Shown: positions 1 through 64,000 of the stretch, one piece after another
Position numbering within the stretch: the first letter of the stretch is position 1
Layout: each line of letters begins with the position of its first letter
DNA from: an uncultured Candidatus Saccharibacteria bacterium
GTDB taxonomy: Bacteria > Patescibacteriota > Minisyncoccia > Phycocordibacterales > XYD1-FULL-46-19
Length of the DNA: 64,000 nt
Direction: 5' to 3'
NCBI GenBank assembly: GCA_964639285.1
Contig: CAZXCI010000001.1
Coordinates: 42,343-106,342, forward strand
Notes under the pieces: generated by a model
Databases searched by the model: none
The model's input: only the letters and a program-made list of their open reading frames with translations
What the model was told of the DNA's origin: nothing
Translations under genes and position numbers: made by a program

Positions 1-45
1 AAAATTGCCTTGAAAATAAACCAAATTTTCAGTAACGTATAATTA

Positions 46-1173
46 ATGGCTGATATAGGAAAAAAGACGATTCTTATTGCTACGGGCCTTTATCCTCCCG
101 ATATTGGGGGTCCAGCTACTTATAGTCATCTGTTGAGTCAAGAATTGCCCCGGAGAGGCATTGGGGTGAAGATCTTAAGTTTCGGGGGGGTTCGTTCTTT
201 GCCGAAGATTATGCGTCATTTTGTCTATGGCTGGCGGGTTTTTAAGTTGTCTTCTCGGTATAGTATTATTTACGCCCAAGACCCAGTCAGCGTTGGTCTG
301 CCGGTTTGTCTGGCCTGCTTTTTTGCCAGGAGGAATTTTATTTTAAAGATTGTTGGTGACTACGCTTGGGAGCAGGGGAGCCAGCGCTTTGGTGTGACGG
401 ATCTTCTTGATGAATTTTCGGTTGAATTCAGGAAGTATCCTTGGCCGGTTAAATTATTAAAATTGATTCAGGTTGGTGTTGCTAAGAGAGCTAGCAAAGT
501 AATTGTTCCTAGTAATTATCTTAAGAAGATTGTTTCTAATTGGGGGATTAACCCAGAGAAGATTAGAGTTATTTATAACGCTTTTAACGCCCCAGCGATT
601 TTGCCAGACAAAGAATTTTTGCGTACTGAATTAAAACTTAGCGATAAGGTCATGGTTAGTGTTGGACGCTTGGTTCCCTGGAAAGGCTTCTCTCTTTTAA
701 TCAAGTTAATGCCAGAATTAATTTCTCTTCATCCGGATCTAAAATTTTTTATTGCTGGCGAAGGACCAGACTGGGATCAACTAAATAAAATGATTGTCGA
801 CAATAAGATGGCTGACCATGTGTTCTTAACGGGTCGCTTGTCTCAACTAGAACTTTTGAAACTTATTAAAGCGAGCGATCTTTTTATTCTCAATACCTCT
901 TATGAGGGTTTCTCCCATCAGCTATTAGAAGTGATGTGGTGTGGAACGCCAATTGTTACGACGAATGTCGGTGGGAACCCAGAATTGATCACTAATGGGC
1001 AAAATGGATTAATTATTAGCTACAATAGCTCCGAAGAGATTAAAAAGGCGATTGACAAAATTTTGTCTGATAAAATTTTTGCCGGCAACCTTTCTCGTTC
1101 GGCGAGAGAGAGAATTAAGTTATTTAGTTTAGATCGCATGATTGATGATTTAGTTGAAGAAATAGGAATATGA
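46..1173 (+). CDS. Glycosyltransferase family 1 (GT4-like)
   Basis: C-terminal GT-B motif EGFSHQLLEVMWCGTPIVTTNVGGNPELI. ATGA start/stop overlap with the next gene. Confidence 0.8.
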   Translation: MADIGKKTILIATGLYPPDIGGPATYSHLLSQELPRRGIGVKILSFGGVRSLPKIMRHFVYGWRVFKLSSRYSIIYAQDPVSVGLPVCLACFFARRNFILKIVGDYAWEQGSQRFGVTDLLDEFSVEFRKYPWPVKLLKLIQVGVAKRASKVIVPSNYLKKIVSNWGINPEKIRVIYNAFNAPAILPDKEFLRTELKLSDKVMVSVGRLVPWKGFSLLIKLMPELISLHPDLKFFIAGEGPDWDQLNKMIVDNKMADHVFLTGRLSQLELLKLIKASDLFILNTSYEGFSHQLLEVMWCGTPIVTTNVGGNPELITNGQNGLIISYNSSEEIKKAIDKILSDKIFAGNLSRSARERIKLFSLDRMIDDLVEEIGI

Positions 1174-2351
1174 ACTCTGTTAGGGATGATAAAGTAATAG
1201 TGTTAGAAAAAAATAGTGATAATAAAATCTCTAACGGAGTGAAAGTTTTAATGATTTCGACCGACAGGCTTATTTTTCATACTGGGAGTGATGTCCGTCG
1301 TCGCCTTCTTGATTATGGAGCATTATTTGCTGAAATTCACGTCATTGTTTTTTCTAATAAAAAATTAGGGCATCATGAAGAACAATTGACTGATAATGTT
1401 TTCCTCTACCCAACCAATTCTTTGAATCGCCTTTTTTATATTTGGCAAGCGATTAAGATTGGTTTGACTTTGCTCGGCCGGAAAGGGAATTGGGTTATTA
1501 CTAGCCAAGATCCCTTCGAGACGGGGGTTGTCGCTCTGTGGTTTAAATGGAAGAAGAAGATTCAATGGCAAGCTCAAATTCATACCGATTTTCTTAGCCC
1601 ATTTTTTGCCCAAGAATCTTGGCTTAATTGGTTGAGAGTTAGGTTGGCCGGCTTTCTTCTCCCTAGGGCTGATAAAATTAGGGTTGTTTCCCTGCGGATT
1701 AAAAAATCTTTGGCTGATTGGAATCTGAAAACAGAGCCAGTCGTTTTGCCGATCTTTGTTTCTCCTAAAACAGAAGTAGTCTGTTCTCCCGCTATGGATC
1801 TCCATAATAAATATCCTCAATTTTCGTTTGTCATTCTTATGGCATCGCGCTTAACTGTGGAAAAAAATTTCAGATTAGCCATCGACGCTTTTGCTGAAGT
1901 TGCCCTCGACAGGAAGAACGTTGGTTTAGTCATTGTTGGTCAGGGACCAGAGAAGGAGCATCTAAAATCTCTAGCAAAAACCTTCCGGGCTGGAGATCAA
2001 GTCATTTTTGAAGATTGGCAATCTAATTTGGATTGTTATTATAAGACGGCTGATCTCTTTATGCTTACCTCTAATTATGAAGGCTATGGTCGAACAATTA
2101 TTGAAGCTAGTCTGGTGGGCTGTCCGGTTCTTAGTACTGATGCTGGCTTGGTTGGCGAAGTTTTTAGCCAAGATGAAATTTTGGTCTGTCCCGTAGGGGA
2201 TGAAAAGTGTCTTTCTGAAAAGCTTGGCTGGGCAATTGCTAATCATGGCCAATTATCAGCAATGGGGGAAAGGTCGCGCTCTAAACTAGGAACTTTCTTA
2301 TCTGGGAAGGACAGTTATTTAGAAGCTTACCGTCAATCTCTTAGTGTTTAA
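1170..2351 (+). CDS. Glycosyltransferase family 1
   Basis: Motif NYEGYGRTIIEASLVGCPVLSTDAG typical of the GT1 nucleotide-sugar binding region. Confidence 0.75.
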   Translation: MNSVRDDKVIVLEKNSDNKISNGVKVLMISTDRLIFHTGSDVRRRLLDYGALFAEIHVIVFSNKKLGHHEEQLTDNVFLYPTNSLNRLFYIWQAIKIGLTLLGRKGNWVITSQDPFETGVVALWFKWKKKIQWQAQIHTDFLSPFFAQESWLNWLRVRLAGFLLPRADKIRVVSLRIKKSLADWNLKTEPVVLPIFVSPKTEVVCSPAMDLHNKYPQFSFVILMASRLTVEKNFRLAIDAFAEVALDRKNVGLVIVGQGPEKEHLKSLAKTFRAGDQVIFEDWQSNLDCYYKTADLFMLTSNYEGYGRTIIEASLVGCPVLSTDAGLVGEVFSQDEILVCPVGDEKCLSEKLGWAIANHGQLSAMGERSRSKLGTFLSGKDSYLEAYRQSLSV

Positions 2352-3378
2352 TCTGAACAAAATGAGAAATAAATTGTTAATTATTACTCAAAAAGTAAAT
2401 AAGGATGACCAAATCCTCGGCTTTTTCCATCGTTGGATTGAAGAATTTGCTAAACATTACGAAAAGGTAACTGTGATTTGTTTGGAACAAGGAATTTTCT
2501 CTCTGCCCAGTAATGTCAAAATCTTATCTTTAGGTAAGGAAAAAAAAATAGGAAGAATCAAATATTTATTTAATTTTTATAAATACATTTGGCAGGAGAG
2601 AAAGAATTACGGTTCTGTTTTTGTTCATATGAACCCTATTTATATTATTTTGGGGGGCCTCTATTGGCATCTGGAGGGAAAGAAAATTGCTCTTTGGTAT
2701 ACGCATAAGCAAGTTGACCTGAAGCTCAAAATCGCCGAAAAGTTGACCGATACCATCTTTTCCGCTTCAGTCGAAAGTTTCCGTTTACCAAGTAGCAAGC
2801 TTGTTGTGACCGGCCATGGTATTGATACTGATTTGTTTCGACCTCAAGATGGAGAGCATGAGGAGTTTGTTATCTTGTCGGTGGGGCGTTTAGCTAAAAC
2901 AAAAAATCACCATCTTTTGATTGAGGCCCTGGCCCATTTGCCTCAAATGGCTAAACCGTGGAAGCTCTTGATTATTGGCGGGGCAATTTATCCTGAAGAT
3001 TTTATTTATCAAGAGGATCTCCTTAGTTTAATTAAAAAATTCAATTTAGAAGATCGGATAACAATGACCGGCTCAATTTTGCCAAGTGGTATGGTTGAGT
3101 ATTATCAGTCGGCCGACTTACTCGTTAACTTAAGCGACACTGGCAGTTTAGACAAGGTAGTTCTTGAGGCGATGGCTTGTGGCTTGAGTATTGTCTCCTG
3201 CAACGAGGCCTTTGCTAAAATTTTGTCCAAAGATTTGTTTGTCGAGAAAGATCCAACTAGTATCTCTCTAGCTATTGTTCGAGCATTGGCGTTGTCAACT
3301 AACAGTCAAAATCGGGATTATATTGTTGCTAATCATAATTTGGTTCGGCTAATTGACAAAATCAGAGGATTGCTATGA
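2344..3378 (+). CDS. Glycosyltransferase family 1
   Basis: Motif SLDKVVLEAMACGLSIVSCNEAF. Same glycan locus. Confidence 0.7.
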   Translation: MFNLNKMRNKLLIITQKVNKDDQILGFFHRWIEEFAKHYEKVTVICLEQGIFSLPSNVKILSLGKEKKIGRIKYLFNFYKYIWQERKNYGSVFVHMNPIYIILGGLYWHLEGKKIALWYTHKQVDLKLKIAEKLTDTIFSASVESFRLPSSKLVVTGHGIDTDLFRPQDGEHEEFVILSVGRLAKTKNHHLLIEALAHLPQMAKPWKLLIIGGAIYPEDFIYQEDLLSLIKKFNLEDRITMTGSILPSGMVEYYQSADLLVNLSDTGSLDKVVLEAMACGLSIVSCNEAFAKILSKDLFVEKDPTSISLAIVRALALSTNSQNRDYIVANHNLVRLIDKIRGLL

Positions 3379-4481
3379 AAATTTCTTATATTGCCAATAT
3401 CCGTATTCCTACAGAAAGAGCCCATGGGATCCAAATTGTGAAAATGTGTGAAGCTTTTTCTCATCTTGGCCATGAAGTTGAGCTCGTTGTTCCACTGAGA
3501 AAGAATGAAATTACCGCTGATGTTTTTTCTTTTTATCGAACAAGAGAAACATTCAAGATAAAATATATTCCTTCTTTTGGTTTTTTTGGGAGTAGCCGAC
3601 TTAGTTTTTGGTTGCAGGCAGTCATCTTTTCTTTTGCGGCTTTTTTCTATCAACTATTTTATCCGGCTGATCTCATTTTTTGCCGCGATGAATTGCCAGT
3701 TTTTTGTTTGAGCTTTTTAAAAAAAAATGTTGTTTGGGAGGCTCACGGGGAAAGAGATAATTTTTTAGTTAAATTTTTATTAAAGAAGATACTTGCTCTC
3801 GTGGCTATTACGAGAGGTCTTAAAGATTTTTATTCCGACAAAGGGATTGCTAGCGAAAAAATTCTTGTTGCTCACGACAGTGTTGACCTGAAGATGTTTT
3901 CTGTTGAAAGGGGGAGAGAAGATTGTCGCTTGCAACTTGGACTACCTGTTGATTACGAGATTATTCTTTACACGGGACACCTTTATGATTGGAAAGGAGC
4001 CCAAGTCTTAGCTGAAGCTGCGACTTTTTTCCCCGCTAAGAGATGGGCGGTTTTTGTAGGAGGCACAGAAAAAGATCTCAAAGAGTTTAGAAATAAAAAT
4101 AAAAAAAATTCTAAACTTATGATTATTGGTCATCGACCATATGAAGAAATGCCTCTTTGGATGAAGGCGGCCAATGTGCTAATATTACCTAATACTAGCC
4201 CCCGTCCGACTTCGCCAATGAAACTTTTCGAATATATGGCTAGTGGTGTCCCTATTGTTTCCTCTGATTTGCCGACAATCAGAGAAGTTTTGAATGAAAA
4301 CAACGCTCTCCTGGTCGAGCCTGGTAATCCGGAGGCTCTATGGAAGGGGATTGGCCTCGTTATTAATGATGATGTCTTCGGAAAAAAAATTTCCCAGTAC
4401 GCTTTAGCGACTGTAAAAGAAAATTCTTGGGAAAAGAGGGGAGAAAAAATCATGACTTTTATCAAAAATGTCTCGGCTTAA
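3375..4481 (+). CDS. Glycosyltransferase family 1
   Basis: Motif MKLFEYMASGVPIVSSDLPTIREV. N-terminal membrane-associated segment. Confidence 0.75.
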   Translation: MKISYIANIRIPTERAHGIQIVKMCEAFSHLGHEVELVVPLRKNEITADVFSFYRTRETFKIKYIPSFGFFGSSRLSFWLQAVIFSFAAFFYQLFYPADLIFCRDELPVFCLSFLKKNVVWEAHGERDNFLVKFLLKKILALVAITRGLKDFYSDKGIASEKILVAHDSVDLKMFSVERGREDCRLQLGLPVDYEIILYTGHLYDWKGAQVLAEAATFFPAKRWAVFVGGTEKDLKEFRNKNKKNSKLMIIGHRPYEEMPLWMKAANVLILPNTSPRPTSPMKLFEYMASGVPIVSSDLPTIREVLNENNALLVEPGNPEALWKGIGLVINDDVFGKKISQYALATVKENSWEKRGEKIMTFIKNVSA

Positions 4482-5823
4482 ACAAAATTTTAATGGTGAT
4501 AGGCTAATTTTTCGGAGTAAGGGTGCCGAGGACTCTCATTTCCTAGGAGACTTTATTGGTTCCCAGTCAGTTCTCAATGACTGTTCGATTTATGACTTCT
4601 TACTTTTTGGGACCATCTTGCCCCCATTGTCTCCTTTGTCTGGAGTTTCCACTTTGTTTCCCGGGGAGTTAGAGGAGGGAGACAATCAATATCGCCATCT
4701 TGATGTTGCCATTAAGGATCAAAGTTTAGAAAAATTTGTCTCTGATTTTGACGACCTTTTGACTAATTATTTTAGTAATTATTCTAGGAAAGATAAGGCT
4801 CTGCTTTTGTCTGGCGGGATTGATTCGGCTATCATCTTAAGCTATCTTGGAAAAGATACAACTTGTCTTACTTGGGGTGGATGGGGAGAAAAATCTAGTG
4901 ATATCGTTTACTCTAAGATGACGGCTGATCGTTATGGAGTTGCGAAACATATTTATGTCCAAGCTGATTATGATAGAGATATTGAACTTTATGAGAAGAA
5001 GGTTAAAGAATTAAAAATACCCCTTCTTTTTTCTAATGTTATTCCCTTTATTCGTCTTTCGGAGGCGGGACAGCAAGCTGGGCTGAAAAGCTGGCTTATG
5101 GGTCAGAATGCTGATACGGTGCTTGTTTCTTATGCTCCAGAGGTTGCGGTAAGGCGTTTGTCGGTACTCAATAATTGGTTGCCGTTCAATCCTTTGTGGT
5201 TTTCTAATAATAGGAAAAGGCATCTTTTTTCAACCAGAAGTCTGATTCGTTTATTTGCTTACTTTAAATCGAACGGAATCTTCCCTGGAAGATGGATTAA
5301 ATTACCCCAAAATTATTTCGAAGAAAAAGAAGCTGTTCTTGCTCATTATCTTAAGCCCCAGAATCTTTCTCAAAAAATTATCTTAACAGAAGAGTTTTTG
5401 TCTGAGGCTCGTCGTAATCAGGTCTACCAAAATGAAATACCTCTGAGCTATGGTATAAAGGTTGATTGTCCATATTACACTAAGCAGTTTATAAATCTGG
5501 CTTTATCTGTTCCTGATCGATTACGAAGAGCTGGTAATTATGACAAGATAATTTTCAAAGAGTTAGCCAAGAAACGAAATGTTCCCCTAGAAGTAATAAA
5601 TAAGGGCAAAAAAGGTCTTTCTTATGGCTCTACTGATTTTATTAAAGAAAAAAAACACATTTCTATCTGGGACGCAATGGAGTCCGATGATTTTTTAAAC
5701 AAGTTTGTTAATGTGAAAGAAATAAGAAAAACTAAGGAGGACGATTTTCTTGTTTTTGATGTTTTGAGAAGTTTGTATAGTTACGGTCGCCTGGTTGTCA
5801 AACCTCATAACATTAAATTTTGA
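4468..5823 (+). CDS. Asparagine synthase-like PP-loop ATP pyrophosphatase (amidotransferase, WbpS-like)
   Basis: PP-loop SGGIDS (LLSGGIDSAIILSYLG). Sits inside a polysaccharide locus, as WbpS-like amidotransferases often do. Confidence 0.55.
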   Translation: MSRLKQNFNGDRLIFRSKGAEDSHFLGDFIGSQSVLNDCSIYDFLLFGTILPPLSPLSGVSTLFPGELEEGDNQYRHLDVAIKDQSLEKFVSDFDDLLTNYFSNYSRKDKALLLSGGIDSAIILSYLGKDTTCLTWGGWGEKSSDIVYSKMTADRYGVAKHIYVQADYDRDIELYEKKVKELKIPLLFSNVIPFIRLSEAGQQAGLKSWLMGQNADTVLVSYAPEVAVRRLSVLNNWLPFNPLWFSNNRKRHLFSTRSLIRLFAYFKSNGIFPGRWIKLPQNYFEEKEAVLAHYLKPQNLSQKIILTEEFLSEARRNQVYQNEIPLSYGIKVDCPYYTKQFINLALSVPDRLRRAGNYDKIIFKELAKKRNVPLEVINKGKKGLSYGSTDFIKEKKHISIWDAMESDDFLNKFVNVKEIRKTKEDDFLVFDVLRSLYSYGRLVVKPHNIKF

Positions 5824-6649
5824 TTGTCTCATGGATCAAGATAAAGAAAAGATTAAGTGTAGCGTTGGTATTATCGTTTTTAATCGAGAGGCGAGTTTGC
5901 GAGCAACACTAGAATCAGTCAAAGATTTTGCTGAGATTATTATCTGTGATGGCGGAAGTACTGATGGGACGTTAAAAATTGCCAGAGAATATGGTTGCAA
6001 AATTATCTCTCAAGCTCAGGAGCATAAAAGATCGGATAATAGCATTGATAATTTCTCTGGAGTTCGGAATCAAACCCTCGGGGTATCCCATTACGATTGG
6101 TTTCTTTATGTTGATTCGGATGAATTTCTATCGACAGAGGTGGTGACAGAAATTCGATCGATTATAGCTAAAGAGACGCCCGAATACTGGGTTTACAACA
6201 TGCCTCGAAAATTTATAGTTAATGGAAAGAAAGTTGATTGTGCTATTACTTACCCTTCTTATCAAACCAGATTTTTTAACAAGCGGGCGGTAACTGGATT
6301 TACCCGAAAAGTCCATGAACGTATTCAAGTTAAGGATGGCTTCGTCAAAGGGTTCTTGTTAGCGTGTACTTGGGCTCCACTAGACTTTGGAGAGTTAAAG
6401 AAGAAAAACGATTATTATCTAACGATAGAGGAGAATCGAGACATAACTTTCTATAATTGGCTAGTCTTTATCTTGTTTAAGACAGTTGCTTCGTCTGCTT
6501 TGTCAATCTTGCGCTATTTGAAGATGCTTCTTTTCTGTCGGGGGAACAAAATGCCCTGGTATAATGAATATATTAGACATCGCTATAATTTAAAGTTAAT
6601 CTTTGTTACGGGTAAAAAATTTTTATCTATTCGCCAGAGAAATGATTAA
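5795..6649 (+). CDS. Glycosyltransferase family 2
   Basis: N-terminal GT-A signature VGIIVFNREASL...ICDGGSTDGT, DxD-like DSDE, C-terminal TM segments. Confidence 0.7.
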   Translation: MSNLITLNFDCLMDQDKEKIKCSVGIIVFNREASLRATLESVKDFAEIIICDGGSTDGTLKIAREYGCKIISQAQEHKRSDNSIDNFSGVRNQTLGVSHYDWFLYVDSDEFLSTEVVTEIRSIIAKETPEYWVYNMPRKFIVNGKKVDCAITYPSYQTRFFNKRAVTGFTRKVHERIQVKDGFVKGFLLACTWAPLDFGELKKKNDYYLTIEENRDITFYNWLVFILFKTVASSALSILRYLKMLLFCRGNKMPWYNEYIRHRYNLKLIFVTGKKFLSIRQRND

Positions 6650-7295
6650 TAGTTGGATTATGTTTCAGAAAATTACTAGGGAAAAAATTAATAAGCTTGT
6701 TTCTCAATATGCAACGGATACTTCTGTCTTGGATATCGGGGCCGGCGGCTCTGTTTATGGTAAGTATTTTCCCAATAGGATCTCTGTCGATATTGATCCG
6801 TTAAGAAATCCTGATATTATTGCCGATGCTCACGCTCTGCCATTTAAAGACGGGGAGTATGTTTTTATTCTTTGTACTGAAGTATTAGAACATCTTAAAA
6901 ATCCTCAAGTGGCGATCAGGGAGATGTCCCGAGTTCTTGATCATGGGGGGGTCTTACTTTTAACGACGAGATTTGTTTATCCTATTCATGATAGTCCTAA
7001 TGATTATTGGCGTTTTACTAAGTATGGGTTACAGGAATTGTTTAGTGATTGGGAAATTGTGAGGTTAATCTCTGACACAGAGAACTTTTCCACTATTGCT
7101 GTTCTTCTCCAAAGGATCATTTTTCAGACTTCTTTAAGAGCCAATAGGTTAGTTAAAGTAATCTTGACCATCTTGACTCATATCTTTAGGAGAATGGATT
7201 TTCTGACAAGATATGAATATGGCGAGATAGGAAAAAAGACTAAAGAGAAAAATATCATGCCCAGTGGCTATTTTTTGGTATGCAGAAAAAAATAA
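6603..7295 (+). CDS. Class I SAM-dependent methyltransferase
   Basis: Motif I LDIGAGGSVYG and the post-I/II pattern LKNPQVAIREMSRVLDHGGVLLL. Confidence 0.7.
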   Translation: MLRVKNFYLFAREMINSWIMFQKITREKINKLVSQYATDTSVLDIGAGGSVYGKYFPNRISVDIDPLRNPDIIADAHALPFKDGEYVFILCTEVLEHLKNPQVAIREMSRVLDHGGVLLLTTRFVYPIHDSPNDYWRFTKYGLQELFSDWEIVRLISDTENFSTIAVLLQRIIFQTSLRANRLVKVILTILTHIFRRMDFLTRYEYGEIGKKTKEKNIMPSGYFLVCRKK

Positions 7296-7948
7296 AAAAT
7301 AAAGAGTTTCTATTTGGCCTATCGCGAAGTGATTTTCTTTTCTATCTTCCTTTGACGATCAACAGTAAGGTTTTAGAGATTGAATGTGGTTTTGGGACTC
7401 ACGCTTTCAACATTGCGAATTTCGTTAAAGAGATTGTTGCCGTTGACAGTCAGGTCGTCAATATCAATTTTTGTGAAAAAAGGAAGAGGCAAGAACAAGT
7501 AAATAATATTAATTTCCTCGAGTTTGAGACTGAAGATTTGAACTTTCCCCGGGAAACTTTTGATGTAATTTTAATCTCTAATTATCAGTTATTGGGTAAA
7601 AATGAGCGAATATTTAAACAATGTTATCAATGGCTCAAACCTCAAGGGACCCTGTATTTTGGGGTTAAGGTTTTGGGGGGTCTTTGGTGCTTGGATCACT
7701 ATCGACGATATTTGCAACGAGTTGGTTTTTCTAAAGAACCTCAGATTTACATTGCTTATCCCAGTCACTTGATTCCGCGTTTTATGATTCCGAAAGATGA
7801 CACTCTGGCTTTAAATTTTATCCTAAATTCTATGACTGCTTATAAGGGCTTTAGAGGTAAATTGATTCGGGGCTTAATTAAGGCCCCCCTTTTTACAAGA
7901 ATTTTTAGGAATTTGTTTTCTGACTATGCTTTTTTTGTGAAAAAATGA
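7280..7948 (+). CDS. Class I SAM-dependent methyltransferase-like
   Basis: VLEIECGFGTHAF (motif I-like), FDVILISN, WLKPQGTLYF. Confidence 0.5.
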   Translation: MQKKIKNKEFLFGLSRSDFLFYLPLTINSKVLEIECGFGTHAFNIANFVKEIVAVDSQVVNINFCEKRKRQEQVNNINFLEFETEDLNFPRETFDVILISNYQLLGKNERIFKQCYQWLKPQGTLYFGVKVLGGLWCLDHYRRYLQRVGFSKEPQIYIAYPSHLIPRFMIPKDDTLALNFILNSMTAYKGFRGKLIRGLIKAPLFTRIFRNLFSDYAFFVKK

Positions 7949-8781
7949 TCGAAGAATTAACAAAAGTAATTATTTCTAATTGGTCTCAGTTGCCAATTTC
8001 TCCACAGGTCCCTACTCCAAATGGGTTGTTGTCGTTTACTAAGTTTTGTCAGCGAATTGTTGGACGTAACACAAAAGTTTTATTTTTTGTTTCTCATGCT
8101 GGGCAGCCTGTTTGTATAATAAAGACCGTTAGGGACCCTGGTTTTAATCAGCGATTAGAAAAAGAGAAAAGAATTCAAAAACAAATTTGCTCTAGGGAAG
8201 TTGTTACTCCAGAAGTTTATTTTGATGGTTTTATTAATGACCGTTATTTTTACGCTGAGCAGGTGGTCTGGGGGACAATTCTTTCTCCCCGTCAAACCAG
8301 AGAAAAACAGTCTGAAATTATGAGCCAGGTTAAATCATTCCCCGTTGCCGGGGAAGTTCCCCTCCAGATGATCTTGGCTCTTTTTTCTTCAAGTTCGATT
8401 TTTCGATCAGACAAAAAGCTTTTTTCTTCGTTGGAATTTCTTTCCAAACAATCCCTAATCTTAAAAATGGGGTTAAGTCACGGCGATCTGGGCCGGCCAA
8501 ATTTGCTGACAGATGGAGTAAGGACTTACTTAATTGACTGGGAACGAGCAAATGATACCCCTTTTTGGTTAATTGATGGGGTTTCTCTTCTAGTCAAGAT
8601 CAACAATATTTGCAATTTTTCGGACTGGGAAAGTCGGGCTCTTTCGATTTTTATCAATTATACTGGCGTAACCTCTAATTACGCTAATATCCTTTATTAC
8701 TTAGTTTCAATTTTTGATATTCTCTATAAGCAATATCCGGCTGAGTATGCTAGGATTATTGAACAGTTGCCTAGGTTATAA
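7945..8781 (+). CDS. Aminoglycoside/choline-kinase-like phosphotransferase family protein
   Basis: Catalytic-loop-like LSHGDLGRPNLL followed by YLIDWERAN (Brenner HGD..N and IDWE motifs). Confidence 0.45.
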   Translation: MIEELTKVIISNWSQLPISPQVPTPNGLLSFTKFCQRIVGRNTKVLFFVSHAGQPVCIIKTVRDPGFNQRLEKEKRIQKQICSREVVTPEVYFDGFINDRYFYAEQVVWGTILSPRQTREKQSEIMSQVKSFPVAGEVPLQMILALFSSSSIFRSDKKLFSSLEFLSKQSLILKMGLSHGDLGRPNLLTDGVRTYLIDWERANDTPFWLIDGVSLLVKINNICNFSDWESRALSIFINYTGVTSNYANILYYLVSIFDILYKQYPAEYARIIEQLPRL

Positions 8782-8783
8782 CG

Positions 8784-9893
8784 ATGAAGATATTTTTTTT
8801 AACAACAGAGTTAAGTGTTAAGAACGGTTGGGGGAGGTATTCAATTGATTTGTTGACAATGCTTCGGTCATCGGGTCTTGAGACGATTGTTGCCATGAGT
8901 TACCTTGGTCCAAGCGAGGTGCCTTGGACAGTAATTAAAAAATTACCGAGCCCGACTGATTATCTTAAAATTTACCCACTAGCCATTTGGTCGGCGTGGA
9001 AGCTGCGCAAGTCGGTGGCTGGTTGTGAAGCGATCCACTGCTTGGTTGAACCATATTCGGCCATCGCCTATTGGTTGTCAAAGTTTACTGGGAAAAAGTT
9101 CTATATTACTACTCATGGCACTTTTGGCATCTTGCCTTATGAATTTCCACTCTGGCAAAGATATTTCCATCACCGGTCATTTAGAGTAGCAGACCAAATT
9201 ATCTGTGTCAGTAGTTACACCAAAAAGAGGTTAGCCAGATTTGGCTTGAGAAATTTAGTGGTAATTAATAACGGTATTGTTTTTAGTAATTTTCACAAAC
9301 CGCCAATCCCTTTATTAAAAGAACGAGAAGATGTCATTTTGAGTGTTGGGGCTTTTAAAAAACGTAAAGGGCAGCATCTTTCGCTTGTTGCATTTGCTAA
9401 GGTGGCGAATCAATTTCCCAACCTGAAATATTATTTGGTGGGGGATAAGTCAGATAAAGAATATTTCAGTCGCCTGTTAAATCTAGCCAAAGAGCTTGGG
9501 GTCGAAAAGCGAACCCGTTTTCTCTCTGATGTCTCTGACGAGGAACTTTTGGTCTTATACAAAAGAGCAAAATTATTTATTTTAAGTTCTTTGAGTGAAA
9601 AATCCTATTTTGAGGGGTTTGGCTTAGTTTATTTAGAAGCTAATGCTTGTGGTTTGCCGGTTATTGGCAGCAAAGATTCAGGGGCAGAGGATGCTATTAT
9701 TAACGGTCAAACGGGTTTTTTGGTGTCTCAAAATAAGCCAGATATCATCGCGGCTTTAATTAAGGAGATTCTTAATAATGATCGGCTCTGGCAGGAAATT
9801 AGCGACGGTGGTATAGTAAGAGCTCAGAAATTTGACTGGCGAGAAATTGCAAAGAAATATATTGAATTTTATAGAATGTCAATTTGTTCATGA
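8784..9893 (+). CDS. Glycosyltransferase family 1
   Basis: FEGFGLVYLEANACGLPVIGSKDSGAEDAIINGQTGFLV, a classic GT4 EX7E region. Confidence 0.75.
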   Translation: MKIFFLTTELSVKNGWGRYSIDLLTMLRSSGLETIVAMSYLGPSEVPWTVIKKLPSPTDYLKIYPLAIWSAWKLRKSVAGCEAIHCLVEPYSAIAYWLSKFTGKKFYITTHGTFGILPYEFPLWQRYFHHRSFRVADQIICVSSYTKKRLARFGLRNLVVINNGIVFSNFHKPPIPLLKEREDVILSVGAFKKRKGQHLSLVAFAKVANQFPNLKYYLVGDKSDKEYFSRLLNLAKELGVEKRTRFLSDVSDEELLVLYKRAKLFILSSLSEKSYFEGFGLVYLEANACGLPVIGSKDSGAEDAIINGQTGFLVSQNKPDIIAALIKEILNNDRLWQEISDGGIVRAQKFDWREIAKKYIEFYRMSICS

Positions 9894-10537
9894 TTTTTAA
9901 TTTTTTCAGAGGGATAATTAAGTCGATTTACTATCAAATTTTTCGATACAAGAGACATCCTCGTCGATATCGTTATCTTTTTGATTTAATCAAAGATATA
10001 AAACCCAGGAATATCTTAGAGATTGGGGTTTGGAATGGCCGACGGGGAGTTGAGATGATAAGGTTGGCTCAAAAATTTCAATCTGAGCCGATTAATTATT
10101 TTGGGGCCGATCTTTTTGAGAAGATGAACGAAAAGATGCTAGTTGATGAATTTTCTAAAATGCCACCCTCAGAAGAAGAGGTTAAAAATCGACTTGATAA
10201 AACGGGGGCTAAAATAACTTTAATTAAGGGTAATACCACGGAGAGTCTGCCGAGAAATTTTGATCTATTGCCGCCAATGGACTTTGTTTTTATTGATGGG
10301 GGACATGCCGTTGAAACTATCACTAACGATTGGTTTTATGTTAGCCAATTATTGAGTGATAAAGGAGTTGTCGTTTTTGATGATTATTATCCAGACCGAG
10401 ACGATGTTGGAGCTAAGAAAGTTGTTGAAAACATTAATTTAGATAAATATCAAGTCAAAATTTTACCCATCCAAGACGTTTTCAAAAAGACGGAGGGGTT
10501 ATTAAAGATTAATTTTGTTGAAGTAAGAAAGAAATAA
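9884..10537 (+). CDS. Class I SAM-dependent methyltransferase-like (Methyltransf_24/CmcI-like)
   Basis: LEIGVWNGRRG and FVFIDGGHAVETITNDW resemble the macrocin/CmcI O-methyltransferase fold. Confidence 0.45.
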   Translation: MFMIFNFFRGIIKSIYYQIFRYKRHPRRYRYLFDLIKDIKPRNILEIGVWNGRRGVEMIRLAQKFQSEPINYFGADLFEKMNEKMLVDEFSKMPPSEEEVKNRLDKTGAKITLIKGNTTESLPRNFDLLPPMDFVFIDGGHAVETITNDWFYVSQLLSDKGVVVFDDYYPDRDDVGAKKVVENINLDKYQVKILPIQDVFKKTEGLLKINFVEVRKK

Positions 10538-11899
10538 TTGAACATGAAGACCATTTTAATCAGTAGTTTCCATAGCTTAATTTCTAGAAATATTCTGAAT
10601 GCGGGAGTTTTGCCCCTTCTTTTGCGGGAGGGGATAAGGGTTGTTTTACTGGTTCCTCAAAGTAAAATAGAGTATTTCCAAAAAAGTTTCGATTATGAGG
10701 GGGTTGAGGTTGTCGGCATTAATGTCCCAGAGAAACCTTTTGAGGGGCCATTATTTTTCCTTTCTCTCAGTTTGGTTGGCGTAAATAATCAGTTGGTTTG
10801 GGAGTGGAAGACGAGGGGGAGCTATCTTAAGTATTATATAGCTAATAGTCTAAATATCCTTTTTCGGCATTTTTTTGTTTTTCATCGATTTTTGCGTTTT
10901 TTTGCTAAATTTTATCTACGAAACAATATCTTTGAACCTACCTTTTCCCAGTATCAACCGGATTTAGTTTGTGCTACTGATATCTTTGGCCGAGAGGACC
11001 GGTCTCTCCTTATTGAGGCCAAACGGAGAAAGATAAAGACAGTGGGGCTAGTTCGCTCTTGGGATAATGCGACAACCAAGGGGGTTTTGTTGTCTGAGCC
11101 AGATTTTATTGTAACTCCCAACGGTGTTCTTCGAGACGAATTAATTTCTATCCATCAGGTTCAGCCTGGCAAGATTAAGGTTGCTGGGATTCCTCATTAT
11201 GATCAAATTTTGTCTGGGTGCTCTGTTTCGCGAGAAGATTTTTTTGCTGAGATGGGTTTAGATATAAAGAAGAAAACAATCCTCTTTGCTCCTGGTGGCA
11301 AAATTTTGTATAAACATGACAAGGAAATTCTTGCAGACTTAGAGGAATATCTCACTAATAGAGATTTTTGTTATCCTGTTCAGTTTTTAGTGAGACTTCC
11401 TCCTGGCGACAGGGTTGATATCTCGGGGGTAGTAAATAACCACAACTTTATAATTGATGATCCTGGGACTGATGCTAATAATCGCAAAAAAGAGAGGGAG
11501 ATGACCGAGAAAGATAATCAACGCTTAAATTGTTCTCTTTATTACAGTGATATCGTTTTGACCTTGATTTCTACTATGGTTATCGATGGCGTATCTTTTA
11601 ATAAGCCAGTTGTAGTTTGGGGCTTTGAACCGGCGGTTGGTCTTTCTGATCCTATAAAAAAGTTTACTAAATATGCCCACTTCAAAAAATTGATTGAAAC
11701 AGGACTAGTGACAGTCGCTTATTCTAGGGAAGAATTCCTTAAACAAATAAATGCTTTTTTAGAGAATCCTGACGTCAATAAGGATGACCGCCAAAAAATT
11801 CTTGATGCCTATACTTATAAACTTGATGGTCATTCCGCAGAACGGGTGTCCCAAATTATTTTGAATTTATTGCAGAACGATGTCGGGCTTACTAAGTAA
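10538..11899 (+). CDS. Putative GT-B glycosyl/glycerophosphotransferase (TagB/TagF-like) or sialyltransferase-like protein
   Basis: 453 aa. The AGIPHYDQI segment resembles the TagF-family GxPxxD region. Placed immediately upstream of the HAD-NeuA-NeuB module. Assignment is inferential. Confidence 0.3.
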   Translation: MNMKTILISSFHSLISRNILNAGVLPLLLREGIRVVLLVPQSKIEYFQKSFDYEGVEVVGINVPEKPFEGPLFFLSLSLVGVNNQLVWEWKTRGSYLKYYIANSLNILFRHFFVFHRFLRFFAKFYLRNNIFEPTFSQYQPDLVCATDIFGREDRSLLIEAKRRKIKTVGLVRSWDNATTKGVLLSEPDFIVTPNGVLRDELISIHQVQPGKIKVAGIPHYDQILSGCSVSREDFFAEMGLDIKKKTILFAPGGKILYKHDKEILADLEEYLTNRDFCYPVQFLVRLPPGDRVDISGVVNNHNFIIDDPGTDANNRKKEREMTEKDNQRLNCSLYYSDIVLTLISTMVIDGVSFNKPVVVWGFEPAVGLSDPIKKFTKYAHFKKLIETGLVTVAYSREEFLKQINAFLENPDVNKDDRQKILDAYTYKLDGHSAERVSQIILNLLQNDVGLTK

Positions 11900-12587
11900 A
11901 AATTTTGTGGCGAAAGCGAAGATTATTGTTTTTGACTTTGATGGTGTTTTTGTGCTTGATTCTGACGCTGTCTTTAAAAAAGAAGCTTGGAGCCGGGTGC
12001 TTCAACCCTGGGTTGGTCAATATCAAGTTTTTCTTGAGGAGGGGAATCGTCTTTATGGCTCTGGTAAACCGGGAGGAAGGAGAGAAATACTTCGTTATAT
12101 TCTTAGAAATCTTGGGCAATCTAGCCAGATGATTTCTGTCTTGGAGGAAAAAATTGTTCAAGAATTTGATAAATATGTGAATGAAAAGATATTAGACGCT
12201 GGGTTAGCGGAGGGGGCAAGGGAAATGCTACAAATATTATTTAACCGCAATATAAAGTTGTATCTTAATTCTGGGACAGAAACATCGGCTTTAGGTCGCG
12301 TTGTTCAAGGTCTTAAAATTAACCACTTTTTTTCTGGGGTTCTTGGTTCGACAAAAGATCCTTATGGTGGAAGTAAGATAGAAAATTTGGAATACATTGC
12401 CGCTCGCGAAAGAGTTAAGCCCGAGGCTGTTCTTTTTATTGGTGATCAGGATTCTGATTATCAGGCCGCTTTGGGTTTCAAATGTCAATTTGTTGGCTTT
12501 GCTAATAGGTGGAATGGTTGGGAGAGGAAAAGTGTTCCTTTCCCTGTCGTAGCTAAATTATCGGCTGTCCCTAAACTTATTATTTAG
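11880..12587 (+). CDS. HAD-superfamily hydrolase (possible nonulosonate-9-P or sugar phosphatase)
   Basis: HAD motif I VFDFDGVFV, C-terminal GDQDSDY (motif IV-like). Confidence 0.7.
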   Translation: MSGLLSKNFVAKAKIIVFDFDGVFVLDSDAVFKKEAWSRVLQPWVGQYQVFLEEGNRLYGSGKPGGRREILRYILRNLGQSSQMISVLEEKIVQEFDKYVNEKILDAGLAEGAREMLQILFNRNIKLYLNSGTETSALGRVVQGLKINHFFSGVLGSTKDPYGGSKIENLEYIAARERVKPEAVLFIGDQDSDYQAALGFKCQFVGFANRWNGWERKSVPFPVVAKLSAVPKLII

Positions 12588-12628
12588 GAAGAGATTTTGA
12601 CTCTAGTAACGTTTGGTGTTAGAGTAAA

Positions 12629-13336
12629 ATGACATTTGCCGAAAATATGGTTAAGAATAGCTATACTATTTTAGCGTTGATTCCTGCTCGGGGTGGGAGT
12701 AAGGGCATACCTCGTAAAAATATCAAAGAACTGGCGGGGAAGCCGTTGATTGCTCATAATATTGAAGCGGCTAAAAATTCTAAGTATATCCAAGGTGTTT
12801 ACGTATCGACGGACGATCTTGAGATTTCTAGGATTAGTCAAGAATTTGGAGCAATAGCAATTGACCGCCCGGCAGAAATGGCAACAGATCAAGCTCCTAG
12901 CGAGTTAGCCCTATTTCATTTTGCCGATAATGTTCATTTTGATGTTCTTGTTTTTTTACAATGCACTTCACCTCTGACTAGATCAGAAGATATTGACGGG
13001 GCAGTGGAGAAGTTTTTGTCTGGCCATGATTCAGTGTTGTCAGTTTGCGAGGATCATGGAGGGTTCTTATGCGGAGGTTTTACTTGGAATGAGAATGGAG
13101 AACCATTTGGTTATGATTATAAAAATCGTCCACGCCGTCAGGATGTGGGTAAAAAATATCGCGAAAACGGTGCTATTTATGTGATGAGTCGTGAAGGTCT
13201 ATTGAAGCACAGGAATCGACTTCATGGAAAAATTGGTTTATATATTATGCCTCGTCACCGTTCTTTTGAGATTGATGAACCTGGAGATTTTGAAATCGTT
13301 GAAGTTTTTATAAAAAATTCTCAAAGATTACTGTAA
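12629..13336 (+). CDS. neuA: Acylneuraminate (nonulosonate) cytidylyltransferase, CMP-sialic acid synthetase family
   Basis: N-terminal ALIPARGGSKGIPRKNIKELAGKPLIAHNIEAA is the canonical CMP-NeuAc/CMP-Pse/Leg synthetase signature. Confidence 0.8.
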   Translation: MTFAENMVKNSYTILALIPARGGSKGIPRKNIKELAGKPLIAHNIEAAKNSKYIQGVYVSTDDLEISRISQEFGAIAIDRPAEMATDQAPSELALFHFADNVHFDVLVFLQCTSPLTRSEDIDGAVEKFLSGHDSVLSVCEDHGGFLCGGFTWNENGEPFGYDYKNRPRRQDVGKKYRENGAIYVMSREGLLKHRNRLHGKIGLYIMPRHRSFEIDEPGDFEIVEVFIKNSQRLL

Positions 13337-13376
13337 AAGGATTGAATTTAAAATATTAGCCAAATTAAATAATAAT

Positions 13377-14240
13377 ATGAAAAAACCGGTCATTATTGCT
13401 GAAATTGGCTGTAATCATAAAGGTGATTTACAGATTGCCAAACAGCTTATAACCATCGCCAAAGAATTTTGTGGGGCTGATGTCGTAAAATTTCAAAAAA
13501 GAACCCCCAAAGAACTTTTAACAAAAGAAGAATATAATACACCTCATCCCGTACCAGAAAATTCTTATGGTCCAACTTATGGCTGTCATAGAGAATTTTT
13601 AGAATTTAGTATTGCTCAACATCAGAAGCTCAAAAAATTTTGTGAGAAATTGGGTGTTGTTTATTCTACTTCTATTTGGGATATGACTTCAACAAAAGAA
13701 ATTGTCGCTTTGAAACCAAAACTAATAAAAATACCATCAGCTTGTAACTTAAACTTTGAAATGCTTGGCTATCTTTGTGATAAATATAAAGGGGAGATTC
13801 ACTTATCGTTGGGGATGACCACTAAAAGAGAGGAGGAGAAAATAGTCTCTTTTTTTGAAAAAAGAAGGCGGGCCAAAGACTTAGTTATCTATAGTTGCAC
13901 TTCTGGCTACCCTGTTTCTTTTGAGGACGTTGCTTTATTAGAGATTTCTAGATTGAGAAAAAAATTTGGGAAACGAGTTAAATCGGTCGGCTTTTCCGGC
14001 CATCACCTTGGCATCGCCGTCGATGTTGCAGCTATGACTTTGGGGGCTTCTCATATTGAGAGGCACTTTACTCTTGATCGAGCATGGAAGGGAACTGATC
14101 ATGCCGCAAGCCTTGAACCTGGTGGTCTTAGGAAGCTCTGTCGGGACGTAGCGAATGTCGCTCTTTCCTTGGATTACAAGAAGGAGGAAATTCTCGATGT
14201 CGAAAAAGTTCAGAGGAAGAAGCTGAAGAGGTTAAATTAA
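13377..14240 (+). CDS. neuB: N-acetylneuraminate/nonulosonate synthase (NeuB family) lacking C-terminal SAF domain
   Basis: IIAEIGCNHKGDLQIAKQLITIAKEFCGADVVKFQK matches the NeuB TIM-barrel N-terminus. Only 287 aa, so no antifreeze-like SAF domain. Confidence 0.7.
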   Translation: MKKPVIIAEIGCNHKGDLQIAKQLITIAKEFCGADVVKFQKRTPKELLTKEEYNTPHPVPENSYGPTYGCHREFLEFSIAQHQKLKKFCEKLGVVYSTSIWDMTSTKEIVALKPKLIKIPSACNLNFEMLGYLCDKYKGEIHLSLGMTTKREEEKIVSFFEKRRRAKDLVIYSCTSGYPVSFEDVALLEISRLRKKFGKRVKSVGFSGHHLGIAVDVAAMTLGASHIERHFTLDRAWKGTDHAASLEPGGLRKLCRDVANVALSLDYKKEEILDVEKVQRKKLKRLN

Positions 14241-14250
14241 ATTTGTAAAA

Positions 14251-15885
14251 ATGGATCAGAAGTATCTTTTTAAGGGCAATATTTCTTTCTATGGCTATAT
14301 GGGGAAAAAACTCCCTGATTTTGTTTACAAGAAGACAGAGGGAACATCCAAGGTGTTTGTTCGGGAAGACGAGAATTTTTCCTTAAAGGTAAATAGCGGC
14401 AATGTTCATGTCGTCGGTTATGGGAATCTCCTAGAAATGAGAGAAAAACAAGCCGATGTCATTTTTCTTGATCATCGGGCCACCAAGGTTTTACTTGCCA
14501 AATTTCCTGTTACTTCGCATTATTTATTATTAAGGCTGGTTCCACGCTGGAGCTGGCTAATTGCTATCCCTGGCCTAATTAGACGAGTTTTGATAGGTTT
14601 GGTTAAAATTGAGGGAATAGTAAAACTTCCTGCTGACGGCCAACAACAGCGCTGGCTGGTTATCAAGCATCTTTTGTCTCGTTCTTTGCAAACTCGTTAT
14701 TCAATTTCGAGCGAGGTTGGTATACAGGGGCTATTAGACTATCTTAATCAAGCTGGGATTAAATATGTGATCTTAAGGTTTTATGAAAAATTACCAGCGC
14801 TCAATCGAATTGGTGGCGATATCGATATTTTGGTTTCTGACGAAGATGAGGAGAAAATGAGGGAATTTCTTCGGGCCCATCCTGGGACAATCGGAGTAGA
14901 CGTTTGGACTCCCTCAAGAACAAGTCACAATAGCATTACTTATTATCCGCCCCCGCTTGCTCGACAAATTATCGCAAGTGCTATCGGGGGTCCAGCTAAC
15001 TCAAAAGTTCCAGCTCCCAAAGAGGCATTTCTATCTTTTGCTTATCATGCCTTATATCATAAGGGCTGTCTTGCTGGGGTGCCAACAAATTTATCTGGCC
15101 TTGAAGTTAATAAATATCCGGAAAATGATTACACTGGTGTCTTGAAAAAAATGGCAGAAGATTTAAAGATTGATATTGATATAAACATGGAAGATTTGGA
15201 CAATTATCTTCGTTCGGTTGGCTGGCAGCCAAAGTTTGATACTTTAGCTAAAATTGCCCCCTGGAACAAATGGGTTAAAAAACGTTTTTTCTCAATGGCC
15301 GCGGTAAATGAAATTGGCCTAGGAGTTTTAATTATTAAAAATAAAGCCTTTGAGCTGGGGGTGGTCGATCAAATCTTAGAAGAAATAGTCACTCTAGGGG
15401 AATTTAAAATTATCAAGACTAAGAGATTTAATAAAGAAGAAGCTAGTCATGTGGCGAATCAGTTAAGAGGGGGAGTTTGGGACGACGTATCTGGGGCGCA
15501 GGTTCAATATTTCCCAGCTATGGCGGTAGTTATTATGGATATTCACTTTGCCCGTTCTTCGAAAGCGAGAGCTGTTCAAGGTGGTCTCCATAGGCGAATT
15601 CGTGAGCTAAAGGCTGGTTTGAGGAAAAAATTTGATAAGGAAAAAATTAGCCTGATTCATGCCACTGATTTTACTTATGAGGCTTGGGAGTATATTGATG
15701 ATTGTTTCCCAGACGAGAGGGAATTGATAAAACAAGAGATAGAAGAGATTTATCAAAATATTCCAATTTCTTGGAAGGACAGGATTGAGCTTAAAATTTT
15801 TTCCTTGCCGAGCTTAACTTACCATTATCTTTCTCGGTTAAAGAAGGATGCCTTAGGTAAACTAGTCCAAGTTTTGGTAAACTAG
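14251..15885 (+). CDS. Hypothetical protein (glycan-locus associated)
   Basis: 544-aa ORF with coding-like composition and no recognisable motif. GGDIDILVSDEDE is only weakly NTase-like. Confidence 0.4.
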   Translation: MDQKYLFKGNISFYGYMGKKLPDFVYKKTEGTSKVFVREDENFSLKVNSGNVHVVGYGNLLEMREKQADVIFLDHRATKVLLAKFPVTSHYLLLRLVPRWSWLIAIPGLIRRVLIGLVKIEGIVKLPADGQQQRWLVIKHLLSRSLQTRYSISSEVGIQGLLDYLNQAGIKYVILRFYEKLPALNRIGGDIDILVSDEDEEKMREFLRAHPGTIGVDVWTPSRTSHNSITYYPPPLARQIIASAIGGPANSKVPAPKEAFLSFAYHALYHKGCLAGVPTNLSGLEVNKYPENDYTGVLKKMAEDLKIDIDINMEDLDNYLRSVGWQPKFDTLAKIAPWNKWVKKRFFSMAAVNEIGLGVLIIKNKAFELGVVDQILEEIVTLGEFKIIKTKRFNKEEASHVANQLRGGVWDDVSGAQVQYFPAMAVVIMDIHFARSSKARAVQGGLHRRIRELKAGLRKKFDKEKISLIHATDFTYEAWEYIDDCFPDERELIKQEIEEIYQNIPISWKDRIELKIFSLPSLTYHYLSRLKKDALGKLVQVLVN

Positions 15886-17138
15886 GCTTTGGCTTTTATA
15901 AATAAGAATAACATAAAAACTAGGCTGAATAGTCTCGAACCGAGTTCGGATAAAATTGCCCCCATAATCCCATAAGTAGGAGTTAGGGCCAGAGTTAGGG
16001 TTAGTTTGACGATTGAGGAAGAAAAAGTGTAAGCATAGAGTTTCTTTGTGTGAGCCTGGGCACCGAAGACTGTGCCTAGGATCTTTTTTGGGAAAAAGAG
16101 GAGACTTAGGGCGAAAATCTGTGAATAAAAGATGGCATTTAGGTATTGTGGAAAAAAGATTTTGAATATATAAGGTGCGATAAAGAAATAAACAATGATG
16201 ATGACAATTAGTCCAAAGAAGATTTTTATTATTTTTTGGGACAATGTTTGTCTAATCTCGCCAAAACTTTTTTGGGCAAACTTAGGGAAAGCCAGTGTCG
16301 GGATATTTTCCAGTATTAGTTGGATTTGGTTTGGGAAGGCTTTAGCAAAAGCAAAAGTAGCAATGGCGGCAGCTCCTGTGAAATTCCAAAGTAGGATATT
16401 GTCTAGGGTATCAACAATCGTACTAACTACGCTTAAGAAACTTAAATGAGACCCGTAGGTTAGAGTCTTGGGGTCTTGTTTGTCGTTGTCTAGATACCTT
16501 TTGTAGACAAGTTGGAAGGCGATAAAGCGGGTTAAGGTGTAAGAAACAAAATAGGCTAGCAGGATTAGGGCTAAGTTTCTTGTGATGAAAATTGTTAGGG
16601 CAATTAAAATTGCAGCAGTTGCCTGAACTCCAATCTCATAAAATATCGAAATCTTGAAAAGTTTTTTGCCTGTTAGGATAGAATTAAAGATCCCTAGGGT
16701 GTCAACGAAGGGGAGAAAAAACGAAGCGAGGAAAAAAGAAATGGCTAACTCTGGCTGACTGTTGAAAAAATAATAAATTGCGACACTCAAACTGGCAATA
16801 CCCCCAATGGTTCCCCAGAGAATTTTCATTCTTAAAACTTGGAAAATTGTTCCTTCAAAACCTCTTGCGATAGCCCGGCTAACAGCCTGGCCCATTCCTG
16901 GTAATGTGGGGATTGTGAGAATTGCAAAGATTGAAAAAAAGTATTTATACTTACCGTACAATTCAGGGGAGACAAAGTTGGCGAAAGCCAGGCTTAGCCC
17001 GAAAGCGATTCCTGCCGATAGTATTTTTTTAAATGATAGCCAAAAATTACCAGAAGCAAAATACACCATATCAGTCTTAGTGTAACGCTCGGTCCAGCGG
17101 AGAAGATGGTAGGAGTGGTTTCTTAGCTTATTTATCAT
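15882..17138 (-). CDS. Polysaccharide biosynthesis protein / Wzx-like oligosaccharide flippase
   Basis: 418 aa and about 12 predicted TM helices. Located in the glycan locus and convergent with upstream genes. Confidence 0.65.
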   Translation of the reverse strand: MINKLRNHSYHLLRWTERYTKTDMVYFASGNFWLSFKKILSAGIAFGLSLAFANFVSPELYGKYKYFFSIFAILTIPTLPGMGQAVSRAIARGFEGTIFQVLRMKILWGTIGGIASLSVAIYYFFNSQPELAISFFLASFFLPFVDTLGIFNSILTGKKLFKISIFYEIGVQATAAILIALTIFITRNLALILLAYFVSYTLTRFIAFQLVYKRYLDNDKQDPKTLTYGSHLSFLSVVSTIVDTLDNILLWNFTGAAAIATFAFAKAFPNQIQLILENIPTLAFPKFAQKSFGEIRQTLSQKIIKIFFGLIVIIIVYFFIAPYIFKIFFPQYLNAIFYSQIFALSLLFFPKKILGTVFGAQAHTKKLYAYTFSSSIVKLTLTLALTPTYGIMGAILSELGSRLFSLVFMLFLFIKAKA

Positions 17139-17305
17139 TAGATTATATATTAGCTTAAAATCAGGGTTTTTTCTAGTTTTGGAAATTTTTTCATGCTATA
17201 CTAAAGATTATTAACTTAGGCAAGCTATCAATGATTAAGAATTTGATTAAGGGTGCAATCCCTTGTCTTTTCTTTGTGAAATCGCGAGACAGTAAAGTTA
17301 TTTAA

Positions 17306-18217
17306 ATGAAATATACTTTTGGTCAGATAATCAAGATTAGTGAGGCGGTTAGAAAAATTAATCGAATATTTCATGATTATGAAGCCAATTCCTACGAGCA
17401 AAGACATCCTGAGATCTATAAGCGGGAGATAAAAAATTGGCAAGATAATTATTATCAATATATTAAACCGATTCAGGATCGAAAGAGGACAGGTATAACA
17501 ATCCTTGACGTCGGGACAGGAAACGGTTTTGTTATTGAATCCTTTGCTGACTTTCTGACTACTGACGACCGGGTAATCTTCTCTGACATATCATCATCGA
17601 TGTTGAAAGTGGTTAGAAAAAAGTTTGAGAAGAACGGGTTTAAAAAAGAATATTTACTTAGCGATGCTTCGTCTCTTGACCTGCCACAGGGAAGTGTTGA
17701 CATTGTGACTATGAACTCAGTTTTGCATCATTTGCCAGACGTGAAGAAGCCCCTTCTTCTTTTTGGGCGTTTCCTAAGTAAAAATGGTGCTGTTATCATT
17801 AGGCATGAGCCAAATAGGCTTTTTGCAGAAAACATCGTCCTCAGGTTTGTCTTCGGGATTATTAATTTTCTGAAACAGGGCAGGCAAAAGGAATCTTTGC
17901 CAATTAAAGTAAAATTACTGGAGAAATTTAGTAGAGAAGGATTTGAATTCGAGGATAATTTTGACTATCAAGATCTTATCTCCATTGTTGACGTTAGATC
18001 GCCGACAGCCCGTGGAGAATTGGATAAGAATAAAGGGTTTGATCCTTTTTTCCTTGGGAGGGAGTATTTTGCGGGCTATCGTGTTTATATTAATACCTAT
18101 AATTTCCTAGGCAAAGTTGATGAGAAAAGTAGCCTAGGGAGAAGAACTCTCTCTTCGATCCTAAAATCATTGTTTCCTTCTTGTGGCTACCTTTTTGAGT
18201 TAATCGCCATTAAGTAA
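17306..18217 (+). CDS. Class I SAM-dependent methyltransferase
   Basis: Motif I ILDVGTGNGFV, motif II-like DIVTMNSVLHHL. Confidence 0.65.
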   Translation: MKYTFGQIIKISEAVRKINRIFHDYEANSYEQRHPEIYKREIKNWQDNYYQYIKPIQDRKRTGITILDVGTGNGFVIESFADFLTTDDRVIFSDISSSMLKVVRKKFEKNGFKKEYLLSDASSLDLPQGSVDIVTMNSVLHHLPDVKKPLLLFGRFLSKNGAVIIRHEPNRLFAENIVLRFVFGIINFLKQGRQKESLPIKVKLLEKFSREGFEFEDNFDYQDLISIVDVRSPTARGELDKNKGFDPFFLGREYFAGYRVYINTYNFLGKVDEKSSLGRRTLSSILKSLFPSCGYLFELIAIK

Positions 18218-18220
18218 TGA

Positions 18221-18230
18221 GGGGGGGGGA
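18221..18230. repeat. Homopolymeric G10 tract in intergenic region
   Basis: gaggggggggggatttt directly after the stop of the 17306-18217 gene and about 95 bp upstream of the FkbM methyltransferase start. Unusual in an AT-rich genome. Confidence 0.9.
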
Positions 18231-18325
18231 TTTTAGATTTATTTTTAATCTTATTAGCCGCTAGGTTTTATATGGGCCCCCAGAGTCTTTGCTTTTTCTA
18301 GTTTTAGGTCTTTTTTTGTGTTATA

Positions 18326-19072
18326 TTGCAAGCGCTTATCTTAGCTAAATCCATGTTGATTAAAAAGACAATTAAAAGGATAATTCCCCAACATTTTCAT
18401 TTTTTCTTGGCTGAGGCTAAGAATTTGCTCACTAATGGTTATTGTCATTGTCATTACTCTCAGTTTGGTGAAGACTTGATAATTAAGAGTATCACAAAGA
18501 ATAAAAATAAAGGTTTTTATGTCGATGTTGGGGCTCATCATCCTTTTCGTTATTCTAACACTCGTCTTTTGTATAAGCGGGGTTGGCGGGGAATTAATGT
18601 CGAACCAAATCACTACACGATAAAATTATTTAGAATCTTTCGACGTCGAGACATTAATTTAGAAATTGGTGTTGGGTCTGAAGATGGAGTGGCCGATTAT
18701 TATTATTTTTCTGACCCGGCTTATAATACTTTTTCTCGAGAGCAGATGGAGGAATCCCTCAAGAATAATAAATGGCTAAAATTAAAAAAGAAAGTCAATT
18801 TATCCATTTCTACCTTAAAAACGATCCTTACTAAATATCTTCCTGCAGGGGTTCCTGTTGATTTCTTGAATGTGGACGTAGAAGGATTGGATATGGTGGT
18901 CCTTCTGTCTAATGACTGGGAAAAATTCAAGCCCAGAATTATTTCTGTTGAATCTCCAAATTTTGATTTGGATAGACCTAATGAAGATGAGACTTATAAT
19001 TATTTAAAAAACCTGGGATACAAACTCGAGGCGGTGACTGGCTGCAGTCTAATTTTTGTGCTATATTCCTAG
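18326..19072 (+). CDS. FkbM-family methyltransferase
   Basis: SQFGEDLIIK...GFYVDVGAHHPFRYSNTRLLYKRGWRGINVEPN is the diagnostic FkbM-domain pattern. Confidence 0.7.
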   Translation: MQALILAKSMLIKKTIKRIIPQHFHFFLAEAKNLLTNGYCHCHYSQFGEDLIIKSITKNKNKGFYVDVGAHHPFRYSNTRLLYKRGWRGINVEPNHYTIKLFRIFRRRDINLEIGVGSEDGVADYYYFSDPAYNTFSREQMEESLKNNKWLKLKKKVNLSISTLKTILTKYLPAGVPVDFLNVDVEGLDMVVLLSNDWEKFKPRIISVESPNFDLDRPNEDETYNYLKNLGYKLEAVTGCSLIFVLYS

Positions 19073-19074
19073 AC

Positions 19075-21129
19075 ATGAATACTAATAAAATTTTACATTG
19101 GGTCACTCTGGTGGGGCTCTTTGCTGTCCCCTTTATCCCGCTTATTGTTACATCCAGCGCTTTTTTTCCTTTTATTACTGGGAAGAACTTTGCTTTTCGT
19201 GTGATCATCGAAATAGTCTTTGCCTCTTGGTTGATACTCGCCTTGCGAGACAGAAGCTATTGGCCCGAGAAATCATATCTCCTTTATGCTGTTTTAGCTT
19301 TAGTAGTAATTACTGGAATTGCGACTTTCTTTGGCGAGAATCCTTATCGTAGTTTCTGGTCTAATTATGAACGAATGGGTGGTTACGTTAGCCTTCTCCA
19401 TTTGGGGGCTTACTTTGTTGTTTTGACATCTCTTCTCAAAAAGAAGGCTGAATGGTTTTGGTTTGCTAATATTTCTCTTGGGGTCAACTGGCTTATTGTT
19501 TTTTACTCGCTTGGGCAATTGGCAGGAAAGACGGAGATTCATCAGGGGGGTGTTCGTCTTGACGCGACCTTAGGCAATGCGACTTATCTTGCTGTCTACG
19601 TTTTGTTTGGCATATTTATATCTCTCTATTTATTGTCTCAAGCTAAAAATATCTGGTTAAAGATTTTTTATGGACTTACCACTTTAGTTAATTTGTTTCT
19701 GCTTTATAATACTGCAACTCGAGGGACGATTCTTGGTCTTATTGCTGGCCTCTTTGTTTTTGCTGGGCTAGTCGTTCTCCGGGGAGAAAAAAGACAGAAA
19801 AAGTGGGCCGGCGGAATCGTCTTAGTTCTTGTCCTCCTCGTGGGGGGTTTTCTTTTAGCGAAAGACTCCTCTTTTGTCACTAATAGCCCTGTACTGTCTC
19901 GTTTTTCGAGTATCTCGGCGACAGAGGCGACAACCCAGTCTCGTTTTCTGATTTGGAACATGAGTTTGCAAGGATTTAAGGAGCATCCTCTGCTTGGTTG
20001 GGGGCCAGAGAATTACAGTCTGGTCTTTAGTAAGTATTATGACCCGGCCATGTGGCGACAAGAGCCATGGTTTGATCGTTCTCATAATATCTTTTTTGAT
20101 TGGCTAATTGATGCTGGCTTGCTCGGTCTGCTAGCTTATCTGTCTATCTTTCTAGTGGCCTTTTATCTTCTTTGGGCGAAGAGAGGAAAGCTTGGTTTTG
20201 GTGGGTATCTTTTTGTGGGCCTAATAGTTGCCTATCTCTTCCATAACATATTTGTCTTTGATAATTTGGTGAGCTATCTCTATTTCTTTGCTGTTGTCGC
20301 TTATGTCAATTTTTGGGTGGCAGAGGAGGGGGGAGTTCCAGCTGAATTAAAGGTAAAAACAAATTATCAAATAGATAAAAAGAAAACTTCTTCGGTGGGA
20401 AATATTTCCCTCGGTGTTAATGTTGCTTCCGGAGTAATTCTGATTATTCTGGTTGGAGTTCTTTATTACATTAATTACAAACCATGGTTGGTCTCAGTTG
20501 ATTTGATTTCAGCTATTCGTCCTAATACTAACTCAGAAAAAAGCTTTTCTATTTTTCAGGAGATTTTTGAACGGAAGACTTTTGGTTCTGGTGAAGCTCG
20601 AGAACAGTTGATCAACAAAACGATGAATATCGTTCGCGACGAGAAAATTCCTGATGAGCTTAAAATAAAATTTGTTAAATTAGTCGATGAACAAATTAAA
20701 GAACAATTGGGGCGCTTTGATGGAGATGCGAGATCCAATTTGTTTTTTGGTTCTTACTTGGCATCGACCGGGCGAGTTGATGAGGGCTTAGCTTTGTTGC
20801 AAAAGGCTCAGGCTCTCTCTCCCAAAAAGCAAGCGATTCTCTTCCAGCTGGTTTCGATTTATGTGCAAAAGCAGGATGCTACGAGTGCCGTTGCGACAGC
20901 TAAGAGTGCTTATGAGCTCGATCCGGCTTATCCCGAAGCGAGGAAGATTTACGCTATTATTCTCTTCATGACGGGTCAGACTAAATTAGGGTATGAAATT
21001 ATTGCGCCGATTAAAAATGATCCTGATTATTTTAACGATCCGCGCTTTCTCAACATCTATGAACAAATGGGTGATACAAAATCAATTCAAGAGATAAAAG
21101 ATTTGCAATTGAAAGAAGCAAAAAAATAA
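19075..21129 (+). CDS. O-antigen ligase/polymerase (Wzy_C)-like polytopic membrane protein with C-terminal TPR repeats
   Basis: About 10 TM helices in the N-terminal 400 aa and a periplasmic-loop region typical of Wzy/WaaL. C-terminal roughly 200 aa form TPR-like helical repeats (QKAQALSPKKQAILFQLVSIYVQKQD...). Confidence 0.6.
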   Translation: MNTNKILHWVTLVGLFAVPFIPLIVTSSAFFPFITGKNFAFRVIIEIVFASWLILALRDRSYWPEKSYLLYAVLALVVITGIATFFGENPYRSFWSNYERMGGYVSLLHLGAYFVVLTSLLKKKAEWFWFANISLGVNWLIVFYSLGQLAGKTEIHQGGVRLDATLGNATYLAVYVLFGIFISLYLLSQAKNIWLKIFYGLTTLVNLFLLYNTATRGTILGLIAGLFVFAGLVVLRGEKRQKKWAGGIVLVLVLLVGGFLLAKDSSFVTNSPVLSRFSSISATEATTQSRFLIWNMSLQGFKEHPLLGWGPENYSLVFSKYYDPAMWRQEPWFDRSHNIFFDWLIDAGLLGLLAYLSIFLVAFYLLWAKRGKLGFGGYLFVGLIVAYLFHNIFVFDNLVSYLYFFAVVAYVNFWVAEEGGVPAELKVKTNYQIDKKKTSSVGNISLGVNVASGVILIILVGVLYYINYKPWLVSVDLISAIRPNTNSEKSFSIFQEIFERKTFGSGEAREQLINKTMNIVRDEKIPDELKIKFVKLVDEQIKEQLGRFDGDARSNLFFGSYLASTGRVDEGLALLQKAQALSPKKQAILFQLVSIYVQKQDATSAVATAKSAYELDPAYPEARKIYAIILFMTGQTKLGYEIIAPIKNDPDYFNDPRFLNIYEQMGDTKSIQEIKDLQLKEAKK

Positions 21130-21180
21130 CCATTCGACTTCGCTCAGGTTAAAATTCTTAAAAATAAAAATAAAAAAATT

Positions 21181-21212
21181 CTGTAAAAAATATTTACAGG
21201 ATTTTTTTATTA
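21181..21212 (+). terminator. Rho-independent terminator after glycan locus
   Basis: ctgtaaa-aaatat-tttacag hairpin followed by gatttttttatt. Confidence 0.6.
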
Positions 21213-21352
21213 AGTTATCCACAACTTTTTATAAAAAAGTGTTGTCGTAATTTTATTTTTAGATGATAATTAATAGCAAGAGTAACAACGTTGATTAAAG
21301 GTCGAATGTTGTTGAACCTCTTTTACAAAATAAAAAATAAAAGTAAAAAAAT

Positions 21353-21421
21353 ATGGCAGCTAAGAAAAAGGCCAAGAAGAAAGTAGCCAAGAAAAAGGCT
21401 AAGGCCAAGAAGAAGAAATAA
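21353..21421 (+). CDS. Lysine/alanine-rich 22-aa small ORF (MAAKKKAKKKVAKKKAKAKKKK)
   Basis: ATG..TAA ORF in a 400-bp AT-rich intergenic region, followed about 25 nt later by a strong intrinsic terminator. No clear SD sequence, so whether it is coding or an RNA is uncertain. Confidence 0.35.
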   Translation: MAAKKKAKKKVAKKKAKAKKKK

Positions 21422-21446
21422 TCTTCTTTCCTCTACTTACACCAAG

Positions 21447-21487
21447 AAAACCTCGTCGGCTCCACAACCGACGGGGTTTTCTTCTTG
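21447..21487 (+). terminator. Rho-independent terminator
   Basis: cctcgtcgg-ctccacaa-ccgacgggg stem followed by ttttcttctt. Confidence 0.65.
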
Positions 21488-21535
21488 ATGCCTCGATTAT
21501 TATTTTGTCTGTTTTTGTGCTAAGATGGCCTAGTT

Positions 21536-24043
21536 ATGGTATTTTGGGATAAAATCTTAGGAACACCTTCTGATAGCTATGTCAAAAAGGTGAGGAAGAC
21601 TATTGCCCTGGTTAATGCTGAGGAGGCAGCCATTTCGGCTTTAAATGATGAAGAGCTGAAGGCCAAGACTTTAGAGTTTAAGAATCGACTAGAGAAAGGG
21701 GAGACCCTCGATGATATTCTTCCTCAAGCCTTTGCTGTTGTCCGCGAAACTTCTAAGCGCCTTTTGGGCCAACGTCATTTCGATGTGCAATTAATTGGTG
21801 GCCTAGCTCTTCATCAGGGTAAGATCGCGGAGATGAAGACGGGTGAGGGTAAGACTTTGGTTGCCACTTTACCTGTTTATCTCAATGCTCTCACTGGCAA
21901 AGGAGCTCACGTTGTGACGGTCAACGATTATCTTGCTCGTCGTGATGCCGTCTGGATGGGGCAGATTTATTCTTTCCTTGGTCTCTCTGTCGCCGTTTTG
22001 AATAATCAGACTTCTTATCTTTACGATCCTAATCATCAGGATTTAGATAAAGAACGAGACGCCGAAGGTTCTTTTCGTGTGGTTCACGAATTTTTGCGAC
22101 CTTGTTCTCGAGGCGAGGCTTATGCCGCTGATATTCTCTATGGTACTAATAATGAATATGGCTTCGATTATCTTCGTGACAACATTGCTTATCGACCAAC
22201 TGATCAGGTTCAGCGTCTTGACCCTCTCTCTCGTCACCATTTTGCGATTGTTGACGAAGTGGACTCAATTCTTATCGATGAAGCGAGGACTCCGCTTATT
22301 ATCTCGGCTCCGGCCGGAGAATCAGAAAATCTCTATGGCACTTTTGCTCAGATTGCTCGCAATTTAACTAAGGACATCGACTATACTGTTGATGAAAAAT
22401 TCAAGTCTATCTCTTTAACTGACGATGGAATAACTAAAGCTGAGAAAATTTTGGGGATAGAGAATATTTATACGGAGAAAGGGATTAAGTATGTTCACCA
22501 TCTTGAGACAGCCGTTAGGGCCAAGGCCCTTTTTGAGCTTGATCGTGATTATGTTGTTCGTGAGGGAGAGATTGTGATTGTCGATGAATTTACCGGTCGA
22601 CTTCAGCCGGGTCGTCGTTGGTCAGAGGGATTGCATCAGGCGATTGAGGCTAAGGAGGGGGTAGAGGTCAAGGAGGAGTCGCGTACTTTTGCCACCATTA
22701 CTTTGCAGAACTATTTCCGCCTTTATCAGAAGTTGGCCGGGATGACCGGCACAGCTCAGACTTCAGGCGAAGAATTCCTTAAAGTTTATGGTCTCGAAGT
22801 AATCTCTATCCCAACCAATAAGCCGAGCCAGCGAGCGGACCTGGGTGATTACATCTTCCAGACGGAGAAAGGGAAGGTGGCGGCGGTGGTGAAGCGTGTG
22901 AAGGAGCTCAATGAGAAGGGTCAGCCAGTCCTGATTGGGACCGCTTCGATTGAGAAGAATGAATTGCTTTCTGCCTATTTCAAAAAAGAGGGGATCGAAC
23001 ACAAAGTGCTTAATGCTAAGAACCACGAAGAAGAAGGAAGTGTTATCGCTAGCGCTGGGCGTAAGGGGAGTGTGGTGATTGCGACCAACATGGCTGGTCG
23101 CGGAGTTGATATTAAGCTTGGTGGTCCGACACCAACACCAGAAGAGCAAGAAGAGGTGAAGAACTTGGGCGGTCTTTTTGTCTTGGGCACCGAGCGTCAT
23201 GAGGCTCGTCGCATTGACGATCAGCTTAGGGGCCGGGCCGGTCGCCAGGGAGATTTTGGTACTACTCAATTTTACGTTTCGCTTGAGGACGACTTGATGC
23301 GTGTTTTTGGTTCGGATCGTATTAAGGGCATGATGGGACGTTTTGGTATCCCTGAAGACGAACCAATCCAGAACAGTTTTGTCTCGAAGGCCTTAGAAGG
23401 AGCGCAGGCGAAAATTGAGGGTTTCAATTTTGATATGCGTAAGCATTTACTTGAATATGACGATGTCGTTAGTCATCAACGTCAGACTATTTATGATCGA
23501 CGCAATAAGATTCTTCTTGGTGGAGCTGAAGAAGTTGATGATTTTCTCACTAAAGCCGATGAAGCTTTGCTTATTCCTGACGAAGACAAGAAAAATCTTT
23601 TGTCTGATGTAAAGAAAAAGAGAGAAGAGCTTGGTGAAGAAAAATTTATTTTCCAGGCTCGTCAAACTATCTTGCAGGTCATAGACATGTTTTGGGTTGA
23701 GCACTTAGAGGCTATCGATTACATGAGGGGAAGTGTCCGACTTCGAGCCTATGGTCAACGAGATCCTCTGGTTGAGTTCAAGAAAGAGGGTTTGTCTTTG
23801 TTTAAAGAAATGGAGTTAGCTATCTTCGGCAACGTACTTGAACTTCTCGCCAAACTTGAAGGAGAACTCAAGACCGAAGAAGTTAAAATCAAAGAAGTCC
23901 ATGACCAGGCTGAGCTAATCCTAAACTCTGGCTCGGCCCAATCCTCATCTTCGGCCCCTCAATCCAAAGGGGATAAGGTGGGACGAAATGATCCCTGCCC
24001 TTGTGGTAGCGGCCTGAAATACAAGAAGTGCCACGGGAGATAA
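21536..24043 (+). CDS. secA: Preprotein translocase ATPase SecA
   Basis: HFDVQLIGGLALHQGKIAEMKTGEGKTLVATLP (Walker A), the DEVDSILIDEARTPLIIS DEAD-like motif, and the C-terminal Zn finger CPCGSGLKYKKCHG. Confidence 0.95.
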   Translation: MVFWDKILGTPSDSYVKKVRKTIALVNAEEAAISALNDEELKAKTLEFKNRLEKGETLDDILPQAFAVVRETSKRLLGQRHFDVQLIGGLALHQGKIAEMKTGEGKTLVATLPVYLNALTGKGAHVVTVNDYLARRDAVWMGQIYSFLGLSVAVLNNQTSYLYDPNHQDLDKERDAEGSFRVVHEFLRPCSRGEAYAADILYGTNNEYGFDYLRDNIAYRPTDQVQRLDPLSRHHFAIVDEVDSILIDEARTPLIISAPAGESENLYGTFAQIARNLTKDIDYTVDEKFKSISLTDDGITKAEKILGIENIYTEKGIKYVHHLETAVRAKALFELDRDYVVREGEIVIVDEFTGRLQPGRRWSEGLHQAIEAKEGVEVKEESRTFATITLQNYFRLYQKLAGMTGTAQTSGEEFLKVYGLEVISIPTNKPSQRADLGDYIFQTEKGKVAAVVKRVKELNEKGQPVLIGTASIEKNELLSAYFKKEGIEHKVLNAKNHEEEGSVIASAGRKGSVVIATNMAGRGVDIKLGGPTPTPEEQEEVKNLGGLFVLGTERHEARRIDDQLRGRAGRQGDFGTTQFYVSLEDDLMRVFGSDRIKGMMGRFGIPEDEPIQNSFVSKALEGAQAKIEGFNFDMRKHLLEYDDVVSHQRQTIYDRRNKILLGGAEEVDDFLTKADEALLIPDEDKKNLLSDVKKKREELGEEKFIFQARQTILQVIDMFWVEHLEAIDYMRGSVRLRAYGQRDPLVEFKKEGLSLFKEMELAIFGNVLELLAKLEGELKTEEVKIKEVHDQAELILNSGSAQSSSSAPQSKGDKVGRNDPCPCGSGLKYKKCHGR

Positions 24044-24055
24044 TGGTTTTCTAAA

Positions 24056-24108
24056 GGACACTAAAGGACAAATCCCTCTAGGGGGATTTGTCCTTTAGTG
24101 TCCTTATT
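24056..24108 (+). terminator. Long perfect hairpin terminator after secA
   Basis: 21-bp perfect inverted repeat ggacactaaaggacaaatccc / gggatttgtcctttagtgtcc with a 6-nt loop, then ttatt. A tandem ctaaaggaca duplication sits in the 5' arm. Confidence 0.7.
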
Positions 24109-24316
24109 GGAGAAAAGGAGGGTTTCTGAGTAAGAAATAGTTTGCTCCTCAGCTCGTCTTGAAAGATGGAGGCTAGACATTATCTATTTGCCCTTGCCTT
24201 ATTTGGAAGGTTCTGCTAGTAATGATGGTAGCAATTGTACCTCTTTAGATCTGTTCTTTGGGAAAACTTGATATGCTCTTTTTCGGATTTTATTATCTGT
24301 TATCTGAAACAGGGCC

Positions 24317-25990
24317 ATGTTTTCTAAAACTATCAATTTAACTCAACACTTACTTGTCCTCGCTCTCTTGGTGGGGGTTTTAGTGATGCCAGTTACACCT
24401 TTGGTAGCGGAGGAAATTGCTGATGTCGTCCCTGCTTCTGCTTCTGTTGATGTTGTGGAAGTTCCAGAGGTTGTTCTTCCCTTAGTTCCTGAAGTTGTCC
24501 CAGATGTTGCTATCACAGAAACGGAGGTCGCTCCTGATCAAGTTTGCGATACCTCAACCTCGACTTCTGTCGTTGATGAGGCAGAGGTTGCCAGTAGTTC
24601 GCCAATTGTCTCTTCTCCTGATGTCACCTCGACCGAACCAATGGTCGTAATTGTCGATACTCCCATTGTGGCAGAGCTCTCTCTCCAAGCTGACACACAA
24701 GAGGATAATTTCACAACTTTAGGTGAAGGTTCTATCGTCGTTACTGGCGAGACTTCTTTGAGCGAAGAGGATAACTTCGAAACTTTGACTGGGATTCCGA
24801 GCGTTATGGAACAAGGAATAAGTGAAGAAAATTCTTTCATCACTTTCGATCAGATAATTGATAATTCAGTGGTTATTAGTAACGAAGGGTCTTTTAATAC
24901 CCTAAGTACTCCGGCCGATAGGCAAACTGTCAGCCGTGAGAATTCCTTCGTTACTCAGGCATCGGTTCCGGTTGGTCCAGCCGTTAGTGTTGAAAATAGT
25001 TTCAACACTCTTCCTGGTGGTCCGATTACAATCGATCCGGTGGTTAGCCCTGAGAATCATTTCACAACCTTGAGTCTTCCCGATAAACCTTTAGCTGTCA
25101 GTGAGGAAAATTCCTTCACCACCTTTGGTATTCCTGGTAACCCTGATGGTGAGGAAAATTCTTTCACGACCCTGTCCAATAGTGGTTGCACCGGTAATTG
25201 TGGAGGTGGCGGAGGTGGCGGCAGTGCCAGCAGAATTGTTCTTGCTGAGAAGACTTATAGTTGTCCAGTTTATTTACACAAATTTATAAAATTTGGTGAA
25301 GCCAATGATCGTCGTGAGGTGGTCAAGCTTCAAGCTTTCTTAAAGGTTTATGAAGGTTTCAATGATCTTAAGATCACTGGAGTTTATGATCGAGCAACTT
25401 TTGAGGCTGTTGAGATCTTCCAGGCTCGTTATCTTCGCGATGTCCTTAAGCCTTGGCAGATTAATGACTCTACTGGCTTTGTCTATATTACAACGCGCCA
25501 AGCGATAAATAATATTTATTGTGGCCGTGATACCAAGAATGACTTACTCTTCCGTAAGCGGGTTGCTTATGAATATTATCTAGCGACGAGAGAAGACATT
25601 GATGTCCCTGTCATAGAGCCGACCGATGGTGGTTATTTCATTGTCCCGACAAGCACAGCGACAACGACTTCTGTTCTTAAGCCCAATGTTTTCTTAGCTG
25701 GTGTTGGCGAACTCTTAGACTTTATTGGAGAGAATTTCTGTTGGCTCCTGAACCTTCTTCTCCTTCTCTTGATTTTCTTCCTTCTTTGGTTGCTTTGGCA
25801 AAAGGATCGAGATGATGAGCTTGAGGGTTCTGATCTCCATGAGACGGAAGACTTCGATACTCTCTTGCCTGAAGATGAAGAGGAATTGGCAAAATTGGCC
25901 GAAGAAGATGAGTCCAAAATGGACGTCTTAGACAATAATCCTTGGCAAGAAGCAATTGCTCTTGGTCCGGAGACAACTGAGGAAGAATAA
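24317..25990 (+). CDS. Secreted, C-terminally membrane-anchored repeat protein with peptidoglycan-binding (PG_binding_1-like) domain
   Basis: N-terminal signal peptide. About 10 degenerate repeats centred on E(E/D)NSFTTL at roughly 25-aa spacing. A Gly-rich linker GCTGNCGGGGGGGS. VVKLQAFLKVYEGFNDLKITGVYDRATFEAVEIFQARY fits the PG-binding helical bundle. C-terminal TM helix LLNLLLLLLIFFLLWLLW followed by an acidic tail. Confidence 0.6.
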   Translation: MFSKTINLTQHLLVLALLVGVLVMPVTPLVAEEIADVVPASASVDVVEVPEVVLPLVPEVVPDVAITETEVAPDQVCDTSTSTSVVDEAEVASSSPIVSSPDVTSTEPMVVIVDTPIVAELSLQADTQEDNFTTLGEGSIVVTGETSLSEEDNFETLTGIPSVMEQGISEENSFITFDQIIDNSVVISNEGSFNTLSTPADRQTVSRENSFVTQASVPVGPAVSVENSFNTLPGGPITIDPVVSPENHFTTLSLPDKPLAVSEENSFTTFGIPGNPDGEENSFTTLSNSGCTGNCGGGGGGGSASRIVLAEKTYSCPVYLHKFIKFGEANDRREVVKLQAFLKVYEGFNDLKITGVYDRATFEAVEIFQARYLRDVLKPWQINDSTGFVYITTRQAINNIYCGRDTKNDLLFRKRVAYEYYLATREDIDVPVIEPTDGGYFIVPTSTATTTSVLKPNVFLAGVGELLDFIGENFCWLLNLLLLLLIFFLLWLLWQKDRDDELEGSDLHETEDFDTLLPEDEEELAKLAEEDESKMDVLDNNPWQEAIALGPETTEEE

Positions 25991-26141
25991 TTTTTGCTCT
26001 TGACATCTACTCCTATCTCTAGTAGTAATTGAATTGGGTGAAGTTCTTTGTTATCAGAACAAGGAATAAAAACCTTCAATGTTTGAACTAACAGCCCGTA
26101 TCGGGCAACCTCGGCATCTGCGGAGGTGAAGGAATTAGGCC

Positions 26142-27548
26142 ATGAAAAAGAAAATGGCGTTTCTGTTATTGGCGGCCTTCGCCGCCGTGGTTTTTGCTGG
26201 TTGTGCTCCGAAGGTTGAGGGAGTTTTCTATGACTCTCAAGGGGGCGTTGTCTATCAAGGTAAAGTTGCCTCTGGGCAACGGATCATGGTTGGCCAAGGA
26301 GGTTGGGCTTCCCTTCATATCTCTGGCTGTACCAGCCGGGGGGATGTCACTGTCGTTGCTGAAAAAGGGTGTTGTGGCCCGGGCACGACGGTAGTCATCG
26401 CCGGAGGTGGCCTCGCGGTGGTCTCAGTGGCTGTCTGGTCGATGGTGGATTTTCTTCTCGACCAAGACAACGGCTTCGATTACGTCGTTGGGCCGGTGTT
26501 CGGGGAGACCACTGTCTATGTCGGAGACGATTTTGTCTTTACTCTTCTTGTCGACGACGGCATTGAAGGCGAAGGCGAAGTTCCTGTCGAAGGTGAACCC
26601 GAAGGCGAGGGTGAATTTATCCCTCTGTCGGTGGAAATCTTGGCCCCGGTCAATGGGCGAGTTTTCAATGCCGGCGATGTCGCTACTGTCCGGGTTTTGC
26701 CGAATGGTGATCCGTCCTCGACGCCTTTGCGTCTTGTCGTCCGGAACGCTGAACTCGAAACCCGGGTGGCCGAGAATGTTGCCCCTGGAGTAGAGAAGAC
26801 GCTTGCGTTCACTCTTAATTTAGTTGGGACAGGAGCTTTCACGGCCTACCTTGAAGACAAGGATGGCGCTCATGTGACCACCTCGGTGACCTATTCGGTG
26901 ATCGTGCCTATCGAAGGCGAGCCTGTCGTCGAAGGTGAAGATGAAGGCGAACCGGTTGAAGGTGAGGGCGAGGGTTGTGCCGTTGTGCCGGACCTTTCGG
27001 GCCTGACCGAAAATCAAGCCCGAGCGGTCATTTCCTCGACCTGTCTGGTCGTCGGGACCGTTCTGTTCGTCGATGATTCTAACGTTCCGGCTGGCTATGT
27101 GGTCAGCTGGAATCCCACTGGGACGGTTTCCTGCGGGACGGCGATCAACCTCGTCATCTCGACCGGCCCTGTCATTGAAGGCGAAGGCGAAGCTCCCGTT
27201 GAGGGCGAATCTGAAGGCGAGGGCGAAGCCATCGAAGGTGAAGGCGAGTTCATCCCTCTGTCGGTAGAAATTCTCGCTCCTGCCAGTGGGCAAGTCTTCA
27301 ATATCGGAGACACGGTGACGGTCAGGGTCTTACCAAATGGCGATCCTTCTCTACGACCTTTGCGTCTTGTTGTCCGGAATGCGGAGCTCACGACTTGGAC
27401 GGTGGAAGATGTCACCCCTGGGGTGGAGGCAACTTTCACTTTTACAGTCGGGCTTTTTGGGCCGGGAGCTTTCACTGGTTATGTCGAGGATAGGAACGGG
27501 TTGTCTGTCACGACATATTGTCCCTATTCAGTGGCCATCCCCGAGTAA
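26142..27548 (+). CDS. GC-rich lipoprotein with PASTA domain and internally duplicated ~105-aa domain
   Basis: Lipobox LLAAFAAVVFAGC. EGE-rich linkers. PASTA-like VPDLSGLTENQARAVISSTCLVVGTV...VVSWNPTGTVSCGTAINLVISTGP. Two paralogous domains (EGEGEFIPLSVEILAP..VRVLPNGDPS..LRLVVRNAEL..) at about 26601-26925 and 27232-27545. Confidence 0.6.
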   Translation: MKKKMAFLLLAAFAAVVFAGCAPKVEGVFYDSQGGVVYQGKVASGQRIMVGQGGWASLHISGCTSRGDVTVVAEKGCCGPGTTVVIAGGGLAVVSVAVWSMVDFLLDQDNGFDYVVGPVFGETTVYVGDDFVFTLLVDDGIEGEGEVPVEGEPEGEGEFIPLSVEILAPVNGRVFNAGDVATVRVLPNGDPSSTPLRLVVRNAELETRVAENVAPGVEKTLAFTLNLVGTGAFTAYLEDKDGAHVTTSVTYSVIVPIEGEPVVEGEDEGEPVEGEGEGCAVVPDLSGLTENQARAVISSTCLVVGTVLFVDDSNVPAGYVVSWNPTGTVSCGTAINLVISTGPVIEGEGEAPVEGESEGEGEAIEGEGEFIPLSVEILAPASGQVFNIGDTVTVRVLPNGDPSLRPLRLVVRNAELTTWTVEDVTPGVEATFTFTVGLFGPGAFTGYVEDRNGLSVTTYCPYSVAIPE

Positions 27549-27718
27549 ATTCCTTGTTTTTGAGTCAGGGTCGGGGGCGCATTGCGCGCTTCCGGCCCTT
27601 TTTGGTTCTCAGCTATTTCTCTTGACAAAGCCTCTTTGCATATGCTAGTAATAGGCTATTAAAAGATCGATTTAAAAACATTATTAAGAGCTTTTCAAGC
27701 TATAATTATAAGAAAAAT

Positions 27719-28339
27719 ATGAACAAATTTGTAAAATTAATTGGTTCAATCGCCATTGCCTTCTTGGTGATTGTTGCTAGCGCCTCCTTGGTGTCAGCCG
27801 CGGGCCTGGTGACCACCATTAGTTCTCCTGTTGCCGGTGATACTTTCACCATTGGTCAGATTGTTAATTTGTCAGCCTCTAGCGTGAGCGCTGTTGGTGA
27901 AGTCAATTACGTTTGGTCCTTCAGCGATGGGACAGATAGCCGTACTGGTCAGACTCAGACTGTCAGCTTTGCCACCGCTGGTACTAAGACTATCACTGTC
28001 ATGGCTGGCGATGCTTCTGGCGCTAACAGCGTGAAGACTGTCGATGTTACTGTGACCGAGACTTCTTCTCAGAAGCCAGTTATCACTAATATTCGAGCAA
28101 TCAACATTACTCAGACCAGCGTGACCATTACTTGGGATACTGATATTCCAGCGACCAGCCGTGTTATCTATGACTCGACTAGCCATGCTGATATCTCTGG
28201 CGAAACAGCTCCTAACTTTGGTTATGTTGCTTCAACTCCAGAATCTGATGTTACCACTAAGGTCACTAGCCACTCAGTCGATATCTCTGGTCTCTCACCT
28301 GCGACCAAATATTATTTCCGTGTTCTTTCTCAAGGTTAA
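27719..28339 (+). CDS. Secreted PKD-domain plus fibronectin type III-like domain protein
   Basis: Signal peptide. PKD pattern VNYVWSFSDGTDSRTGQTQTVSFATAGTKTITV. FN3-like C-terminus ending SGLSPATKYYFRVLSQG. Confidence 0.6.
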   Translation: MNKFVKLIGSIAIAFLVIVASASLVSAAGLVTTISSPVAGDTFTIGQIVNLSASSVSAVGEVNYVWSFSDGTDSRTGQTQTVSFATAGTKTITVMAGDASGANSVKTVDVTVTETSSQKPVITNIRAINITQTSVTITWDTDIPATSRVIYDSTSHADISGETAPNFGYVASTPESDVTTKVTSHSVDISGLSPATKYYFRVLSQG

Positions 28340-28361
28340 TATCTCGGAAAGAGGAAGTAGA

Positions 28362-28397
28362 AAAATGTGCGACACCAAGTGCCGCACATTTTTTGTT
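28362..28397 (+). terminator. Rho-independent terminator
   Basis: aaaatgtgcg-acaccaagtgc-cgcacatttt stem then ttgtttg. Confidence 0.65.
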
Positions 28398-28513
28398 TGT
28401 ATAAAATAAAATAAAATAAAAAAGTAATCCACTGAAAATTAGAAATTAAACTAGAAGAAGAAGTATGTTTTATAGTATAATAAAAATTAGTAATTACTAA
28501 TCTAAAAATTTTT

Positions 28514-29458
28514 ATGAAAAAAAATATATTGTTCTTTATCGGATTGTTTGTCGCCATAATTTTAGTCGCTTTGGTTATGGCCTTTGTTCAAGTTGGTCTC
28601 CCTTCAAAGTATCAAACTCTTTCTAGGGTTGGTTTTGGTGGGAGTATAACTGAGAGTTTTGCTCCTAGTTCTAAAATGGCGGTTTCTGATCGGATGGCTG
28701 TTTCTCCTGCTTCAGCCTCAACTCCTAATATCTCTCGCAAAGTGACTAAGACAGGAAATCTTAGCATCCTTGTCGACACAGCCGAGACGGCTGTTCAGAA
28801 TATTCAGGCTATCGCTGAGAGTGTCGCTGGTTATGTTAGCGATTCAACCCTATATGAGGTTACTCCTGGTGTTAAGGCGGGGGCGATTACCATTCGTGTT
28901 CCGGCCGACAAATTTGATCAGACGATCAATCGTGTTAAAGACTTGGCCGTGAAGGTGGAGAGTGAGAATATCAATGCCAATGATGTCACCGAACAATTCA
29001 TCGACCTCGAAGCTCGTTTGAAGAATCTTGAAGCTCAGGAAGCTCAGTATCTTGATATTTTAAAAAAGGCCAGTGAGGTTGAAGATGTTTTGAAAATTAC
29101 TAATCAGTTAAACCAAGTTCGCCAACAAATTGACTCTTGGCAAGGGCAACTTAAATATCTTAATGACCAAATTGACCTCTCGACCATCACTGTCAATCTT
29201 ACCGCCGAAAAAGAAGTTCAAATTTGGGGATTAAATTGGCGCCCCATTACCGTCGTTAAGCAGGCGGTCCGTTCTCTTCTTAACGGTTTGGTTAGTTATG
29301 TCAATATAATTATTGCGGTGGCGATTTATCTACCAGTAATTCTTGTTTGGGTGATCACCTTCTTGGTTGTTGCCTGGATTTTCTGGACGGTTGTTAAGTG
29401 GCTTAAGAATCGAACTAAGCCTACAATTAAGAAGAAAGCCAAGAAAACAAGCGTTTAG
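28514..29458 (+). CDS. DUF4349-like membrane protein (signal anchor, coiled coil, C-terminal TM pair)
   Basis: N-terminal TM. Central coiled-coil ELEARLKNLEAQEAQYLDILKKA...QLNQVRQQIDSWQGQLKYLNDQIDL. Two C-terminal TM helices and a basic tail. This is the typical DUF4349 architecture. Confidence 0.5.
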   Translation: MKKNILFFIGLFVAIILVALVMAFVQVGLPSKYQTLSRVGFGGSITESFAPSSKMAVSDRMAVSPASASTPNISRKVTKTGNLSILVDTAETAVQNIQAIAESVAGYVSDSTLYEVTPGVKAGAITIRVPADKFDQTINRVKDLAVKVESENINANDVTEQFIDLEARLKNLEAQEAQYLDILKKASEVEDVLKITNQLNQVRQQIDSWQGQLKYLNDQIDLSTITVNLTAEKEVQIWGLNWRPITVVKQAVRSLLNGLVSYVNIIIAVAIYLPVILVWVITFLVVAWIFWTVVKWLKNRTKPTIKKKAKKTSV

Positions 29459-29502
29459 GGTAGCACTTTCTTTGGGCTCTTTCTCGTGTATAATGTAGTT
29501 CT

Positions 29503-30945
29503 ATGTCATATAAGCCAACGATTGGCCTGGAGATTCATGTGGAGTTGAAGACAGCGACGAAAATGTTTTGTCGTTGCCTTAATGACCAAGAAGGCCTGCT
29601 TGCCGGTAGGCAGGAAAAACCCAATACTAATATCTGCCCGGTTTGTACCGCTCAGCCGGGAGCTTTGCCGGTTATCAACAAGGAAGCGGTGAGGCATGTC
29701 TTGCGCGTTGGCGTGGCCCTCGACGGTCAGCTTGCTGACTTCACCGAGTTTGACCGCAAGAATTATTTTTACCCCGATATTCCTAAGGGTTATCAGATTA
29801 GCCAATATAAGTATCCTCTCGTCTCTGGCGGTGAATTAGGTGGAGTGAAGATAACGAGGATTCATCTCGAAGAAGATACGGCCAAATCAACTCACAGTGG
29901 GGGAGTCGACGAGAGTTATGTTGACTTCAATCGCTCTAGTCTTCCCCTGATGGAACTGGTTACTGAACCGGTTATTCATGACGGGAAAACGGCTTCTCGT
30001 TTTGCTAAGGAATTACAGACTCTCATGCGTTATCTCGGTGCCTCGGAAGCCAATATGGAGAAGGGGCAGATGCGTTTGGAGGCGAATATTTCTGTCTCCG
30101 AGACGGATCAGCTGGGGACCAAAGTTGAGGTGAAGAATCTTAACTCTTTTCGTTCTGTCGAACGAGCTATTGATTTCGAAATTGAACGCCAGATTAAAGA
30201 ATTAGAAAAAGGTGGTAAGATCGTACAGGAAACTCGCGGTTGGGATGAGAACAAACAAATTACCTTCAGCCAGCGCCTGAAGGAGTCTTCTCATGATTAT
30301 CGTTATTTCCCTGATCCTGATTTGCCCAAACTTTTCTTGAGTGAGATTCCTGAGTTTAGTTTAGAAGCGATCAAGAAGTCTTTGCCGGAGTTGCCTTGGC
30401 AGAAGCGCCAACACTTTACCGAAACTTTTGGTCTTAAGGGTGAAGATGTGGAAGTCTTCGTGCAGAATCATAAATTGGCCGAATTTTTCACCGAAGTAGC
30501 TGAGGGCTTTGATCTTAGTTTAGAAACAGCCAAGGCCTATCTTCAGACGGCGGCAAATTATATTACCTCCGATCTCTTAGGTTTGGTAGCTGATACAGAG
30601 GATTACACTTTGCCAGATACTAAGCATTATGCGGATTTGATTAAGATGGTTAGCGAGAAAGAAGTTTCTTCGCGTGGGGCCAAAGATATTCTAGCGGTAA
30701 TGATTAAAGAAGGAGGGGATCCGCGGGAAATTGCTGAAGCCAGAGGTCTCTTCCAAGTTCATGATGAGAGTGCCATCCTGGCGATTGTTGATAAAGTCAT
30801 TGCCGACAATCAGGATGTCTTCGCCGAATTCAAGGGGGGCAAGGAGAAATCACTCCAATTCCTCATTGGTCAAGCGATGAAGGAGAGCCGTGGCTCCGCC
30901 AATCCCGAAATTCTCAAAAAATTGTTTGAAGCGAAAGTAAATTAA
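29503..30945 (+). CDS. gatB: Aspartyl/glutamyl-tRNA(Asn/Gln) amidotransferase subunit B
   Basis: IGLEIHVELKT.TKMFCRC...CPVCTAQPGALPV and the C-terminal YqeY-like domain. Confidence 0.9.
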   Translation: MSYKPTIGLEIHVELKTATKMFCRCLNDQEGLLAGRQEKPNTNICPVCTAQPGALPVINKEAVRHVLRVGVALDGQLADFTEFDRKNYFYPDIPKGYQISQYKYPLVSGGELGGVKITRIHLEEDTAKSTHSGGVDESYVDFNRSSLPLMELVTEPVIHDGKTASRFAKELQTLMRYLGASEANMEKGQMRLEANISVSETDQLGTKVEVKNLNSFRSVERAIDFEIERQIKELEKGGKIVQETRGWDENKQITFSQRLKESSHDYRYFPDPDLPKLFLSEIPEFSLEAIKKSLPELPWQKRQHFTETFGLKGEDVEVFVQNHKLAEFFTEVAEGFDLSLETAKAYLQTAANYITSDLLGLVADTEDYTLPDTKHYADLIKMVSEKEVSSRGAKDILAVMIKEGGDPREIAEARGLFQVHDESAILAIVDKVIADNQDVFAEFKGGKEKSLQFLIGQAMKESRGSANPEILKKLFEAKVN

Positions 30946-30964
30946 ACGTGTTAATATATTAATA

Positions 30965-33430
30965 ATGGAAAACTCGCGAGAGGATAAATCTGCGGAAAAT
31001 AAAGAAGGCCTCAATTTCTATGAGGTAGCTCAAAGACGAAGAGATCTAAGACAGGAATTAAAGAGAGTTAGGCCCGAACTCGATAACCAGGATCCGCTCC
31101 TTGATCGGGCTTATAAGGAACCACTGGCTGAGGTTGAGGAACAAGCCTCTCGTTTCAAAATCGCTGATTTCAAAAAGCCAGAAAATTCCTCTGGTTTGAG
31201 AGGGGCCATAGATTTTCTTAAAGGACAAAAAGCTTCTTACGAAAAGTCTTTGGAATCAGAAACTTCTCCGGCTATTGCCCCAGAATTAGCCGAGGTTCTC
31301 AGGATGAAAGAGATTGTCAAAAGATATAAAGAATTTCGTCTTCGTCGAATGCTGGAAATTCTTGATCGAAGCATCTCGCCCACCACCAGAAAAAGGAATG
31401 AGTCAATTTTGCGTCTAATCACAGAGGAAATCAAAAATAGTGAAGAAGCCCTACAAAAAATGGATCTTCCTCTCCTTCGCCAAGCGGAGCTTCTGGGCTA
31501 TAAAGAAGACTTGGCGCGCAGTGGTCATATTTGTATTACTCCCAGTGTGGCCAAAGATTTGGAGGCGATCGGGGATCGAATGCTTACGGGCAAACCGATT
31601 CTCCTTCATGGACCAACGGGGACGGGTAAAACTTCCTTGGCTCGTTTTGCCACAGCTCATTTTATGGGGAAGGATCCGGAGATGGTCTTTTGTAATCCGC
31701 AAACGAAACAATCAGATGTCTACGGTAAAACCGGACTTCGCGCTGTTCCTGGTGGGGAGGGAGCGATTGAAACAGTCGAGATATATGGTCCGCTAGCTCG
31801 AGCGATGATTGAAGGAAAGCCTGTTATCTTCGACGAGTTCACCGCTTTGCCAAAAGAGCAAATGGTCTTCATCAAGGGAATTTTTAATGCCAAAATCGGG
31901 GACAAAATAAATATTAGTGGGAATGGGGTTGTTGAAATCAAGCCTGGTTTCCAAATGATTTTCACGGCGAATTTGAAATCAGAGAAAAATCCAGAGAGAC
32001 AGGATCTTCCGCCAGAAATTGCTCGCGAGTTTGAACAAAATAATCTAGAAATTAAATACAATGACCCGGCCGAGACTTATGACATCATCCTCTCACGTCT
32101 CTTGGGAAAAGATGATTCCTTAGAACTCTCTTTCTTTGATTTGAATACTACTTTGCCTAAATTATGTGAGGCTATGTCTGAAATCCAAGAGTCTTACACC
32201 AACGAAACAGATAAAGAAGTAGCTCGTCGAGCGGGAGCAATGGATGCTTCTGGTAAGGTTTATTCTTTGAAAAAATTTGTGATGACTCAGGGCTCGATTG
32301 AGGCCATCTTATCTTCGTGGTTGGTTGAGAAGCAAACGGGTAAAAAGGAGAGAAGTTTTTCGGAATTCTTAGATGAACGTCTGAAGACGGCTTTAACTTT
32401 CAAAGAGTACCCTAAAGAGGATAGAATTTTGGCGGCTAAAATCTTAGCCTCTAAGGGTTTCTTATTGACACTCACGGCCAAAGATCTTGATTTGCCGGAG
32501 GATATATTTAGTTTTAATACCATCAGGCAAATGCGCGGAGAAGATGCGACTGAAGAATTAAAAAATAAATCAGGAGACGTTAAACGGCTTAATTTGCGCG
32601 AAGTGGCCGAATTGGATCCCTTCAACAAGAGAGCTAACATGCTAAGACAACAGGCGGAAGATCTCCTCGGCCTCGGTGATCGAGAAGGGGATCCTTTTTT
32701 GAGTGATTTTGACAGAGCGTTTGGGGGAGTTTTTGCTGGAGAGAAAAAGGGTATTATTTCCACCCCCTTCACCTACACCAACCCCGACACTAACCAGGTG
32801 GAACTCCAAGAAACCATCACTCTTGATCTCGAAGCTAAACTCCAATCAACTCTCGCTTTCTACCAATCCATCAACCTTGATATTCCCCCTGACTTTGAAG
32901 ACCAAATCCGTGACATCTGGTCTCGTCATCAAGACGAGATTGAACAAGCCATTGCTACCCAAGGCTTCAATGACCTTCTCCTCCTTCCCCCCACCCCTAA
33001 TCTCCCAGACTTAGCAAACAAAACCGAGATGGAACAAGGCTACTGGACTTCCGACAACTTCACCGAAGGTGGCGGTTTCGCCCAAGCCAAGAGCCAAAAC
33101 ACTAACCAAACCCGTCTTCTCTTAGTCCACCACACCCAAAATCTCCAAGACCACCCTCTCCTCAAGCAAACTCTCAATATCAAGGGCCAAGACGTTAACT
33201 TAAGTGAAGCCCTCACCTTAGAAGACTACCTTCTCTTCCAGAGACAATATTTTGCTCAAAACAACAAACACTTAGATGAAGACGGCTGGACCTGGCTAGC
33301 CACTCATTCCGGCCCTCGCCTGGTCTGCGCCCGCTGGTTTCCTGGCGATCACCGGCTCCGCGTCGATGCGGGTGACCTCACCAGCCAGGATGGCTATCTC
33401 GGTGTCCGCCCCACCCGCTGTTTCTTGTGA
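30965..33430 (+). CDS. DGR target protein 1: AAA+ (MoxR/CobS-like, AAA_5) ATPase fused to C-terminal C-type-lectin-fold variable domain
   Basis: Walker A ILLHGPTGTGKTSLARFA, Walker B PVIFDEFTAL. The C-terminal 225 aa are identical to the tail of ORF 37193-38155 and end in VR1 (GPRLVCARWFPGDHRLRVDAGDLTSQDGYLGVRPTRCF). Confidence 0.75.
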   Translation: MENSREDKSAENKEGLNFYEVAQRRRDLRQELKRVRPELDNQDPLLDRAYKEPLAEVEEQASRFKIADFKKPENSSGLRGAIDFLKGQKASYEKSLESETSPAIAPELAEVLRMKEIVKRYKEFRLRRMLEILDRSISPTTRKRNESILRLITEEIKNSEEALQKMDLPLLRQAELLGYKEDLARSGHICITPSVAKDLEAIGDRMLTGKPILLHGPTGTGKTSLARFATAHFMGKDPEMVFCNPQTKQSDVYGKTGLRAVPGGEGAIETVEIYGPLARAMIEGKPVIFDEFTALPKEQMVFIKGIFNAKIGDKINISGNGVVEIKPGFQMIFTANLKSEKNPERQDLPPEIAREFEQNNLEIKYNDPAETYDIILSRLLGKDDSLELSFFDLNTTLPKLCEAMSEIQESYTNETDKEVARRAGAMDASGKVYSLKKFVMTQGSIEAILSSWLVEKQTGKKERSFSEFLDERLKTALTFKEYPKEDRILAAKILASKGFLLTLTAKDLDLPEDIFSFNTIRQMRGEDATEELKNKSGDVKRLNLREVAELDPFNKRANMLRQQAEDLLGLGDREGDPFLSDFDRAFGGVFAGEKKGIISTPFTYTNPDTNQVELQETITLDLEAKLQSTLAFYQSINLDIPPDFEDQIRDIWSRHQDEIEQAIATQGFNDLLLLPPTPNLPDLANKTEMEQGYWTSDNFTEGGGFAQAKSQNTNQTRLLLVHHTQNLQDHPLLKQTLNIKGQDVNLSEALTLEDYLLFQRQYFAQNNKHLDEDGWTWLATHSGPRLVCARWFPGDHRLRVDAGDLTSQDGYLGVRPTRCFL

Positions 33431-33478
33431 GGTTAGGTTGTATTTTTGATTTTGGTTATTGTTTGAGATTTTTGGTTT
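32765..33478 (+). repeat. 714-bp direct repeat copy A (C-terminal variable domain + VR + 3' flank)
   Basis: Identical to 37490-38203 where compared: the protein tail is identical over 225 aa, alternative-frame translations are identical, and the VR and 55 bp downstream are identical. Confidence 0.85.
33311..33423 (+). other. DGR variable repeat VR1
   Basis: 113-bp homology to TR (33702-33814). All 18 mismatches fall at positions where TR has adenine. GC-rich 3' end ggtgtccgccccacccgctgttt (IMH-like). Confidence 0.85.
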
Positions 33479-33701
33479 ATTTTTTAAAAATTCTTCGGTG
33501 AGTATGATTGATCTGACTTAGGGTCGGTCTGCCGAAGCGCTCAATAAAACTGAAGCTGGATTTGTTTTGAGAGCAAATTCATAAAGTCTTGATCTGTTAG
33601 AGTGGAAATAAAAGAAACAGCAGTTTTGCCTTGGGGAAGTGCCCTGATAAACGAAGTATTGTTTCCAAGAGAGCGGGGATAAAGCAAAACTAATGTGGGA
33701 C

Positions 33702-33814
33702 GGCCCTCGCCTGGTCAACGCCAACTGGAATCCTGACAATCACCAGCTCAACGTCAATGCGAATGACCTCACCAACCAGAATAGCAATCTCGGTGTCCGC
33801 CCCACCCGCTGTTT
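33702..33814 (+). other. DGR template repeat (TR)
   Basis: Encodes an AAY-rich template (GPRLVNANWNPDNHQLNVNANDLTNQNSNLGVRPTRCF). The listed ORF 33693-33998 is this template, not a gene. Confidence 0.85.
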
Positions 33815-34189
33815 TTATGCCAAGTTTCGAGAATATTTTATCCAACCTTGGGTCATCCGACCTATTTCTTGGAGTTTACTCTCAATCTCTAAATATTGCT
33901 TAGTGTCTATGATTTGGCAATTTAGAGAAAGGCGAAAAAGGATTTTGAGCAGTTCCACTTTAGTATTGGCTCGGAGGAGGACTTTTTCTTTTTCGTAGCG
34001 GGAGGATTGATTAGCTAGAGTAAAAATTTCCATTGATTCCAAAAGGGAATTTTCTAGTTTTTCTCCTAGGGTGTAACGCTCGTGTTTGGGAAATTTGAAG
34101 ATTAATTTGTGCGTAATCTCGTATAAGACGAGAAGTTTGATAACAATTGGTATCTCTAATTTTGAATAATCACAATGGCCGTTGTCCAT
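33815..34189 (-). CDS. avd: Avd-like accessory variability determinant (four-helix-bundle protein, TIGR02436-like)
   Basis: 124 aa. DYSKLEIPIVIKLL...FPKHERYTLGEKLENSLLE...ANTKVELLKILFRLSLNCQIIDTKQYLEIESKLQEIGRMTQGWIK matches the bAvd/IVS-protein pattern. On the opposite strand to RT, with a 15-bp overlap of their 5' ends. Confidence 0.65.
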   Translation of the reverse strand: MDNGHCDYSKLEIPIVIKLLVLYEITHKLIFKFPKHERYTLGEKLENSLLESMEIFTLANQSSRYEKEKVLLRANTKVELLKILFRLSLNCQIIDTKQYLEIESKLQEIGRMTQGWIKYSRNLA

Positions 34190-35155
34190 AAAAGTTATGA
34201 CGAATTATTTAGCCTTTATAATCTTTTTCGTGCCTGGAGGAAGTTTCGGCGGGGCAAGACCAGAAAAAAAGATATTCTGGATTACGAATTGCATTTGGAA
34301 GACAACCTCTTTAATTTATATGAAGCTTTATGCCAGGATATTTACGAACATTCAGCTTATCAATATTTTCAAATTTTTGACAATAAAAAGAGGGATATCT
34401 CTAAAGCGGAGGTGAGAGATAGAATTGTCCACCAAATTATTTATGATTATATACTTGGTATCTTTGAACCAGACTTTATATCCGATTCTTATGCTTCCAG
34501 ATTAAATAAAGGATCATACAAAGCTCTCGGGGCTTTTCAGTACTTTATCAAACTTAATCATTACTCTCAAAAAACTTGCTTTGTTCTGAAGTGCGATGTT
34601 AAAAAATATTTTGATAACATTAGTCACGAGATCCTTCTCCGTCTGATTAAAGAAAGAGTTGTTGATGATAAAGTATTTTTTATTATTCAAAAAATAATAA
34701 AAAGTTATTCTTCCGGTGATAATCGAGGTATTCCTCTTGGCAATATCACGAGCCAGATTTTTGCTAACATTTACCTCAATCAACTGGATCATTATGTTAA
34801 AAAAGAATTAGGTTGCCGTTTTTATGTTAGGTACAACGATGATTTTGTCATTCTTTCAGAATCTTCCCGTTGACTGGAAGAAATCCGAAGCAAAATAATT
34901 GCTTTTTCAGAAGAAGAGTTATCTCTAAATATTCCTCTTGGAAAAACAAGTTTGAGGAAAATAACTTGGGGCGTGGATTTTCTCGGATTTACTGTCCTGC
35001 CGGGGGCGATTCTCTTAAGAGACAAGACGAAAAGTAAGATGTTTGCCAATATTAGCTCACGTAATATCCATTCATATTTTGGCATTTTAAAGCACTGTAA
35101 TTCTTATAACCTGAGGCGGAAGATACTCTCAATGGATAAACTGGACAGAGTTTGA
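34175..35155 (+). CDS. DGR reverse transcriptase (single frame interrupted by one in-frame TGA at 34871-34873)
   Basis: N-terminal SYDELFSLYNLFRAWRKFRRGK. RT motif IPLGNITSQIFANIYLNQLDHYV. YVRYNDDFVIL (YxDD). After the TGA the same frame continues into the thumb region ...WGVDFLGFTV... ending at 35155. Total 326 codons. Confidence 0.85.
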
Positions 35156-35167
35156 TAAAATATTGGC

Positions 35168-37171
35168 ATGGAAGAGCCTAATGATATCGAGACAAAAAAT
35201 GGAGAGGATATATCCCCAGAGACAGAAAATGCCCACGCTGAGGCGGTGGCCTTGGTGGAGAAAAATCGCGACTTTTTTGAACATTACGCTAAGGGGAAGA
35301 TTCAAATTGAACCGGCACCGGCGGGGCTGGGGACTTTTGCCTTTGATCTAGAAAAAAATACGATTTATCTCAACTCGCTTTTTTTTCAAAAAATGGGGTT
35401 GCCCGAAGAGAAAACAATTTTTGCTACTCTCCACGAGATCGAGCACTTTATGGAAAAAATCCAAATTCTCTCGGAGGAAGGCGGGCAAAGAACTTTTACC
35501 AAATTTCTCTCCCGTCTTAAGGCCTCGCGTGCTTTCTCTTTGATAGATAATTGTGTGGCTGATATCAGGCAGAATCGAGCGGTTATCTCAAAAACCAATA
35601 GAGGGATGGCTGAGCTGGAGACGACGATGTACCAGGAAGATCTTTTTGCGGAAACCGATTTTCTTGCCCGACCTCGACATATTCAATTTAGTGAAGCGCT
35701 TTTGCGGGAATCGCGAGTGCCGAGTGAGAAGTGCCAAGTGGCGCCCGAAGTGAGACAGGCGCTGGAAGAAATAGCCAAAGTTTCCAATCTGTTGGAAGTG
35801 ATGACCAATCCGGAGACTCCGATGTCTTTACGCTTGAAATTGCAAGACAAATTTATCTGGCCCAAGGTGCAAGCTCTTTTGGATCAAGACATTGAAGAGA
35901 AGAAAAAACAAAAGGAAGAAGATAAAAAGAAAAAAGGAGGCGCCGATACTCTCGATGGAGCGGAAGGGGCGGAAGGCGGTGCGGGCGATGGGGGAGCCGG
36001 CGAAAATGATAATAAAGAAAGAGGGAAAAAAGGAGGAGATAACAAAGCTCAAACAGAAGACGGGGAAGAGAGTCAGGGAGGAGAAGGAGAGAGTAAGGCG
36101 GGTGGCGAAAATGATGAAGAAGAAACTGATCCCAACAAAATTTTTGCAAAGGATTATGAGGAGGCCGAGAGCAAATTCCCTGAGGCCGTTCCGTTAGAGA
36201 AAATTGAGGAGGCCTTCAAAAAATGGCAAGAGGCGCAAAAAAACCAAAATACCCCCGACCAGGCTGATGAAGCCTACGCCCAAAATCTTGGCGTGAAGAA
36301 GGAAGCCTTACAAAATTATCGTCGACTAGTTGAGTCCCTGGAGAAAATTGTGAATCCTGAAACTGATATGCCCGTGATTGAAGAATTGCGGAATCTTTTT
36401 AATCGGATAATCTCCAAGAGACTTAAATTGGCCCAAGCTCCTAAATACCCGGTATCGGAGGGGGACGAGTTAGTTGACCCGGCGCAATTGGTGGCCGACG
36501 TTAAAGCGGGGAATTTTGAGCCCAAGGTCTGGGAAGATGTAGAGATCAAGGAAAAGAAGGGTGACAAATTCGGCGAAGTGGAGATCACTCTTATCTGTGA
36601 CCGTTCTGGTTCGATGAATGGGGTTAAAGCGGAGGAACAAAGAAAGTCGGCAGTCTTAGTGATGGAGGCACTGAAAGAATTTGCCGAACTTTGCGAGCAG
36701 GAAAAAATAAATATTGATAAACCTTTGGAAGTTAGATCAGAGATTTACAGCTTTGCCAGTAGTGAGGATGACGACAAACCACTGAAGAAGATGTCCCCGG
36801 AGCTAGGCGAGGTCGAGCGGATAAATGTTTTAGAGAAGCTCAAAGAGATAACTGGTTCCACCACCGATTTTCGTTGTTTGGAAGCGATTGCCGCTAATCT
36901 CTCAGAAGAAATCAGGATCAAATTAAAAATTGCGGAATTGAAAAAGATCGTGATTGTCTTCACTGATGGCGAGAGCGACGATCCGGTTCGAACCCAAGTG
37001 AATCTTAAGAATTTACGCGACAACGGCGTTTTTGTTATCGGTGTGGGCATCACTTCCGCTGGTCAATCAGTTTTATCAACCTATGCGCCTGAAGCTCAAG
37101 TGGTGGAAGATGTCTCTCGTCTGCCCCTTGTTTTGGCCGAGCTTCTCAAGGAGCATTTACATAATCTCTAA
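35168..37171 (+). CDS. vWA-domain protein with N-terminal HExxH region and acidic low-complexity linker (CobT-like partner of the AAA ATPase)
   Basis: HEIEHF (HExxH). A long E/K/G/D-rich linker (KKKQKEEDKKKKGGADTLDGAEGAEGG...). MIDAS DxSxS in EITLICDRSGSMNG. Von Willebrand A fold at the C-terminus. Confidence 0.7.
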   Translation: MEEPNDIETKNGEDISPETENAHAEAVALVEKNRDFFEHYAKGKIQIEPAPAGLGTFAFDLEKNTIYLNSLFFQKMGLPEEKTIFATLHEIEHFMEKIQILSEEGGQRTFTKFLSRLKASRAFSLIDNCVADIRQNRAVISKTNRGMAELETTMYQEDLFAETDFLARPRHIQFSEALLRESRVPSEKCQVAPEVRQALEEIAKVSNLLEVMTNPETPMSLRLKLQDKFIWPKVQALLDQDIEEKKKQKEEDKKKKGGADTLDGAEGAEGGAGDGGAGENDNKERGKKGGDNKAQTEDGEESQGGEGESKAGGENDEEETDPNKIFAKDYEEAESKFPEAVPLEKIEEAFKKWQEAQKNQNTPDQADEAYAQNLGVKKEALQNYRRLVESLEKIVNPETDMPVIEELRNLFNRIISKRLKLAQAPKYPVSEGDELVDPAQLVADVKAGNFEPKVWEDVEIKEKKGDKFGEVEITLICDRSGSMNGVKAEEQRKSAVLVMEALKEFAELCEQEKINIDKPLEVRSEIYSFASSEDDDKPLKKMSPELGEVERINVLEKLKEITGSTTDFRCLEAIAANLSEEIRIKLKIAELKKIVIVFTDGESDDPVRTQVNLKNLRDNGVFVIGVGITSAGQSVLSTYAPEAQVVEDVSRLPLVLAELLKEHLHNL

Positions 37172-37192
37172 TCTCGTAATATAATACCCCAT

Positions 37193-38155
37193 ATGTCCCC
37201 CGAATCCCTCTCTCCCCACCCCGACCAAACCCAAGAGGAACTCCGTCCTCTCTATCAACAAAGACTCAATTCTCTCAAAGATCCTCTCCATCAAGGCCGT
37301 GATCAATATGCCCAAGACCTAAAGAACGGTCTCTTTGATGATCAAGAGGGTGAAGAACCAGGCCAAGGAGAGAAACGCCAAGAGGAAGCTCAACAAAAGC
37401 TTCTTAAACTCCTCGCCCAAGCCCAGAAACTCAAAGCTCTCCTCGACAGCGGAGAACCTCTTCCTCAATTATCTCCCGTCATCACCACTCCCTTCACCTA
37501 CACCAACCCCGACACTAACCAGGTGGAACTCCAAGAAACCATCACTCTTGATCTCGAAGCTAAACTCCAATCAACTCTCGCTTTCTACCAATCCATCAAC
37601 CTTGATATTCCCCCTGACTTTGAAGACCAAATCCGTGACATCTGGTCTCGTCATCAAGACGAGATTGAACAAGCCATTGCTACCCAAGGCTTCAATGACC
37701 TTCTCCTCCTTCCCCCCACCCCTAATCTCCCAGACTTAGCAAACAAAACCGAGATGGAACAAGGCTACTGGACTTCCGACAACTTCACCGAAGGTGGCGG
37801 TTTCGCCCAAGCCAAGAGCCAAAACACTAACCAAACCCGTCTTCTCTTAGTCCACCACACCCAAAATCTCCAAGACCACCCTCTCCTCAAGCAAACTCTC
37901 AATATCAAGGGCCAAGACGTTAACTTAAGTGAAGCCCTCACCTTAGAAGACTACCTTCTCTTCCAGAGACAATATTTTGCTCAAAACAACAAACACTTAG
38001 ATGAAGACGGCTGGACCTGGCTAGCCACTCATTCCGGCCCTCGCCTGGTCTGCGCCCGCTGGTTTCCTGGCGATCACCGGCTCCGCGTCGATGCGGGTGA
38101 CCTCACCAGCCAGGATGGCTATCTCGGTGTCCGCCCCACCCGCTGTTTCTTGTGA
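37193..38155 (+). CDS. DGR target protein 2: standalone C-type-lectin-fold variable protein
   Basis: 320 aa. Unique roughly 95-aa N-terminus, then the same 225-aa domain as target 1 ending in an identical VR. TATAAT at 37180-37185 only 7 nt upstream of the ATG. Confidence 0.7.
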   Translation: MSPESLSPHPDQTQEELRPLYQQRLNSLKDPLHQGRDQYAQDLKNGLFDDQEGEEPGQGEKRQEEAQQKLLKLLAQAQKLKALLDSGEPLPQLSPVITTPFTYTNPDTNQVELQETITLDLEAKLQSTLAFYQSINLDIPPDFEDQIRDIWSRHQDEIEQAIATQGFNDLLLLPPTPNLPDLANKTEMEQGYWTSDNFTEGGGFAQAKSQNTNQTRLLLVHHTQNLQDHPLLKQTLNIKGQDVNLSEALTLEDYLLFQRQYFAQNNKHLDEDGWTWLATHSGPRLVCARWFPGDHRLRVDAGDLTSQDGYLGVRPTRCFL

Positions 38156-38203
38156 GGTTAGGTTGTATTTTTGATTTTGGTTATTGTTTGAGATTTTTGG
38201 TTT
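37490..38203 (+). repeat. 714-bp direct repeat copy B
   Basis: See copy A (32765-33478). Confidence 0.85.
38036..38148 (+). other. DGR variable repeat VR2 (identical to VR1)
   Basis: Same 113 bp as VR1. Matches TR except at TR adenines. Confidence 0.8.
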
Positions 38204-38270
38204 TGTCTTGGTTTTTGTTACAATGTCTCTATTAATATCTAATCAAACCTATTTTTATATAAATAAAATT

Positions 38271-39317
38271 ATGGATAATCAAATTTCTAACGGGGGAAAC
38301 AAAAAAGTACGAGTGGGAATTAACGGTCTGGGGCGAATTGGGCGCGCTTTTCTAAAATTAGCAATTAAGAATCCGAATATCCAAATTGTAGGAGCTAACG
38401 ATTTGGGCGATCTTGAGAATATTGCTTATCTTTTAAAATATGACAGTGCCTACGGCAAATTTGCTGGGACAATCGCTACTGGCGACGGAGTTCTAATTGT
38501 GGATAATCAAGAAATTAAATTTTTTCAAGAAAAAGATCCGGCGCAATTGCCCTGGGGTGATTTGCAGGTTGATGTTGTTGTGGAATCGACTGGCGTTTTT
38601 GAAACTTTTGCCAAAGCCAAAGCTCACTTGGATGCGGGCGCGCGCAAGGTCGTGATCTCGGCGCCGGTGAAGGATGAGCCGGTGGCCGGTATTCCGGGCG
38701 GAACACATTTAATTAATATCAATGACGAAAATCTGTCAGACAAAGTTATCACGTCTAATGGTTCTTGCACCACCAATTGCGCGGCGCCGGTGATAAAAAT
38801 TCTTGATGAGGCGATTGGCGTGGAGAAGGCCCTGCTCAACACAACGCACGGTTATACGGCAACGCAAAAATTAGTTGATGTGGCTGATGCCAAGGATTGG
38901 CGACGGGGGAGAGCGGGTGCGATTAACCTTATTCCTTCTTCGACTGGCGCGGCAATTGCCGTGGGACAAGTGATCCCTTCAATGCAGGGCAAATTTGATG
39001 GGATTGCGGTGCGAGTTCCAGTGATTACGGGGTCAATGATTGATATTACTTTTATCGCTAAGAAAAATACCAGTGTGGAAGAAGTTAACAGCGCCTTAGA
39101 AAAAGCGGCGAGTGATCCTAAATGGCAATCAACTTTTACTGCAACCAAAGAGGCTCTCGTTTCCTCGGACATTTTGGGTAGCCCCTTTGCCTCTATTGCT
39201 GATCTCTCTTATACCAAGGTGGTAGGGGGCAATCTTGTCAAAGTGATGGCTTGGTATGACAATGAAGCCGGTTATACCAACACCCTCGTCGAACACGTGA
39301 TTAAATTGGGGCAGTAG
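38271..39317 (+). CDS. gap: Glyceraldehyde-3-phosphate dehydrogenase, type I
   Basis: VRVGINGLGRIGR (NAD binding). Active site SNGSCTTNCAAPV. The ATG at 38271 is preferred over the upstream 38184 extension. Confidence 0.9.
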   Translation: MDNQISNGGNKKVRVGINGLGRIGRAFLKLAIKNPNIQIVGANDLGDLENIAYLLKYDSAYGKFAGTIATGDGVLIVDNQEIKFFQEKDPAQLPWGDLQVDVVVESTGVFETFAKAKAHLDAGARKVVISAPVKDEPVAGIPGGTHLININDENLSDKVITSNGSCTTNCAAPVIKILDEAIGVEKALLNTTHGYTATQKLVDVADAKDWRRGRAGAINLIPSSTGAAIAVGQVIPSMQGKFDGIAVRVPVITGSMIDITFIAKKNTSVEEVNSALEKAASDPKWQSTFTATKEALVSSDILGSPFASIADLSYTKVVGGNLVKVMAWYDNEAGYTNTLVEHVIKLGQ

Positions 39318-39331
39318 GTTATAATAGTTAG

Positions 39332-39793
39332 ATGAAGATTTACTTGGGCACCGACCATGCTGGTTTTGAATTAAAGGAGAAGATCAAGGTCTATCTCAAG
39401 GGTAAGGGTCTGACTGTTGAGGATCAGGGGGCTTACGCTATTGATCCTGAGGATGATTATCCTGATTATGTGAAGATCGTCGCGCGGATGGTACAGGGTG
39501 AACCTGATAGTCGGGGAATTATTTTGGGTGGTTCGGGACAAGGTGAGGCTATTTGTGCCAATCGTTTCTCGGGAATTCGTGCTGCTCTCTATTATGGTGG
39601 GTCGCTCGATATCATCAAGCTTTCTCGTGAGCATAACAATGCCAATATTCTGTCGCTTGGGGCTCGATTTATAAAATTCGAAGAGGCAAAGACGGCGATC
39701 GATTTGTGGCTAGCCACACCTTTCTCTGATAATGAACGCCATGCTCGCCGAATTTTTGAAATAGATGATGGTTCGATGGGGAAGGTTATATAA
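39332..39793 (+). CDS. rpiB: Ribose-5-phosphate isomerase B
   Basis: MKIYLGTDHAGFELKEKI...GILLGGSGQGEAICANR is the RpiB/LacAB family signature. Confidence 0.85.
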   Translation: MKIYLGTDHAGFELKEKIKVYLKGKGLTVEDQGAYAIDPEDDYPDYVKIVARMVQGEPDSRGIILGGSGQGEAICANRFSGIRAALYYGGSLDIIKLSREHNNANILSLGARFIKFEEAKTAIDLWLATPFSDNERHARRIFEIDDGSMGKVI

Positions 39794-39799
39794 AGGAAT

Positions 39800-40459
39800 A
39801 TGGAAATAATCCCTTCAATTATTGCCTCTGATGCCGAAGAAGCTCGTACTCGAATGGTGCGGGTCGAAGGTCTTGTCGATTGGGTTGAGTTTGATGTGGC
39901 CGACGGCGTCTTTGTTCCGAGTTTCACTTGGCCAATGCTTCTGGGGCAAGCACCAGAGGATCTCAAAGAGGTGGACGGCAAGACAAAGATTAGTGCCCAC
40001 TTGATGGTAGAGCATCCCGAGACTCTCATTGATGACCATCGCCCCGGCGGGGCGAGCTGGCAAGACGTAGCAGATAGAATAATTTTTCATTACGAGGCAA
40101 CTGATGAAATTGAGAAAATAATTAGAAATGTTGGCGTGCATATGAGTTTAGGAATTGCTTTAGAATTGCCTACTCCGGTGGAGAAAATTTATCCCTATTT
40201 AGATAAAATAAAATTAGTTCAATTGATGAGTATCGAACGAGTGGGTTATTCTGGCGAAAAATTTGACGAACGAGTTTTTGAAAAAATTAAAACTCTTAAA
40301 ACTAACTGGCCAGATGTTAAAATTATTGTCGATGGGGGGATTGATTTAGAAATTGGCAAAAGGCTCAAAGAAGCCGGTGTTGATGGTTTAGTTGTTGGGT
40401 CACGAATCTGGAATGCTCCCAATATTGAAGAAGCCATACGCGATTTTCAAAGTTTGTAG
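39800..40459 (+). CDS. rpe: Ribulose-phosphate 3-epimerase
   Basis: IIPSIIASDAEEARTRMVRVEGLVDWVEFDVADGVFVP and the C-terminal VDGGI. Confidence 0.85.
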   Translation: MEIIPSIIASDAEEARTRMVRVEGLVDWVEFDVADGVFVPSFTWPMLLGQAPEDLKEVDGKTKISAHLMVEHPETLIDDHRPGGASWQDVADRIIFHYEATDEIEKIIRNVGVHMSLGIALELPTPVEKIYPYLDKIKLVQLMSIERVGYSGEKFDERVFEKIKTLKTNWPDVKIIVDGGIDLEIGKRLKEAGVDGLVVGSRIWNAPNIEEAIRDFQSL

Positions 40460-40467
40460 CTAAATTT

Positions 40468-41298
40468 ATGATACTTATTGATGACAAATTAAAATTTTTA
40501 GAAGGCAAAGCGAAGAATATTCGTCGTTCAATTATTGAGATGCTAGTAGAGGCACGATCTGGGCATACAGCAGGAGCCTTAGGTATGGCCGATATTTTCA
40601 CCGCCCTTTATTTTGGTCTTTTGAATCATGATGTTAAGAAGCCGGACTGGCCAGAGAGAGACAGGTTAATTTTGTCGAATGGTCACATTTGTCCAGTTTT
40701 GTATGCGACCTTAGCTGAGGCGGGTTATATTGAGAGAAAAGAATTATTGACCTTGCGCAAATATGGCTCGCGCTTACAGGGTCATCCGCATCGCGAATTT
40801 TTGCCATTGATGGAGACAAGCTCGGGCCCTCTAGGTGAAGGTTTATCGCAGGCGGTGGGCATGGCTCTAGCGGATCGTCTTGATAGTGGCAAGAGTTCGC
40901 AAAAATTCTTTTATTGTTTGATGAGTGATGGCGAATTACAGGAGGGGAGTACTTGGGAGGCAGCAATGTTGGCGGGTAAAGAAAAGCCCCATAATCTTAT
41001 TGCTGTTATCGACCGCAATAATATCCAAATTGATGGTCATACCGAAGATGTGATGCCCTTAGAATCGCTCGCTGACAAATGGCGAGCCTTTGGTTGGCAG
41101 GTAATCGAGATTGACGGACACAGCTTCCAAGAAATTTTTGATGCCGTGGGCATGGCCAAATCTGTCTTCAATCGCCCGACGGTTATTATTGCCCACACTA
41201 CCCCTGGCAAAGGCGTCCTAGAATTTGAAAATAAATTTGAATGGCACGGCAAACCTCCGACTAAAGAGGAGGGGATCGAAGCCTTGAAAGAAATATGA
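40468..41298 (+). CDS. Transketolase, N-terminal (TPP-binding) subunit of split enzyme
   Basis: GHTAGALGMADIFTALYFGLL and the GDG-like SDGELQEGSTWEA TPP motif. Confidence 0.85.
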   Translation: MILIDDKLKFLEGKAKNIRRSIIEMLVEARSGHTAGALGMADIFTALYFGLLNHDVKKPDWPERDRLILSNGHICPVLYATLAEAGYIERKELLTLRKYGSRLQGHPHREFLPLMETSSGPLGEGLSQAVGMALADRLDSGKSSQKFFYCLMSDGELQEGSTWEAAMLAGKEKPHNLIAVIDRNNIQIDGHTEDVMPLESLADKWRAFGWQVIEIDGHSFQEIFDAVGMAKSVFNRPTVIIAHTTPGKGVLEFENKFEWHGKPPTKEEGIEALKEI

Positions 41299-42278
41299 GT
41301 AACCTTAACCCCAAAATTTACGAACTTAATGTTGAGCAGAAGGCGATTCGGAGTGGCTTCGGTGAGGGTCTGGTTGAGGCGGGGGAGAAAAATGAAAATG
41401 TCGTGGTTTTGTGCGCGGACTTGAAGGAGTCGACCCGTGTTGAAGAATTTTCCAAGAAATTCCCCGAGAGATTTATTGAGTTGGGTGTAGCCGAGCAGAA
41501 TATGGCTGGCGTGGCTTCGGGAATGGCCACTATGGGCAAAGTTCCTTTTATGGTCTCTTACGCTATCTTCTCGCCAGGGCGGAATTGGGAGCATGTCCGG
41601 ACAACGATTTGTTACAACAATACTAATGTCAAAATTGTTGGAGCTCATGCGGGGCTTAATGTTGGACCTGACGGCGGTTCGCATCAGATGCTTGAAGATA
41701 TTGCTCTCACCCGAGTTTTGCCTAATATGACCGTGGTCGTCCCTTGTGATGCTATTGAAGCGAAGAAAGCAACGCTGGCTCTGGCCGAATCTATTGGCCC
41801 GGCTTATCTGCGTTTGGCGAGAGAAAAGAGTCCTGTCGTGACAACCGAAGAATCAGACTTTGTTATTGGTAAGGCAAATACTTTGCTTGATCAAGAGAGC
41901 CCTGAAGCGACTCTTATTGCTTGTGGCCCGATGGTTTATCGGGCCCTTATCGCTGCTAAGAAATTGGATCGAGAGGGGATTAAGGTTAGTGTTATCAATA
42001 ATCATACGATTAAACCCTTGGATGAAGAAACCTTGCTTGAGGCCGTGCAAAAAGCGGGGGCTGTTGTTGCTTGCGAAGAGCATCAAATTGCCGGCGGGAT
42101 GGGGAGTGCGGTGGCTGAATTATTAGCCAAGACAAATCCTGTGCCCATGGAGTTTGTTGGTGTTGCTGATCGTTTCGGCCAATCTGGTGAACCCGCCGAG
42201 CTTATGGAGCATTATGGCCTTGGTGTTGATGATATTATCGATGCGGTAAAAAGAGTAATTAAGAGGAAAAAGTCTTAA
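41295..42278 (+). CDS. Transketolase, C-terminal (pyrimidine-binding) subunit
   Basis: Pyr domain plus the transketolase C-terminal domain. ATGA overlap with the upstream subunit. Confidence 0.85.
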   Translation: MSNLNPKIYELNVEQKAIRSGFGEGLVEAGEKNENVVVLCADLKESTRVEEFSKKFPERFIELGVAEQNMAGVASGMATMGKVPFMVSYAIFSPGRNWEHVRTTICYNNTNVKIVGAHAGLNVGPDGGSHQMLEDIALTRVLPNMTVVVPCDAIEAKKATLALAESIGPAYLRLAREKSPVVTTEESDFVIGKANTLLDQESPEATLIACGPMVYRALIAAKKLDREGIKVSVINNHTIKPLDEETLLEAVQKAGAVVACEEHQIAGGMGSAVAELLAKTNPVPMEFVGVADRFGQSGEPAELMEHYGLGVDDIIDAVKRVIKRKKS

Positions 42279-42281
42279 AGA

Positions 42282-42575
42282 ATGGTTCAAAAATTACAAA
42301 AGACTCCTGTTCTAGACAAAATAGCTTTTGCCCTTATGCGATTTTCTCGCTGGTTATTTTTTAGGACTATTCCGATGATCGTTTCTGCTTTTACCATTAT
42401 CTATCTCCCCAGGGAAAAGGTTAACGATCTTGCGGGTGGCGATCCTCTTATCGCTAAGGTTATTTTATTATTTGAATTTATTTTGGTCTTTCTTCTCGTT
42501 TCTGGCCTCATTTCGTTTTTTGACAAAAAATATTTCAAAGAAGCTTTCGATGCTTGGCCACAGAGAAAAAGGTAA
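42282..42575 (+). CDS. Small membrane protein, hypothetical
   Basis: 97 aa with two predicted TM helices. Confidence 0.35.
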   Translation: MVQKLQKTPVLDKIAFALMRFSRWLFFRTIPMIVSAFTIIYLPREKVNDLAGGDPLIAKVILLFEFILVFLLVSGLISFFDKKYFKEAFDAWPQRKR

Positions 42576-42577
42576 AA

Positions 42578-43639
42578 TTAGTATTTTTTAATTTCAGAAC
42601 GGGTAAGGAGGCCTTCATGGGGGCCGATTTTGGTAACAACAGAGGCGGAGTTGGTGGCGCCCCAGACTAAGGCTTCTTCGCTAGAGAGGCCATCGATTGT
42701 TGCGGCGAGAAAAGCGGAGGCGAAGGCGTCACCGGCGCCGGTTCGTTCGATAGCTGGGCCAAAGATTTTTAGGGCGGGGGTTTGAAAGAAATTATTGTTT
42801 GCGTCTAGGACGCTGGCGCCATTTTCGCCGTCGGTGATGATGACTGTTTTCGGCCCTAGTTTCTTTATTTGCTCGGCTAATGTGTGAAGTACGACTTGGC
42901 TACGCGAAGTTGGACTTCCCACATTAGCCTCACTTGAAGTCACATCTCTCACAAGCCCGTCTGAGGTCGTTTCTCTTACAACTTTTCCCTCAGCTATTTT
43001 CTCAGCTTCTTGTTTGTTGCAAAATAGGATTTCGGTGTGGGCGTAAATATCTTTTAATTTTTCTGTGCCAGCTTTTATTTGCCAGGTACCGGGACTAAAG
43101 GCGAGTTTGACTTCAGGATGGGTGATGAACCAATCGGAGATCTTCTGGTGAAGAGAAAAATCACTGTCGTTAATTGATGATAAATAAAGCCAATCAGTTC
43201 TTGGACTGTCTGGCCCATCTTGGAGAAAATTAAGGAACTGATCATTCGCATAATCTTCATGTTTAACCAAGATTGTTCGGTCGTCGGCGTACCAGAGAAC
43301 ATAGTTGTAGTTAGTTGGAATTCCGACATGAGTTTTAATCCAGGTGGTGTCAGCATTGGCGTCTTTTAGTTTGGCGAGAGTTTTTCGTCCATGATCATCA
43401 TCACCGACGTTTGAGATATAAGCGACATTTAGGCCAAGCTTGGCTGAACCTAAGGTCACATTGGAGCTATTGCCTCCGGCGGGGATCTCAGTGACTGATT
43501 CGTAAGGAATCTTCGAGGCAAACTTCATGCAGATCTTGCATTCGGGTTTGTCAATCTGGCAATTTAACTCAGCTTCAGAGAGGCGAATAAAAGCATCGGT
43601 AGCGTTATCCCCCATGGAGATTAAATCAAATTTTGTCAT
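42578..43639 (-). CDS. PfkB-family carbohydrate kinase
   Basis: C-terminal GAGDAFASAFLAA PfkB signature. N-terminal di-Gly region in ISMGDN. Confidence 0.75.
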   Translation of the reverse strand: MTKFDLISMGDNATDAFIRLSEAELNCQIDKPECKICMKFASKIPYESVTEIPAGGNSSNVTLGSAKLGLNVAYISNVGDDDHGRKTLAKLKDANADTTWIKTHVGIPTNYNYVLWYADDRTILVKHEDYANDQFLNFLQDGPDSPRTDWLYLSSINDSDFSLHQKISDWFITHPEVKLAFSPGTWQIKAGTEKLKDIYAHTEILFCNKQEAEKIAEGKVVRETTSDGLVRDVTSSEANVGSPTSRSQVVLHTLAEQIKKLGPKTVIITDGENGASVLDANNNFFQTPALKIFGPAIERTGAGDAFASAFLAATIDGLSSEEALVWGATNSASVVTKIGPHEGLLTRSEIKKY

Positions 43640-43655
43640 ATGCTATGATTATAAT

Positions 43656-44525
43656 ATGAAAACTTTAAAAGAGGTAATTTTAGAGGCGGATAAACAGAAG
43701 ATAGCCATTGGGCACTTCAACATATCTAATATTGAGGGTCTCTGGGGAATCTTTCGAGCGGCCAAAGGTCTTAATCTTCCAGTAATCATTGGTGTGTCTG
43801 AGGGCGAACGAGATTTTATCGGTTTGGCTCAAGTTGTTGCCTTAGTAACGAGTCTTAAGGAAGAATTTAATTACCCAATTTATCTATCAGCTGATCATAC
43901 CTCATCCTTCGAGCGAGCCAAAGAGGCGATTGATTTGGGTTTTGACATGATTGTCTTTGACCGAAGTGAATTATCTCTTGACGACAATATCGCTGAAACA
44001 AAAAAATGTGTTGATTATGCCCGTTCTGTGAATCCTAATATTTTGGTTGAGGGAGAACTTGGTTATATTGGTAAATCTTCCAAGATGCTTGAAGAAATTC
44101 CAGAGGGGGTGGCGATTGAGGAAGGCTCTATTACTAATGCTGATGAAGCCTCAAAACTGGTTAAAGAGTCTGGAGTAGATCTTTTTTCCCCAGCGGTTGG
44201 CAATCTCCACGGTATGCTCAAGCATGCTCCTAACCCAAGACTAAATATTGATCGAATTAAAGAGATTCGCGAAGCGACGGGTGTTCCCCTTGTCTTGCAC
44301 GGGGGGTCTGGCCTTCCGGATACTGATTTTTGGGCGGCGATTAAGGCGGGGGTTTCTGTTATCCATATCAATACCGAGTTGAGATTGGCCTATCGGGATG
44401 CCCTGCGCGATTTCCTCCAAAATTATCCTGAGGAAATTGCTCCGTATAAGATTATGAAGGGGGCCATTGGCGCTATGAAAGACGTAACTGAAAAGAGGCT
44501 CAAACTTTTTTCTCGACTGACTTAG
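43656..44525 (+). CDS. fba: Class II fructose-bisphosphate aldolase
   Basis: MKTLKEVILEADKQKIAIGHFNISNIEGL... and HGGSG near the C-terminus. Start at 43656 avoids overlap with the divergent kinase. Confidence 0.85.
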   Translation: MKTLKEVILEADKQKIAIGHFNISNIEGLWGIFRAAKGLNLPVIIGVSEGERDFIGLAQVVALVTSLKEEFNYPIYLSADHTSSFERAKEAIDLGFDMIVFDRSELSLDDNIAETKKCVDYARSVNPNILVEGELGYIGKSSKMLEEIPEGVAIEEGSITNADEASKLVKESGVDLFSPAVGNLHGMLKHAPNPRLNIDRIKEIREATGVPLVLHGGSGLPDTDFWAAIKAGVSVIHINTELRLAYRDALRDFLQNYPEEIAPYKIMKGAIGAMKDVTEKRLKLFSRLT

Positions 44526-44575
44526 TTTGATAACTGTTTTGACATTATTCAATTTTTGGGTATACTTAATCCGTT

Positions 44576-45256
44576 ATGATGTTGAAGTTAAAGGCTCAAG
44601 CTCGAACCGCTTTTGGTAAGAAGGTTCAATCTCTGCGTAACGAGGGTCAAATTCCTGCGATTGTTTATGGTGGAGGAGGATCTAAGGCTGGAGATAAGGG
44701 GGCCACGTCTCTTGCCATCGATGCCTCTGAATTTAAAAAAGTGTTAACTAAGGCGGGGGAATCTACGATTATTTCTCTTGAGCTGGATGGAAAAGGGCAA
44801 GATGTTCTTATTCATGAGGTTCAAGTTGACCCTGTCTCCGGCACTCCTATCCACGCTGATTTTTACATTGTTAGTCAGGACAAAGAACTTGAAGTAGCGG
44901 TACCGCTCGTCTTCGAGGGGGTTTCTCCGGCTGTTAAAGATCTTGGCGGTAGTTTAGTTAAAGTTTTGCATGAGTTGGAAATTCGCGCTTTGCCTAAGAA
45001 TTTACCTCACGACCTTATTGTTGATATTTCTTCTCTGGTGGCTCTCGATAGCCAGATTCTTATAAAAGATTTGAAATTGCCGACTGGGGTTGAATCTGTC
45101 TTAGGGCCTGAAGAAGTTGTTGCCGCTGTCTCTGAGGCGGTGGAAGAAATTATTGAAGAGGCGGCCCCAGTTGACCTTTCCGAGATTGAGGTAGAGAAGA
45201 AGGGTAAGAAAGAAGAAGAGGGCGAAGGAGAAGGGGAAGCGAGCGCGACTGAATAA
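44576..45256 (+). CDS. rplY: 50S ribosomal protein bL25 (Ctc form) with acidic C-terminal tail
   Basis: LKAQARTAFGKKVQSLRNEGQIPAIVYG. The C-terminal extension ends KKEEEGEGEGE. Confidence 0.85.
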   Translation: MMLKLKAQARTAFGKKVQSLRNEGQIPAIVYGGGGSKAGDKGATSLAIDASEFKKVLTKAGESTIISLELDGKGQDVLIHEVQVDPVSGTPIHADFYIVSQDKELEVAVPLVFEGVSPAVKDLGGSLVKVLHELEIRALPKNLPHDLIVDISSLVALDSQILIKDLKLPTGVESVLGPEEVVAAVSEAVEEIIEEAAPVDLSEIEVEKKGKKEEEGEGEGEASATE

Positions 45257-45276
45257 TTTTTGCTATAATACCCCTA

Positions 45277-46593
45277 ATGGGAAAACGGACAATTTTTTCA
45301 TGTCTCGTATTTTTTGCTGGTCTGGGGCTGGTCCTTTTTCCGATTATCTCTTACGCTGAGACAGCGCAAGAAAAAGAGGCTCGTTTGAGCGCTGAGCTTA
45401 GACAGGTAGAAGCCGAAATTGCTGGCCAGAAAAGTCTTCTCCAATCAAAACAAAAAGAGACAGCTAGTATTAAGCGGGATATTGATATCTTGACTTATAA
45501 GATAAATACGGCCCAACTTAATATTAAAGCCAAACAAATTGAGATTTCCCGCTTGGGTGGGGTTATTGTGCAAAAGGAGAAAACCATTGTTACTCTCTCT
45601 GATCGTTTAGACAAAGAAAAGAATTCTCTAGCCGAGCTGTTGCGTCAAACACGAGAACTTGACGACAATACTTTTGCTGAGATTGTTCTATCTCCACAGA
45701 CCCTATCTAATCTGTTTGTTGATGTTCAGCGTTTCCATGCGGTCGGAGACAGGGTTAAGGTAACCCTCGATTCTTTGCGTGGGGTTAAGAAAGATACCGA
45801 ATCGCAAAAAGTTGTTCTTGAGGATCGTCGTGATGCTGAGACTAATGCCAAGAAAGCGATCGAGGCCGAGAAGGCTAATATTGAGCAATTAAACAAAGAG
45901 AAGACAGTTCTTCTTAATGCTAGTAAGGCCAAGGAGAATACTTATAAGGCGGTTATCGCGACCAAAGAGAAACAACGAGCGGCAATTTTAAATGCTTTAT
46001 ATACCCTTCGAGGAGCTAAGAATATTACCTTTGGTCAAGCTCTTGAACATGCCAAATTTGTTTCTGGAAAGACGGGGGTTAGGCCGGCTTTCCTTCTAGC
46101 GATTATTACTCAAGAATCAAATCTGGGTGAGAATATTGGGACTTGTAATCGGCCGGGGGATCCGGAGGCGAAGCTTTATAAAGCGGTGATGAAACCAGAT
46201 CGTGATATTATTCCCTTCGAGAAAATTTGCCGAGAGCTGGGAATTGATCCAGTGGGACAACCGATCTCTTGCCCTTATCGTGGCGGTTATGGTGGAGCAA
46301 TGGGGCCGGCTCAGTTTATTCCCTCGACTTGGATGGGGATGAAGAGTGCGGTCTCTAAACTGACCGGCAATAACCCGCCTAACCCTTGGGACGCTCGAGA
46401 TGCCTTCTCGGCGTCAGGGCTCTATCTCCGTGACCTTGGTGCAGACGGGGGTACTTATACCTCTGAGCGCAAGGCGGCTCTTAAGTATTATGCTGGAGGG
46501 AACTGGTCTAACCCCAAGAACGCCTTCTATGGGGATGAAGTTATGGCTATCGCTAAGCGTTATCAGAGCCAAATCGATATCTTGCAGAATTAA
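45277..46593 (+). CDS. Secreted coiled-coil protein with C-terminal lytic-transglycosylase/lysozyme-like domain
   Basis: Signal peptide. About 230 aa of coiled coil. Then FLLAIITQESNLGENIGTC...GAMGPAQFIPSTW resembles the SLT catalytic E-S and GLMQ-like motifs. Confidence 0.5.
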   Translation: MGKRTIFSCLVFFAGLGLVLFPIISYAETAQEKEARLSAELRQVEAEIAGQKSLLQSKQKETASIKRDIDILTYKINTAQLNIKAKQIEISRLGGVIVQKEKTIVTLSDRLDKEKNSLAELLRQTRELDDNTFAEIVLSPQTLSNLFVDVQRFHAVGDRVKVTLDSLRGVKKDTESQKVVLEDRRDAETNAKKAIEAEKANIEQLNKEKTVLLNASKAKENTYKAVIATKEKQRAAILNALYTLRGAKNITFGQALEHAKFVSGKTGVRPAFLLAIITQESNLGENIGTCNRPGDPEAKLYKAVMKPDRDIIPFEKICRELGIDPVGQPISCPYRGGYGGAMGPAQFIPSTWMGMKSAVSKLTGNNPPNPWDARDAFSASGLYLRDLGADGGTYTSERKAALKYYAGGNWSNPKNAFYGDEVMAIAKRYQSQIDILQN

Positions 46594-46618
46594 TAATAAA
46601 CTGTTATAGTTCCCTAGT

Positions 46619-46873
46619 ATGAAGAAAGAAATTCACCCTAAATATTACGAGGCTAAAGTCACTTGTGCTTGTGGCAACGCTTTTACTGTTGGTGCTTCAG
46701 TCGAGAAAATTCAGGTAGAAATCTGTAGTGCCTGCCACCCCTTCTTTACTGGTAATGAGAAAGTTGTTGATACGGCTGGTATGGTAGAGAAATTTAGAGG
46801 CCGAGCTGCCAAAGCGACAACCGCTAAGAAAAAGACCAAATCTGCTCCTGCCAAAGTTTCGGCGGAGAAGTAG
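46619..46873 (+). CDS. rpmE: 50S ribosomal protein bL31
   Basis: [11 protein letters not shown]...CACG...[10 protein letters not shown] zinc-ribbon. Confidence 0.85.
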
Positions 46874-46879
46874 ATACTA

Positions 46880-47827
46880 ATGGATATCTCTGACTTCAGA
46901 GCTAACAATAAAACCGCCTATTTGGCTGGTTTGTATGATGATTTTACGCGTCAGATAGAAGAGGCGAAGGCTTTGGCTGTTACTGATAATTCAGTTGCTG
47001 GTTTAGTGGAAGAAGAAGTAAAAAATTTTGAGAAAGAACAAGAGGCTCTTTGGTCTAAGATGGAAGAGATTCTGGCACCTAAGGAAGGGGAAGATGATGA
47101 CCCTAAGACCGTGATGATCGAAATGCGAGCAGGGGCGGGGGGAACAGAATCGGCCCTCTTTGCTTACGAATTGTCTGAGATGTATGCCAAGTATGCTTCT
47201 TCGCAAGGCTGGAGCTTTGTTCTAGTCGATTCTTCGCCTTCAGAGCTTGGAGGCTATAAAGAAGCCACTTTTGAAGTTACGGGAGAGGGCGCCTATGAGG
47301 CTTTCAAAAATGAAATGGGCGTTCATCGGGTGCAACGTGTGCCTGCCACGGAGAAACAAGGGAGGGTTCACACCTCTACTATTTCGGTGGCGGTTTTGCC
47401 GGTGCGCGAGATCAGTACTGTCAAGATTAATCCTAGTGATTTGGAAATAGAATTTACCCGTAGTGGTGGGGCTGGCGGGCAGAATGTTAACAAGGTTGAG
47501 ACAGCTGTGCGAATGACCCACAAGCCGACAGGCCTCGTTGTTCGCAGTCAGGCTGAACGTACTCAGCTTCGCAATAAAGAGAAGGCCCTGGCCCTATTAT
47601 CGGCAAAGATTGAGGACATGGAACGTCAGAAAGAGGAGGCCAAATATTCCGCCGAACGCAAGAGTCAGATCGGCACCGCCGATCGCTCGGAGAAAATTCG
47701 GACTTATAATTATCTTCAAGATCGTATTACCGATCACCGCATTAAGAAAAATTGGCACGGCATGGAGCGTATCCTGGCCGGAGAAATGGGACCCATGATT
47801 GCCGACCTGAAAGAAGGCTTAAAATAA
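46880..47827 (+). CDS. prfA: Peptide chain release factor 1
   Basis: GGQ motif [24 protein letters not shown]. The RF1-type PAT tripeptide is in [17 protein letters not shown]. Confidence 0.85.
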
Positions 47828-47867
47828 CGCCCAATGGAGACTTAGTCTCCATAATTACCCCGCGCTA

Positions 47868-47894
47868 TTGACAATCAGGGTCTTCGTGTATAAT
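47868..47894 (+). promoter_or_regulatory. Near-consensus sigma70-like promoter (TTGACA-N15-TATAAT)
   Basis: ttgacaatcagggtcttcgtgtataat immediately upstream of the GC-rich orphan gene. Confidence 0.4.
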
Positions 47895-47973
47895 AAGAGA
47901 AGGTGAAAGTGATGTGTCAGCATTTGTCGCAAAACACAAAGCTTTTGAAAAAACAAAGAAAGGAACCCGTAAT

Positions 47974-48759
47974 ATGATTACGGAACCCACTGTTCGAAAA
48001 TCGACGCACGACCTCGCCTTGCTTATTCCAAGCAGTGTCAGGGTCGCTAATCTGTCGCCCGAGGTTGAGGCATTTTTTCTGGCAAACAAGGACCAGATTC
48101 CAGAAGCCCTTCGTCGAGGCTTCGTCCTCCCTGAGATTACGCCGCCGCTTCTTACTCCTCCTTTTAAAACTATCAGTACCGATCTTGATTGGTGGCTGGC
48201 CACGGCCGAGGAATTTGCCCAATCCCACTTTAGGGTTACTGTTAACCTTCTGCAGATGTTCGTCATCCCTATGGAATTACCCTGGCCGAGCGCTATTCCC
48301 ATCTTCGACCCGGGGACACTCACAAACCGCAAAATGTTCAATCTTCTGAAAAAGCTGGGGCTTAATCCATGGGAAGAGGCGGACGTAATGAGATACTCCG
48401 GTTGCCAAGCTGGCGGTCTTCCCCATCTCCACCTGATTGAGAATTCAATCAAACCGGACGCTGACACTCTAACGAGCCCTGGCCAGTCACCAGACGATCT
48501 GCTCCAGAAAGGTAAGCCCTATCTTCGTCTTCGTGGTTATGGCCTGGCCTCTGCGCTGTTCTTTTCCGCCAAAAGAGAACTTCTAGACATTGAGACTTGG
48601 ACCTGGTTCCCCAATGACCGCTTGGCCGAAGGCCGTGTTGCCCGCGGTGGCTGGGATTCGAAATATGATGGCCATCTCAGGTTCTCTTGGAACGATCCGG
48701 GTACTCGGAATCCATTCTGTGGTGCCCGTGTGGCAATTTCTTGTCCACTTGCTCCTTAG
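47974..48759 (+). CDS. Hypothetical protein in GC-rich single-gene island
   Basis: ATG preceded by aaggaa. About 50% GC versus about 40% in flanking genes. Bounded by a promoter (47868) and a terminator (48784). The alternative minus-strand ORF 47865-48467 is less likely. Confidence 0.4.
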   Translation: MITEPTVRKSTHDLALLIPSSVRVANLSPEVEAFFLANKDQIPEALRRGFVLPEITPPLLTPPFKTISTDLDWWLATAEEFAQSHFRVTVNLLQMFVIPMELPWPSAIPIFDPGTLTNRKMFNLLKKLGLNPWEEADVMRYSGCQAGGLPHLHLIENSIKPDADTLTSPGQSPDDLLQKGKPYLRLRGYGLASALFFSAKRELLDIETWTWFPNDRLAEGRVARGGWDSKYDGHLRFSWNDPGTRNPFCGARVAISCPLAP

Positions 48760-48783
48760 GCCTTGTTCTCTTTTCTTTCTGTG

Positions 48784-48816
48784 GCACCCAGACATCTTGT
48801 CTGGGTGCTATTTTTG
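48784..48816 (+). terminator. Rho-independent terminator
   Basis: gcacccagac-atctt-gtctgggtgc followed by tatttttg. Confidence 0.6.
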
Positions 48817-48905
48817 ATTAGGCTGTGACGATCTAATAAAGTAGAAATTGCGAGTGGAGACAAGAGCTTGCCGTTTTGAAGGTTTTCTGTTAAACTCTTC
48901 TCTGT

Positions 48906-49661
48906 ATGTCTGAAGCAGTAAAAGATCAAGTCAAAGAGGATTTAGTGAAAAAGATGTTTGATTTGGGGGCTCATTTTGGCTATGGCCGAAACAGTCGCCA
49001 TCCTTCAAGCAAGTCTTTTTTGTTTGGATTAAAAAATAAGACCGTTATCATCGACCTTGAGAAGACTGCCGACAGTCTAAACGAGGCCAAGGCTTTTGTT
49101 CGTGAACTTGGGCGCAACAAGAAGACCATTATTTTCGTTGGATCAAAGACTGAGGCCAAGAAGTCGATCGCTAGTGTTGCTAATCTGGCTGGTCAACCCT
49201 ATGTCACCGAACGTTGGATTGGCGGGACCATGACTAATTTCCGCGAAATTCGTCGTCGCATCGATCGCTTGATCAGTCTTAAGGACGATGAGGCGACTGG
49301 TGAATTAAATAAATATACTAAGAAAGAGCGCGGTGTTATTGCCAAAGAAGTTTCTGACTTGGAGCGTTATTTTGGCAATCTTGTTGATTTAACTAAATTG
49401 CCTGGAGCGGTCTTTGTTGTTGATCCTAAGAAAGAAGAAATTGCTGTGGCTGAAGCCAAGAAACTTAAGATTCCTGTTATTGCCTTGTCTAACTCAGACT
49501 GCAATATTGAAGGTATTACCTATCCGATTGTTGCCAATGATGCCCAACAGAAGGTTATCGATTTTGTTGGTCGTGAGATTGCCACAGCCTACAACGAAGG
49601 GGTTAAAGAGGGGAATGAGCAAACAGTGGCGGCCAAGCCCGTTCCCGCTTCGGCTGTTTAA
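48906..49661 (+). CDS. rpsB: 30S ribosomal protein uS2
   Basis: MFDLGAHFGYGRNSRHP...NKTVIIDLEKTA and VFVVDPKKEEIAVAEAKKLKIPVIAL. Confidence 0.9.
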   Translation: MSEAVKDQVKEDLVKKMFDLGAHFGYGRNSRHPSSKSFLFGLKNKTVIIDLEKTADSLNEAKAFVRELGRNKKTIIFVGSKTEAKKSIASVANLAGQPYVTERWIGGTMTNFREIRRRIDRLISLKDDEATGELNKYTKKERGVIAKEVSDLERYFGNLVDLTKLPGAVFVVDPKKEEIAVAEAKKLKIPVIALSNSDCNIEGITYPIVANDAQQKVIDFVGREIATAYNEGVKEGNEQTVAAKPVPASAV

Positions 49662-49723
49662 GGCCAAGCCCTTTTCTTATTTGCTATTAATTATAAATTT
49701 AACAACTTATAAATTTTTCGATC

Positions 49724-50182
49724 ATGGTTATTACCACCGAACAAATTAAAGAATTACGAGATCGCACTGGTATTTCTATTGCTCAATGCAAGAAGGCTCT
49801 TGAGGATGCTGGGGGTGACATTGATAAGGCTCTAGGTTTCTTGAAAGAGAAGGGGGCTGAAGTTGCTGAGAAGAAGGCAGCTCGCGAGTTACATGCTGGT
49901 GTTATCAGTGCTTATGTTCACTCTAATGGCAAGATGGGGGCCATTGTCCAGGTCCACGTGGAGACCGATTTCGTGGCGAAGAACGAAGGTTTCAAGGCTT
50001 TGGCTGATGATATTGCGATGCATGTCGCCGCGATGAATCCGACTGATGTGACAGAACTTTTGACTCAACCCTTTGTTAAAGATCCGTCTCTGACTATCGA
50101 TGATTTGGTCAAGAATCACATTCAGAAATTTGGCGAACGTATTGAAGTTGCCAAGTTTGCTCGTTTGGACACTAATAGCTAG
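49724..50182 (+). CDS. tsf: Elongation factor Ts (short form)
   Basis: ITTEQIKELRDRTGISIAQCKKALEDAGGDIDKAL (UBA-like N-terminus). Only 152 aa. Confidence 0.8.
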   Translation: MVITTEQIKELRDRTGISIAQCKKALEDAGGDIDKALGFLKEKGAEVAEKKAARELHAGVISAYVHSNGKMGAIVQVHVETDFVAKNEGFKALADDIAMHVAAMNPTDVTELLTQPFVKDPSLTIDDLVKNHIQKFGERIEVAKFARLDTNS

Positions 50183-50191
50183 AACCACTTT

Positions 50192-50611
50192 ATGGTTTAT
50201 TATATTTTAGCGATAATTGCTCTTGTATCGCTGGTCGTCCTCATTGCGATATTTAGACGTCAGATAATTGCCAATCGAGGTAAGAAGCTTGATTATAGTA
50301 ATTTTCGCAATTATACCGTTACCAATTTAGCCATTGATTATCTGGCTTTCAAGATCGTGCGTTTCTGGCAGATAACACTTCATAAACTTTATATTTTCTC
50401 TCTGCACTTCATTAAGAATTCTGTTTCGATGGCTCGCTACACGATCGTAAGGGCTGAGAAGAAGTTCAACAAGATTGTTGATGCTGCCCCTGGCCCTGAG
50501 GAGATTCATAAGACTAATAAAGTTTCTTCTTTCTTGCAAGAGATTAAGGACCACAAAGAGAGCGCCATGGCGGAGATACAAAGTGGTGCAGGAGAAAATA
50601 TTGAAAAATAA
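50192..50611 (+). CDS. Hypothetical membrane protein
   Basis: N-terminal TM helix. No recognisable domain. Confidence 0.35.
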   Translation: MVYYILAIIALVSLVVLIAIFRRQIIANRGKKLDYSNFRNYTVTNLAIDYLAFKIVRFWQITLHKLYIFSLHFIKNSVSMARYTIVRAEKKFNKIVDAAPGPEEIHKTNKVSSFLQEIKDHKESAMAEIQSGAGENIEK

Positions 50612-50617
50612 AATAAT

Positions 50618-50690
50618 GCCGGTGTAGCTCAGTTGGTAGAGCGCCACTTTTGTAAAGTGGATGTCGTGGGTTCGATCCCTGCCACCGGCT
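50618..50690 (+). tRNA. tRNA-Thr (anticodon UGU)
   Basis: Cloverleaf. Acceptor gccggtg/caccggc. D-arm agctcagttggtagagc. Anticodon loop ttTGTaa. T-arm gtgggttcgatccctgc. Discriminator U. No encoded CCA. Confidence 0.85.
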
Positions 50691-50715
50691 CAAAGAGATA
50701 CCCTCTTTTTCGTAT
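50691..50715 (+). terminator. Putative terminator after tRNA-Thr
   Basis: aaagag-ataccc-tcttt stem followed by ttcg. Weak. Confidence 0.4.
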
Positions 50716-50750
50716 ACCCATAGTAGGGTCACTTTTGGTATACTTAAAGC

Positions 50751-51164
50751 ATGAGAAGATGTGAAAATTGTCTCAGGGAACTAACTGAAAGGCATAAAAT
50801 AAAGTTTTGTTCTAATAAATGTCAACACGATTATCAATATCACTCTTACATAAAGGAGTGGAAAAGTGGGAATGAGGGTGGAGTTAAGGGAACGATAACA
50901 AAGAATATCTCGGGGCACTTAAAAAGATATTTACTAGAGAAATACAAGGAAAAGTGTGCTAAATGTGGCTGGAACAAAAAACACCCAATTACTGGACGTG
51001 TCCCTTTGGAGGTTGATCACATCGACGGGAACTCTGACAATAATTCTGAGGAAAATTTAGTTCTTTTGTGCCCAAATTGCCATTCTCTAACTCCATATTT
51101 TCGCAATTTAAACAAAGGTAAGGGCCGAAAATGGAGGAAAAGCCTCAAGGAATATTTAGGATAA
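50751..51164 (+). CDS. HNH endonuclease
   Basis: N-terminal Cys pairs (CENC...C..C) and the HNH core EVDHIDGNSDNNSEENLVLLCPNCHS. Lies immediately 3' of a tRNA gene. Confidence 0.75.
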   Translation: MRRCENCLRELTERHKIKFCSNKCQHDYQYHSYIKEWKSGNEGGVKGTITKNISGHLKRYLLEKYKEKCAKCGWNKKHPITGRVPLEVDHIDGNSDNNSEENLVLLCPNCHSLTPYFRNLNKGKGRKWRKSLKEYLG

Positions 51165-51181
51165 CGTGCTAATATAAAATT

Positions 51182-51700
51182 ATGGACGAACAGCATAAAA
51201 AGAGAGAGGGGATATTCCCGATAGATCGGGAAGTTTTAGAATACACGCAAAAAGAAGCCGAGAAATTTTTTGGTACCCTATCTGACTCAGAGCAAATTCC
51301 CATTACCATGGAGTCTCACGACAAGCTTGAGGCGATGGACCCTAATTCCATGTTATACAAAAGAGATGTTGAGGGGCATGTGGTGGCTTGGACGGTTTTT
51401 GTCCCGACGACTTCGGACCTGATGAGCAAATTTTTATCTGGCGAGATAACCGAGAGACAATTATTCGACCGAACGTCTGCTGGTATCGGTTATGATGCCC
51501 TTTATCTTTGTTCGATAATCGTCCCCTCCGAATATCGCGGCCGTGGTTATGCTAAGGAGCCTGGAGCCGAAGCAGTAAAAAGGCTTTCTAAATCAAACAA
51601 AATCAAGAATCTTTTTGCTTGGCCATATAGCAAAGAAGGCCAGCAGTTATTAGAATTTGCCAAAACTGCAGGTTACGAAATAAAGATAAAAAATACCTGA
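51182..51700 (+). CDS. Hypothetical protein, possible GNAT-family acetyltransferase
   Basis: SIIVPSEYRGRGYAKE resembles GNAT motif A (R/Q-x-x-G-x-G/A). Weak. Confidence 0.35.
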   Translation: MDEQHKKREGIFPIDREVLEYTQKEAEKFFGTLSDSEQIPITMESHDKLEAMDPNSMLYKRDVEGHVVAWTVFVPTTSDLMSKFLSGEITERQLFDRTSAGIGYDALYLCSIIVPSEYRGRGYAKEPGAEAVKRLSKSNKIKNLFAWPYSKEGQQLLEFAKTAGYEIKIKNT

Positions 51701-51735
51701 TTTGAATTTAGCTCTATTTTCGCTATAATCGAGAA

Positions 51736-52500
51736 GTGAAAGAGAAAGCAGAAAAAGGTCATCTCCATCCCTTAACCCAGATAATCAATGAAGTTGTCGA
51801 TGCTTTTCGTAATCTTGGTTTTGTCGTAGCGGAGGGTCCAGAGATTGAGGATGAATATCATAATTTTGATGCTCTCAATGTCCCGGCTGATCACCCCGCG
51901 CGTGACATGTGGGATACTTTTTGGTTAAAACCAGAAAACACAAAAAGACTTTTGCGTACCCATACCTCACCTGTCCAAGTGAGATATTTAGAGAACAATA
52001 AACCGCCCCTTCGTATTATTGTGCCAGGCAAAGTCTTTCGTTACGAAGCTACCGATGCTCGTCATGAGGCGCAATTCTTCCAGATTGAAGGTTTGCTGGT
52101 TGACAAGAAGGTTAGCGTGGCTGACATGAAAGGAAGTCTTGAATATTTTTTGCAAAAGATTTTTGGGCCAAAGGTTCAGATTCGTTTGCGCCCATCCTTT
52201 TTTCCTTTCGTTGAGCCTGGTTTTGAGGTTGATATGATTTGCCCTAAATGCATCGCCTCGCCGGAGCTTAAAGCGGAGGCGGGTAATAAATGTTCTGTCT
52301 GTGGCGGTGGAGGTTGGCTCGAGATTATGGGGGCAGGCCTTGTTCACCCTCATGTCTTCAAATCTGTCGGGCTTGACCCTAACGAGTGGCAAGGCTTTGC
52401 TTTTGGTATGGGCCCAGAACGTTTGGCCATGGTCAAGTGGGGAATAGAGGATATTCGTAATTTTTATAATGGGGATAATCGTTTTATTCAGCAATTCTAA
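51736..52500 (+). CDS. pheS: Phenylalanine--tRNA ligase alpha subunit (catalytic core only, GTG start)
   Basis: [39 protein letters not shown] (motifs 2/3 region) and the C-terminal GMGPERLAM. Confidence 0.9.
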
Positions 52501-52506
52501 TTTGTT

Positions 52507-54423
52507 ATGCTTGTTTCATATGATTGGTTACAAAAATATTTTGCTAAACCTTTGCCGAAGGCAAGTGACGTTGTCGATAAATTAATCTTTCACGCTTTTG
52601 AAGTTGAGAGTGTTGAAGAAAGATATGGTGATTTTGTTTTTGATGTGAAGGTTTTGCCCGATCGGGCCCACGATTGCCTTTGTCATTATGGTATTGCTAA
52701 AGAAATCGCAGCACTGTTTAACTTGGAGGCTAAGCCTCCAAAGGGGGAATTGGGATCAGCGAAAACACAAAAAACTAGTAGAGATCTAAAAATAAAAATA
52801 GAGGAGTCTAATCTCTGCCGACGCTATGTTGGTCGAGTGATCGAGAATATTCAAGTTAAGGGCTCTCCAGATTGGCTTAGGGTTGATCTAGAAAAATTAG
52901 AACAACGTTCTATTAGCAATATTGTCGATGCCTCTAATCACGGAATGTTTGACGTTGGTCAACCACTGCACGCTTTTGATGCTGATAAGGTTAAAGGTGG
53001 AATTATTGTTCGGCTGGCCAAGATTGGTGAAAAAATCACGACACTCGATAATCAAGAGGTTAATTTAGATGAAACAATTTTAATCATTGCTGACGACGAG
53101 GGGCCACTAGCAATCGCCGGGGTTAAGGGTGGGAAGAAGGCAGAAGTGACAAGTGAAACAAAAAATCTGATTCTTGAGTCGGCTAACTTTGATCCGGTGA
53201 ATATTCGAAAAACGGCACAAAAAATTGGGATTAAGACTGATGCTTCAAAAAGATTTGAAAATGAGATTTCGACGGAGGTTGCTGATTATGCCATGGATTT
53301 ACTCACAGAGTTAATTGTCAAAGAGGCGGGTACAAACGAGACTAAAGTTGGTGAGAAAATTGATAAATACCAGAGCAAAAATATTCCTGCTCCGGTTGAG
53401 TTTGAGGTCAGAGAATTCAAAGAGAGATTAGGTGTCGTAATCCCAACAGAAGAGTCTGTAAAAATTTTAGAAAGCTTGGGAATTAAAGTGGAACAGATCC
53501 CCGAGTCCTCGAGAATCCGAGTTATCCCGCCGGTGGAGAGAATTGACTTGGTAGCTAAAGAGAATTACGTCGAAGAAGTCGGGCGCATTTATGGTTATGA
53601 CAAGATCAAGGGTCGGATCCCTGACCACTTAGAGGCGAAGCCTCTAAGTGGGGCAGAGAAGAGATTCAATTTAGCTAATAAGATTAGAGTGATGTTAAAA
53701 GCTGAAGGCTTCACCGAAGTCTATGGCTATGCCTTTACTGGTAAAGGAGAAGTAGAATTAGCCAATCCGCTCGCCGTGGGCAAAGAATTCTTACGAACTA
53801 ATCTTATCGACTTATTGACCGAGAAACTTAAATTTAATTTATCCCATGTCTTATTTGATGACGAGGCAGTTAAAATTTTCGAAATTGGCAAAGTTTTTAC
53901 CAGCGGGGAAGAAGAAACGCGTTTGGCCTTGGGCGTTTCCTATCGCAAGAAAATTAAGGGTCAAGATGCAAGGAAGGAAGTTGAGGAAGCTTTAGAAAAA
54001 ATTGGGAAGAAAACTTCGGTAACAGGCGACGAGGTCACCGGCCTTCGAGAAATCAATTTTGATGAATTGGTAGAAGAGTCTAGCGATACTACTCCGGTCC
54101 CGCTTGAAGGTTTGGTGAATAAAAATGCCAGTTACAAAATTGTTTCGCCTTATCCTCGTATTATCCGTGATATTGCTGTTTGGGTGCCAGAAAATACCGC
54201 GGTCGAGGCGGTGATGACTACGATTAAGTCTTCGGCCGGCGACCTCTGTGTCCTTGGTCCAATCTTGTTTGACGAATTTGTTAAAGAGGAAAGAAAGTCG
54301 CTTGCCTTCCGTCTCGTCTTCCAATCTTATCAGAAAACCCTCTCTGATGATGAGGCCAATCTTGAGATGTCTAAGGTGATTGAAGCTCTCGAAAAGTGTC
54401 CTAATTTCGAAGTCCGAAAATAG
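52507..54423 (+). CDS. pheT: Phenylalanine--tRNA ligase beta subunit (shortened form)
   Basis: MLVSYDWLQKYF start. B3/B4 and B5 regions present. 638 aa versus about 800 typical. Confidence 0.85.
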   Translation: MLVSYDWLQKYFAKPLPKASDVVDKLIFHAFEVESVEERYGDFVFDVKVLPDRAHDCLCHYGIAKEIAALFNLEAKPPKGELGSAKTQKTSRDLKIKIEESNLCRRYVGRVIENIQVKGSPDWLRVDLEKLEQRSISNIVDASNHGMFDVGQPLHAFDADKVKGGIIVRLAKIGEKITTLDNQEVNLDETILIIADDEGPLAIAGVKGGKKAEVTSETKNLILESANFDPVNIRKTAQKIGIKTDASKRFENEISTEVADYAMDLLTELIVKEAGTNETKVGEKIDKYQSKNIPAPVEFEVREFKERLGVVIPTEESVKILESLGIKVEQIPESSRIRVIPPVERIDLVAKENYVEEVGRIYGYDKIKGRIPDHLEAKPLSGAEKRFNLANKIRVMLKAEGFTEVYGYAFTGKGEVELANPLAVGKEFLRTNLIDLLTEKLKFNLSHVLFDDEAVKIFEIGKVFTSGEEETRLALGVSYRKKIKGQDARKEVEEALEKIGKKTSVTGDEVTGLREINFDELVEESSDTTPVPLEGLVNKNASYKIVSPYPRIIRDIAVWVPENTAVEAVMTTIKSSAGDLCVLGPILFDEFVKEERKSLAFRLVFQSYQKTLSDDEANLEMSKVIEALEKCPNFEVRK

Positions 54424-54511
54424 GCTCTCCCTTGTTTATTTTGTGGGCCCTTTATGCTATAATGGGGCCATATGATAGCCCTAATGGGTTATTGTTTTTA
54501 TGGCTTAAAAT

Positions 54512-56602
54512 ATGGCAAAAAAAGAAGAAAAAACACCTGCGTTAGGCGGGGCAAAGCGTAAATATGGGGCTGACGATATCGTCGTTCTGGAAGGGTTAGA
54601 TCCGGTTCGTAAACGCCCAGGTATGTATATTGGCTCAACTGGGACAGATGGCCTCCATCACTTGCTGGTAGAGATTTTTGATAATTCACGCGATGAAGCG
54701 ATGAACGGCTTTTGTAATGAAATCGAGGTCGCTATCTTGCCGGGGAATACTGTGCGCATTGTCGACAACGGAACCGGTATCCCTGTTGATATACATAAGA
54801 AGACTAAGGTCTCGGCGCTTGAGACCGTGCTTACTGTTTTGCATGCGGGAGGTAAATTTGAGGGCGATGGTTACAAAATTTCTGGTGGTTTGCACGGAGT
54901 TGGGGCTTCGGTCGTTAACGCTCTCTCTACTTCACTTAAGGCTGAGGTCCATCGTGATGGCGGTAAGTACATGCAAGAGTACGAGCGCGGGAAGAAGAAG
55001 TATAATGTGAAGAAGGTTTCTGCTTCTAAAGAGCATGGGACAATTATCACTTTCCAACCTGACGACACCATTTTTTCTGACACGGTCTATGATTGGGATA
55101 GGGTTGTCAACCATTTGCGTGGGCAGGCTTACTTGGTTAAAGGCTTAAGGGTCAGAGCGATCGATGCTCGTAGTTATGATGGGAAGATTGATACTGACAA
55201 AATTTTCTTTTTGCAGGATTTAGGTCTCGAGGTTCCATCCAAATCTTTCTATTTTGAGGGTGGATTGTTGTCGCTTGTTCGCTATTACAATAGACACGAC
55301 AAACCGCTTCATCGAGAAATCTTTTATGTTGAGAAAGAGGCCAATGAAGTAATGGTTGAAGTTGCCCTGCAATATGTTGACGATATCGACGCCAAAGAAG
55401 TTAGTTTTACCAACAATACTATTACGCCTGAGGGTGGGATGCATCTCACTGGCTTCCGTACTGCCCTGACGCGTATTATTAATGACTATGGCAAGAAGAA
55501 TAATATTCTTAAAGATAGCGAGGGGAGCCTAACGGGAGATGATGTGCGGGAAGGCCTAACTGCCGTTGTTTCGGTGAAGCTCAGGAACCCTCAATTTGAA
55601 GGTCAAACCAAGGCCAAGCTTGGGAGTGTGGAGGCCCGTGGGGCTGTCGAGGCGGTCTTTGGCGAGGCTTTTAACGCTTATCTAGAAGAGCATCCAGATG
55701 ACGCCAAGTCTATCATCAGCAAGTCAATTTTGGCTCTCAAGGCTCGTAAGGCGGCCAAAGCGGCTAAAGATAGTGTTATTCGCAAAGGTGCTCTAGAGGG
55801 GATGACCTTACCTGGCAAACTTGCTGATTGTCAGAGTCGTAACCCCGAAGATTCGGAGATATTTATTGTCGAGGGAGACTCAGCCGGTGGTTCAGGCAAA
55901 CAAGGTCGGGACCGCCACACTCAAGCCATCCTTCCTCTTAAGGGTAAGATTTTAAACGTTGAGAAGGCCCGTTTGGATAAAATGCTCGCTTTCAAAGAAA
56001 TCAAATCTCTGATCATCGCGATGGGGGTTGGTATTGGCGACATGATGGATATTTCTAAACTTCGTTATCACAAAATTATTATTGCGACCGATGCCGATGT
56101 GGATGGAGCCCATATTACCACCCTGCTTTTGACCTTCTTCTTTCGCTACTACAAACAATTGATTGATGATGGGCGCATTTTTATCGCTCAGCCACCTCTG
56201 TATAAAATCAAGAAAGGCAAAGAAACTATCTATGCTTATAGTGACGAAGAGAAGGTCAAAGTGATCGCCCAGCTTGGTGGCAACGAAACAGAAACAAAAG
56301 AAGTTGAAGAGCCAGAATTAGAGACAGATGTTGTCGAGAGCGAAGAGGGAGAGGAGGAAGAAGTGGTGACTAAAGGTAAAATCGCCAAGATTTCAATCCA
56401 GCGCTATAAGGGTCTAGGAGAAATGAATCCTGAAGAATTATGGGAGACAACTATGAACCCGGCCACCCGTGTTTTGAAGCAAGTGACCACCCCCGATGTT
56501 GAGGAAGCTGACAAAACCTTCGATATCTTAATGGGCAGTGAAGTTGAACCTCGCAAAATTTTCATCCAGACACATGCCAAACTCGCCAATGTGGATGTCT
56601 AG
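54512..56602 (+). CDS. gyrB: DNA gyrase subunit B
   Basis: VLEGLDPVRKRPGMYIGST, the GHKL ATPase, the Toprim EGDSAGGS, and IQRYKGLGEMNPEELWETTM. Confidence 0.95.
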   Translation: MAKKEEKTPALGGAKRKYGADDIVVLEGLDPVRKRPGMYIGSTGTDGLHHLLVEIFDNSRDEAMNGFCNEIEVAILPGNTVRIVDNGTGIPVDIHKKTKVSALETVLTVLHAGGKFEGDGYKISGGLHGVGASVVNALSTSLKAEVHRDGGKYMQEYERGKKKYNVKKVSASKEHGTIITFQPDDTIFSDTVYDWDRVVNHLRGQAYLVKGLRVRAIDARSYDGKIDTDKIFFLQDLGLEVPSKSFYFEGGLLSLVRYYNRHDKPLHREIFYVEKEANEVMVEVALQYVDDIDAKEVSFTNNTITPEGGMHLTGFRTALTRIINDYGKKNNILKDSEGSLTGDDVREGLTAVVSVKLRNPQFEGQTKAKLGSVEARGAVEAVFGEAFNAYLEEHPDDAKSIISKSILALKARKAAKAAKDSVIRKGALEGMTLPGKLADCQSRNPEDSEIFIVEGDSAGGSGKQGRDRHTQAILPLKGKILNVEKARLDKMLAFKEIKSLIIAMGVGIGDMMDISKLRYHKIIIATDADVDGAHITTLLLTFFFRYYKQLIDDGRIFIAQPPLYKIKKGKETIYAYSDEEKVKVIAQLGGNETETKEVEEPELETDVVESEEGEEEEVVTKGKIAKISIQRYKGLGEMNPEELWETTMNPATRVLKQVTTPDVEEADKTFDILMGSEVEPRKIFIQTHAKLANVDV

Positions 56603-56756
56603 GTGCTCAGATTGCTTTCGTTTAAAAACCTCGCATTAGAATTTTCCAGCGAAAATTCTGTGCTCCTCTCGACCAAATTACTCCTCGCTACGCTCGGAGG
56701 CCATGCTAATTTGGTCTGCGAGAGGCTTTTTAAACGAAACAATCCTCGCTTTGATG
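56603..56756. other. Nested inverted-repeat cluster between convergent gyrB and thrS (bidirectional terminator or structured RNA)
   Basis: Outer arms gctttcgtttaaaaacctcgc / gcgagaggctttttaaacgaaac. Inner hairpins gaattttccagcgaaaattc, cctctcgaccaaatta/taatttggtctgcgagagg and ctcctcgctacgctcggagg. Confidence 0.5.
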
Positions 56757-58529
56757 TTATTTCCTAGCTTTAATTTCGGAAATAAGGGAGGTGATAAAAT
56801 CAGCGAGAGATGTTTTGATTCCTTTTTCTTCGACTCCACGTTTTTCAATCGTGATCATTTTTTCTTCCATTTCTTTGTCGCCTAAGACAATGAGGTAGGG
56901 GATTTTTTGCGTTTTGGCATTTCTAATTTTCTTGCCCAGAGTCTCGTTTGATTCGTCCAATTCTACTCTGATATCATTTTCCTTAAGTTCAGCGAGAACT
57001 TCTTCGGCATAAGCTATTTGTTTGTCAGAAATTGGCAGAATCTTGATCTGTACGGGTGCGAGCCAAGTGGGGAAATTACCAGCGTAATGTTCTATGAGAA
57101 AACCGGTTAAGCGTTCATGGGTCCCAAGTGGCGCGCGATGGATGCAGAGAGGGGTTTCTAATTTCCCTTTTTCGTCAGTGTAAGCCAGGTCGAAGCGTTT
57201 GGGGACAGCGAAATCTACTTGATTAGTTGCTAAGGTAAATTCACGACCAATAGCACTCCAAACTTGTACGTCGATCTTGGGGCCATAGAAGGCCGCTTCG
57301 TTGGGTATCTCGACATAAGGTATCTTAGCTTCGATCAAAGTATTGCGAACCATCTTCTCAGTTTCTAGCCAAAGCTCTGGTTCGTTGACATATTTCTCGC
57401 CTAATTTTTTAGGATCATGAGTAGAGAGTCGCATTACGTATTTATCAATCCCGAAGATTTTAAAATATTTTAGATACATGTCGTTGACAGCTTTGAACTC
57501 ACTAGCGAATTGTTCTCGGGTGCAATAGATATGAGCATCGTTCATCTGCATCATGCGTACGCGCATTAACCCAAATAGTTCACCTGATTTTTCGTGGCGA
57601 TAACAAGTGCCATATTCGGCTAAACGGAGAGGGAGTTCCTTATAGCTTCGTGTTTTATGGGCAAAGATCTTGTGATGGTGGGGGCAATTCATTGCTTTGA
57701 GATAATATTTTACCCCTTCATACTCCATGGGCGGGAACATACTATCTTGGTAATAAGGTAGATGGCCACTCCGAAGATACATTGATTCTTTAGCCAAATG
57801 GGGAGTGCGAACACGAAGATAGCCTCCTTCGGCCTCTGTCTCTTTGGCCAATTTTTCTAATTCATCAATCATTATTGTCCCGTTGGGCAACCAGAGAGGA
57901 AGACCTGCGCCGACATCATCATCGAAGGTGAAGATCTCTAATTCTTTCCCCAGTTTTCGGTGATCTCTTTTTTCTGCTTCAGCCATCATATCTAAGTAGT
58001 CATCAAGTTCGCCCTTGTTGGCAAAGGCTACGCCATAAATACGAGTGAGCATTTTATTTTTCTCGTCTCCTCGCCAATAAGCGCCAGCAACACGGGTAAG
58101 ACGGAAGGCGTCACGGGCGATCTCGTTGGTGCTCGCGACGTGAGGCCCGGCACAGAGGTCAACTAGATCATGGGAGCGATAGATGGAGATATTTTCGCCC
58201 TTCTCGTCTAACTCATTAATTAATTCTAATTTATATGGCTCGCTAGCAAAAATTTCCCGCGCTTGGTCGGGGCTAATTTCTTCGCGAATAAAAGCAATAT
58301 TTTTTGAAACTAAGGCGCGCATCTCTTTCTCTAGGTTTAGAAGCTCATTTTCTGGCGGGATGGTTGCGCCAAAATCAAAGTCGTAATAAAAACCATTTTC
58401 AATCGTTGGGCCGATGCCAAGTTTAGCCTTAGGGTATTTTGCCTTAACAGCGATAGCTAAGAGGTGAGATAGCGAATGACGAATTTTGTCTGCACCGAGC
58501 TCGGCTGAAGTGTCTAAATCGTTTTCCAT
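56757..58529 (-). CDS. thrS: Threonine--tRNA ligase (N-terminally short form)
   Basis: THERLTGFLIEHYAGNFPTWLAPVQIKILP. Class II motifs. Anticodon-binding C-terminus. ATG at 58529 (MENDLDTSAEL) chosen, because the longer ORF would read through the leader terminator. Confidence 0.9.
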   Translation of the reverse strand: MENDLDTSAELGADKIRHSLSHLLAIAVKAKYPKAKLGIGPTIENGFYYDFDFGATIPPENELLNLEKEMRALVSKNIAFIREEISPDQAREIFASEPYKLELINELDEKGENISIYRSHDLVDLCAGPHVASTNEIARDAFRLTRVAGAYWRGDEKNKMLTRIYGVAFANKGELDDYLDMMAEAEKRDHRKLGKELEIFTFDDDVGAGLPLWLPNGTIMIDELEKLAKETEAEGGYLRVRTPHLAKESMYLRSGHLPYYQDSMFPPMEYEGVKYYLKAMNCPHHHKIFAHKTRSYKELPLRLAEYGTCYRHEKSGELFGLMRVRMMQMNDAHIYCTREQFASEFKAVNDMYLKYFKIFGIDKYVMRLSTHDPKKLGEKYVNEPELWLETEKMVRNTLIEAKIPYVEIPNEAAFYGPKIDVQVWSAIGREFTLATNQVDFAVPKRFDLAYTDEKGKLETPLCIHRAPLGTHERLTGFLIEHYAGNFPTWLAPVQIKILPISDKQIAYAEEVLAELKENDIRVELDESNETLGKKIRNAKTQKIPYLIVLGDKEMEEKMITIEKRGVEEKGIKTSLADFITSLISEIKARK

Positions 58530-58735
58530 AATAATTTTGAGTAAGTTGATAATAAAACGAGAACGCCCCGGCAAAAGCCGTTGGCTTTTGCCGGGGCGAG
58601 ATTTATTTTTTTAAAATCACGCGGTTCCACCCGGATTTGGTCTCTTTTTATTAGATTAGTCCTTCGCTGAGCTCAGGATCCCTTTTTAGGATGGCGATTG
58701 GTAGTCACCACAATTTCTAAGTAATCTAATAGTAG
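58530..58735 (-). promoter_or_regulatory. T-box riboswitch leader of thrS (promoter, specifier hairpin, T-box antiterminator, terminator)
   Basis: Minus strand, 5' to 3'. TTGACA-N17-TACTAT (plus-strand coordinates 58752-58757 / 58729-58734). Hairpin GGUGA-CUACCAA-UCGCC with Thr codon ACC+A in the loop. T-box aaauCCGGGUGGAACCGCG (plus 58620-58638). Antiterminator helices CCGGG/CCCGG and GCG/CGC flank a 7-nt UGGAACC bulge. Terminator and U-tract directly before the AUG. Confidence 0.6.
58564..58598 (-). terminator. Leader terminator hairpin of thrS T-box
   Basis: Perfect 16-bp stem cgccccggcaaaagcc-aac-ggcttttgccggggcg followed on the minus strand by uucguuuuauu. Confidence 0.6.
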
Positions 58736-58777
58736 GCCCTGTGGTTTAGTTTGTCAAATTGTTGTAATATATAAAGT

Positions 58778-59527
58778 ATGAAAAAATATTTAATTGCTCT
58801 AGTCGTTGTTATTTTATTAATCATTATTGCTGGTGCTGTTTATTTAAAATTAAGTAACCCCTTAATTACTATTCCTAATCCAGTCGCTTGTACCGAGGAA
58901 GCCAAACTTTGTCCCGATGGTGTTACTTACGTGGGTCGCCAAGGTCCTGATTGTGCCTTTGCCGAGTGCCCGGTTGCTCAAGTAGAAGACGAGATGTCTG
59001 ACTGGAAAACATATAGAAATGATGAATATGGATTTTCAATCCAATATCCTAGCGATTGGAAGGTTCAGGAATATAAGGATTCTAAAAACACAATAAGGAC
59101 TTTGGCGATTGATCCTGTTGGTGTTTACACACAATCACAGTATAACAGTATTGATGCACCAGCAGGGATGTTAACTGTCAATTTTAATTATGACAATACC
59201 TCGAAGATTTCAGAGGAGAGTTTTTCATCTAATAATTACCAAACAGTTTCGCAAATAAACATAGGGGGAGATAATCCGATATCAGTTACAAAGATATTTA
59301 CACCAGATAATGGAGTGGCGGGTTCATCAAATCCTTGGTGGAGGACAAAAAAGAGTACAGTATATTTTGTTGGTCAATATCAAATACAAAATGCTGATCC
59401 TTCTGATCCTTATGATTCTAATTATAGAATTTATCCATTGACAATTAGCTACGTTACATTTATTTCTGATACTAAATATGATCAGAGTGTAAATGAAATA
59501 TTAGGAACTTTAAAAATTACGAAATAA
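58778..59527 (+). CDS. Secreted/membrane-anchored hypothetical protein with small Cys-rich (Kazal-like?) module
   Basis: N-terminal TM/signal. CTEEAKLCPDGVTYVGRQGPDCAFAECP loosely resembles a Kazal C..C.DG.TY..C.F..C pattern. Confidence 0.45.
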   Translation: MKKYLIALVVVILLIIIAGAVYLKLSNPLITIPNPVACTEEAKLCPDGVTYVGRQGPDCAFAECPVAQVEDEMSDWKTYRNDEYGFSIQYPSDWKVQEYKDSKNTIRTLAIDPVGVYTQSQYNSIDAPAGMLTVNFNYDNTSKISEESFSSNNYQTVSQINIGGDNPISVTKIFTPDNGVAGSSNPWWRTKKSTVYFVGQYQIQNADPSDPYDSNYRIYPLTISYVTFISDTKYDQSVNEILGTLKITK

Positions 59528-59621
59528 TTAAAGCTCTTTCACCGCTTCTATAATTATCGAGGGTTCGCCCCGCCGTCGCTGAAGCTATGGCGGGCATGCA
59601 TTACGGTGATCATTGAGTTAC

Positions 59622-62600
59622 CTATAACTCTTTGACAGCTTCCAGTATTATCGAGGGTTCTCCATTTCGATGGGAGATTTTTCCGCGGAGGGCGATAATT
59701 TTGTCGGGGACGAGGAGTTGTTTGTATTTCTCATAAATATCGGCGAAGGCAACCGCTTCGATGGTATCGGTGAAGTCGAACAGTTTGATGAAGGCCATCT
59801 TTTTATTATTCTTGGTAATAATTTCGCGAACTGTATCGACAACGCCACCGGTGACGGCGGGGAAGCCCTCTCGTTGCTCGCGGTGAAATTTAATGGTGTT
59901 TTCAGCTTTCTCGAAGCGATCACGATATGGTTCAAGGGGGTGGCCAGAAACATAGAGGCCAAGCAGTTCTTTTTCCCAGGCGAGCTGGGTCTTGGGGTCA
60001 ACCGGTTCAACTTCTTTTAACCTTAGGGCGGGAGGAGTTGATTCTTCTGGGAGTAAACCGAAGAGGGAAGTTTGGTTGGCGTTGGCGCCGAGCTCTTGAC
60101 GGTTATAAGCGAGAGCTTCGTCGATGTTGCCAAGAACCTGCCCTCGTTCCAAGCCAAGATTGTCGAAGGCGCCGGCTTTGGCTAAGGCCTCGAGAGATTT
60201 CTTGTTCATGTTCTTATGTTTAACTCGAGTGAGAAAATCGGCAAAATCTTTATATAAACCATTTTTCTTTCTCTCTTCGACAATGAAGTGAGAAATTTCG
60301 GCACCGAGATTCTTGATTGTCACTAGGCCAAAACGGATCCTATCTTTATCATCAGTATTTTTCTTAGAGAGAGTTTGGGCGATGTCTGTTAAGCCGACAG
60401 TGCCCAGGCCCTTAATTACGGTGAAGTCTTCAAAACTTTCGTTGACATCAGGAGGCAAGACAGGGAGATCCATTCGGCGACATTCTTGAATTACTTCAGC
60501 GATCTTTTCCGTGTCACCGGCCTCAGCCGTGAGGACAGCGGTCATGTATTCGGAGGGGTAATTGGCTTTCATGTAGCTCGTCTGGTAAGCGACTCGGCCA
60601 TAACTAGCAGCGTGAGCTTTGTTGAACCCATAAGCGGCGAAGGGTTCAATCAGGAGCCAGAGTTCTTGAGATTTTTTCTCTGATAAACCATTTTTTACTA
60701 ACCCCTCAAGCAACTTACCTTTTTGGGCCTCCATTTCTTTGGGAATTTTCTTACCCATTGCCTTACGTAATTTGTCGGCCTCGACCCAAGAATAACCAGC
60801 CAGGTGAATAGCTGTGAGCATGACGTCATCTTGATAGACAAGAACACCGAAGGAATGGTGGAGAATTTTTTCTAGGCGAGGGTCAAGATATTTTATCAGC
60901 TTCGGATTATGTTTACGCTTAATATATTCGGGGATCATTTCCATTGGACCGGGACGATACAAGGCGACCATGGCGTTGATATCGAAGATTGTTGTGGGGC
61001 GAAGTTCCTTGAGCCAGCGAGTCATGCCGGCGCCACTTAGTTGAAAGAGGCCAATGGTCTCACCTCGAGCCAACATGTCAAAAGTTTTTTGATCATCGAG
61101 GGGAATTTCGTTAATGTCGATATTTACTCCAAAAATTTTTCGAACAATACGAATCGCATCTTCGAGAATTGAAAGATTGCGGATTCCGAGAAAATCATAC
61201 TTTAATAGGCCAGCATCTTCGACGGCATGCATTTCATATTGAGTTATGGTTTTGCCACCCTTCGGATCGAATTGAATCGGGGTGAAGTCAGTAATTTCGG
61301 TTGGGGAGATCACGACGCCGGCGGCGTGAACAGAAATGTGCCGGGCACAACCCTCAATTTTTTTGGCTAGATCAATAATCTTTTTCGTATCAGCATCTTT
61401 CTTGTACATCTCCTCAAGTTCTGGCGTCATCTCTAGGGCGCGAGCAATGGTCATGGGAAAACCTTGTGAGCCCATGGGGATAAGTTTAGAGATTGTATCA
61501 CCGACGGCGTAAGGATAACCTAGAGCGCGAGCGACATCACGCACGGCGCCCCGAGCCATCATGGAGCCGAAGGTTCCAATTTGGGCGACGTTATTCTCTC
61601 CATATTTTCTTCTGGCATATTCAATAATTTCATCTCGACGTTTATCGGCATAATCCATATCAATATCAGGGGGCGATGGGCGTTCAGCGTTTAAGAAACG
61701 TTCAAAGGGGAGCTCGTAGAAGAGAGGGTCAACGTTGGTGATGCCAATGATAAAAGAGATAAAGGAGCCGGCCGCCGAACCTCGAGTATTGGTGAAGATT
61801 CCTGTCTCGTGAGCATGGTTAATTAGGTCAGAGACAACTAAGAAATAAGGCGAATAACCTTTTTTGCTGATTACGTCGAATTCATAATCAACTCTCTGGC
61901 GGGCTTCTTTTTCCCGATCGGGATTTTTCTCGAGGTATTTTGCCAGACCGGCCTCGGCCAAAATTTTCAGTTCTTGGTTGTAGTTAGAGCCTTCAGGGAT
62001 GGGGTACTTAGGGAAAGTCCACTGGCCAAGTTCAAGTGTGACGTTGCATCTCTCGGCGATTTTAAGAGAATTTTCAATGGCTTCGGGAACATGGGCAAAA
62101 TTCTTGGCCATTTCTTCGCCCGACAGGAACGAGAAGTCTTCATCGGTATTGGTGACGCCTTTCAGATCAGACAAATCATTGCCCGTTTGGATAGCGAGTA
62201 AGGTATGGTGGGCTTCAGCATCATCACGGTCTAGATAATGAGTGTCTTGGGTGGCCACCAGCGGGATGTTCAATTTTTTTCCAAGGGCGATAACCCTCTT
62301 CGTAATCTCTGTTTGATCTTCAATTAACGGATGATGCATTATTTCGAGATAGTAATTTTCTGTGCCAAAAATTTCTTGATGTTCTTTGATGACCGCCTCG
62401 CCTCGCTCTGGTTCGTGGACGAGGACGCGAGATAATTCTCCGCCTCGGCAACCGGATAGGGCGATAATACCTTCGTGATGTTCGCGTAACAATTCTTTGT
62501 CGGCTCGTGGTTTATAATAGTAACCTTCGAGATTGGCTTTGGTCACTATCTTTATCAGATTTTGATAACCAGCAAGATCTTTGGCTAGTAAAGTTAAGTG

Positions 62601-62894
62601 ATAACGTCGGGCATCAATGTGAGGTTCTTTGTTGAAACGACTACGGGCGGCGACATAAATCTCGCAGCCCAGGATTGGTTTGACCCCCTCGGCTAAGCAT
62701 TTTCTATAAAATTCGATAACGCCATACATGTTTCCATGATCGGTGATGGCAACAGCTGGCATACCATATTCTTTGGCCTTTTTTACTAATTCGGGGATTT
62801 TGATCAGTCCATCGAGAAGACTGTAGTGGGTGTGGTTATGGAGGTGAACAAACATATTAGTATTTAGTATATAGTATGTTGTATGTCGGGGCAA
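59622..62894 (-). CDS. dnaE: DNA polymerase III alpha subunit
   Basis: PHP domain FVHLHNHTHYSLLDGL...AVAITDHGNMYG. Polymerase core. OB-fold C-terminus. 1090 aa. Confidence 0.95.
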   Translation of the reverse strand: MPRHTTYYILNTNMFVHLHNHTHYSLLDGLIKIPELVKKAKEYGMPAVAITDHGNMYGVIEFYRKCLAEGVKPILGCEIYVAARSRFNKEPHIDARRYHLTLLAKDLAGYQNLIKIVTKANLEGYYYKPRADKELLREHHEGIIALSGCRGGELSRVLVHEPERGEAVIKEHQEIFGTENYYLEIMHHPLIEDQTEITKRVIALGKKLNIPLVATQDTHYLDRDDAEAHHTLLAIQTGNDLSDLKGVTNTDEDFSFLSGEEMAKNFAHVPEAIENSLKIAERCNVTLELGQWTFPKYPIPEGSNYNQELKILAEAGLAKYLEKNPDREKEARQRVDYEFDVISKKGYSPYFLVVSDLINHAHETGIFTNTRGSAAGSFISFIIGITNVDPLFYELPFERFLNAERPSPPDIDMDYADKRRDEIIEYARRKYGENNVAQIGTFGSMMARGAVRDVARALGYPYAVGDTISKLIPMGSQGFPMTIARALEMTPELEEMYKKDADTKKIIDLAKKIEGCARHISVHAAGVVISPTEITDFTPIQFDPKGGKTITQYEMHAVEDAGLLKYDFLGIRNLSILEDAIRIVRKIFGVNIDINEIPLDDQKTFDMLARGETIGLFQLSGAGMTRWLKELRPTTIFDINAMVALYRPGPMEMIPEYIKRKHNPKLIKYLDPRLEKILHHSFGVLVYQDDVMLTAIHLAGYSWVEADKLRKAMGKKIPKEMEAQKGKLLEGLVKNGLSEKKSQELWLLIEPFAAYGFNKAHAASYGRVAYQTSYMKANYPSEYMTAVLTAEAGDTEKIAEVIQECRRMDLPVLPPDVNESFEDFTVIKGLGTVGLTDIAQTLSKKNTDDKDRIRFGLVTIKNLGAEISHFIVEERKKNGLYKDFADFLTRVKHKNMNKKSLEALAKAGAFDNLGLERGQVLGNIDEALAYNRQELGANANQTSLFGLLPEESTPPALRLKEVEPVDPKTQLAWEKELLGLYVSGHPLEPYRDRFEKAENTIKFHREQREGFPAVTGGVVDTVREIITKNNKKMAFIKLFDFTDTIEAVAFADIYEKYKQLLVPDKIIALRGKISHRNGEPSIILEAVKEL

Positions 62895-62942
62895 AGACAG
62901 AAAAATCCTAAGCTTTGGTAGGGTTTGTGCTAAGATTTAATC

Positions 62943-63605
62943 ATGGTGAAGAAGGCAAAATACCTAATTGGTATCGATGAAGCGGGGCGGGGGGCTCTAG
63001 CGGGGCCGGTGGCGGTAGGGTTGGTGGTCTGGGATGTCTCGGCTTGGCCCGTGATTAAGAAGTTCTTGCGGGATTATCCTGTCGGTAAAGATTCGAAGAA
63101 ATTAACCCCCAAACAACGTGACTTTTGGTTTGCTCAAATTCAAGACCTAAATATTAGCCAATTGATGTTTAACGAGGTGGCTTTTGTGAGCAATAAAGTG
63201 ATAGATAAAAAAGGGATAAATTTTGCAATTAAGGAGGGGATTAAAAAGGCTTTGGGTTTGTGCGAAGTCGCATTTGGCTACGCGAAAAACGACTTCGCAC
63301 AAACCCAGTTTTCCAGACAATCGCTTGTGCTTCTTGATGGCGGGTTAAGGGCGCCAGACAATTGGCCCAATCAACAGACGATAATAAAAGGGGATGAAAA
63401 AGAATTGGTAATTTCTTTGGCTTCTATCGTTGCTAAGGTTTCGCGTGATCGCGAAATGGTAAGGCTGGGGAAAAGATATCCCGAACACCAATTTGAGCGT
63501 CACAAAGGTTATGGAACCAAGTTACATTATCAAAAAATCACCAAATTTGGATTTCTAATTATCCACCGACAGACTTATCTCAAATCCTTGTATTTTAAAC
63601 CCTGA
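62943..63605 (+). CDS. rnhB: Ribonuclease HII
   Basis: GIDEAGRGALAGPVAVG catalytic Asp-Glu motif. Confidence 0.85.
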   Translation: MVKKAKYLIGIDEAGRGALAGPVAVGLVVWDVSAWPVIKKFLRDYPVGKDSKKLTPKQRDFWFAQIQDLNISQLMFNEVAFVSNKVIDKKGINFAIKEGIKKALGLCEVAFGYAKNDFAQTQFSRQSLVLLDGGLRAPDNWPNQQTIIKGDEKELVISLASIVAKVSRDREMVRLGKRYPEHQFERHKGYGTKLHYQKITKFGFLIIHRQTYLKSLYFKP

Positions 63606-63648
63606 TTTGCTACCCTGATAGAGGACAGGATCATTTTTTATTGGGCTG

Positions 63649-63930
63649 TTGTTTTGTCTTTTCTTTTATCAGAAGGGAGGTGGAAGTATGTCAAAAGTTG
63701 ACAATCTGGACGCAAAGTTGTTTGGCATGAGTCGGGCTTTTCACACAGGCAATCACGACGGAATGATTTCCTTGTGGCAAGAGGTGAGAAGCCATCCCGA
63801 CTTGGGCAAGATTGAACTTGAATGGATAATTGTCCATGTCAGGGATCTGGAGCTTGCCGATGAAGCTCGAGACATGCTCTCGAAGAGAGGGCTGGTGGGC
63901 ATTCCGGTTCTGGTTGGGGCGCAGGCCTGA
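63649..63930 (+). CDS. Small hypothetical protein
   Basis: 93-aa ORF near the window end. No recognisable motif. Confidence 0.3.
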   Translation: MFCLFFYQKGGGSMSKVDNLDAKLFGMSRAFHTGNHDGMISLWQEVRSHPDLGKIELEWIIVHVRDLELADEARDMLSKRGLVGIPVLVGAQA

Positions 63931-64000
63931 GCCTGCTGTCATCAAGCTTGGGAGGGTGAGGGTTTGCAGTTTTGCGGCCCCCACCTTTTTCTTTTTCTTG

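Follow-up and report, generated by a model that had tools for sequence, protein, structure and literature searches.

Among the described systems with which the locus reported here can be compared, the Kdn-9-phosphate (Kdn-9-P) synthetase of Prymnesium parvum has been characterised biochemically; this 312-aa enzyme, devoid of a SAF domain, accepts mannose-6-phosphate (Man-6-P) as its only substrate and is inactive on ManNAc-6-P, Man, ManNAc, ManN, Ara and Ara-5-P. In PpNeuA, the gate-keeper residue Arg196 governs the choice of sugar, as the R196L mutation shifts specificity from Kdn to Neu5Ac. As for the transfer of nonulosonic acids (NulO), the TagB-like GT-B proteins of Tannerella are genetically proven pseudaminic/legionaminic acid (Pse/Leg) transferases (PMC5420450). 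How does a bacterial glycan locus carrying genes of all three kinds compare with these systems?

Extent and setting of the locus

The window, i.e. the whole 64-kb stretch of DNA that was analysed, contains a 21-kb surface-glycan locus of 20 tightly packed or overlapping genes. Its G+C content is 0.36-0.41 as against 0.39-0.52 across most of the remaining window. At its right end the locus precedes secA (at 21536), and at its left it runs past the window start, where at least one further GT4 gene is found. The region is probably best explained, Kdn route included, as the right-hand part of a surface-glycan island of the Wzx/Wzy type, carried by an ultrasmall, Patescibacteria-like bacterium. All genes listed in the first-pass annotation were found where it had placed them, and all but the kinase-like gene, which scores too low, exceed the Pfam gathering score; the HMM searches it had proposed (NeuB, CTP_transf_3 and Glyphos_transf) all returned matches. 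A 544-aa gene at 14251-15885 was absent from that list.

A Kdn-type synthase and its cytidylyltransferase

The nonulosonate module proper consists of two genes:

13377..14240, plus strand: Kdn-9-P synthase, NeuB family without SAF/antifreeze-like domain (287 aa; PF03102, 226.7 bits)
12629..13336, plus strand: CMP-Kdn synthetase, NeuA/CMAS family (PF02348, CTP_transf_3, 89.7 bits)

Over its full length, the window NeuB is 61% identical to the P. parvum Kdn-9-P synthetase (284 aa aligned, 353 bits; sequence from the supplement of PMC6200933), which is likewise SAF-less, whereas it shares only about 30% identity with PseI, with a SAF-containing NeuB and with the NeuB-family protein 6ncs of Leptospira, even though the last also lacks SAF. 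In a neighbour-joining tree, the kind of phylogeny suggested earlier for assigning the type, it groups in the clade of the P. parvum enzyme, and PseI, the SAF-containing NeuB, 6ncs and the NeuB type of locus L091 all fall apart from it. Judged by sequence, the module is therefore of the Kdn type, Kdn being sialic acid in its deaminated form.

The partner enzyme tells a similar story. Among PDB sequences, NeuA matches CMP-sialate synthetases at 103-115 bits, including CMAS 6ifd (114.8 bits) and the P. parvum CMP-Kdn synthetase 9t4z (113.3 bits), as against at most 41 bits for KdsB, in agreement with its earlier designation as a nonulosonate enzyme. Its Arg197 aligns with the gate-keeper Arg196 of PpNeuA, where Neu5Ac enzymes have Leu or Phe; Arg is found at this position in 74 of 79 aligned NeuA sequences, namely that of the window and 78 partners of the same NeuB clade. 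Of the 78 loci of this clade other than the window, 61 have the partner NeuA as a neighbour and 65 have it fused with a HAD phosphatase, and the clade is near-universally paired with NeuA and a HAD phosphatase. A Kdn-9-P-like route, at which the first-pass annotation had hinted from the HAD gene next to neuA and neuB, is thus strongly supported by the NeuB identity, the NeuA arginine and the NeuA-HAD pairing in the clade. The route stands on firmer ground than the HAD neighbour by itself.

Could the genes belong instead to an eight-carbon Kdo pathway of the KdsA/KdsB/KdsC type? The CTP_transf_3 family does span KdsB and NeuA, and KdsB models of NCBIfam match NeuA weakly, at 30-58 bits. However, the synthase belongs to the PF03102 NeuB family and not to the DAHP/KdsA family, NeuA prefers CMAS over KdsB by the PDB scores just given, and the P. 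parvum homologue is inactive on Ara-5-P. The case that had been named as refuting, resolution as KDO-8P synthase and KdsB, did not hold, and the Kdo reading is effectively refuted.

A second alternative, that an N-acylated nonulosonate (Neu5Ac, legionaminic or pseudaminic acid) is made by the classical unphosphorylated bacterial route from precursor genes elsewhere in the genome, also appears highly improbable. It could draw on the NCBIfam models listed, NeuB_NnaB (194 bits) and PseI (145 bits) for NeuB and, as the best for NeuA, PseF (122 bits), and on the fact that the gene search covered 64 kb of the genome only; those scores, however, lie far under the respective equivalog cut-offs of 400, 340 and 206 bits. 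Further against it are the twofold lower identity of NeuB to PseI and SAF-containing NeuB than to the Kdn-9-P synthetase, its missing SAF domain, and the gate-keeper Arg197, which would clash with a 5-N-acyl group. Pfam revealed no NeuC, PseB/C or LegB/C in the locus, and the annotated ORFs of the entire 64-kb window yielded neither a NeuC nor any aminotransferase or dehydratase gene; therefore, only a central metabolite fits as the substrate, as the Kdn reading would have it.

Candidates for dephosphorylation and transfer of Kdn

Immediately upstream of neuA lie two genes that could supply the remaining activities:

10538..11899, plus strand: TagF/TagB-like GT-B protein, candidate CMP-Kdn:glycan Kdn transferase (PF04464, Glyphos_transf, 34.1 bits; cut-off 22.1)
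11880..12587, plus strand: HAD-IA (C1-cap) phosphatase, candidate Kdn-9-P phosphatase (PF00702, 62.6 bits; HAD_2, 51.4 bits)

The HAD gene shares 20 nt with the TagF-like gene, stops 41 nt ahead of neuA, and encodes both the DxD motif (FDFDG) and a GDQDSD motif; from this gene context, its product is most likely the Kdn-9-P phosphatase. Its type IA nevertheless differs from the KdsC/BT1713 type of every other Kdn locus read, exemplified by the fused HAD of B. faecis, whose best match is the B. thetaiotaomicron Kdn-9-P phosphatase BT1713 (154.6 bits; KdsC at most 102.5). No KdsC-type HAD occurs in the window, and the window HAD has no homologue among the 87 compared loci.

The TagF-like protein is, by Pfam, the sole enzyme of a CMP/CDP-donor family in the locus, and its C-terminus weakly resembles the BFO_1060 NulO-transferase family (31 bits, cut-off 200). 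Homologues adjoin NeuB/NeuA genes in loci L056 (56% identity), L091 (42%) and L007 (27%); the invariant residues are W175-D176, G217, P219, R286, S345, D350, H381 and E399. No PDB sequence matched the protein, and a single-sequence structure model was unusable (pLDDT 37.8). It may be regarded as the best candidate Kdn transferase. L091 holds TagF-like and Methyltransf_24 genes but another NeuB type (28% identity), so the TagF-like enzyme has no exclusive link to Kdn.

It is conceivable, though unlikely, that the TagF-like protein is a true polyol-phosphate (teichoic-acid-type) transferase using a CDP-alcohol from elsewhere, that Kdn is added by a GT4 or an unrecognised transferase, and that the HAD is a housekeeping or unrelated sugar phosphatase, Kdn-9-P being dephosphorylated by a promiscuous phosphatase. 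The Pfam match is, after all, to Glyphos_transf itself, in L091 the TagF-like gene goes with NeuB of another type, the window HAD lacks homologues in other Kdn loci, and P. parvum is likewise without a dedicated Kdn-9-P phosphatase homologue. Yet the locus encodes no TagD-like (CTP_transf_like) protein and no glycerol- or ribitol-phosphate gene; NeuA is its sole cytidylyltransferase (Pfam), and CMP-Kdn the only activated cytidine donor it encodes. The recognised sialyl- and Kdo-transferase families are likewise unrepresented in it, but polyST-like, Maf or Capsule_synth genes occur in other Kdn loci. An invariant W-D stands where the catalytic W-H-G of TagF is placed, by rough model-position arithmetic only, and the HAD gene lies between the TagF-like gene, which it overlaps, and neuA, which it adjoins.

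Assembly and decoration genes

Upstream of the TagF-like gene, and once downstream of the module, lie genes for assembly and modification of the glycan:

46..1173, plus strand: GT4-type glycosyltransferase 1 (Pfam Glycos_transf_1, PF00534, 143 bits; no TM segment)
1170..2351, plus strand: GT4-type glycosyltransferase 2 (PF00534, 102 bits)
2344..3378, plus strand: GT4-type glycosyltransferase 3 (PF00534, 81 bits)
3375..4481, plus strand: GT4-type glycosyltransferase 4 (PF00534, 77 bits)
4468..5823, plus strand: AsnB-like protein, synthetase domain only (PF00733, 65 bits, residues 111-395 only)
5795..6649, plus strand: GT2 glycosyltransferase (PF00535, 56.7 bits)
6603..7295, plus strand: class I SAM methyltransferase 1 (Methyltransf_11/23)
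7280..7948, plus strand: class I SAM methyltransferase 2 (Methyltransf_25/11/31)
7945..8781, plus strand: APH/choline-kinase-fold small-molecule kinase-like protein (PF01636, 21.2 bits; cut-off 23.2)
8784..9893, plus strand: GT4-type glycosyltransferase 5 (PF00534, 137 bits)
9884..10537, plus strand: Methyltransf_24 (TylF-like class) O-methyltransferase (PF13578, 51.9 bits)
17306..18217, plus strand: class I SAM methyltransferase 4 (Methyltransf_11/25/31)

The six GT1/GT2 glycosyltransferases reported earlier thus resolve into five of the Glycos_transf_1/GT4 type and one GT2; the further GT4 gene outside the window directly precedes 46..1173. As called in L001, the third GT4 starts at 2362 (338 aa) and the GT2 at 5831 (272 aa); the called start of methyltransferase 1 is 6642. 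The fourth GT4 is kept in related Patescibacteria loci (43% identity in L056, 41% in L017), and L056 also has homologues of the fifth GT4 (51%) and of methyltransferase 1 (57%). Pfam matched all five SAM methyltransferases of the first-pass annotation, including the FkbM-type one (see below). The Methyltransf_24 gene is linked to the TagF-like gene: its L091 homologue (58% identity) lies two genes upstream of the TagF-like gene of that locus, and the Kdn loci L009 and L056 also hold TylF/Methyltransf_24 genes.

The 'WbpS-like amidotransferase' was half right, because the Asn_synthase domain with its PP-loop (SGGIDS) is present but the glutaminase domain is missing, as seen from Pfam and from inspection of the N-terminus (MSRLK, without Cys2). 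A glutamine amidotransferase is thereby ruled out, and the protein, which has no homologue among the 87 compared loci, is predicted to be an ATP-dependent amidoligase. The kinase-like assignment is backed by a visible HGDLxxxN...IDWE motif (HGDLGRPN...LIDWE), although the APH match is sub-threshold; homologues occur in L056 (44% identity) and L091 (37%).

Core genes conserved beside secA

The remaining genes make up, with secA, the core of the island:

14251..15885, plus strand: 544-aa protein, part of the island core (methyltransferase-like N-terminal, middle and NDK-like C-terminal domains)
15882..17138, minus strand: Wzx-type flippase (Polysacc_synt, PF01943, 66.3 bits; multiple TM segments)
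18326..19072, plus strand: FkbM-family methyltransferase, core gene (PF05050, 70.3 bits)
19075..21129, plus strand: Wzy_C protein (O-antigen ligase/polymerase/O-oligosaccharyltransferase superfamily) with TPR, core gene (PF04932, 85.8 bits; TPR_19)

Domain matches bear out the TagF-like, Wzx-like and Wzy/ligase-like TPR proteins noted earlier. Wzx, the only minus-strand gene of the locus, is 50-54% identical to its homologues in L056 and L091, and the Wzy_C-TPR protein, whose roughly 11 TM segments precede a soluble C-terminal TPR tail, has homologues (35-38% identity) in L091 and L092, where they immediately precede secA. An FkbM-family gene accompanies the core in L056, L017, L091 and L092, BLAST homologues of the window gene being found in the first three. 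Both L091 and L092 keep the core unk544-Wzx-FkbM-Wzy_C/TPR-secA, while their cargo differs; a core conserved by secA in related Patescibacteria, with varying upstream sugar genes, therefore marks a glycan island of fixed position and variable content.

What does the Wzy_C-TPR protein do? The Wzy_C domain is common to WaaL ligases, Wzy polymerases and PglL/PilO O-oligosaccharyltransferases. Perhaps the product is not a polymer but a short, Kdn-capped, methylated oligosaccharide, handed on en bloc by a PglL/PilO-like Wzy_C-TPR protein to acceptor proteins, for example type IV pilin or an S-layer protein; this possibility deserves serious, if tentative, consideration. Besides the domain shared with PglL/PilO enzymes, it finds support in the relatives being monoderm-like Patescibacteria without lipid A as an acceptor, in the TPR tail, which suggests protein binding, and in the retention of this core gene whatever the sugar cargo. 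Furthermore, Pfam and TM inspection of the window revealed neither a chain-length regulator, whose absence fits en bloc transfer, nor an initiating phosphoglycosyltransferase. On the other hand, the surroundings of the locus yielded no pilin or S-layer gene, at least six glycosyltransferases would equally fit a repeat-unit polymer, and the best NCBIfam matches lie far under their cut-offs.

Proposed pathway and comparison with known systems

In the proposed pathway, NeuB (13377-14240) would condense Man-6-P with PEP to Kdn-9-P, the 9-phosphate would be removed by a phosphatase, most likely the HAD-IA protein (11880-12587), and NeuA (12629-13336) would activate Kdn with CTP to CMP-Kdn, from which Kdn would be moved onto an oligosaccharide, most likely by the TagF-like GT-B protein (10538-11899). 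The oligosaccharide would be built on a cytoplasmic lipid carrier by the five GT4 enzymes and the GT2, and decorated by up to five SAM methyltransferases, the amidoligase and the kinase-like enzyme; gene content would suggest O/N-methylation. Wzx would then flip the unit, and Wzy_C-TPR would either polymerise it or ligate it to an acceptor outside the membrane, with a surface or pilin glycan as a plausible product.

Set beside the known systems, the window NeuB is like the P. parvum synthetase in both sequence and lack of SAF, and Kdn is probably made here by the already known phosphate route, so that what the island offers is an interesting sugar locus, but one with precedents.

Gene content of the glycan locus

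The 21-kb locus (46-21129) holds 20 tightly spaced or overlapping ORFs, 19 of them plus-strand and a single one minus-strand, and ends before secA at 21536. Pfam matched every item of the gene list in the first-pass annotation apart from a kinase-like gene that stayed below threshold; that list lacked the gene for a 544-aa protein (14251-15885).

Genes of the locus (Pfam assignments; coordinates are those of the window)
Within 46-21129: five Glycos_transf_1 (CAZy GT4-type) glycosyltransferases and one GT2
Within 46-21129: five SAM methyltransferases, of which one is Methyltransf_24 and one FkbM
4468-5823, plus strand: Asn_synthase-domain protein
10538-11899, plus strand: Glyphos_transf (TagF-like) GT-B protein
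11880-12587, plus strand: HAD hydrolase
12629-13336, plus strand: CTP_transf_3 (NeuA)
13377-14240, plus strand: NeuB domain without SAF, 287 aa (PF03102, 226.7 bits)
14251-15885, plus strand: 544-aa protein
15882-17138, minus strand: Polysacc_synt flippase (Wzx)
19075-21129, plus strand: Wzy_C membrane protein with TPR repeats

Two of the listed genes call for qualification. The kinase-like gene matches APH with 21.2 bits, under the cut-off, and nevertheless carries the fold signature HGDLxxxN...IDWE. Of the proposed 'WbpS-like amidotransferase' (4468-5823), the synthetase half stands (Asn_synthase at residues 111-395, with an SGGIDS PP-loop), but no class II glutaminase domain with Cys2 was found in the protein, the N-terminus of which reads MSRLK. 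A glutamine amidotransferase is thereby ruled out, and the missing glutaminase half points instead to an ammonia- or amine-dependent amidoligase.

The only membrane proteins of the locus are Wzx (PF01943, 66.3 bits) and the Wzy_C protein (PF04932, 85.8 bits), both with multiple TM segments. The G+C content of the locus is 0.36-0.41, versus 0.39-0.52 in the remaining window. To the left, the locus goes on beyond the window: a 27.5-kb Logan contig, retrieved identically in look-ups with three different genes, reaches 1.2 kb upstream, and in this stretch (window positions 1-45 and 1-1243 of the contig, L001) a further GT4 gene (365 aa) could be read along with the last part of another ORF. The locus is also present in sample SRR8925806. 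The annotated ORFs of the window include no initiating phosphoglycosyltransferase of the WbaP/WecA type (Bac_transf or Glycos_transf_4), a gene that may lie farther left; nor was a chain-length regulator seen in the window. A scan of 15.5-21.7 kb for regulatory sites yielded 17 promoter-like sites against 14.2 expected from shuffled controls and 14 terminator-like sites against 5.4, the latter mostly within genes; it gave no usable operon boundaries.

The ORFs annotated beyond the locus are mostly housekeeping genes (GatB, GAPDH, a split transketolase, RpiB, Rpe, PfkB, aldolase, a release factor, ribosomal proteins, PheST, GyrB, ThrRS, DnaE). Right after secA, 24317-28339 encodes a 557-aa ORF without a Pfam match, a PASTA-domain protein lying in a high-G+C patch (0.52) and a PKD/fn3 protein, all possibly envelope or surface proteins. 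Further on, 33310-38148 is a classic diversity-generating retroelement, the parts of which are:

33310-33423: variable repeat VR1
33701-33814: template repeat TR (114 nt), preceding the reverse transcriptase gene
34175-34873: reverse transcriptase
38035-38148: variable repeat VR2

Each variable repeat forms the 3' end of an ORF, one in 30965-33430 (AAA_5, 821 aa) and the other in 37193-38155, and all 18 of the 18 template-to-variable mismatches fall at template adenines. VR1 and VR2 are identical in sequence, and an additional 300-nt block is exactly duplicated (32760-33059 = 37485-37784).

A nonulosonate module of the Kdn type

Which sugar would the neuA/neuB pair make? The NCBIfam equivalog scores for the module are all far under their cut-offs, so these models are unable to name it. 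One line of evidence is the comparison of NeuB, the TIM-barrel match of which spans model positions 1-239 of 241, with the Kdn-9-P synthetase of Prymnesium parvum (translated from the supplement of PMC6200933): the two are 61% identical over 284 aa, and both are SAF-less, the window enzyme at 287 aa having no PF08666 match and the P. parvum enzyme measuring 312 aa. The latter converts Man-6-P as its sole substrate, and not ManNAc-6-P, Man, ManNAc, ManN, Ara or Ara-5-P. This specificity, known only from the P. parvum homologue, is well supported by homology as that predicted for the window NeuB.

The earlier annotation had left the type of NeuB to phylogeny, and a neighbour-joining tree groups it, together with 14 family members, in one clade with the P. 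parvum enzyme and not with the NeuB/PseI types; PseI, one SAF-containing NeuB, the SAF-less Leptospira protein 6ncs and the NeuB type of the related locus L091 fall outside at ~30% identity. A classical Neu5Ac, Leg or Pse route can accordingly be rejected on three counts, namely the sub-cut-off NCBIfam scores, the 61% identity to the P. parvum enzyme and the tree. Moreover, the annotated ORFs of the window include no NeuC, aminotransferase or dehydratase gene, which implies that the substrate must be a central metabolite.

NeuA (PF02348, 89.7 bits) bears on the same question from the side of activation. In the PDB search it scored 103-115 bits against CMP-sialate synthetases (CMAS) and at most 41 bits against KdsB, which, with a synthase of the NeuB family, rules out Kdo genes; the KdsA/KdsB identity contemplated in the first-pass annotation was thus not what the searches returned. 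In the structure of the P. parvum CMP-Kdn synthetase (PpNeuA), Arg196 forms a hydrogen bond with O5 of Kdn, the N-acetyl group of Neu5Ac clashes with this residue, and the R196L substitution switches specificity (PMC12934254). When aligned to PDB entry 9t4z, the window NeuA has Arg197 at this gate-keeper position, where mouse CMAS has Leu and the Vibrio cholerae and Neisseria meningitidis enzymes have Phe. The arginine recurs in 74 of 79 aligned NeuA proteins, comprising that of the window and 78 partners of this NeuB clade. Taken together, NeuB similarity, the NeuA specificity residue and genomic context settle the predicted nonulosonate of the module as Kdn. The phosphorylated, Kdn-9-P-like route at which the neighbouring HAD gene had hinted likewise gains backing from the 61% NeuB identity, from Arg197 and from the pairing of NeuB, NeuA and phosphatase genes.

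That pairing is widespread. In the 78 other loci with this NeuB, the partner NeuA is adjacent in 61 and HAD-fused in 65. NeuB abuts a CTP_transf_3 domain fused to a KdsC-like C0 HAD in Heyndrickxia oleronia, Bacteroidales MAGs, B. faecis and two metagenomic contigs (L008 and L009), and the best match of the B. faecis HAD domain is BT1713, the Kdn-9-P phosphatase of B. thetaiotaomicron (154.6 bits versus at most 102.5 bits for KdsC). Among Patescibacteria, one locus (L007) has an unfused adjacent NeuA and a separate C0 HAD ~6 kb upstream, and two further loci carry a separate C0 HAD between NeuB and NeuA. With the B. faecis protein as query for a link to B. thetaiotaomicron BT1714, none of the 120 matches listed bore the name of that species; the link to a characterised enzyme comes instead from the P. 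parvum sequence.

The SAF-less NeuB family, surveyed in 80 genomes (L010-L089; proteins P0002-P0234), keeps 66-76% identity across Bacteroidota, Firmicutes, Verrucomicrobiota, Nitrospirota, Elusimicrobia, Patescibacteria, Saccharibacteria and methanogenic archaea, the archaeal members belonging to Methanosarcinaceae, Methanomicrobiaceae and Methanoperedens. Its database name is the generic 'N-acetylneuraminate synthase'. Such conservation over two domains of life suggests frequent horizontal transfer along with systematic mis-annotation of Kdn genes.

Several loci met along the way deserve mention in their own right. The chromosome of H. oleronia, a cultured member of the Bacillaceae, has a flagellin-glycosylation island between flagellin and fliD (L003/L004, 3777-12030) with genes for Maf (MptE-like), a pyruvyl transferase, a Kdn-type NeuB and a fused NeuA-HAD, which predicts a Kdn-modified, possibly pyruvylated, flagellin. 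In L056 (a Patescibacterium; 7437-8201) and L017 (a Saccharibacteria Kdn locus; 8285-9043), a Kdn-type NeuB is paired with a divergent NeuA, ~32% identical to that of the window, in which the gate-keeper position is Met, not Arg. Both loci contain methyltransferase genes, in L017 one of them between NeuB and NeuA, and the divergent NeuA may activate a modified Kdn. L017 also encodes, at 10343-11059, a single protein in which a cytidylyltransferase-like domain is joined to a C-terminal (cupin) domain of the mannose-6-phosphate isomerase type, as would fit Man-6-P being supplied locally.

The phosphatase step

The HAD gene shares 20 nt with the TagF-like gene, and 41 nt separate its end from neuA, giving the order HAD, NeuA, NeuB. 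Its 235-aa product is of the HAD_2/HAD-IA (C1-cap) type with intact DxD and GDxxxD motifs, and does not belong to the KdsC/BT1713 family of cap-less C0 HAD proteins (~160-190 aa). In the PDB its best matches, none above 26 bits, are to generic phosphatases, and no homologue occurs in the 87 compared loci. Might a KdsC-type phosphatase be hidden elsewhere in the window? A tblastn search of the window with a BT1713-like HAD found nothing, ruling this out. Judging from gene context, the HAD-IA protein is a candidate non-orthologous replacement of the Kdn-9-P phosphatase.

A candidate Kdn transferase and the route as a whole

The TagF-like protein matches Glyphos_transf (PF04464) at residues 186-442 with 34.1 bits (cut-off 22.1) and is the only enzyme of a CMP/CDP-donor family in the locus. 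Among the 20 locus genes there is none of the TagD/TarI type that would supply CDP-glycerol or CDP-ribitol, and NeuA is the sole cytidylyltransferase, so CMP-Kdn would be the only cytidine-activated donor that the locus can make. Precedent comes from Tannerella forsythia, where by genetic evidence the addition of Pse/Leg depends on TagB-like GT-B proteins of the BFO_1060 family (PMC5420450). The window protein falls outside that family as modelled by NF046086, scoring 31.3 bits, over the C-terminal 50 residues only, against a cut-off of 200. Homologues of the TagF-like protein occur alongside NeuB/NeuA in L056 (56%), L091 (42%) and L007 (27%), and the invariant residues of the family include W175-D176, R286, D350, H381 and E399; other Kdn loci instead have genes of the polysialyltransferase-like, Maf or Capsule_synth kinds. 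A PDB sequence search with the protein gave no match, and its single-sequence AlphaFold model was unusable (pLDDT 37.8). It is plausible that the TagF-like protein acts as the Kdn transferase, a reading weakened by L091, which keeps the gene together with a different NeuB type.

The route would then run as follows. NeuB would condense Man-6-P and PEP to Kdn-9-P, a step well supported by homology; the HAD-IA protein would, as its gene context suggests, release Kdn; and NeuA would use CTP to form CMP-Kdn, again a well-supported step. Transfer of Kdn could fall to the TagF-like protein. From their domains, at least five GT4 enzymes and one GT2 would build the oligosaccharide, to be methylated, amidated and phosphorylated. 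Family membership suggests, finally, that Wzx flips the product and that the Wzy_C-TPR protein polymerises or ligates it, the acceptor being perhaps a polymer, a pilin or an S-layer protein.

A conserved core with variable cargo

The 544-aa protein has ~120 homologues (P0236-P0354), all annotated as hypothetical save one named nucleoside diphosphate kinase (NDK); one is fused to GT2. The named organisms among them are Patescibacteria/Candidatus Paceibacterota only, and the family has no Pfam assignment. A confident AlphaFold model computed with 38 sequences (pLDDT 87.7, pTM 0.80) predicts a methyltransferase-like, a middle and an NDK-like domain. His470 and Asp473 are invariant in the motif 'IHxTD...E.WEYI' of the NDK-like part, and the modelled C-terminal domain combines an NDK fold with the catalytic His.

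The gene for this protein always stands beside Wzx, FkbM, Wzy_C-TPR and secA, with or without Kdn genes, as seen in the window, L091 and L092. In the latter two, from related genomes (homologues at L091 10001-11635 and L092 10001-11629), the order 544-aa protein, Wzx (minus strand), FkbM, Wzy_C-TPR, secA is kept, with different genes upstream: in L091 these include NeuA and a NeuB of another type as well as TagF-like, Methyltransf_24 and kinase-like homologues, and L092 lacks NeuB/NeuA and has a sulfotransferase and a thymidylate-kinase-like gene instead. Between L056 and the window, synteny extends across 11 genes (37-68% identity). Because the core is kept and the upstream genes differ in relatives, the locus can be described as the variable cargo and conserved core of a fixed-site glycan island, which in its organization is analogous to O-antigen/capsule loci.

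One may go further, though we regard the following scenario as rather improbable. The fixed site upstream of secA would be a serotype-like hypervariable glycan island, in which the core (Wzx, FkbM, Wzy_C-TPR and the three-domain 544-aa protein) would be an undescribed assembly/ligation machinery, with the three-domain protein as a new obligatory component serving, e.g., nucleotide recycling or a phosphotransfer linked to export; the exchangeable cargo (methylated Kdn in this case) would determine specificity in the recognition between episymbiont and host or in the evasion of phages.

Significance and comparison with known systems

Kdn biosynthesis, Wzx/Wzy loci and nonulosonate transferases of the TagB-like kind all have precedents. 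In the literature library searched, no paper linked Kdn or other nonulosonic acids to Patescibacteria. The locus adds two modest twists, the HAD-IA phosphatase and the conserved NDK-like core protein. Patescibacteria live attached to other microbes, and to our knowledge almost nothing is known of their surface chemistry; the locus makes a concrete prediction for some of them, namely a surface bearing Kdn that is probably methylated. It also suggests an annotation rule, whereby a SAF-less NeuB of ~290 aa that shares 55-60% identity or more with the P. parvum enzyme and is accompanied by a NeuA with the gate-keeper Arg would denote Kdn, not Neu5Ac, genes. New glycan-assembly biology may reside in the secA-adjacent core and its NDK-like protein.

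The closest parallels are the B. thetaiotaomicron BT1713-BT1715 and P. parvum CMP-Kdn pathways, which share the same logic and two like enzymes, a SAF-less synthase and a gate-keeper-Arg CMP-Kdn synthetase, with a phosphatase step between them. In contrast to the BT1713-type pathway, the window's phosphatase is of the HAD-IA type and unfused, whereas the other Kdn loci read have a fused or adjacent C0 KdsC-like HAD. Unlike in B. thetaiotaomicron and P. parvum, the module forms part of a Wzx/Wzy locus of 21 kb that also encodes five methyltransferases, in a genome judged Patescibacteria-like from named homologues and syntenic loci. The vertebrate NANS/NANP/CMAS enzymes likewise join a phosphorylated sugar and PEP to a 9-phosphate that is dephosphorylated and CMP-activated (PMC6200933, Fig. 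9 legend). The module would follow this same sequence of steps, the vertebrate Neu5Ac pathway starting, however, from ManNAc-6-P. In the PDB search, the window's HAD showed no specific similarity to any solved NANP. NANP is itself a HAD-IA-type phosphatase, and NANS retains the antifreeze-like/SAF domain.

As for transfer, a TagB/TagF-like GT-B gene also adjoins the CMP-nonulosonate genes of T. forsythia (Tanf_01245/BFO_1060) and is likewise the only candidate transferase, but the donors there are Pse/Leg, whereas that of the locus would be Kdn. With Wzx/Wzy O-antigen/capsule loci in general, the locus shares a flippase, Wzy_C, numerous glycosyltransferases together with modifying enzymes, low G+C, and a constant position, upstream of secA, with cargo that varies between relatives. 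It differs from them in that neither an initiating phosphoglycosyltransferase nor a chain-length regulator was seen in the window, in that Wzy_C is fused to TPR and the core adds the 544-aa methyltransferase-like/NDK-like protein, and in its Patescibacteria-like host. Finally, Sinorhizobium fredii makes a 5-O-methyl-Kdn polymer, and thus unites in a bacterial surface polymer the Kdn and O-methylation that the locus, as read from its genes, would combine.

Follow-up and report, generated by a model that had tools for sequence, protein, structure and literature searches.

We show here that the window, a stretch of 64,000 nucleotides, very probably carries a chromosomal diversity-generating retroelement (DGR) of Patescibacteria, that has the already published TR-(avd)-RT architecture and a conserved predicted RNA structure 5′ of its template repeat, and that is at present probably silent or working at a low level. 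The DGR interpretation, first proposed from the sequence alone, is upheld by adenine-specific differences between the template repeat (TR) and the variable repeats (VR), by a reverse transcriptase (RT) with YxDD and [ILV]GxxxSQ motifs, by the accessory variability determinant Avd and by a second strain (strain B) with the same TR and a changed VR. The initial annotation had called the element complete. TR, VR, RT and Avd are indeed present, but a TGA stop splits the RT gene, and the list of parts had overlooked the antisense avd, the second target with VR2 and an RNA domain 5′ of TR (Table 1).

Table 1. Features of the element (positions in the window)
Feature	Position	Strand	Description
Target gene 1	30965..33430	+	821 aa; MoxR-like AAA_5 N-terminus, CLec/FGE-fold C-terminus
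Exact duplication	32765..33478; second copy 37490-38203	+	714 bp; entire paralogous CLec module and 48 nt of 3′ flank
VR1	33311..33423	+	Variable repeat, final 37 codons of target gene 1; 18 A-to-N differences from TR
T-rich element	33431..33478; second copy 38156-38203	+	After the VR stop codon; identical behind VR1 and VR2
Structured RNA domain	33493..33691	+	Conserved; within the 278-nt spacer 5′ of TR
P1 hairpin	33493-33500/33530-33537 and 33506-33512/33523-33529	+	RNAalifold
Variable hairpin	~33560-33580	+	RNAalifold
Candidate primer strand	33615..33621	+	AAACAGC; complements the last 7 nt of TR (33808-33814, GCTGTTT)
P2	33622-33632/33681-33691	+	RNAalifold; ends 10 nt before TR
P3	33633-33636/33642-33645	+	RNAalifold
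TR	33702..33814	+	Template repeat; 28 adenines, AAY codons predominating
avd	33815..34189	-	Accessory variability determinant, 124 aa; occupies the TR-RT gap
RT	34175..35155	+	DGR reverse transcriptase, 326 codons; LGNITSQ aa 188-194, YNDD aa 220-223
In-frame TGA	34871..34873	+	RT codon 233; context CGT TGA CTG
VWA gene	35168..37171	+	VWA-domain protein, 667 aa; MIDAS motif DRSGS at aa 478; conserved cassette member
Target gene 2	37193..38155	+	320 aa; N-terminal helical hairpin, then CLec/FGE-fold module with VR2
VR2	38036..38148	+	100% identity to VR1; within target gene 2

When 33310-33423 is aligned without gaps to 33701-33814, 18 of the 114 nt differ, and all 18 mismatches coincide with adenines of TR. 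This recount bears out the adenine-only pattern claimed initially, with no mismatch at a non-A position of TR, and the 13 codon changes listed at that time are all correct. The probability that all 18 fall on adenines by chance is 3.3e-14 (hypergeometric; 28 A in 114 nt of TR). VR2 was located by a pattern search allowing N at each TR adenine, and its differences from TR likewise lie at adenines (18/18). The variable codons number 18, for about 4e16 theoretical protein variants, and no TR codon can reach a stop codon through A-to-N change. TR and VR also share, as had been noted, a GC-rich IMH-like end: both carry the terminal GGTGTCCGCCCCACCCGCTGTTT and split at once, VR continuing with C and TR with T. 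The GC-rich tract corresponds to the 3′ 23 nt of VR1 (33401-33423) and is the same in TR; a DGR is expected to have an IMH at the VR end that is distinct from the IMH* of TR, but here the two copies match as far as GCTGTTT. A GC-rich inverted repeat was looked for 3′ of the VRs and not found; according to Wu et al. 2018 no more than 34% of DGRs have one. The T-rich element is kept beside VRs in relatives and is missing after TR, and is a candidate target-side cis element.

Most DGRs encode an Avd, and the avd product here matches Pfam PF22296 (bAvd; E 1.7e-16, 61 bits with the cut-off at 40) and, below its cut-off of 80, the NCBIfam DGR Avd model NF033474 (E 4.7e-21, 75 bits). The start of avd overlaps that of the RT gene head-to-head by 15 nt, and the minus-strand arrangement is repeated in the related loci L086-L089. 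The RT announced 360 bp past TR begins at that distance (360 nt) and matches Pfam RVT_1 (E 1.4e-16); it possesses the YxDD box, as YNDD, and the motif-4 signature [ILV]GxxxSQ, as LGNITSQ. The predicted RT domain therefore exists within 34175-35155, though not in a single ORF, the frame being interrupted by the TGA. Other RT models score well below their cut-offs: 147 bits against 300 for the NCBIfam group II intron RT and 47 bits against 235 for the retron RT. The nearest RTs among species-representative genomes come from Patescibacteria MAGs, as do the homologues that agree with the CPR-like origin suspected initially.

The AAA_5 ATPase of target 1 has a Walker A motif GPTGTGKT at aa 216 and a Walker B motif VIFDE at aa 287; its C-terminal CLec/FGE-fold module (~220 aa) bears VR1, and neither a TM segment nor a signal peptide was found in this protein. 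VR is placed at the C-terminus of a C-type-lectin/FGE-fold domain, one of the ligand-binding folds, with the Ig-fold, that bear the VR in DGRs. The gene order (AAA_5-CLec target, TR, avd on the minus strand, RT, VWA, ~320-aa CLec target) is kept in relatives whose RTs share 65-71% identity with this one, and each of these has 2-4 distinct VRs with A-specific mismatches; an AAA_5 protein of 810-822 aa with a VR at the 3′ end of its gene also occurs in relatives L086 and L088. The A-specific TR/VR pattern is present in >20 related loci. In strain B (L001/L084/L085) TR is identical (L001/L084), and VR differs from TR at 16 positions, 13 at A sites and 3 at non-A sites that fall in the GC-rich IMH-like tract. 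Between the two strains VR has changed mainly at TR-adenine sites, with TR unchanged.

The spacer 5′ of TR contains a conserved structured RNA domain, for which consensus folds were obtained with RNAalifold on 8, 14 and 16 loci. Pairing is preserved in 95.1% of cells, compared to 81.8% in shuffles (0/500 as high), and 18 pairs show changes on both sides, compared to 1-5 in slid controls. The covariance model R1 gives one match per DGR in 47 loci (19 + 28), with no further match at E<=1 in the first set (~1 Mb) or at E<=0.1 in the second (0.24 Mb). Rfam 15 returned no match to the domain at E<=1 and no description of it was found in the literature searched, which together are no proof of its being undescribed. 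Downstream of TR, in the antisense avd region, no consensus structure was found.

The strand AAACAGC stands directly 5′ of P2 and is followed by a conserved base, A33622. Its helix with the end of TR arose de novo in RNAalifold. Pairing reaches 89.1% against 35-54% in slid controls, with both-side changes in 5 of 8 pairs, and complementarity is found within the same locus far more often than between loci (13/18 against 9/262; 22/40 against 9/1250 in a larger test). Two held-out loci, L016 and L008, agree with the prediction. The covarying variants are AAACAGC/GCTGTTT, AAAACTGC/GCAGTTTT, AAACTAC/GTAGTTT, AATAGC/GCTATT, ACAACGA/TCGTTGT and TAGAC/GTCTA. In Bordetella, TR and Sp form a template:primer duplex of 7 bp that ends in the priming A (preprint 10.1101/2023.10.23.563531). 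The covarying pairing suggests a retron-like, permuted version of that duplex. We give roughly even chances to the wider proposal that the Patescibacteria TR-(avd)-RT DGRs have a circularly permuted, retron-like RNA, in which the scaffold and a cis-priming strand would lie 5′ of the template and a single junction would define where the cDNA begins and where it ends.

The 5′ RNA might also be real without being the primer, acting as an Avd/RT-binding scaffold, a cDNA stop element or a leader for TR transcription, while priming would rely on the 3′ end of a nicked RNA, on the target DNA or on a site downstream. We find this possible but rather doubtful. The Bordetella RNA around TR does supply Avd-binding, RT-binding and stop elements as well (same preprint), the distance between the end of P2 and TR suits a stop duplex, and a single internal A.C or U.C mismatch retained in the proposed primer helix of 16/40 loci weakens a strict primer role. 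Yet it is precisely the final 7-8 nt of TR/VR identity that take part in the covarying helix, the length of this helix and its position relative to the template are those of the Bordetella TR:Sp duplex, no consistent complement to the TR tail lies within 300 nt downstream of TR, and a conserved structure was not found on that side of TR. The first P2 pair (A-U) is invariant, so that covariation is silent on whether A33622 is paired or free.

The RT homologues (n=2708) are typically 326-328 aa long and without interruption, and codon 233 is TGG (Trp) in the closest intact relatives, P0001 (88% identical) and P0002 (86%). This genome uses the standard code, with TGA as stop in 10 other genes, and strain B carries the identical TGA in its RT. 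Together with the recent homogenisation of VR1 and VR2, the change from TGG to TGA makes it probable that the element is now silent or works at a low level through natural UGA read-through by tRNA-Trp. Since VR1 equals VR2 exactly and the VR consensus of strain B is the same in two samples, there is no sign of ongoing diversification; present activity is uncertain.

A rival reading, which we judge unlikely, makes the TGA a selected leaky stop, at which a near-cognate tRNA-Trp would insert the ancestral Trp, giving a low dose of full-length RT and a DGR that is active but throttled. Termination is weakest when the fourth base, directly behind the TGA, is C, as it is here; the relatives have TGG at the codon, and the same TGA is common to two mosaic strains, which come from four samples. 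The 93 codons past it are open in both strains, with a dN/dS of 0.11 (21 synonymous and 11 non-synonymous changes; binomial P 1e-7). Low-frequency decoding of TGA as Trp, that is UGA read-through, is moreover documented in bacteria (PMC7918605). However, the divergence between the strains is mosaic: the TGA lies inside an identical block (34600-34880) and a divergent block begins right after it, so the low dN/dS can reflect a segment imported by recombination from a donor whose RT was intact. That VR1 and VR2 are identical and that VR is constant across samples also speaks against an active element, and no stimulatory RNA structure was found 3′ of the TGA (z -1.5 and -0.1). As a novel reading, the leaky throttle on hypermutation is weaker than the permuted RNA.

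In relatives, the paralogous regions that are exactly duplicated here are merely 73-82% identical, and we read the 714-bp duplication as a recent gene-conversion tract. That one VR consensus was instead entered in both copies during assembly, with no real gene conversion, seems to us improbable. Short reads resolve an exact repeat of 714 bp poorly, and the repeat interior is without independent check; against an artefact, the retrieved part (33449-36873) of an independently made Logan assembly, from SRR8925806, matches the window at 100% identity. The Logan contig ends at 33449, 30 nt within the repeat border, and its length of 4071 bp puts the other end at ~37519, as expected for a true repeat with the borders seen in the window. 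A strain B contig crosses VR1 as well as the adjoining 3′ flank without a break, which means that the two copies differ in that strain. Finally, an ordinary duplication whose differences fell on adenines by chance beside a retron or group II intron RT with no link to it, an idea to which the match to the generic RVT_1 model only could lend some colour, has next to no probability and is refuted by the A bias (P 3e-14), the presence of Avd, the recurrence of the pattern in >20 related loci and the strain with identical TR and different VR.

Among known systems, the closest are the CPR DGRs, for which architecture B3, TR-(avd)-RT, and targets fused to AAA/Midasin are already published (PMC5758913), the CLec-AAA ATPase fusion being the commonest CPR target architecture (PMC10907252). 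The element shares host group and gene order with the 'CPR set' of Wu et al. 2018 (B3, UVR4/category g1 targets with a Midasin/AAA motif). Reversed avd, an AAA-ATPase-fused target, several targets per TR and targets without TM or signal peptide are likewise common to both (PMC5758913, PMC8144416, PMC10907252). At the gene level the two are essentially alike, while this copy has the RT nonsense codon and homogenised VRs; the fixed VWA gene and the 5′ RNA domain were found unmentioned in the literature searched. We tentatively equate the clade of this element with DGR clade 2 of Roux et al. 2021. The element is a typical member of the catalogued CPR clade, save for the TGA in RT, the identical target tips and the conserved 5′ RNA, which is predicted to pair with the TR 3′ end.

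With the DGR of Bordetella phage BPP-1 (mtd-avd-TR-brt) it shares adenine-specific TR-to-VR transfer, Avd and RT, a CLec-fold target with C-terminal VR and a GC-rich IMH-like end, as well as a predicted duplex of ~7 bp between the TR 3′ end and the same RNA (avd 3′ end, TR and Sp in BPP-1). In contrast to BPP-1, avd lies antisense between TR and RT, IMH and IMH* do not differ before the repeat ends, no inverted repeat was found behind VR, and the targets are predicted to be cytoplasmic instead of a phage tail fibre. The partner strand and scaffold lie ~85-210 nt upstream of TR and not in a downstream spacer: no Bordetella-type Sp stands 3′ of TR, where antisense avd is found, and the complement of the TR end is upstream. 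With retron msr-msd RNA the topology alone is shared, a 5′ strand that pairs with the template region at its 3′ end, stems in between and a putative priming nucleotide at the end of the 5′ strand. Unlike in retrons, the RT is of DGR type and needs Avd, and the template is protein-coding and serves mutagenic homing, not msDNA; besides the low retron RT score, there is no match to an Rfam retron RNA.

In cyanobacteria and gammaproteobacteria, DGRs are linked to the vWA-MoxR (VMAP) ternary conflict systems (Kaur et al. 2020; Dore et al. 2024), which likewise encode a vWA protein together with an AAA+ ATPase of MoxR type and a CLec/FGS domain diversified by a DGR; their proteins are predicted to be cytoplasmic, as here. 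In our element, however, the variable domain is on the ATPase and on a small stand-alone protein, not on the vWA protein. AAA_5 and VWA are present, but the cassette showed no third component of VMAP or effector type, neither a VMAP protein nor a domain of the peptidase, TIR or another effector class, and PADLOC on the non-RT proteins gave no significant match (best E 1.7e-4). The majority of CPR RTs group together (Roux clade 2), apart from the clade-5 DGRs that bear VMAP systems (PMC10907252).

If the element works like the DGR of the Bordetella phage, a plus-strand RNA bearing TR would be copied by an RT-Avd complex with misincorporation opposite adenines, and the cDNA would substitute the 3′ end of both cytoplasmic target genes. 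Covariation points to a scaffold placed 5′ of TR, unlike the 3′ placement of Bordetella, in a retron-like topology where a helix of 7-8 bp between AAACAGC and the last 7 nt of TR would stack on P2. The cDNA could then start at template position C33807, primed from C33621 or A33622, adjoining the helix where synthesis should stop. If true, this permuted RNA would put the DGR scaffold and primer 5′ of the template in the Patescibacteria TR-(avd)-RT clade.

An ungapped comparison over 114 nt (33310-33423 against 33701-33814) gave 18 mismatches between the template repeat (TR) and the variable repeat VR1 of target 1, an 821-aa AAA_5-CLec protein. The TR carries A at 18/18 of these positions, and the probability that all 18 would fall on A is P = 3.3e-14 (28 A in the 114 nt of TR). 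The repeat positions, the restriction of mismatches to TR adenines and the 13 codon changes listed in the initial annotation all held on recheck, as did the common terminal tract: TR and VR1 share the terminal sequence GGTGTCCGCCCCACCCGCTGTTT, beyond which they diverge at once. The interpretation of the element as a diversity-generating retroelement (DGR) is correct. A-to-N changes can turn none of the TR codons into a stop, and ~4e16 protein variants are possible from the 18 mutable codons. The TR also lies in an in-frame 101-aa ORF (MWDGPRLVNANWNPDNHQLNVNAN...) that a gene caller annotated in one public assembly but that probably does not represent a genuine gene.

Coordinates of the DGR features and related observations (window positions unless a locus is named)
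Feature	Position or loci	Strand	Remarks
TR	33702-33814
VR1	33311-33423		end of target 1
Target gene 2	37193-38155		320 aa, VR2 at its end
VR2	38036-38148
VR1/VR2 identity	32765-33478 = 37490-38203		714 bp
VR-flank element	33431-33478, 38156-38203; L086 7272-7327, 11956-12017; also L088, L006		L numbers, related DGR loci
Predicted RNA domain	33493-33691	plus	helices P1, P2, P3
P2	33622-33632/33681-33691
Upstream strand	33615-33621		AAACAGC, directly 5' of P2
TR tail	33808-33814		GCTGTTT, last 7 nt of TR
GCCGTT[TC]-tail subgroup	L009, L010, L011, L022, L006, L093-L103, L106		mismatch always present in proposed primer helix
avd	33815-34189	minus	fills 360-nt TR-RT gap
RT	34175-35155	plus	YNDD and DGR-typical LGNITSQ; TGA at 34871-34873 interrupts frame
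avd/RT start overlap	34175-34189		15 nt, head-to-head; also in L086
101-aa ORF over TR	33693-33998; strain B contig L084 396-701	plus
Target 2 helical hairpin	37193-37490		N-terminal, aa ~38-102
PASTA-domain ORF	26142-27548		direct repeats 26600-26795 and 27233-27428

The single target and VR initially described were only part of the element: VR1 stands, but a pattern search that allowed any base at TR adenines recovered a third repeat copy, VR2, in a second target gene that had been overlooked. VR2 is 100% identical to VR1, and the identity extends far beyond the repeats. Relatives carry different VRs in the two targets, whose paralogous C-terminal modules share only 73-82% identity there. 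Two strains were present in Logan assemblies of one run series. Over the retrieved part, 33449-36873, strain A (SRR8925806) matches the window at 100% identity; one end of its 4071-bp contig lies 30 nt inside the repeat border, which places the other end ~30 nt inside the second repeat copy. Strain B (SRR8925803, SRR8925766 and SRR8925719, mutually identical) is 95% identical to the window, and its VR1 3' flank is unlike that of the window up to 33486, near the edge of the duplication. Because of this flank and of the divergence in relatives, we interpret the 714-bp identity as the product of a recent gene conversion and infer that it ran from target 2 to target 1; neither VR1 nor VR2 has diversified since.

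The TR of strain B shows no difference from that of the window, and the TGA is present in its RT as well. Between its VR1 and the TR there are differences at 13 adenine and 3 non-adenine sites, the latter in the GC-rich end; between its VR1 and the window VR, at 20 sites. With TR unchanged and VR1 different, the strain B sequence provides direct evidence of past retrohoming in the lineage. Divergence between the strains is strongly mosaic, identical blocks alternating with blocks of 13-20% divergence, which indicates, as judged from these alignments, frequent homologous recombination in this Patescibacteria population. Against strain B contig L001, the blocks over 33302-37514 are sharp-edged and each 150-800 bp long. 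A scan of JGI metagenomes for the VR/TR pattern, each TR adenine replaced by N, gave 0 matches and no additional strains.

No inverted repeat or cruciform was found after the VRs. The ~55 nt 3' of each VR stop codon are near-identical among VR copies within one genome, also where identity of the coding paralogues drops to 73-82%. The motif TTAG.TTGTA..TTGA of this flank is common across genomes and missing after TR; the flank may be a target-side recognition element replacing the absent inverted repeat. At the other end of target 2, a helical hairpin belonging to the ~320-aa target family weakly resembled MIT domains of Vps4 in profile searches (best E 0.0012).

An RT with a YxDD box does lie 360 nt downstream of TR, as initially annotated, but the gap is filled by a minus-strand avd (accessory variability determinant; Pfam bAvd E 1.7e-16, NCBIfam DGR Avd model E 4.7e-21) that had been missed, and the RT frame is interrupted by a TGA. 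The search for homologous RTs gave more than 2700, typically of 326-328 aa and uninterrupted; in the two closest (88% and 86% identity) the codon is TGG (Trp). Low-level UGA read-through by tRNA-Trp is documented in bacteria (PMC7918605). In view of the TGG-to-TGA change and the identical VRs, the element is probably now either silent or limited to such low-level read-through. The dN/dS downstream of the TGA is 0.11 (strain A against B), which cannot prove translation past it, since the TGA is still part of an identical block, with divergence setting in just 3' of it, so that import by recombination explains the value equally well. An alternative code (TGA as Gly or Trp) was rejected: the window holds ~50 long ORFs without internal TGA and 10 other genes ending in TGA, several with ATGA-type overlaps, so the standard code applies. 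Selenocysteine insertion or a stimulatory structure 3' of the TGA was dismissed, with no significant fold there and Trp, not Cys, in relatives. The start codons of avd and RT overlap head-to-head, so that the promoter of each would lie inside the gene of the other; a TR-to-RT transcript would be antisense through avd.

The cassette is flanked by gatB and gap, with housekeeping genes around. Relatives with 65-71% RT identity share the order AAA_5, TR, avd (minus), RT, VWA and at least one ~320-aa target, with an AAA_5 protein of 810-822 aa carrying the VR at its end. With P0001, an intact relative, as query, the nearest RTs among species-representative genomes were from Patescibacteria MAGs (~66% identical). 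Walker A and B are intact in the ATPase and the MIDAS motif in the VWA protein. No hydrophobic segment was found in the ATPase, the VWA protein or the 320-aa target, and the cassette proteins are therefore predicted to be cytoplasmic. The architecture B3, TR-(avd)-RT, and CPR targets with a Midasin AAA motif were described by Wu et al. 2018 (PMC5758913). The commonest CPR DGR target is a CLec fused to an AAA ATPase, according to the passage of Dore et al. 2024 that cites Paul et al. 2017 (PMC10907252). MoxR/vWA-linked DGRs are reported in other phyla (Dore et al. 2024, PMC10907252), similar systems by Kaur et al. 2020 (PMC7159879), and CPR DGRs are assigned to a clade of their own, with targets devoid of TM domains (Roux et al. 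2021, PMC8144416). Since the architecture and AAA-fused targets of CPR DGRs are already published, the DGR as such is of a known type, ordinary for its clade, and adds little. Elsewhere in the window, a PASTA-domain ORF lies in a GC-rich patch (0.51-0.54 vs ~0.42 elsewhere); its internal direct repeats are 74% identical and 633 nt apart.

What merits further study in this element is the RNA 5' of TR, together with its covarying helix to the template. Target 1 and TR are separated by a 278-nt non-coding spacer that is partly conserved across loci down to ~42% RT identity. RNAalifold predicted three helices in it, P1, P2 and P3. Across 14 loci, 95.1% of cells were paired, compared to 81.8% in shuffles (0/500 reached this value) and 36-56% in slid controls, and two-sided changes were seen at 18 pairs vs 1-5 in slid controls. 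G-U pairs place the domain on the plus strand. R1, a covariance model built on P2/P3, matched 19/87 loci of a first set and 28/80 newly fetched metagenome loci, with exactly one match per locus, always just 5' of TR and on the RT strand; there were no other matches at E<=1 (first set, ~1 Mb) or E<=0.1 (second set, 0.24 Mb). Rfam 15 gave no match at E<=1 for 33200-35300 with permissive thresholds; the literature search leaves room for an earlier description.

The strand directly 5' of P2 complements the last 7 nt of TR, and this pairing covaries across loci: AAAACTGC / GCAGTTTT; AAACTAC / GTAGTTT; AATAGC / GCTATT; TAGAC / GTCTA; and ACAACGA / TCGTTGT, the last from a distant subclade in which an adjacent P2 is likewise retained. 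The helix was predicted de novo by RNAalifold from an alignment over the whole region, with 89.1% of pairs formed vs 35-54% in slid controls. A duplex of at least 7 bp with the own tail was found in 22/40 distinct loci vs 9/1250 cross pairs. In 16 loci with the TR tail GCCGTT[TC], one internal A.C or U.C mismatch is present and the outer pairs covary. This distant subclade (L018, L019, L023 and L027; RTs 36-40% identical), to whose RNA R1 is blind, shows the same topology with unrelated sequences: ACAACGA with the TR tail TCGTTGT, then a GTTCCTTG/CAAGGAAC helix. Downstream of TR (antisense avd), no consistent TR-tail complement or conserved structure was found; a Bordetella-like structured spacer 3' of TR was rejected, as RNAalifold finds no pairs there. 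Folding the TR region as a single sequence gave no significant structure either (z -1.1).

Priming of cDNA in the Bordetella DGR occurs in cis from Sp A56, which lies at the end of a 7-bp duplex formed by the TR 3' end with the downstream spacer, and a duplex of distal segments halts synthesis (10.1101/2023.10.23.563531). The same survey modelled priming elements as downstream of TR, and its scan of other DGRs, CPR included, took in no more than 40 nt on the upstream and 100 nt on the downstream side of TR (10.1101/2023.10.23.563531). In contrast to Bordetella, where the pairing strand is downstream of TR, the equivalent strand of our element is upstream, giving a retron-like order: primer strand, stems, template, template tail. 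P2 ends 10 nt before TR, and the strand/TR-tail helix is predicted to stack on it. We infer that C33621 or A33622 would prime on template C33807 and that P2 would mark the stop of cDNA synthesis.

A covariance model of the 5' RNA would improve TR annotation. The common TGG-to-TGA change and the homogenised VRs make the element a natural case in which to ask if hypermutation in wild populations has been shut down or throttled. The invariable cassette of MoxR-AAA+, VWA and cytoplasmic target supports the view that the diversified system in CPR DGRs is an intracellular ATP-driven sensor, not a surface adhesin. We know of no experimental system for the CPR DGRs, the largest cellular clade; for this clade, the 5' RNA and its covarying helix provide a concrete, testable model of where cDNA synthesis would start and stop.

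Follow-up and report, generated by a model that had tools for sequence, protein, structure and literature searches.

How have two genes diversified by the same retroelement come to end in exactly the same sequence, hypervariable segment included? The question arises in a stretch of 64,000 nucleotides from an uncultured Candidatus Saccharibacteria bacterium, hereafter the window. Positions 32765-33478 (copy 1) and 37490-38203 (copy 2), both on the + strand, form a direct repeat whose two cassettes lie 4,725 nt apart. A preliminary description of this DNA had called the two segments indistinguishable and, in direct comparison, they are, with 0 mismatches over 714 nt. Neither end of the block can be extended by even 1 base, and immediately past the borders the flanks match at 9-17 positions per 50 nt (ungapped), i.e. 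at random. The comparison of the window with itself by blastn, proposed in that description, recovers the pair as 719 nt with 1 mismatch. Each copy contains 221 codons, a TGA stop codon, and 48 nt beyond it. The identity of the translations thus stands, though not the length of 225 residues given earlier; the identity had also been said to include the variable repeat (VR) and 55 bp of 3′ flank, and the block does end 55 nt past the VR.

The locus is a chromosomal diversity-generating retroelement (DGR), made up of a template repeat (TR), an avd gene, and a reverse transcriptase (RT) gene, within a conserved operon of Patescibacteria. An RT of the DGR clade is found beside the repeats, the differences between TR and VR are confined to adenines, the VRs are 3′-terminal, and Avd is present. 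The TR (33701..33814, + strand), rich in A and C with 28 A, abuts the stop codon of avd, carried by the opposite strand. This single TR serves both VRs. VR1 (33310..33423, +) has 18 mismatches to the TR, all at TR adenines, and VR2 (38035..38148, +), equal to VR1 in the deposited assembly, has the same 18; TR and VR thus differ at 18/28 TR adenines and at 0 non-A positions. Each VR lies at the 3′ end of its target ORF and stops 7 nt before the stop codon. Its final 28 nt (CTCGGTGTCCGCCCCACCCGCTGTTT..), GC-rich and IMH-like, are the same in TR and VR, which diverge beyond. The avd gene (33815..34189, -; 124 aa) reaches 61.1 bits with Pfam bAvd (cut-off 40) and, just under the cut-off of 80, 75 bits with NCBIfam DivGenRetAVD. 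The starts of avd and RT overlap by 15 nt, and avd has the same orientation in relatives (L003, L008, L009, L012, L013). The RT gene (34175..35155, +; 326 codons; Pfam RVT_1, E 1.4e-16) shares 64-66% identity with RTs from syntenic DGR loci and 86-88% with its closest intact counterparts; it carries one in-frame TGA, at 34871-34873.

Directly after the target stop codon stands a conserved motif, TAGGTTGTA (33434..33442 in copy 1 and 38159..38167 in copy 2, both +), whose family consensus is GGTAGCTTGTAGCTTGA. It occurs at most 40 nt past the stop in 21 of 34 modules, whereas 265 kb, read on both strands, contain 15 further occurrences, and we take it as a putative cis element of the target site. 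Hairpins or cruciforms downstream of the VR are not universal among DGRs. In the region past the VR (33395-33500), no stable structure like that of Bordetella phage BPP-1 is predicted (z-score 0.18), and the direct-repeat-like motif GGTAGCTTGTAGCTTGA stands where the BPP-1 hairpin would be. An Rfam scan of the whole window gave a tRNA (50618-50690) as its sole match.

The first target gene (30965..33430, +; 821 aa) encodes an AAA+ ATPase of the MoxR/NorQ class fused to a C-terminal variable module. The ATPase has a Walker A motif GPTGTGKT at aa 216, matches Pfam AAA_5 over aa 212-343 (E 5e-11), and has NorQ as its nearest solved chain (E 5.5e-7). Downstream of the RT gene, a VWA-domain protein (35168..37171, +; 667 aa) shows HEIEH at aa 89, an acidic Gly-rich linker, and a C-terminal VWA domain (Pfam VWA, E 5e-11). 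The second target gene (37193..38155, +; 320 aa) encodes an N-terminal helical hairpin (aa 14-86) followed by the variable module; its AlphaFold2 model has a pLDDT of 91. Its full-length homologues number more than 100, at 40-59% identity, and it is the canonical stand-alone form of the module family. The variable domain of about 220 aa may have a C-type-lectin (CLec) or FGE-like fold. This operon of MoxR/NorQ-class AAA+ ATPase, VWA protein, and small coiled-coil protein is conserved and widespread in Patescibacteria, and the two DGR-diversified proteins are probably partners of one complex. PADLOC returned only generic RT models and a marginal mad8 match on the ATPase, with no defence-system assignment.

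Are there really two copies? Logan provides k=31 assemblies of public reads, made independently for each run. Its contigs agree fully (100%) with the window, and at 4/4 borders they break off after exactly 30 nt (k-1) of repeat sequence. They span 26406-32794 (L030), 33449-37519 (L023), and 38174-49793 (L027), so that they end at 32794 and begin again at 33449 in copy 1, and end at 37519 and begin at 38174 in copy 2. At the repeat, they have a common suffix of exactly 30 nt and a common prefix of exactly 30 nt. The junctions A->R, R->U, U->R, and R->D, where R is the repeat and A, U, and D are the flanking segments, are therefore all present in reads, and the two-copy structure is real. This answers in favor of two copies the check for an assembly duplication suggested in the preliminary description. 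The further caveat given there, that the assembly may be a population consensus, is valid: the k=31 graphs cover the repeat borders, and the interior and the per-copy identity of the VRs are read from the deposited assembly alone. Two very similar but non-identical copies, differing especially in their VRs, might have been threaded by the assembler along the same majority path, and we regard this as a minor but real possibility. Indeed, the graphs prove only that at least 30 nt are shared per border, and exact-product look-ups (both target proteins, P0001, and the bare 221-aa module) gave no match, with neither a Logan gene product for the module interior nor an independent contig through the inside of the repeat. 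Moreover, a contig break in the runs of a sister haplotype, 30 nt before a TR-adenine site within the VR, points to VR-level branching in the population. Against such a consensus, both borders are sharp and fall at the limits of paralogy, the deposited 376-kb contig is contiguous through both copies, this sister haplotype independently gives an inferred shared block of 572 nt, and a module pair in one relative (L012), identical outside the VR, shows that near-perfect homogenisation is real in this module family.

Could the retroelement itself have made the copies identical? The block far exceeds the 114-nt TR/VR, so retrohoming cannot explain it, as already argued in the preliminary description. 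A variant of this idea has a long cDNA, copied from the mRNA of target 2, entering target 1 at its VR/IMH and replacing the whole module. The 3′ end of the block does lie just past the VR/IMH and the conserved flank motif, where homing would start, and an RT is encoded 700 nt away. However, this class of RT mutates A, whereas adenine-specific differences between the copies number 0/714. The block also reaches 55 nt 3′ of the VR, past the start of TR-templated cDNA, and the RT gene holds a stop codon. Finally, priming in the Bordetella phage DGR requires a TR-adjacent RNA spacer, which the target mRNAs do not have. RT-mediated copying is thus scarcely credible.

The age of the two module-bearing genes is given by their relatives. 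The 821-aa protein has more than 100 related clusters of about 800-830 aa, which align with 98-100% of its length at 41-64% identity, and distant Patescibacteria show the same gene order: AAA+ ATPase::module, TR, avd(-), RT, VWA, small protein::module. Synteny with both modules is found in L003, L008, and L009 with a DGR, and in L016 and L018 without a DGR nearby. In distant relatives, the two modules are 73-74% identical over 660-725 nt, including 55-70 nt after the stop codon, and a protein-level module border, x-Y-T-Y-T-N-P after I-[ST]-[TA], is common to all relatives. Since these modules align over the same block with the same border, the identical block of the window is the full paralogous block. 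Both genes have carried the variable domain since long before this genome, so that one copy would recently have overwritten the other via ordinary recombination. The preliminary description had offered duplication, gene conversion, or domain capture; with a fusion this old, gene conversion is the option that survives, and recent duplication or capture falls. A module newly copied onto an ATPase gene formerly devoid of one would fit the abrupt loss of similarity at both borders and a composition like that of the 320-aa gene and unlike that of the ATPase gene. Yet the ATPase::module fusion, with matching length and junction motif, occurs in over 100 clusters and throughout the syntenic relatives examined, and the sister haplotype has it as well. 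The ATPase gene therefore had its module before the event, and such a de novo capture is very unlikely.

Base composition bears on the origin of the module in another way. A lateral origin together with the DGR had been proposed in contrast to AT-rich host genes, but this is not supported. The module (GC 0.52) lies above the window average of 0.42 and the avd and RT genes (0.34-0.37) lie below it, and the neighboring host genes, at 0.43-0.46, are not AT-rich. The GC skew, on the other hand, is -0.41 in the module, a strong excess of C over G, -0.36 in the N-terminal region peculiar to target 2, and +0.13 in the ATPase part. This skew, common to the module and the target 2 N-terminus and absent from the ATPase, argues for the 320-aa gene as donor and not for co-transfer with the DGR.

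Concerted evolution by ectopic gene conversion is known, for example, for bacterial tuf or rRNA gene copies. As in these cases, paralogues of the module within one genome can be closer than positional orthologues, and tract ends are sharp where homology stops. ATPase-context modules were monophyletic in 0/200 bootstraps, i.e. gene context does not decide how modules group. The NJ tree joins the ATPase-context and stand-alone modules of L018 (99/200 bootstraps); they are 74-80% identical to each other in amino acids, and the ATPase module is 50-58% identical to the ATPase modules of other genomes. Module pairs within a genome reach 82.8% (L001), 88.8% (L018), 95.2% (L013), and 98.2% (L012). Over about 1,055 nt outside the VR, the L012 pair has 0 differences; the 12 within the VR all fall at TR adenines. 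Such is the look of a converted or duplicated pair after renewed DGR action. In all multi-module genomes other than that of the window, the VRs differ between copies, each with A-specific mismatches to one TR. Module pairs thus undergo concerted evolution, of which the window is the most recent case. Unlike in tuf or rRNA genes, the homogenised unit is a domain cassette that two genes share while being unrelated elsewhere, and a programmed hypervariable segment forms part of it.

We therefore consider it probable that ectopic gene conversion, a non-reciprocal homologous recombination, made two old paralogous domain cassettes identical, probably from the 320-aa gene to the ATPase gene. The ATPase gene and the small-protein gene each end in an old variable domain of about 220 aa under one TR, and one cassette would have been overwritten by the other. 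The converted tract would be the whole stretch of homology between the two genes, beginning with the first strand of the domain and ending 48 nt beyond the stop codon at the conserved GT-rich motif, in which case the VR and the homing signals would have been copied too. As to direction, the sister haplotype (contigs L020, L021, L029) and the composition point to the 320-aa gene as the most likely donor and to the ATPase gene, with copy 1, as acceptor. Just outside copy 1 (33479-33814), this haplotype is 94-100% identical to the window; inside copy 1, identity falls to 71% in the 48-nt 3′ flank and to 82.5% in the VR, and a small indel sits exactly on the repeat border. Its A-contig and U-contig have a common 30-nt suffix starting 5 nt upstream of the window border, and its U-contig starts 30 nt before position 33332. 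The sister repeat thus appears to span 572 nt, the first part only, vs. 714 nt in the window. The ATPase VR of the sister carries 3 non-adenine mismatches. The two haplotypes are mosaics, with 86-91% blocks among 99-100% blocks; the sister's copy-1 segment could itself be an import, and the argument on direction assumes that its 3′ end is ancestral.

Two aspects of the tract are awkward for gene conversion. Flanking homology is normally needed, yet identity reaches the ends of detectable homology, so that very short homology or an illegitimate join would have had to settle the tract ends; upstream of the border, only 7/12 nt match, and downstream the block finishes within a T-rich run. In addition, the module identity of about 73% seen in relatives makes a poor RecA substrate, which implies that the window lineage was already more homogeneous before the event, as the sister haplotype suggests.

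Why have the VRs not diverged again? Either the event would be very recent, or the RT would be crippled or throttled by a TGG to TGA change, or the assembly would be blind to per-copy differences. The TGA follows YNDD, is itself followed by C, and is present in four separate Logan run assemblies and in both haplotypes; in the closest intact relatives (L025, L026), the codon is TGG (Trp). UGA recoding (genetic code 4 or 25) was rejected because, among the 52 window reading frames that reach 200 codons, 12 close with TGA and could be extended in frame only briefly, and because relatives have a sense codon at this RT position; TGA is otherwise a normal stop in this genome. A long-dead pseudogene is not supported either, the frame remaining open for 93 codons past the TGA, with conserved C-terminal motifs. 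The dN/dS is 0.11 after the stop, close to 0.09 before it and to 0.09 in the VWA gene, and judging from this constraint the RT may still be functional via UGA read-through, which weakens a dead RT as the account of the identical VRs. Mosaic recombination could imitate such a low post-stop dN/dS. The TGA may nevertheless explain the undiversified VRs, a link that we infer. The VR differs between the window and sister haplotypes, and one Logan contig breaks at a TR-adenine site; both may hint, indirectly, that mutagenic homing is still going on.

A bolder reading, which we hold to be unlikely, is that conversion between the targets of one DGR is a regular second layer, re-synchronising targets with the TR and sharing specificity, with the RT TGA as a throttle. 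Conversion would then reset the VR, IMH, and 3′ motif of all targets to a single TR and rescue decayed targets, such as the sister's ATPase VR with its non-adenine mismatches. A successful binding specificity would be copied from the small protein to the ATPase, both partners seeing the same ligand. The TGG to TGA change would be a leaky throttle locking in a chosen variant: a UGA followed by C, read through by tRNA-Trp, would restore the original residue.

DGR loci with several targets, whose C-terminal CLec domains have been duplicated and recombined, are described from Thiohalocapsa PB-PSB1, cyanobacteria, Treponema, and Legionella (Roux et al., 2021, PMC8144416; Doré et al., 2024, PMC10907252). 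There, high nucleotide identity between targets was read as intragenomic duplication or recombination, and chimeric targets were proposed to have arisen by intragenic recombination (PMC10907252; PMC8144416). As in these loci, one TR/RT serves several targets, and C-terminal VR domains sit on unrelated N-terminal parts. In contrast, transposons and MITE-like repeats are implicated there and the duplicates are described as diverged, whereas the window, without traces of mobile elements, has two old paralogues re-homogenised with their VRs themselves identical. MoxR-vWA ternary conflict systems have also been tied to DGRs (Kaur et al., 2020, PMC7159879; DGR 4/5/7/9 loci, PMC10907252). They resemble the window in placing a MoxR-class AAA+ ATPase and a vWA protein beside a DGR, with a diversified domain that is of FGE/CLec type there and may be so here. 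However, their variable domain is usually on the vWA protein, and not on the ATPase and a small coiled-coil protein; their third part is a VMAP protein with effector domains, and their hosts are mainly multicellular bacteria, whereas the host here is of Patescibacteria type. No VMAP or effector domain was found, the third protein having no Pfam, NCBIfam, or PADLOC match, and the first 210 residues of the ATPase hold no tryptophan, so that the WxhapG and PsWRxa motifs are absent. The locus is therefore not assigned to the MoxR-vWA-VMAP ternary conflict systems. The CPR DGR targets of VR class 'UVR4' (category g1) are described in excerpts of a survey as a P-loop NTPase, Midasin-like AAA, upstream of a VR without known fold (Wu et al., 2018, PMC5758913). 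Compared by this described architecture, they very probably belong to the same family as target 1; the excerpts give architecture only, and the paired small target, VWA partner, homogenisation, and RT stop do not figure in them. The locus represents an ordinary recombination process in a catalogued class of DGR targets, and no new kind of element.

The accepted view of how DGRs work is left unchanged by this locus. In DGR surveys, every VR counts as a separate witness to mutagenic homing. As this locus indicates, a VR can also be replaced outright, together with its homing signals, when co-targets recombine. Not every case of identical or near-identical VRs, nor every difference in VR from strain to strain, can therefore be taken as a sign of DGR activity or inactivity. 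Finally, as CPR DGR targets are mostly reported without recognisable domains, the operon of NorQ/MoxR ATPase, VWA protein, and small protein supplies a concrete context for them.

The DGR of the window has two targets, an 821-aa AAA+ ATPase (target 1, 30965-33430; Pfam AAA_5 at aa 212-343, Walker A motif GPTGTGKT), whose nearest solved relative is the MoxR-class ATPase NorQ, and a 320-aa protein (target 2, 37193-38155), whose gene is followed by that of GAPDH. Both end in a variable C-terminal domain of about 220 aa, hereafter the module. Between them lie the template repeat (TR, 33701-33814, + strand), the adjoining avd gene (33815-34189, minus strand), the gene of the reverse transcriptase (RT, 34175-35155) and, downstream of the latter, that of a VWA protein (35168-37171). 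The two variable repeats, VR1 (33310-33423) and VR2 (38035-38148), are identical in the assembly; either one has 18 mismatches to the TR, every one of them at a TR adenine (0 non-adenine). The TR abuts the stop codon of avd, encoded on the opposite strand, and the starts of avd and RT overlap by 15 nt in divergent orientation, a layout also seen in L003, L008, L009, L012 and L013. A transcript containing the TR and reaching the RT would need antisense passage through avd. To judge by its relatives, the genome that carries the locus is of Patescibacteria type.

The modules belong to an exact direct repeat. Positions 32765-33478 (copy 1) and 37490-38203 (copy 2), 4,725 nt apart, match at 714 of 714 positions; the match breaks at the very next base at both ends, and without gaps the flanking sequences resemble each other no more than random ones do (9-17 of every 50 nt matching). 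Each copy comprises 221 codons and their TGA stop, followed by 48 nt of flank on the 3' side; each VR ends 55 nt short of unique sequence. The borders were checked independently using Logan k=31 per-run assemblies of public reads. Contigs 100% identical to the window, L030 (26406-32794) and L023 (33449-37519) from SRR8925806 and L027 (38174-49793) from SRR8925774, end exactly k-1 = 30 nt within the repeat at all borders. L030 and L023 share a suffix, and L023 and L027 a prefix, of exactly 30 nt. This pattern is characteristic of an exact repeat with two contexts in and two contexts out. Run SRR8925805 likewise represents the haplotype of the window. The identity of the copies reported in the preliminary description is confirmed, with 0 mismatches, and the two-copy structure is found in the assemblies of individual runs, which prove all four junctions. 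The repeat interior lies outside the reach of these contigs; that the assembly is a consensus there, the two VRs being perhaps non-identical copy by copy, seems rather unlikely to us.

The association of the module with the ATPase is old. The 821-aa protein belongs to a family of more than 100 clusters with 98-100% coverage and 41-64% identity, and more than 100 full-length homologues of the 320-aa protein show 40-59% identity. The gene order ATPase::module, TR, avd (minus strand), RT, VWA, small::module is also found in the relatives' loci L003, L008 and L009; in L016 and L018, no DGR cassette lies between the ATPase, VWA and small-protein genes. In the syntenic relatives, the module pairs are 73-74% identical at the nucleotide level over 660-725 nt, including 55-70 nt past the stop codon, and the protein-level similarity border is constant (..I-[ST]-[TA] / x-Y-T-Y-T-N-P..). 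Since this paralogous block has the same extent and the same border as the repeat, the 714-nt block of the window is the whole ancient paralogous block, made identical. A recent capture of the module by the ATPase gene is thus highly improbable, the fusion being widespread and syntenic in relatives. Among the origins offered by the preliminary description, recent duplication and domain capture are unlikely, and gene conversion is favoured. We consider it quite probable that ectopic gene conversion took place within a module family evolving in concert; copying mediated by the RT is barely conceivable as the source of such a block.

The number of targets varies within the conserved locus, as illustrated by L009. 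There the ATPase::module gene is separated from the TR by an additional, third target (5466-6149), which has a VR of its own and an upstream region similar to the N-terminus of the small protein. In L018 (JBFOMN010000966.1, 1-8743), the VWA gene is surrounded by five paralogous modules, of which the ATPase carries one and four stand alone, with an AbiEii/DUF6922 toxin-antitoxin pair among them; no RT was seen within the 11.7 kb covered.

Concerted evolution is visible across the family. In a neighbor-joining tree of the modules (200 bootstraps, VR removed), ATPase-context modules are monophyletic in 0 of 200 bootstraps, and modules tend instead toward grouping by lineage. The ATPase module of L018 clusters with the four stand-alone modules of the same locus in 99 of 200 bootstraps, with 74-80% amino acid identity to these vs. 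50-58% to the ATPase modules of other genomes. Nucleotide identities within the module pairs of L001 (82.8%), L018 (88.8%), L013 (95.2%) and L012 (98.2%) fill the range from 73% to 100%. The L012 pair shows 0 differences over about 1,055 nt outside the VR and 12 differences within it, all at TR adenines; to judge from its sequence, the pair was homogenised first and then diversified anew by the DGR. These 12 differences occur despite an RT (11415-12418) that a short tandem duplication splits into two frames (segment SSRDGKGTHKAV repeated), which may be a sequencing artefact of the long-read assembly or reflect another disabled RT. VRs differ between copies in every other multi-module genome examined, and the window is the sole case of identical VRs.

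Timing and direction of the conversion can be approached through a second, co-sampled version of the same locus (sister haplotype), represented by Logan contigs L020, L021, L022 and L029 from SRR8925803, SRR8925766 and SRR8925719, with an identical TR. Compared with the window, it is a mosaic of 86-91% and 99-100% identical blocks, a pattern indicative of frequent homologous recombination between strains. For example, L020, aligned with 33302-37514, is 99-100% identical at 33530-33814 and 35700-37400, and 86-91% identical at 34190-34499 and 34874-35699. Just outside copy 1 (33479-33814) the haplotypes are 94-100% identical, and the repeat border itself is marked by a small indel. In the ATPase copy of the sister, identity to the window is only 71% in the 48-nt flank and 82.5% in the VR; the VR1 of the sister differs from the TR at 13 adenine sites and at 3 non-adenine positions in the GC-rich 3' part. 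L029 (upstream) and L020 (inter-repeat) have a common 30-nt suffix starting 5 nt upstream of the window border, and L020 and L021 both start 30 nt before 33332, a TR-adenine site. In the simplest reading, the two copies of the sister would be identical over 32760-33331 (572 nt) and different beyond; in the window, identity runs on through the VR and the flank. Because copy 1 of the window equals its own copy 2 but not copy 1 of the sister, the ATPase gene was most likely the acceptor, overwritten by the small gene as donor. Base composition points the same way: the module and the unique N-terminal part of target 2 have similar GC skews (-0.41 and -0.36, respectively), against +0.13 for the ATPase part.

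By the standards of this genome, the gene of the 320-aa protein has an unusual composition throughout, the 297 nt of its unique N-terminal part included (GC 0.50; GC skew about -0.36 to -0.41 vs. +0.12 to +0.19 for its neighbours), and Gln and Pro largely replace the Lys of the family consensus. In L026, an 80% identical relative, the small gene is C-rich too. C-richness looks like a lineage trait rather than the mark of a recent import. The suggestion that the module arrived laterally together with the DGR finds no support.

The RT frame contains a single in-frame TGA (34871-34873), located after YNDD and followed by C. Beyond it, 93 codons remain open and carry conserved C-terminal motifs; elsewhere in the genome, TGA is an ordinary stop. 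The sister haplotype carries the same TGA, and Logan assemblies of four separate runs contain the 232-aa truncated product or the exact sequence coding for it. TGG (Trp) occupies this codon in L025 (locus-wide nucleotide identity 89.8%) and L026 (80%), the nearest relatives with an intact RT, so the change was TGG to TGA. Comparison of the two haplotypes gives a dN/dS of 0.09 for the RT part preceding the stop, 0.11 for the part following it and 0.09 for VWA. The TGA may be a recent nonsense mutation, with divergence imported by recombination from lineages having an intact RT. It may also be a leaky stop, acting as a throttle on the RT. Of the bacterial stop signals, UGA with a following C is the weakest; it is misread by tRNA-Trp, which would restore the original residue. 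In either case, RT supply is probably reduced, which fits VRs that have not re-diverged, without proving the link.

Directly 3' of the target stop codons, a non-coding motif is conserved across the family (consensus GGTAGCTTGTAGCTTGA, a 7-nt direct repeat found after module stops in L002-L018; TAGGTTGTA in the window, at 33434-33442 and 38159-38167). It lies at most 40 nt from the stop in 21 of 34 modules, vs. 15 occurrences elsewhere (265 kb, both strands), some of which sit after partial modules at contig ends. It is common to genomes whose proteins are only 45-60% identical. No hairpin is predicted at the motif. We infer that the motif serves the homing site as a putative downstream recognition element. 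This would explain its retention in both paralogues, and the motif may stand in for the BPP-1-type hairpin in target recognition.

DGR-linked MoxR-vWA systems are known, the variable domain usually being on the vWA protein and VMAP forming a third component (PMC7159879, PMC10907252). It has repeatedly been proposed that C-terminal domains carrying a VR are duplicated and recombined onto different N-termini (PMC10907252 among sources), and PMC5758913 lists CPR targets that have a Midasin-like AAA part under class UVR4 / g1. The locus described here adds one more member to these known kinds; in the available parts of this literature, comparably clean evidence for old co-targets re-homogenised including the VR was not found.

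The N-terminal region of the VWA protein, devoid of Pfam match, carries an HEIEH (HExxH) motif at aa 89 (35432-35446) and possibly forms a metallopeptidase-like domain; a long acidic, Gly-/Lys-rich low-complexity linker (about 35870-36170) precedes the VWA domain. Finally, a 468-aa ORF (26142-27548) contains internal direct repeats (26561-26795 vs. 27173-27428, about 70-85% identical) encoding Glu/Gly-rich segments, where the Logan annotation gives a weak PASTA match.
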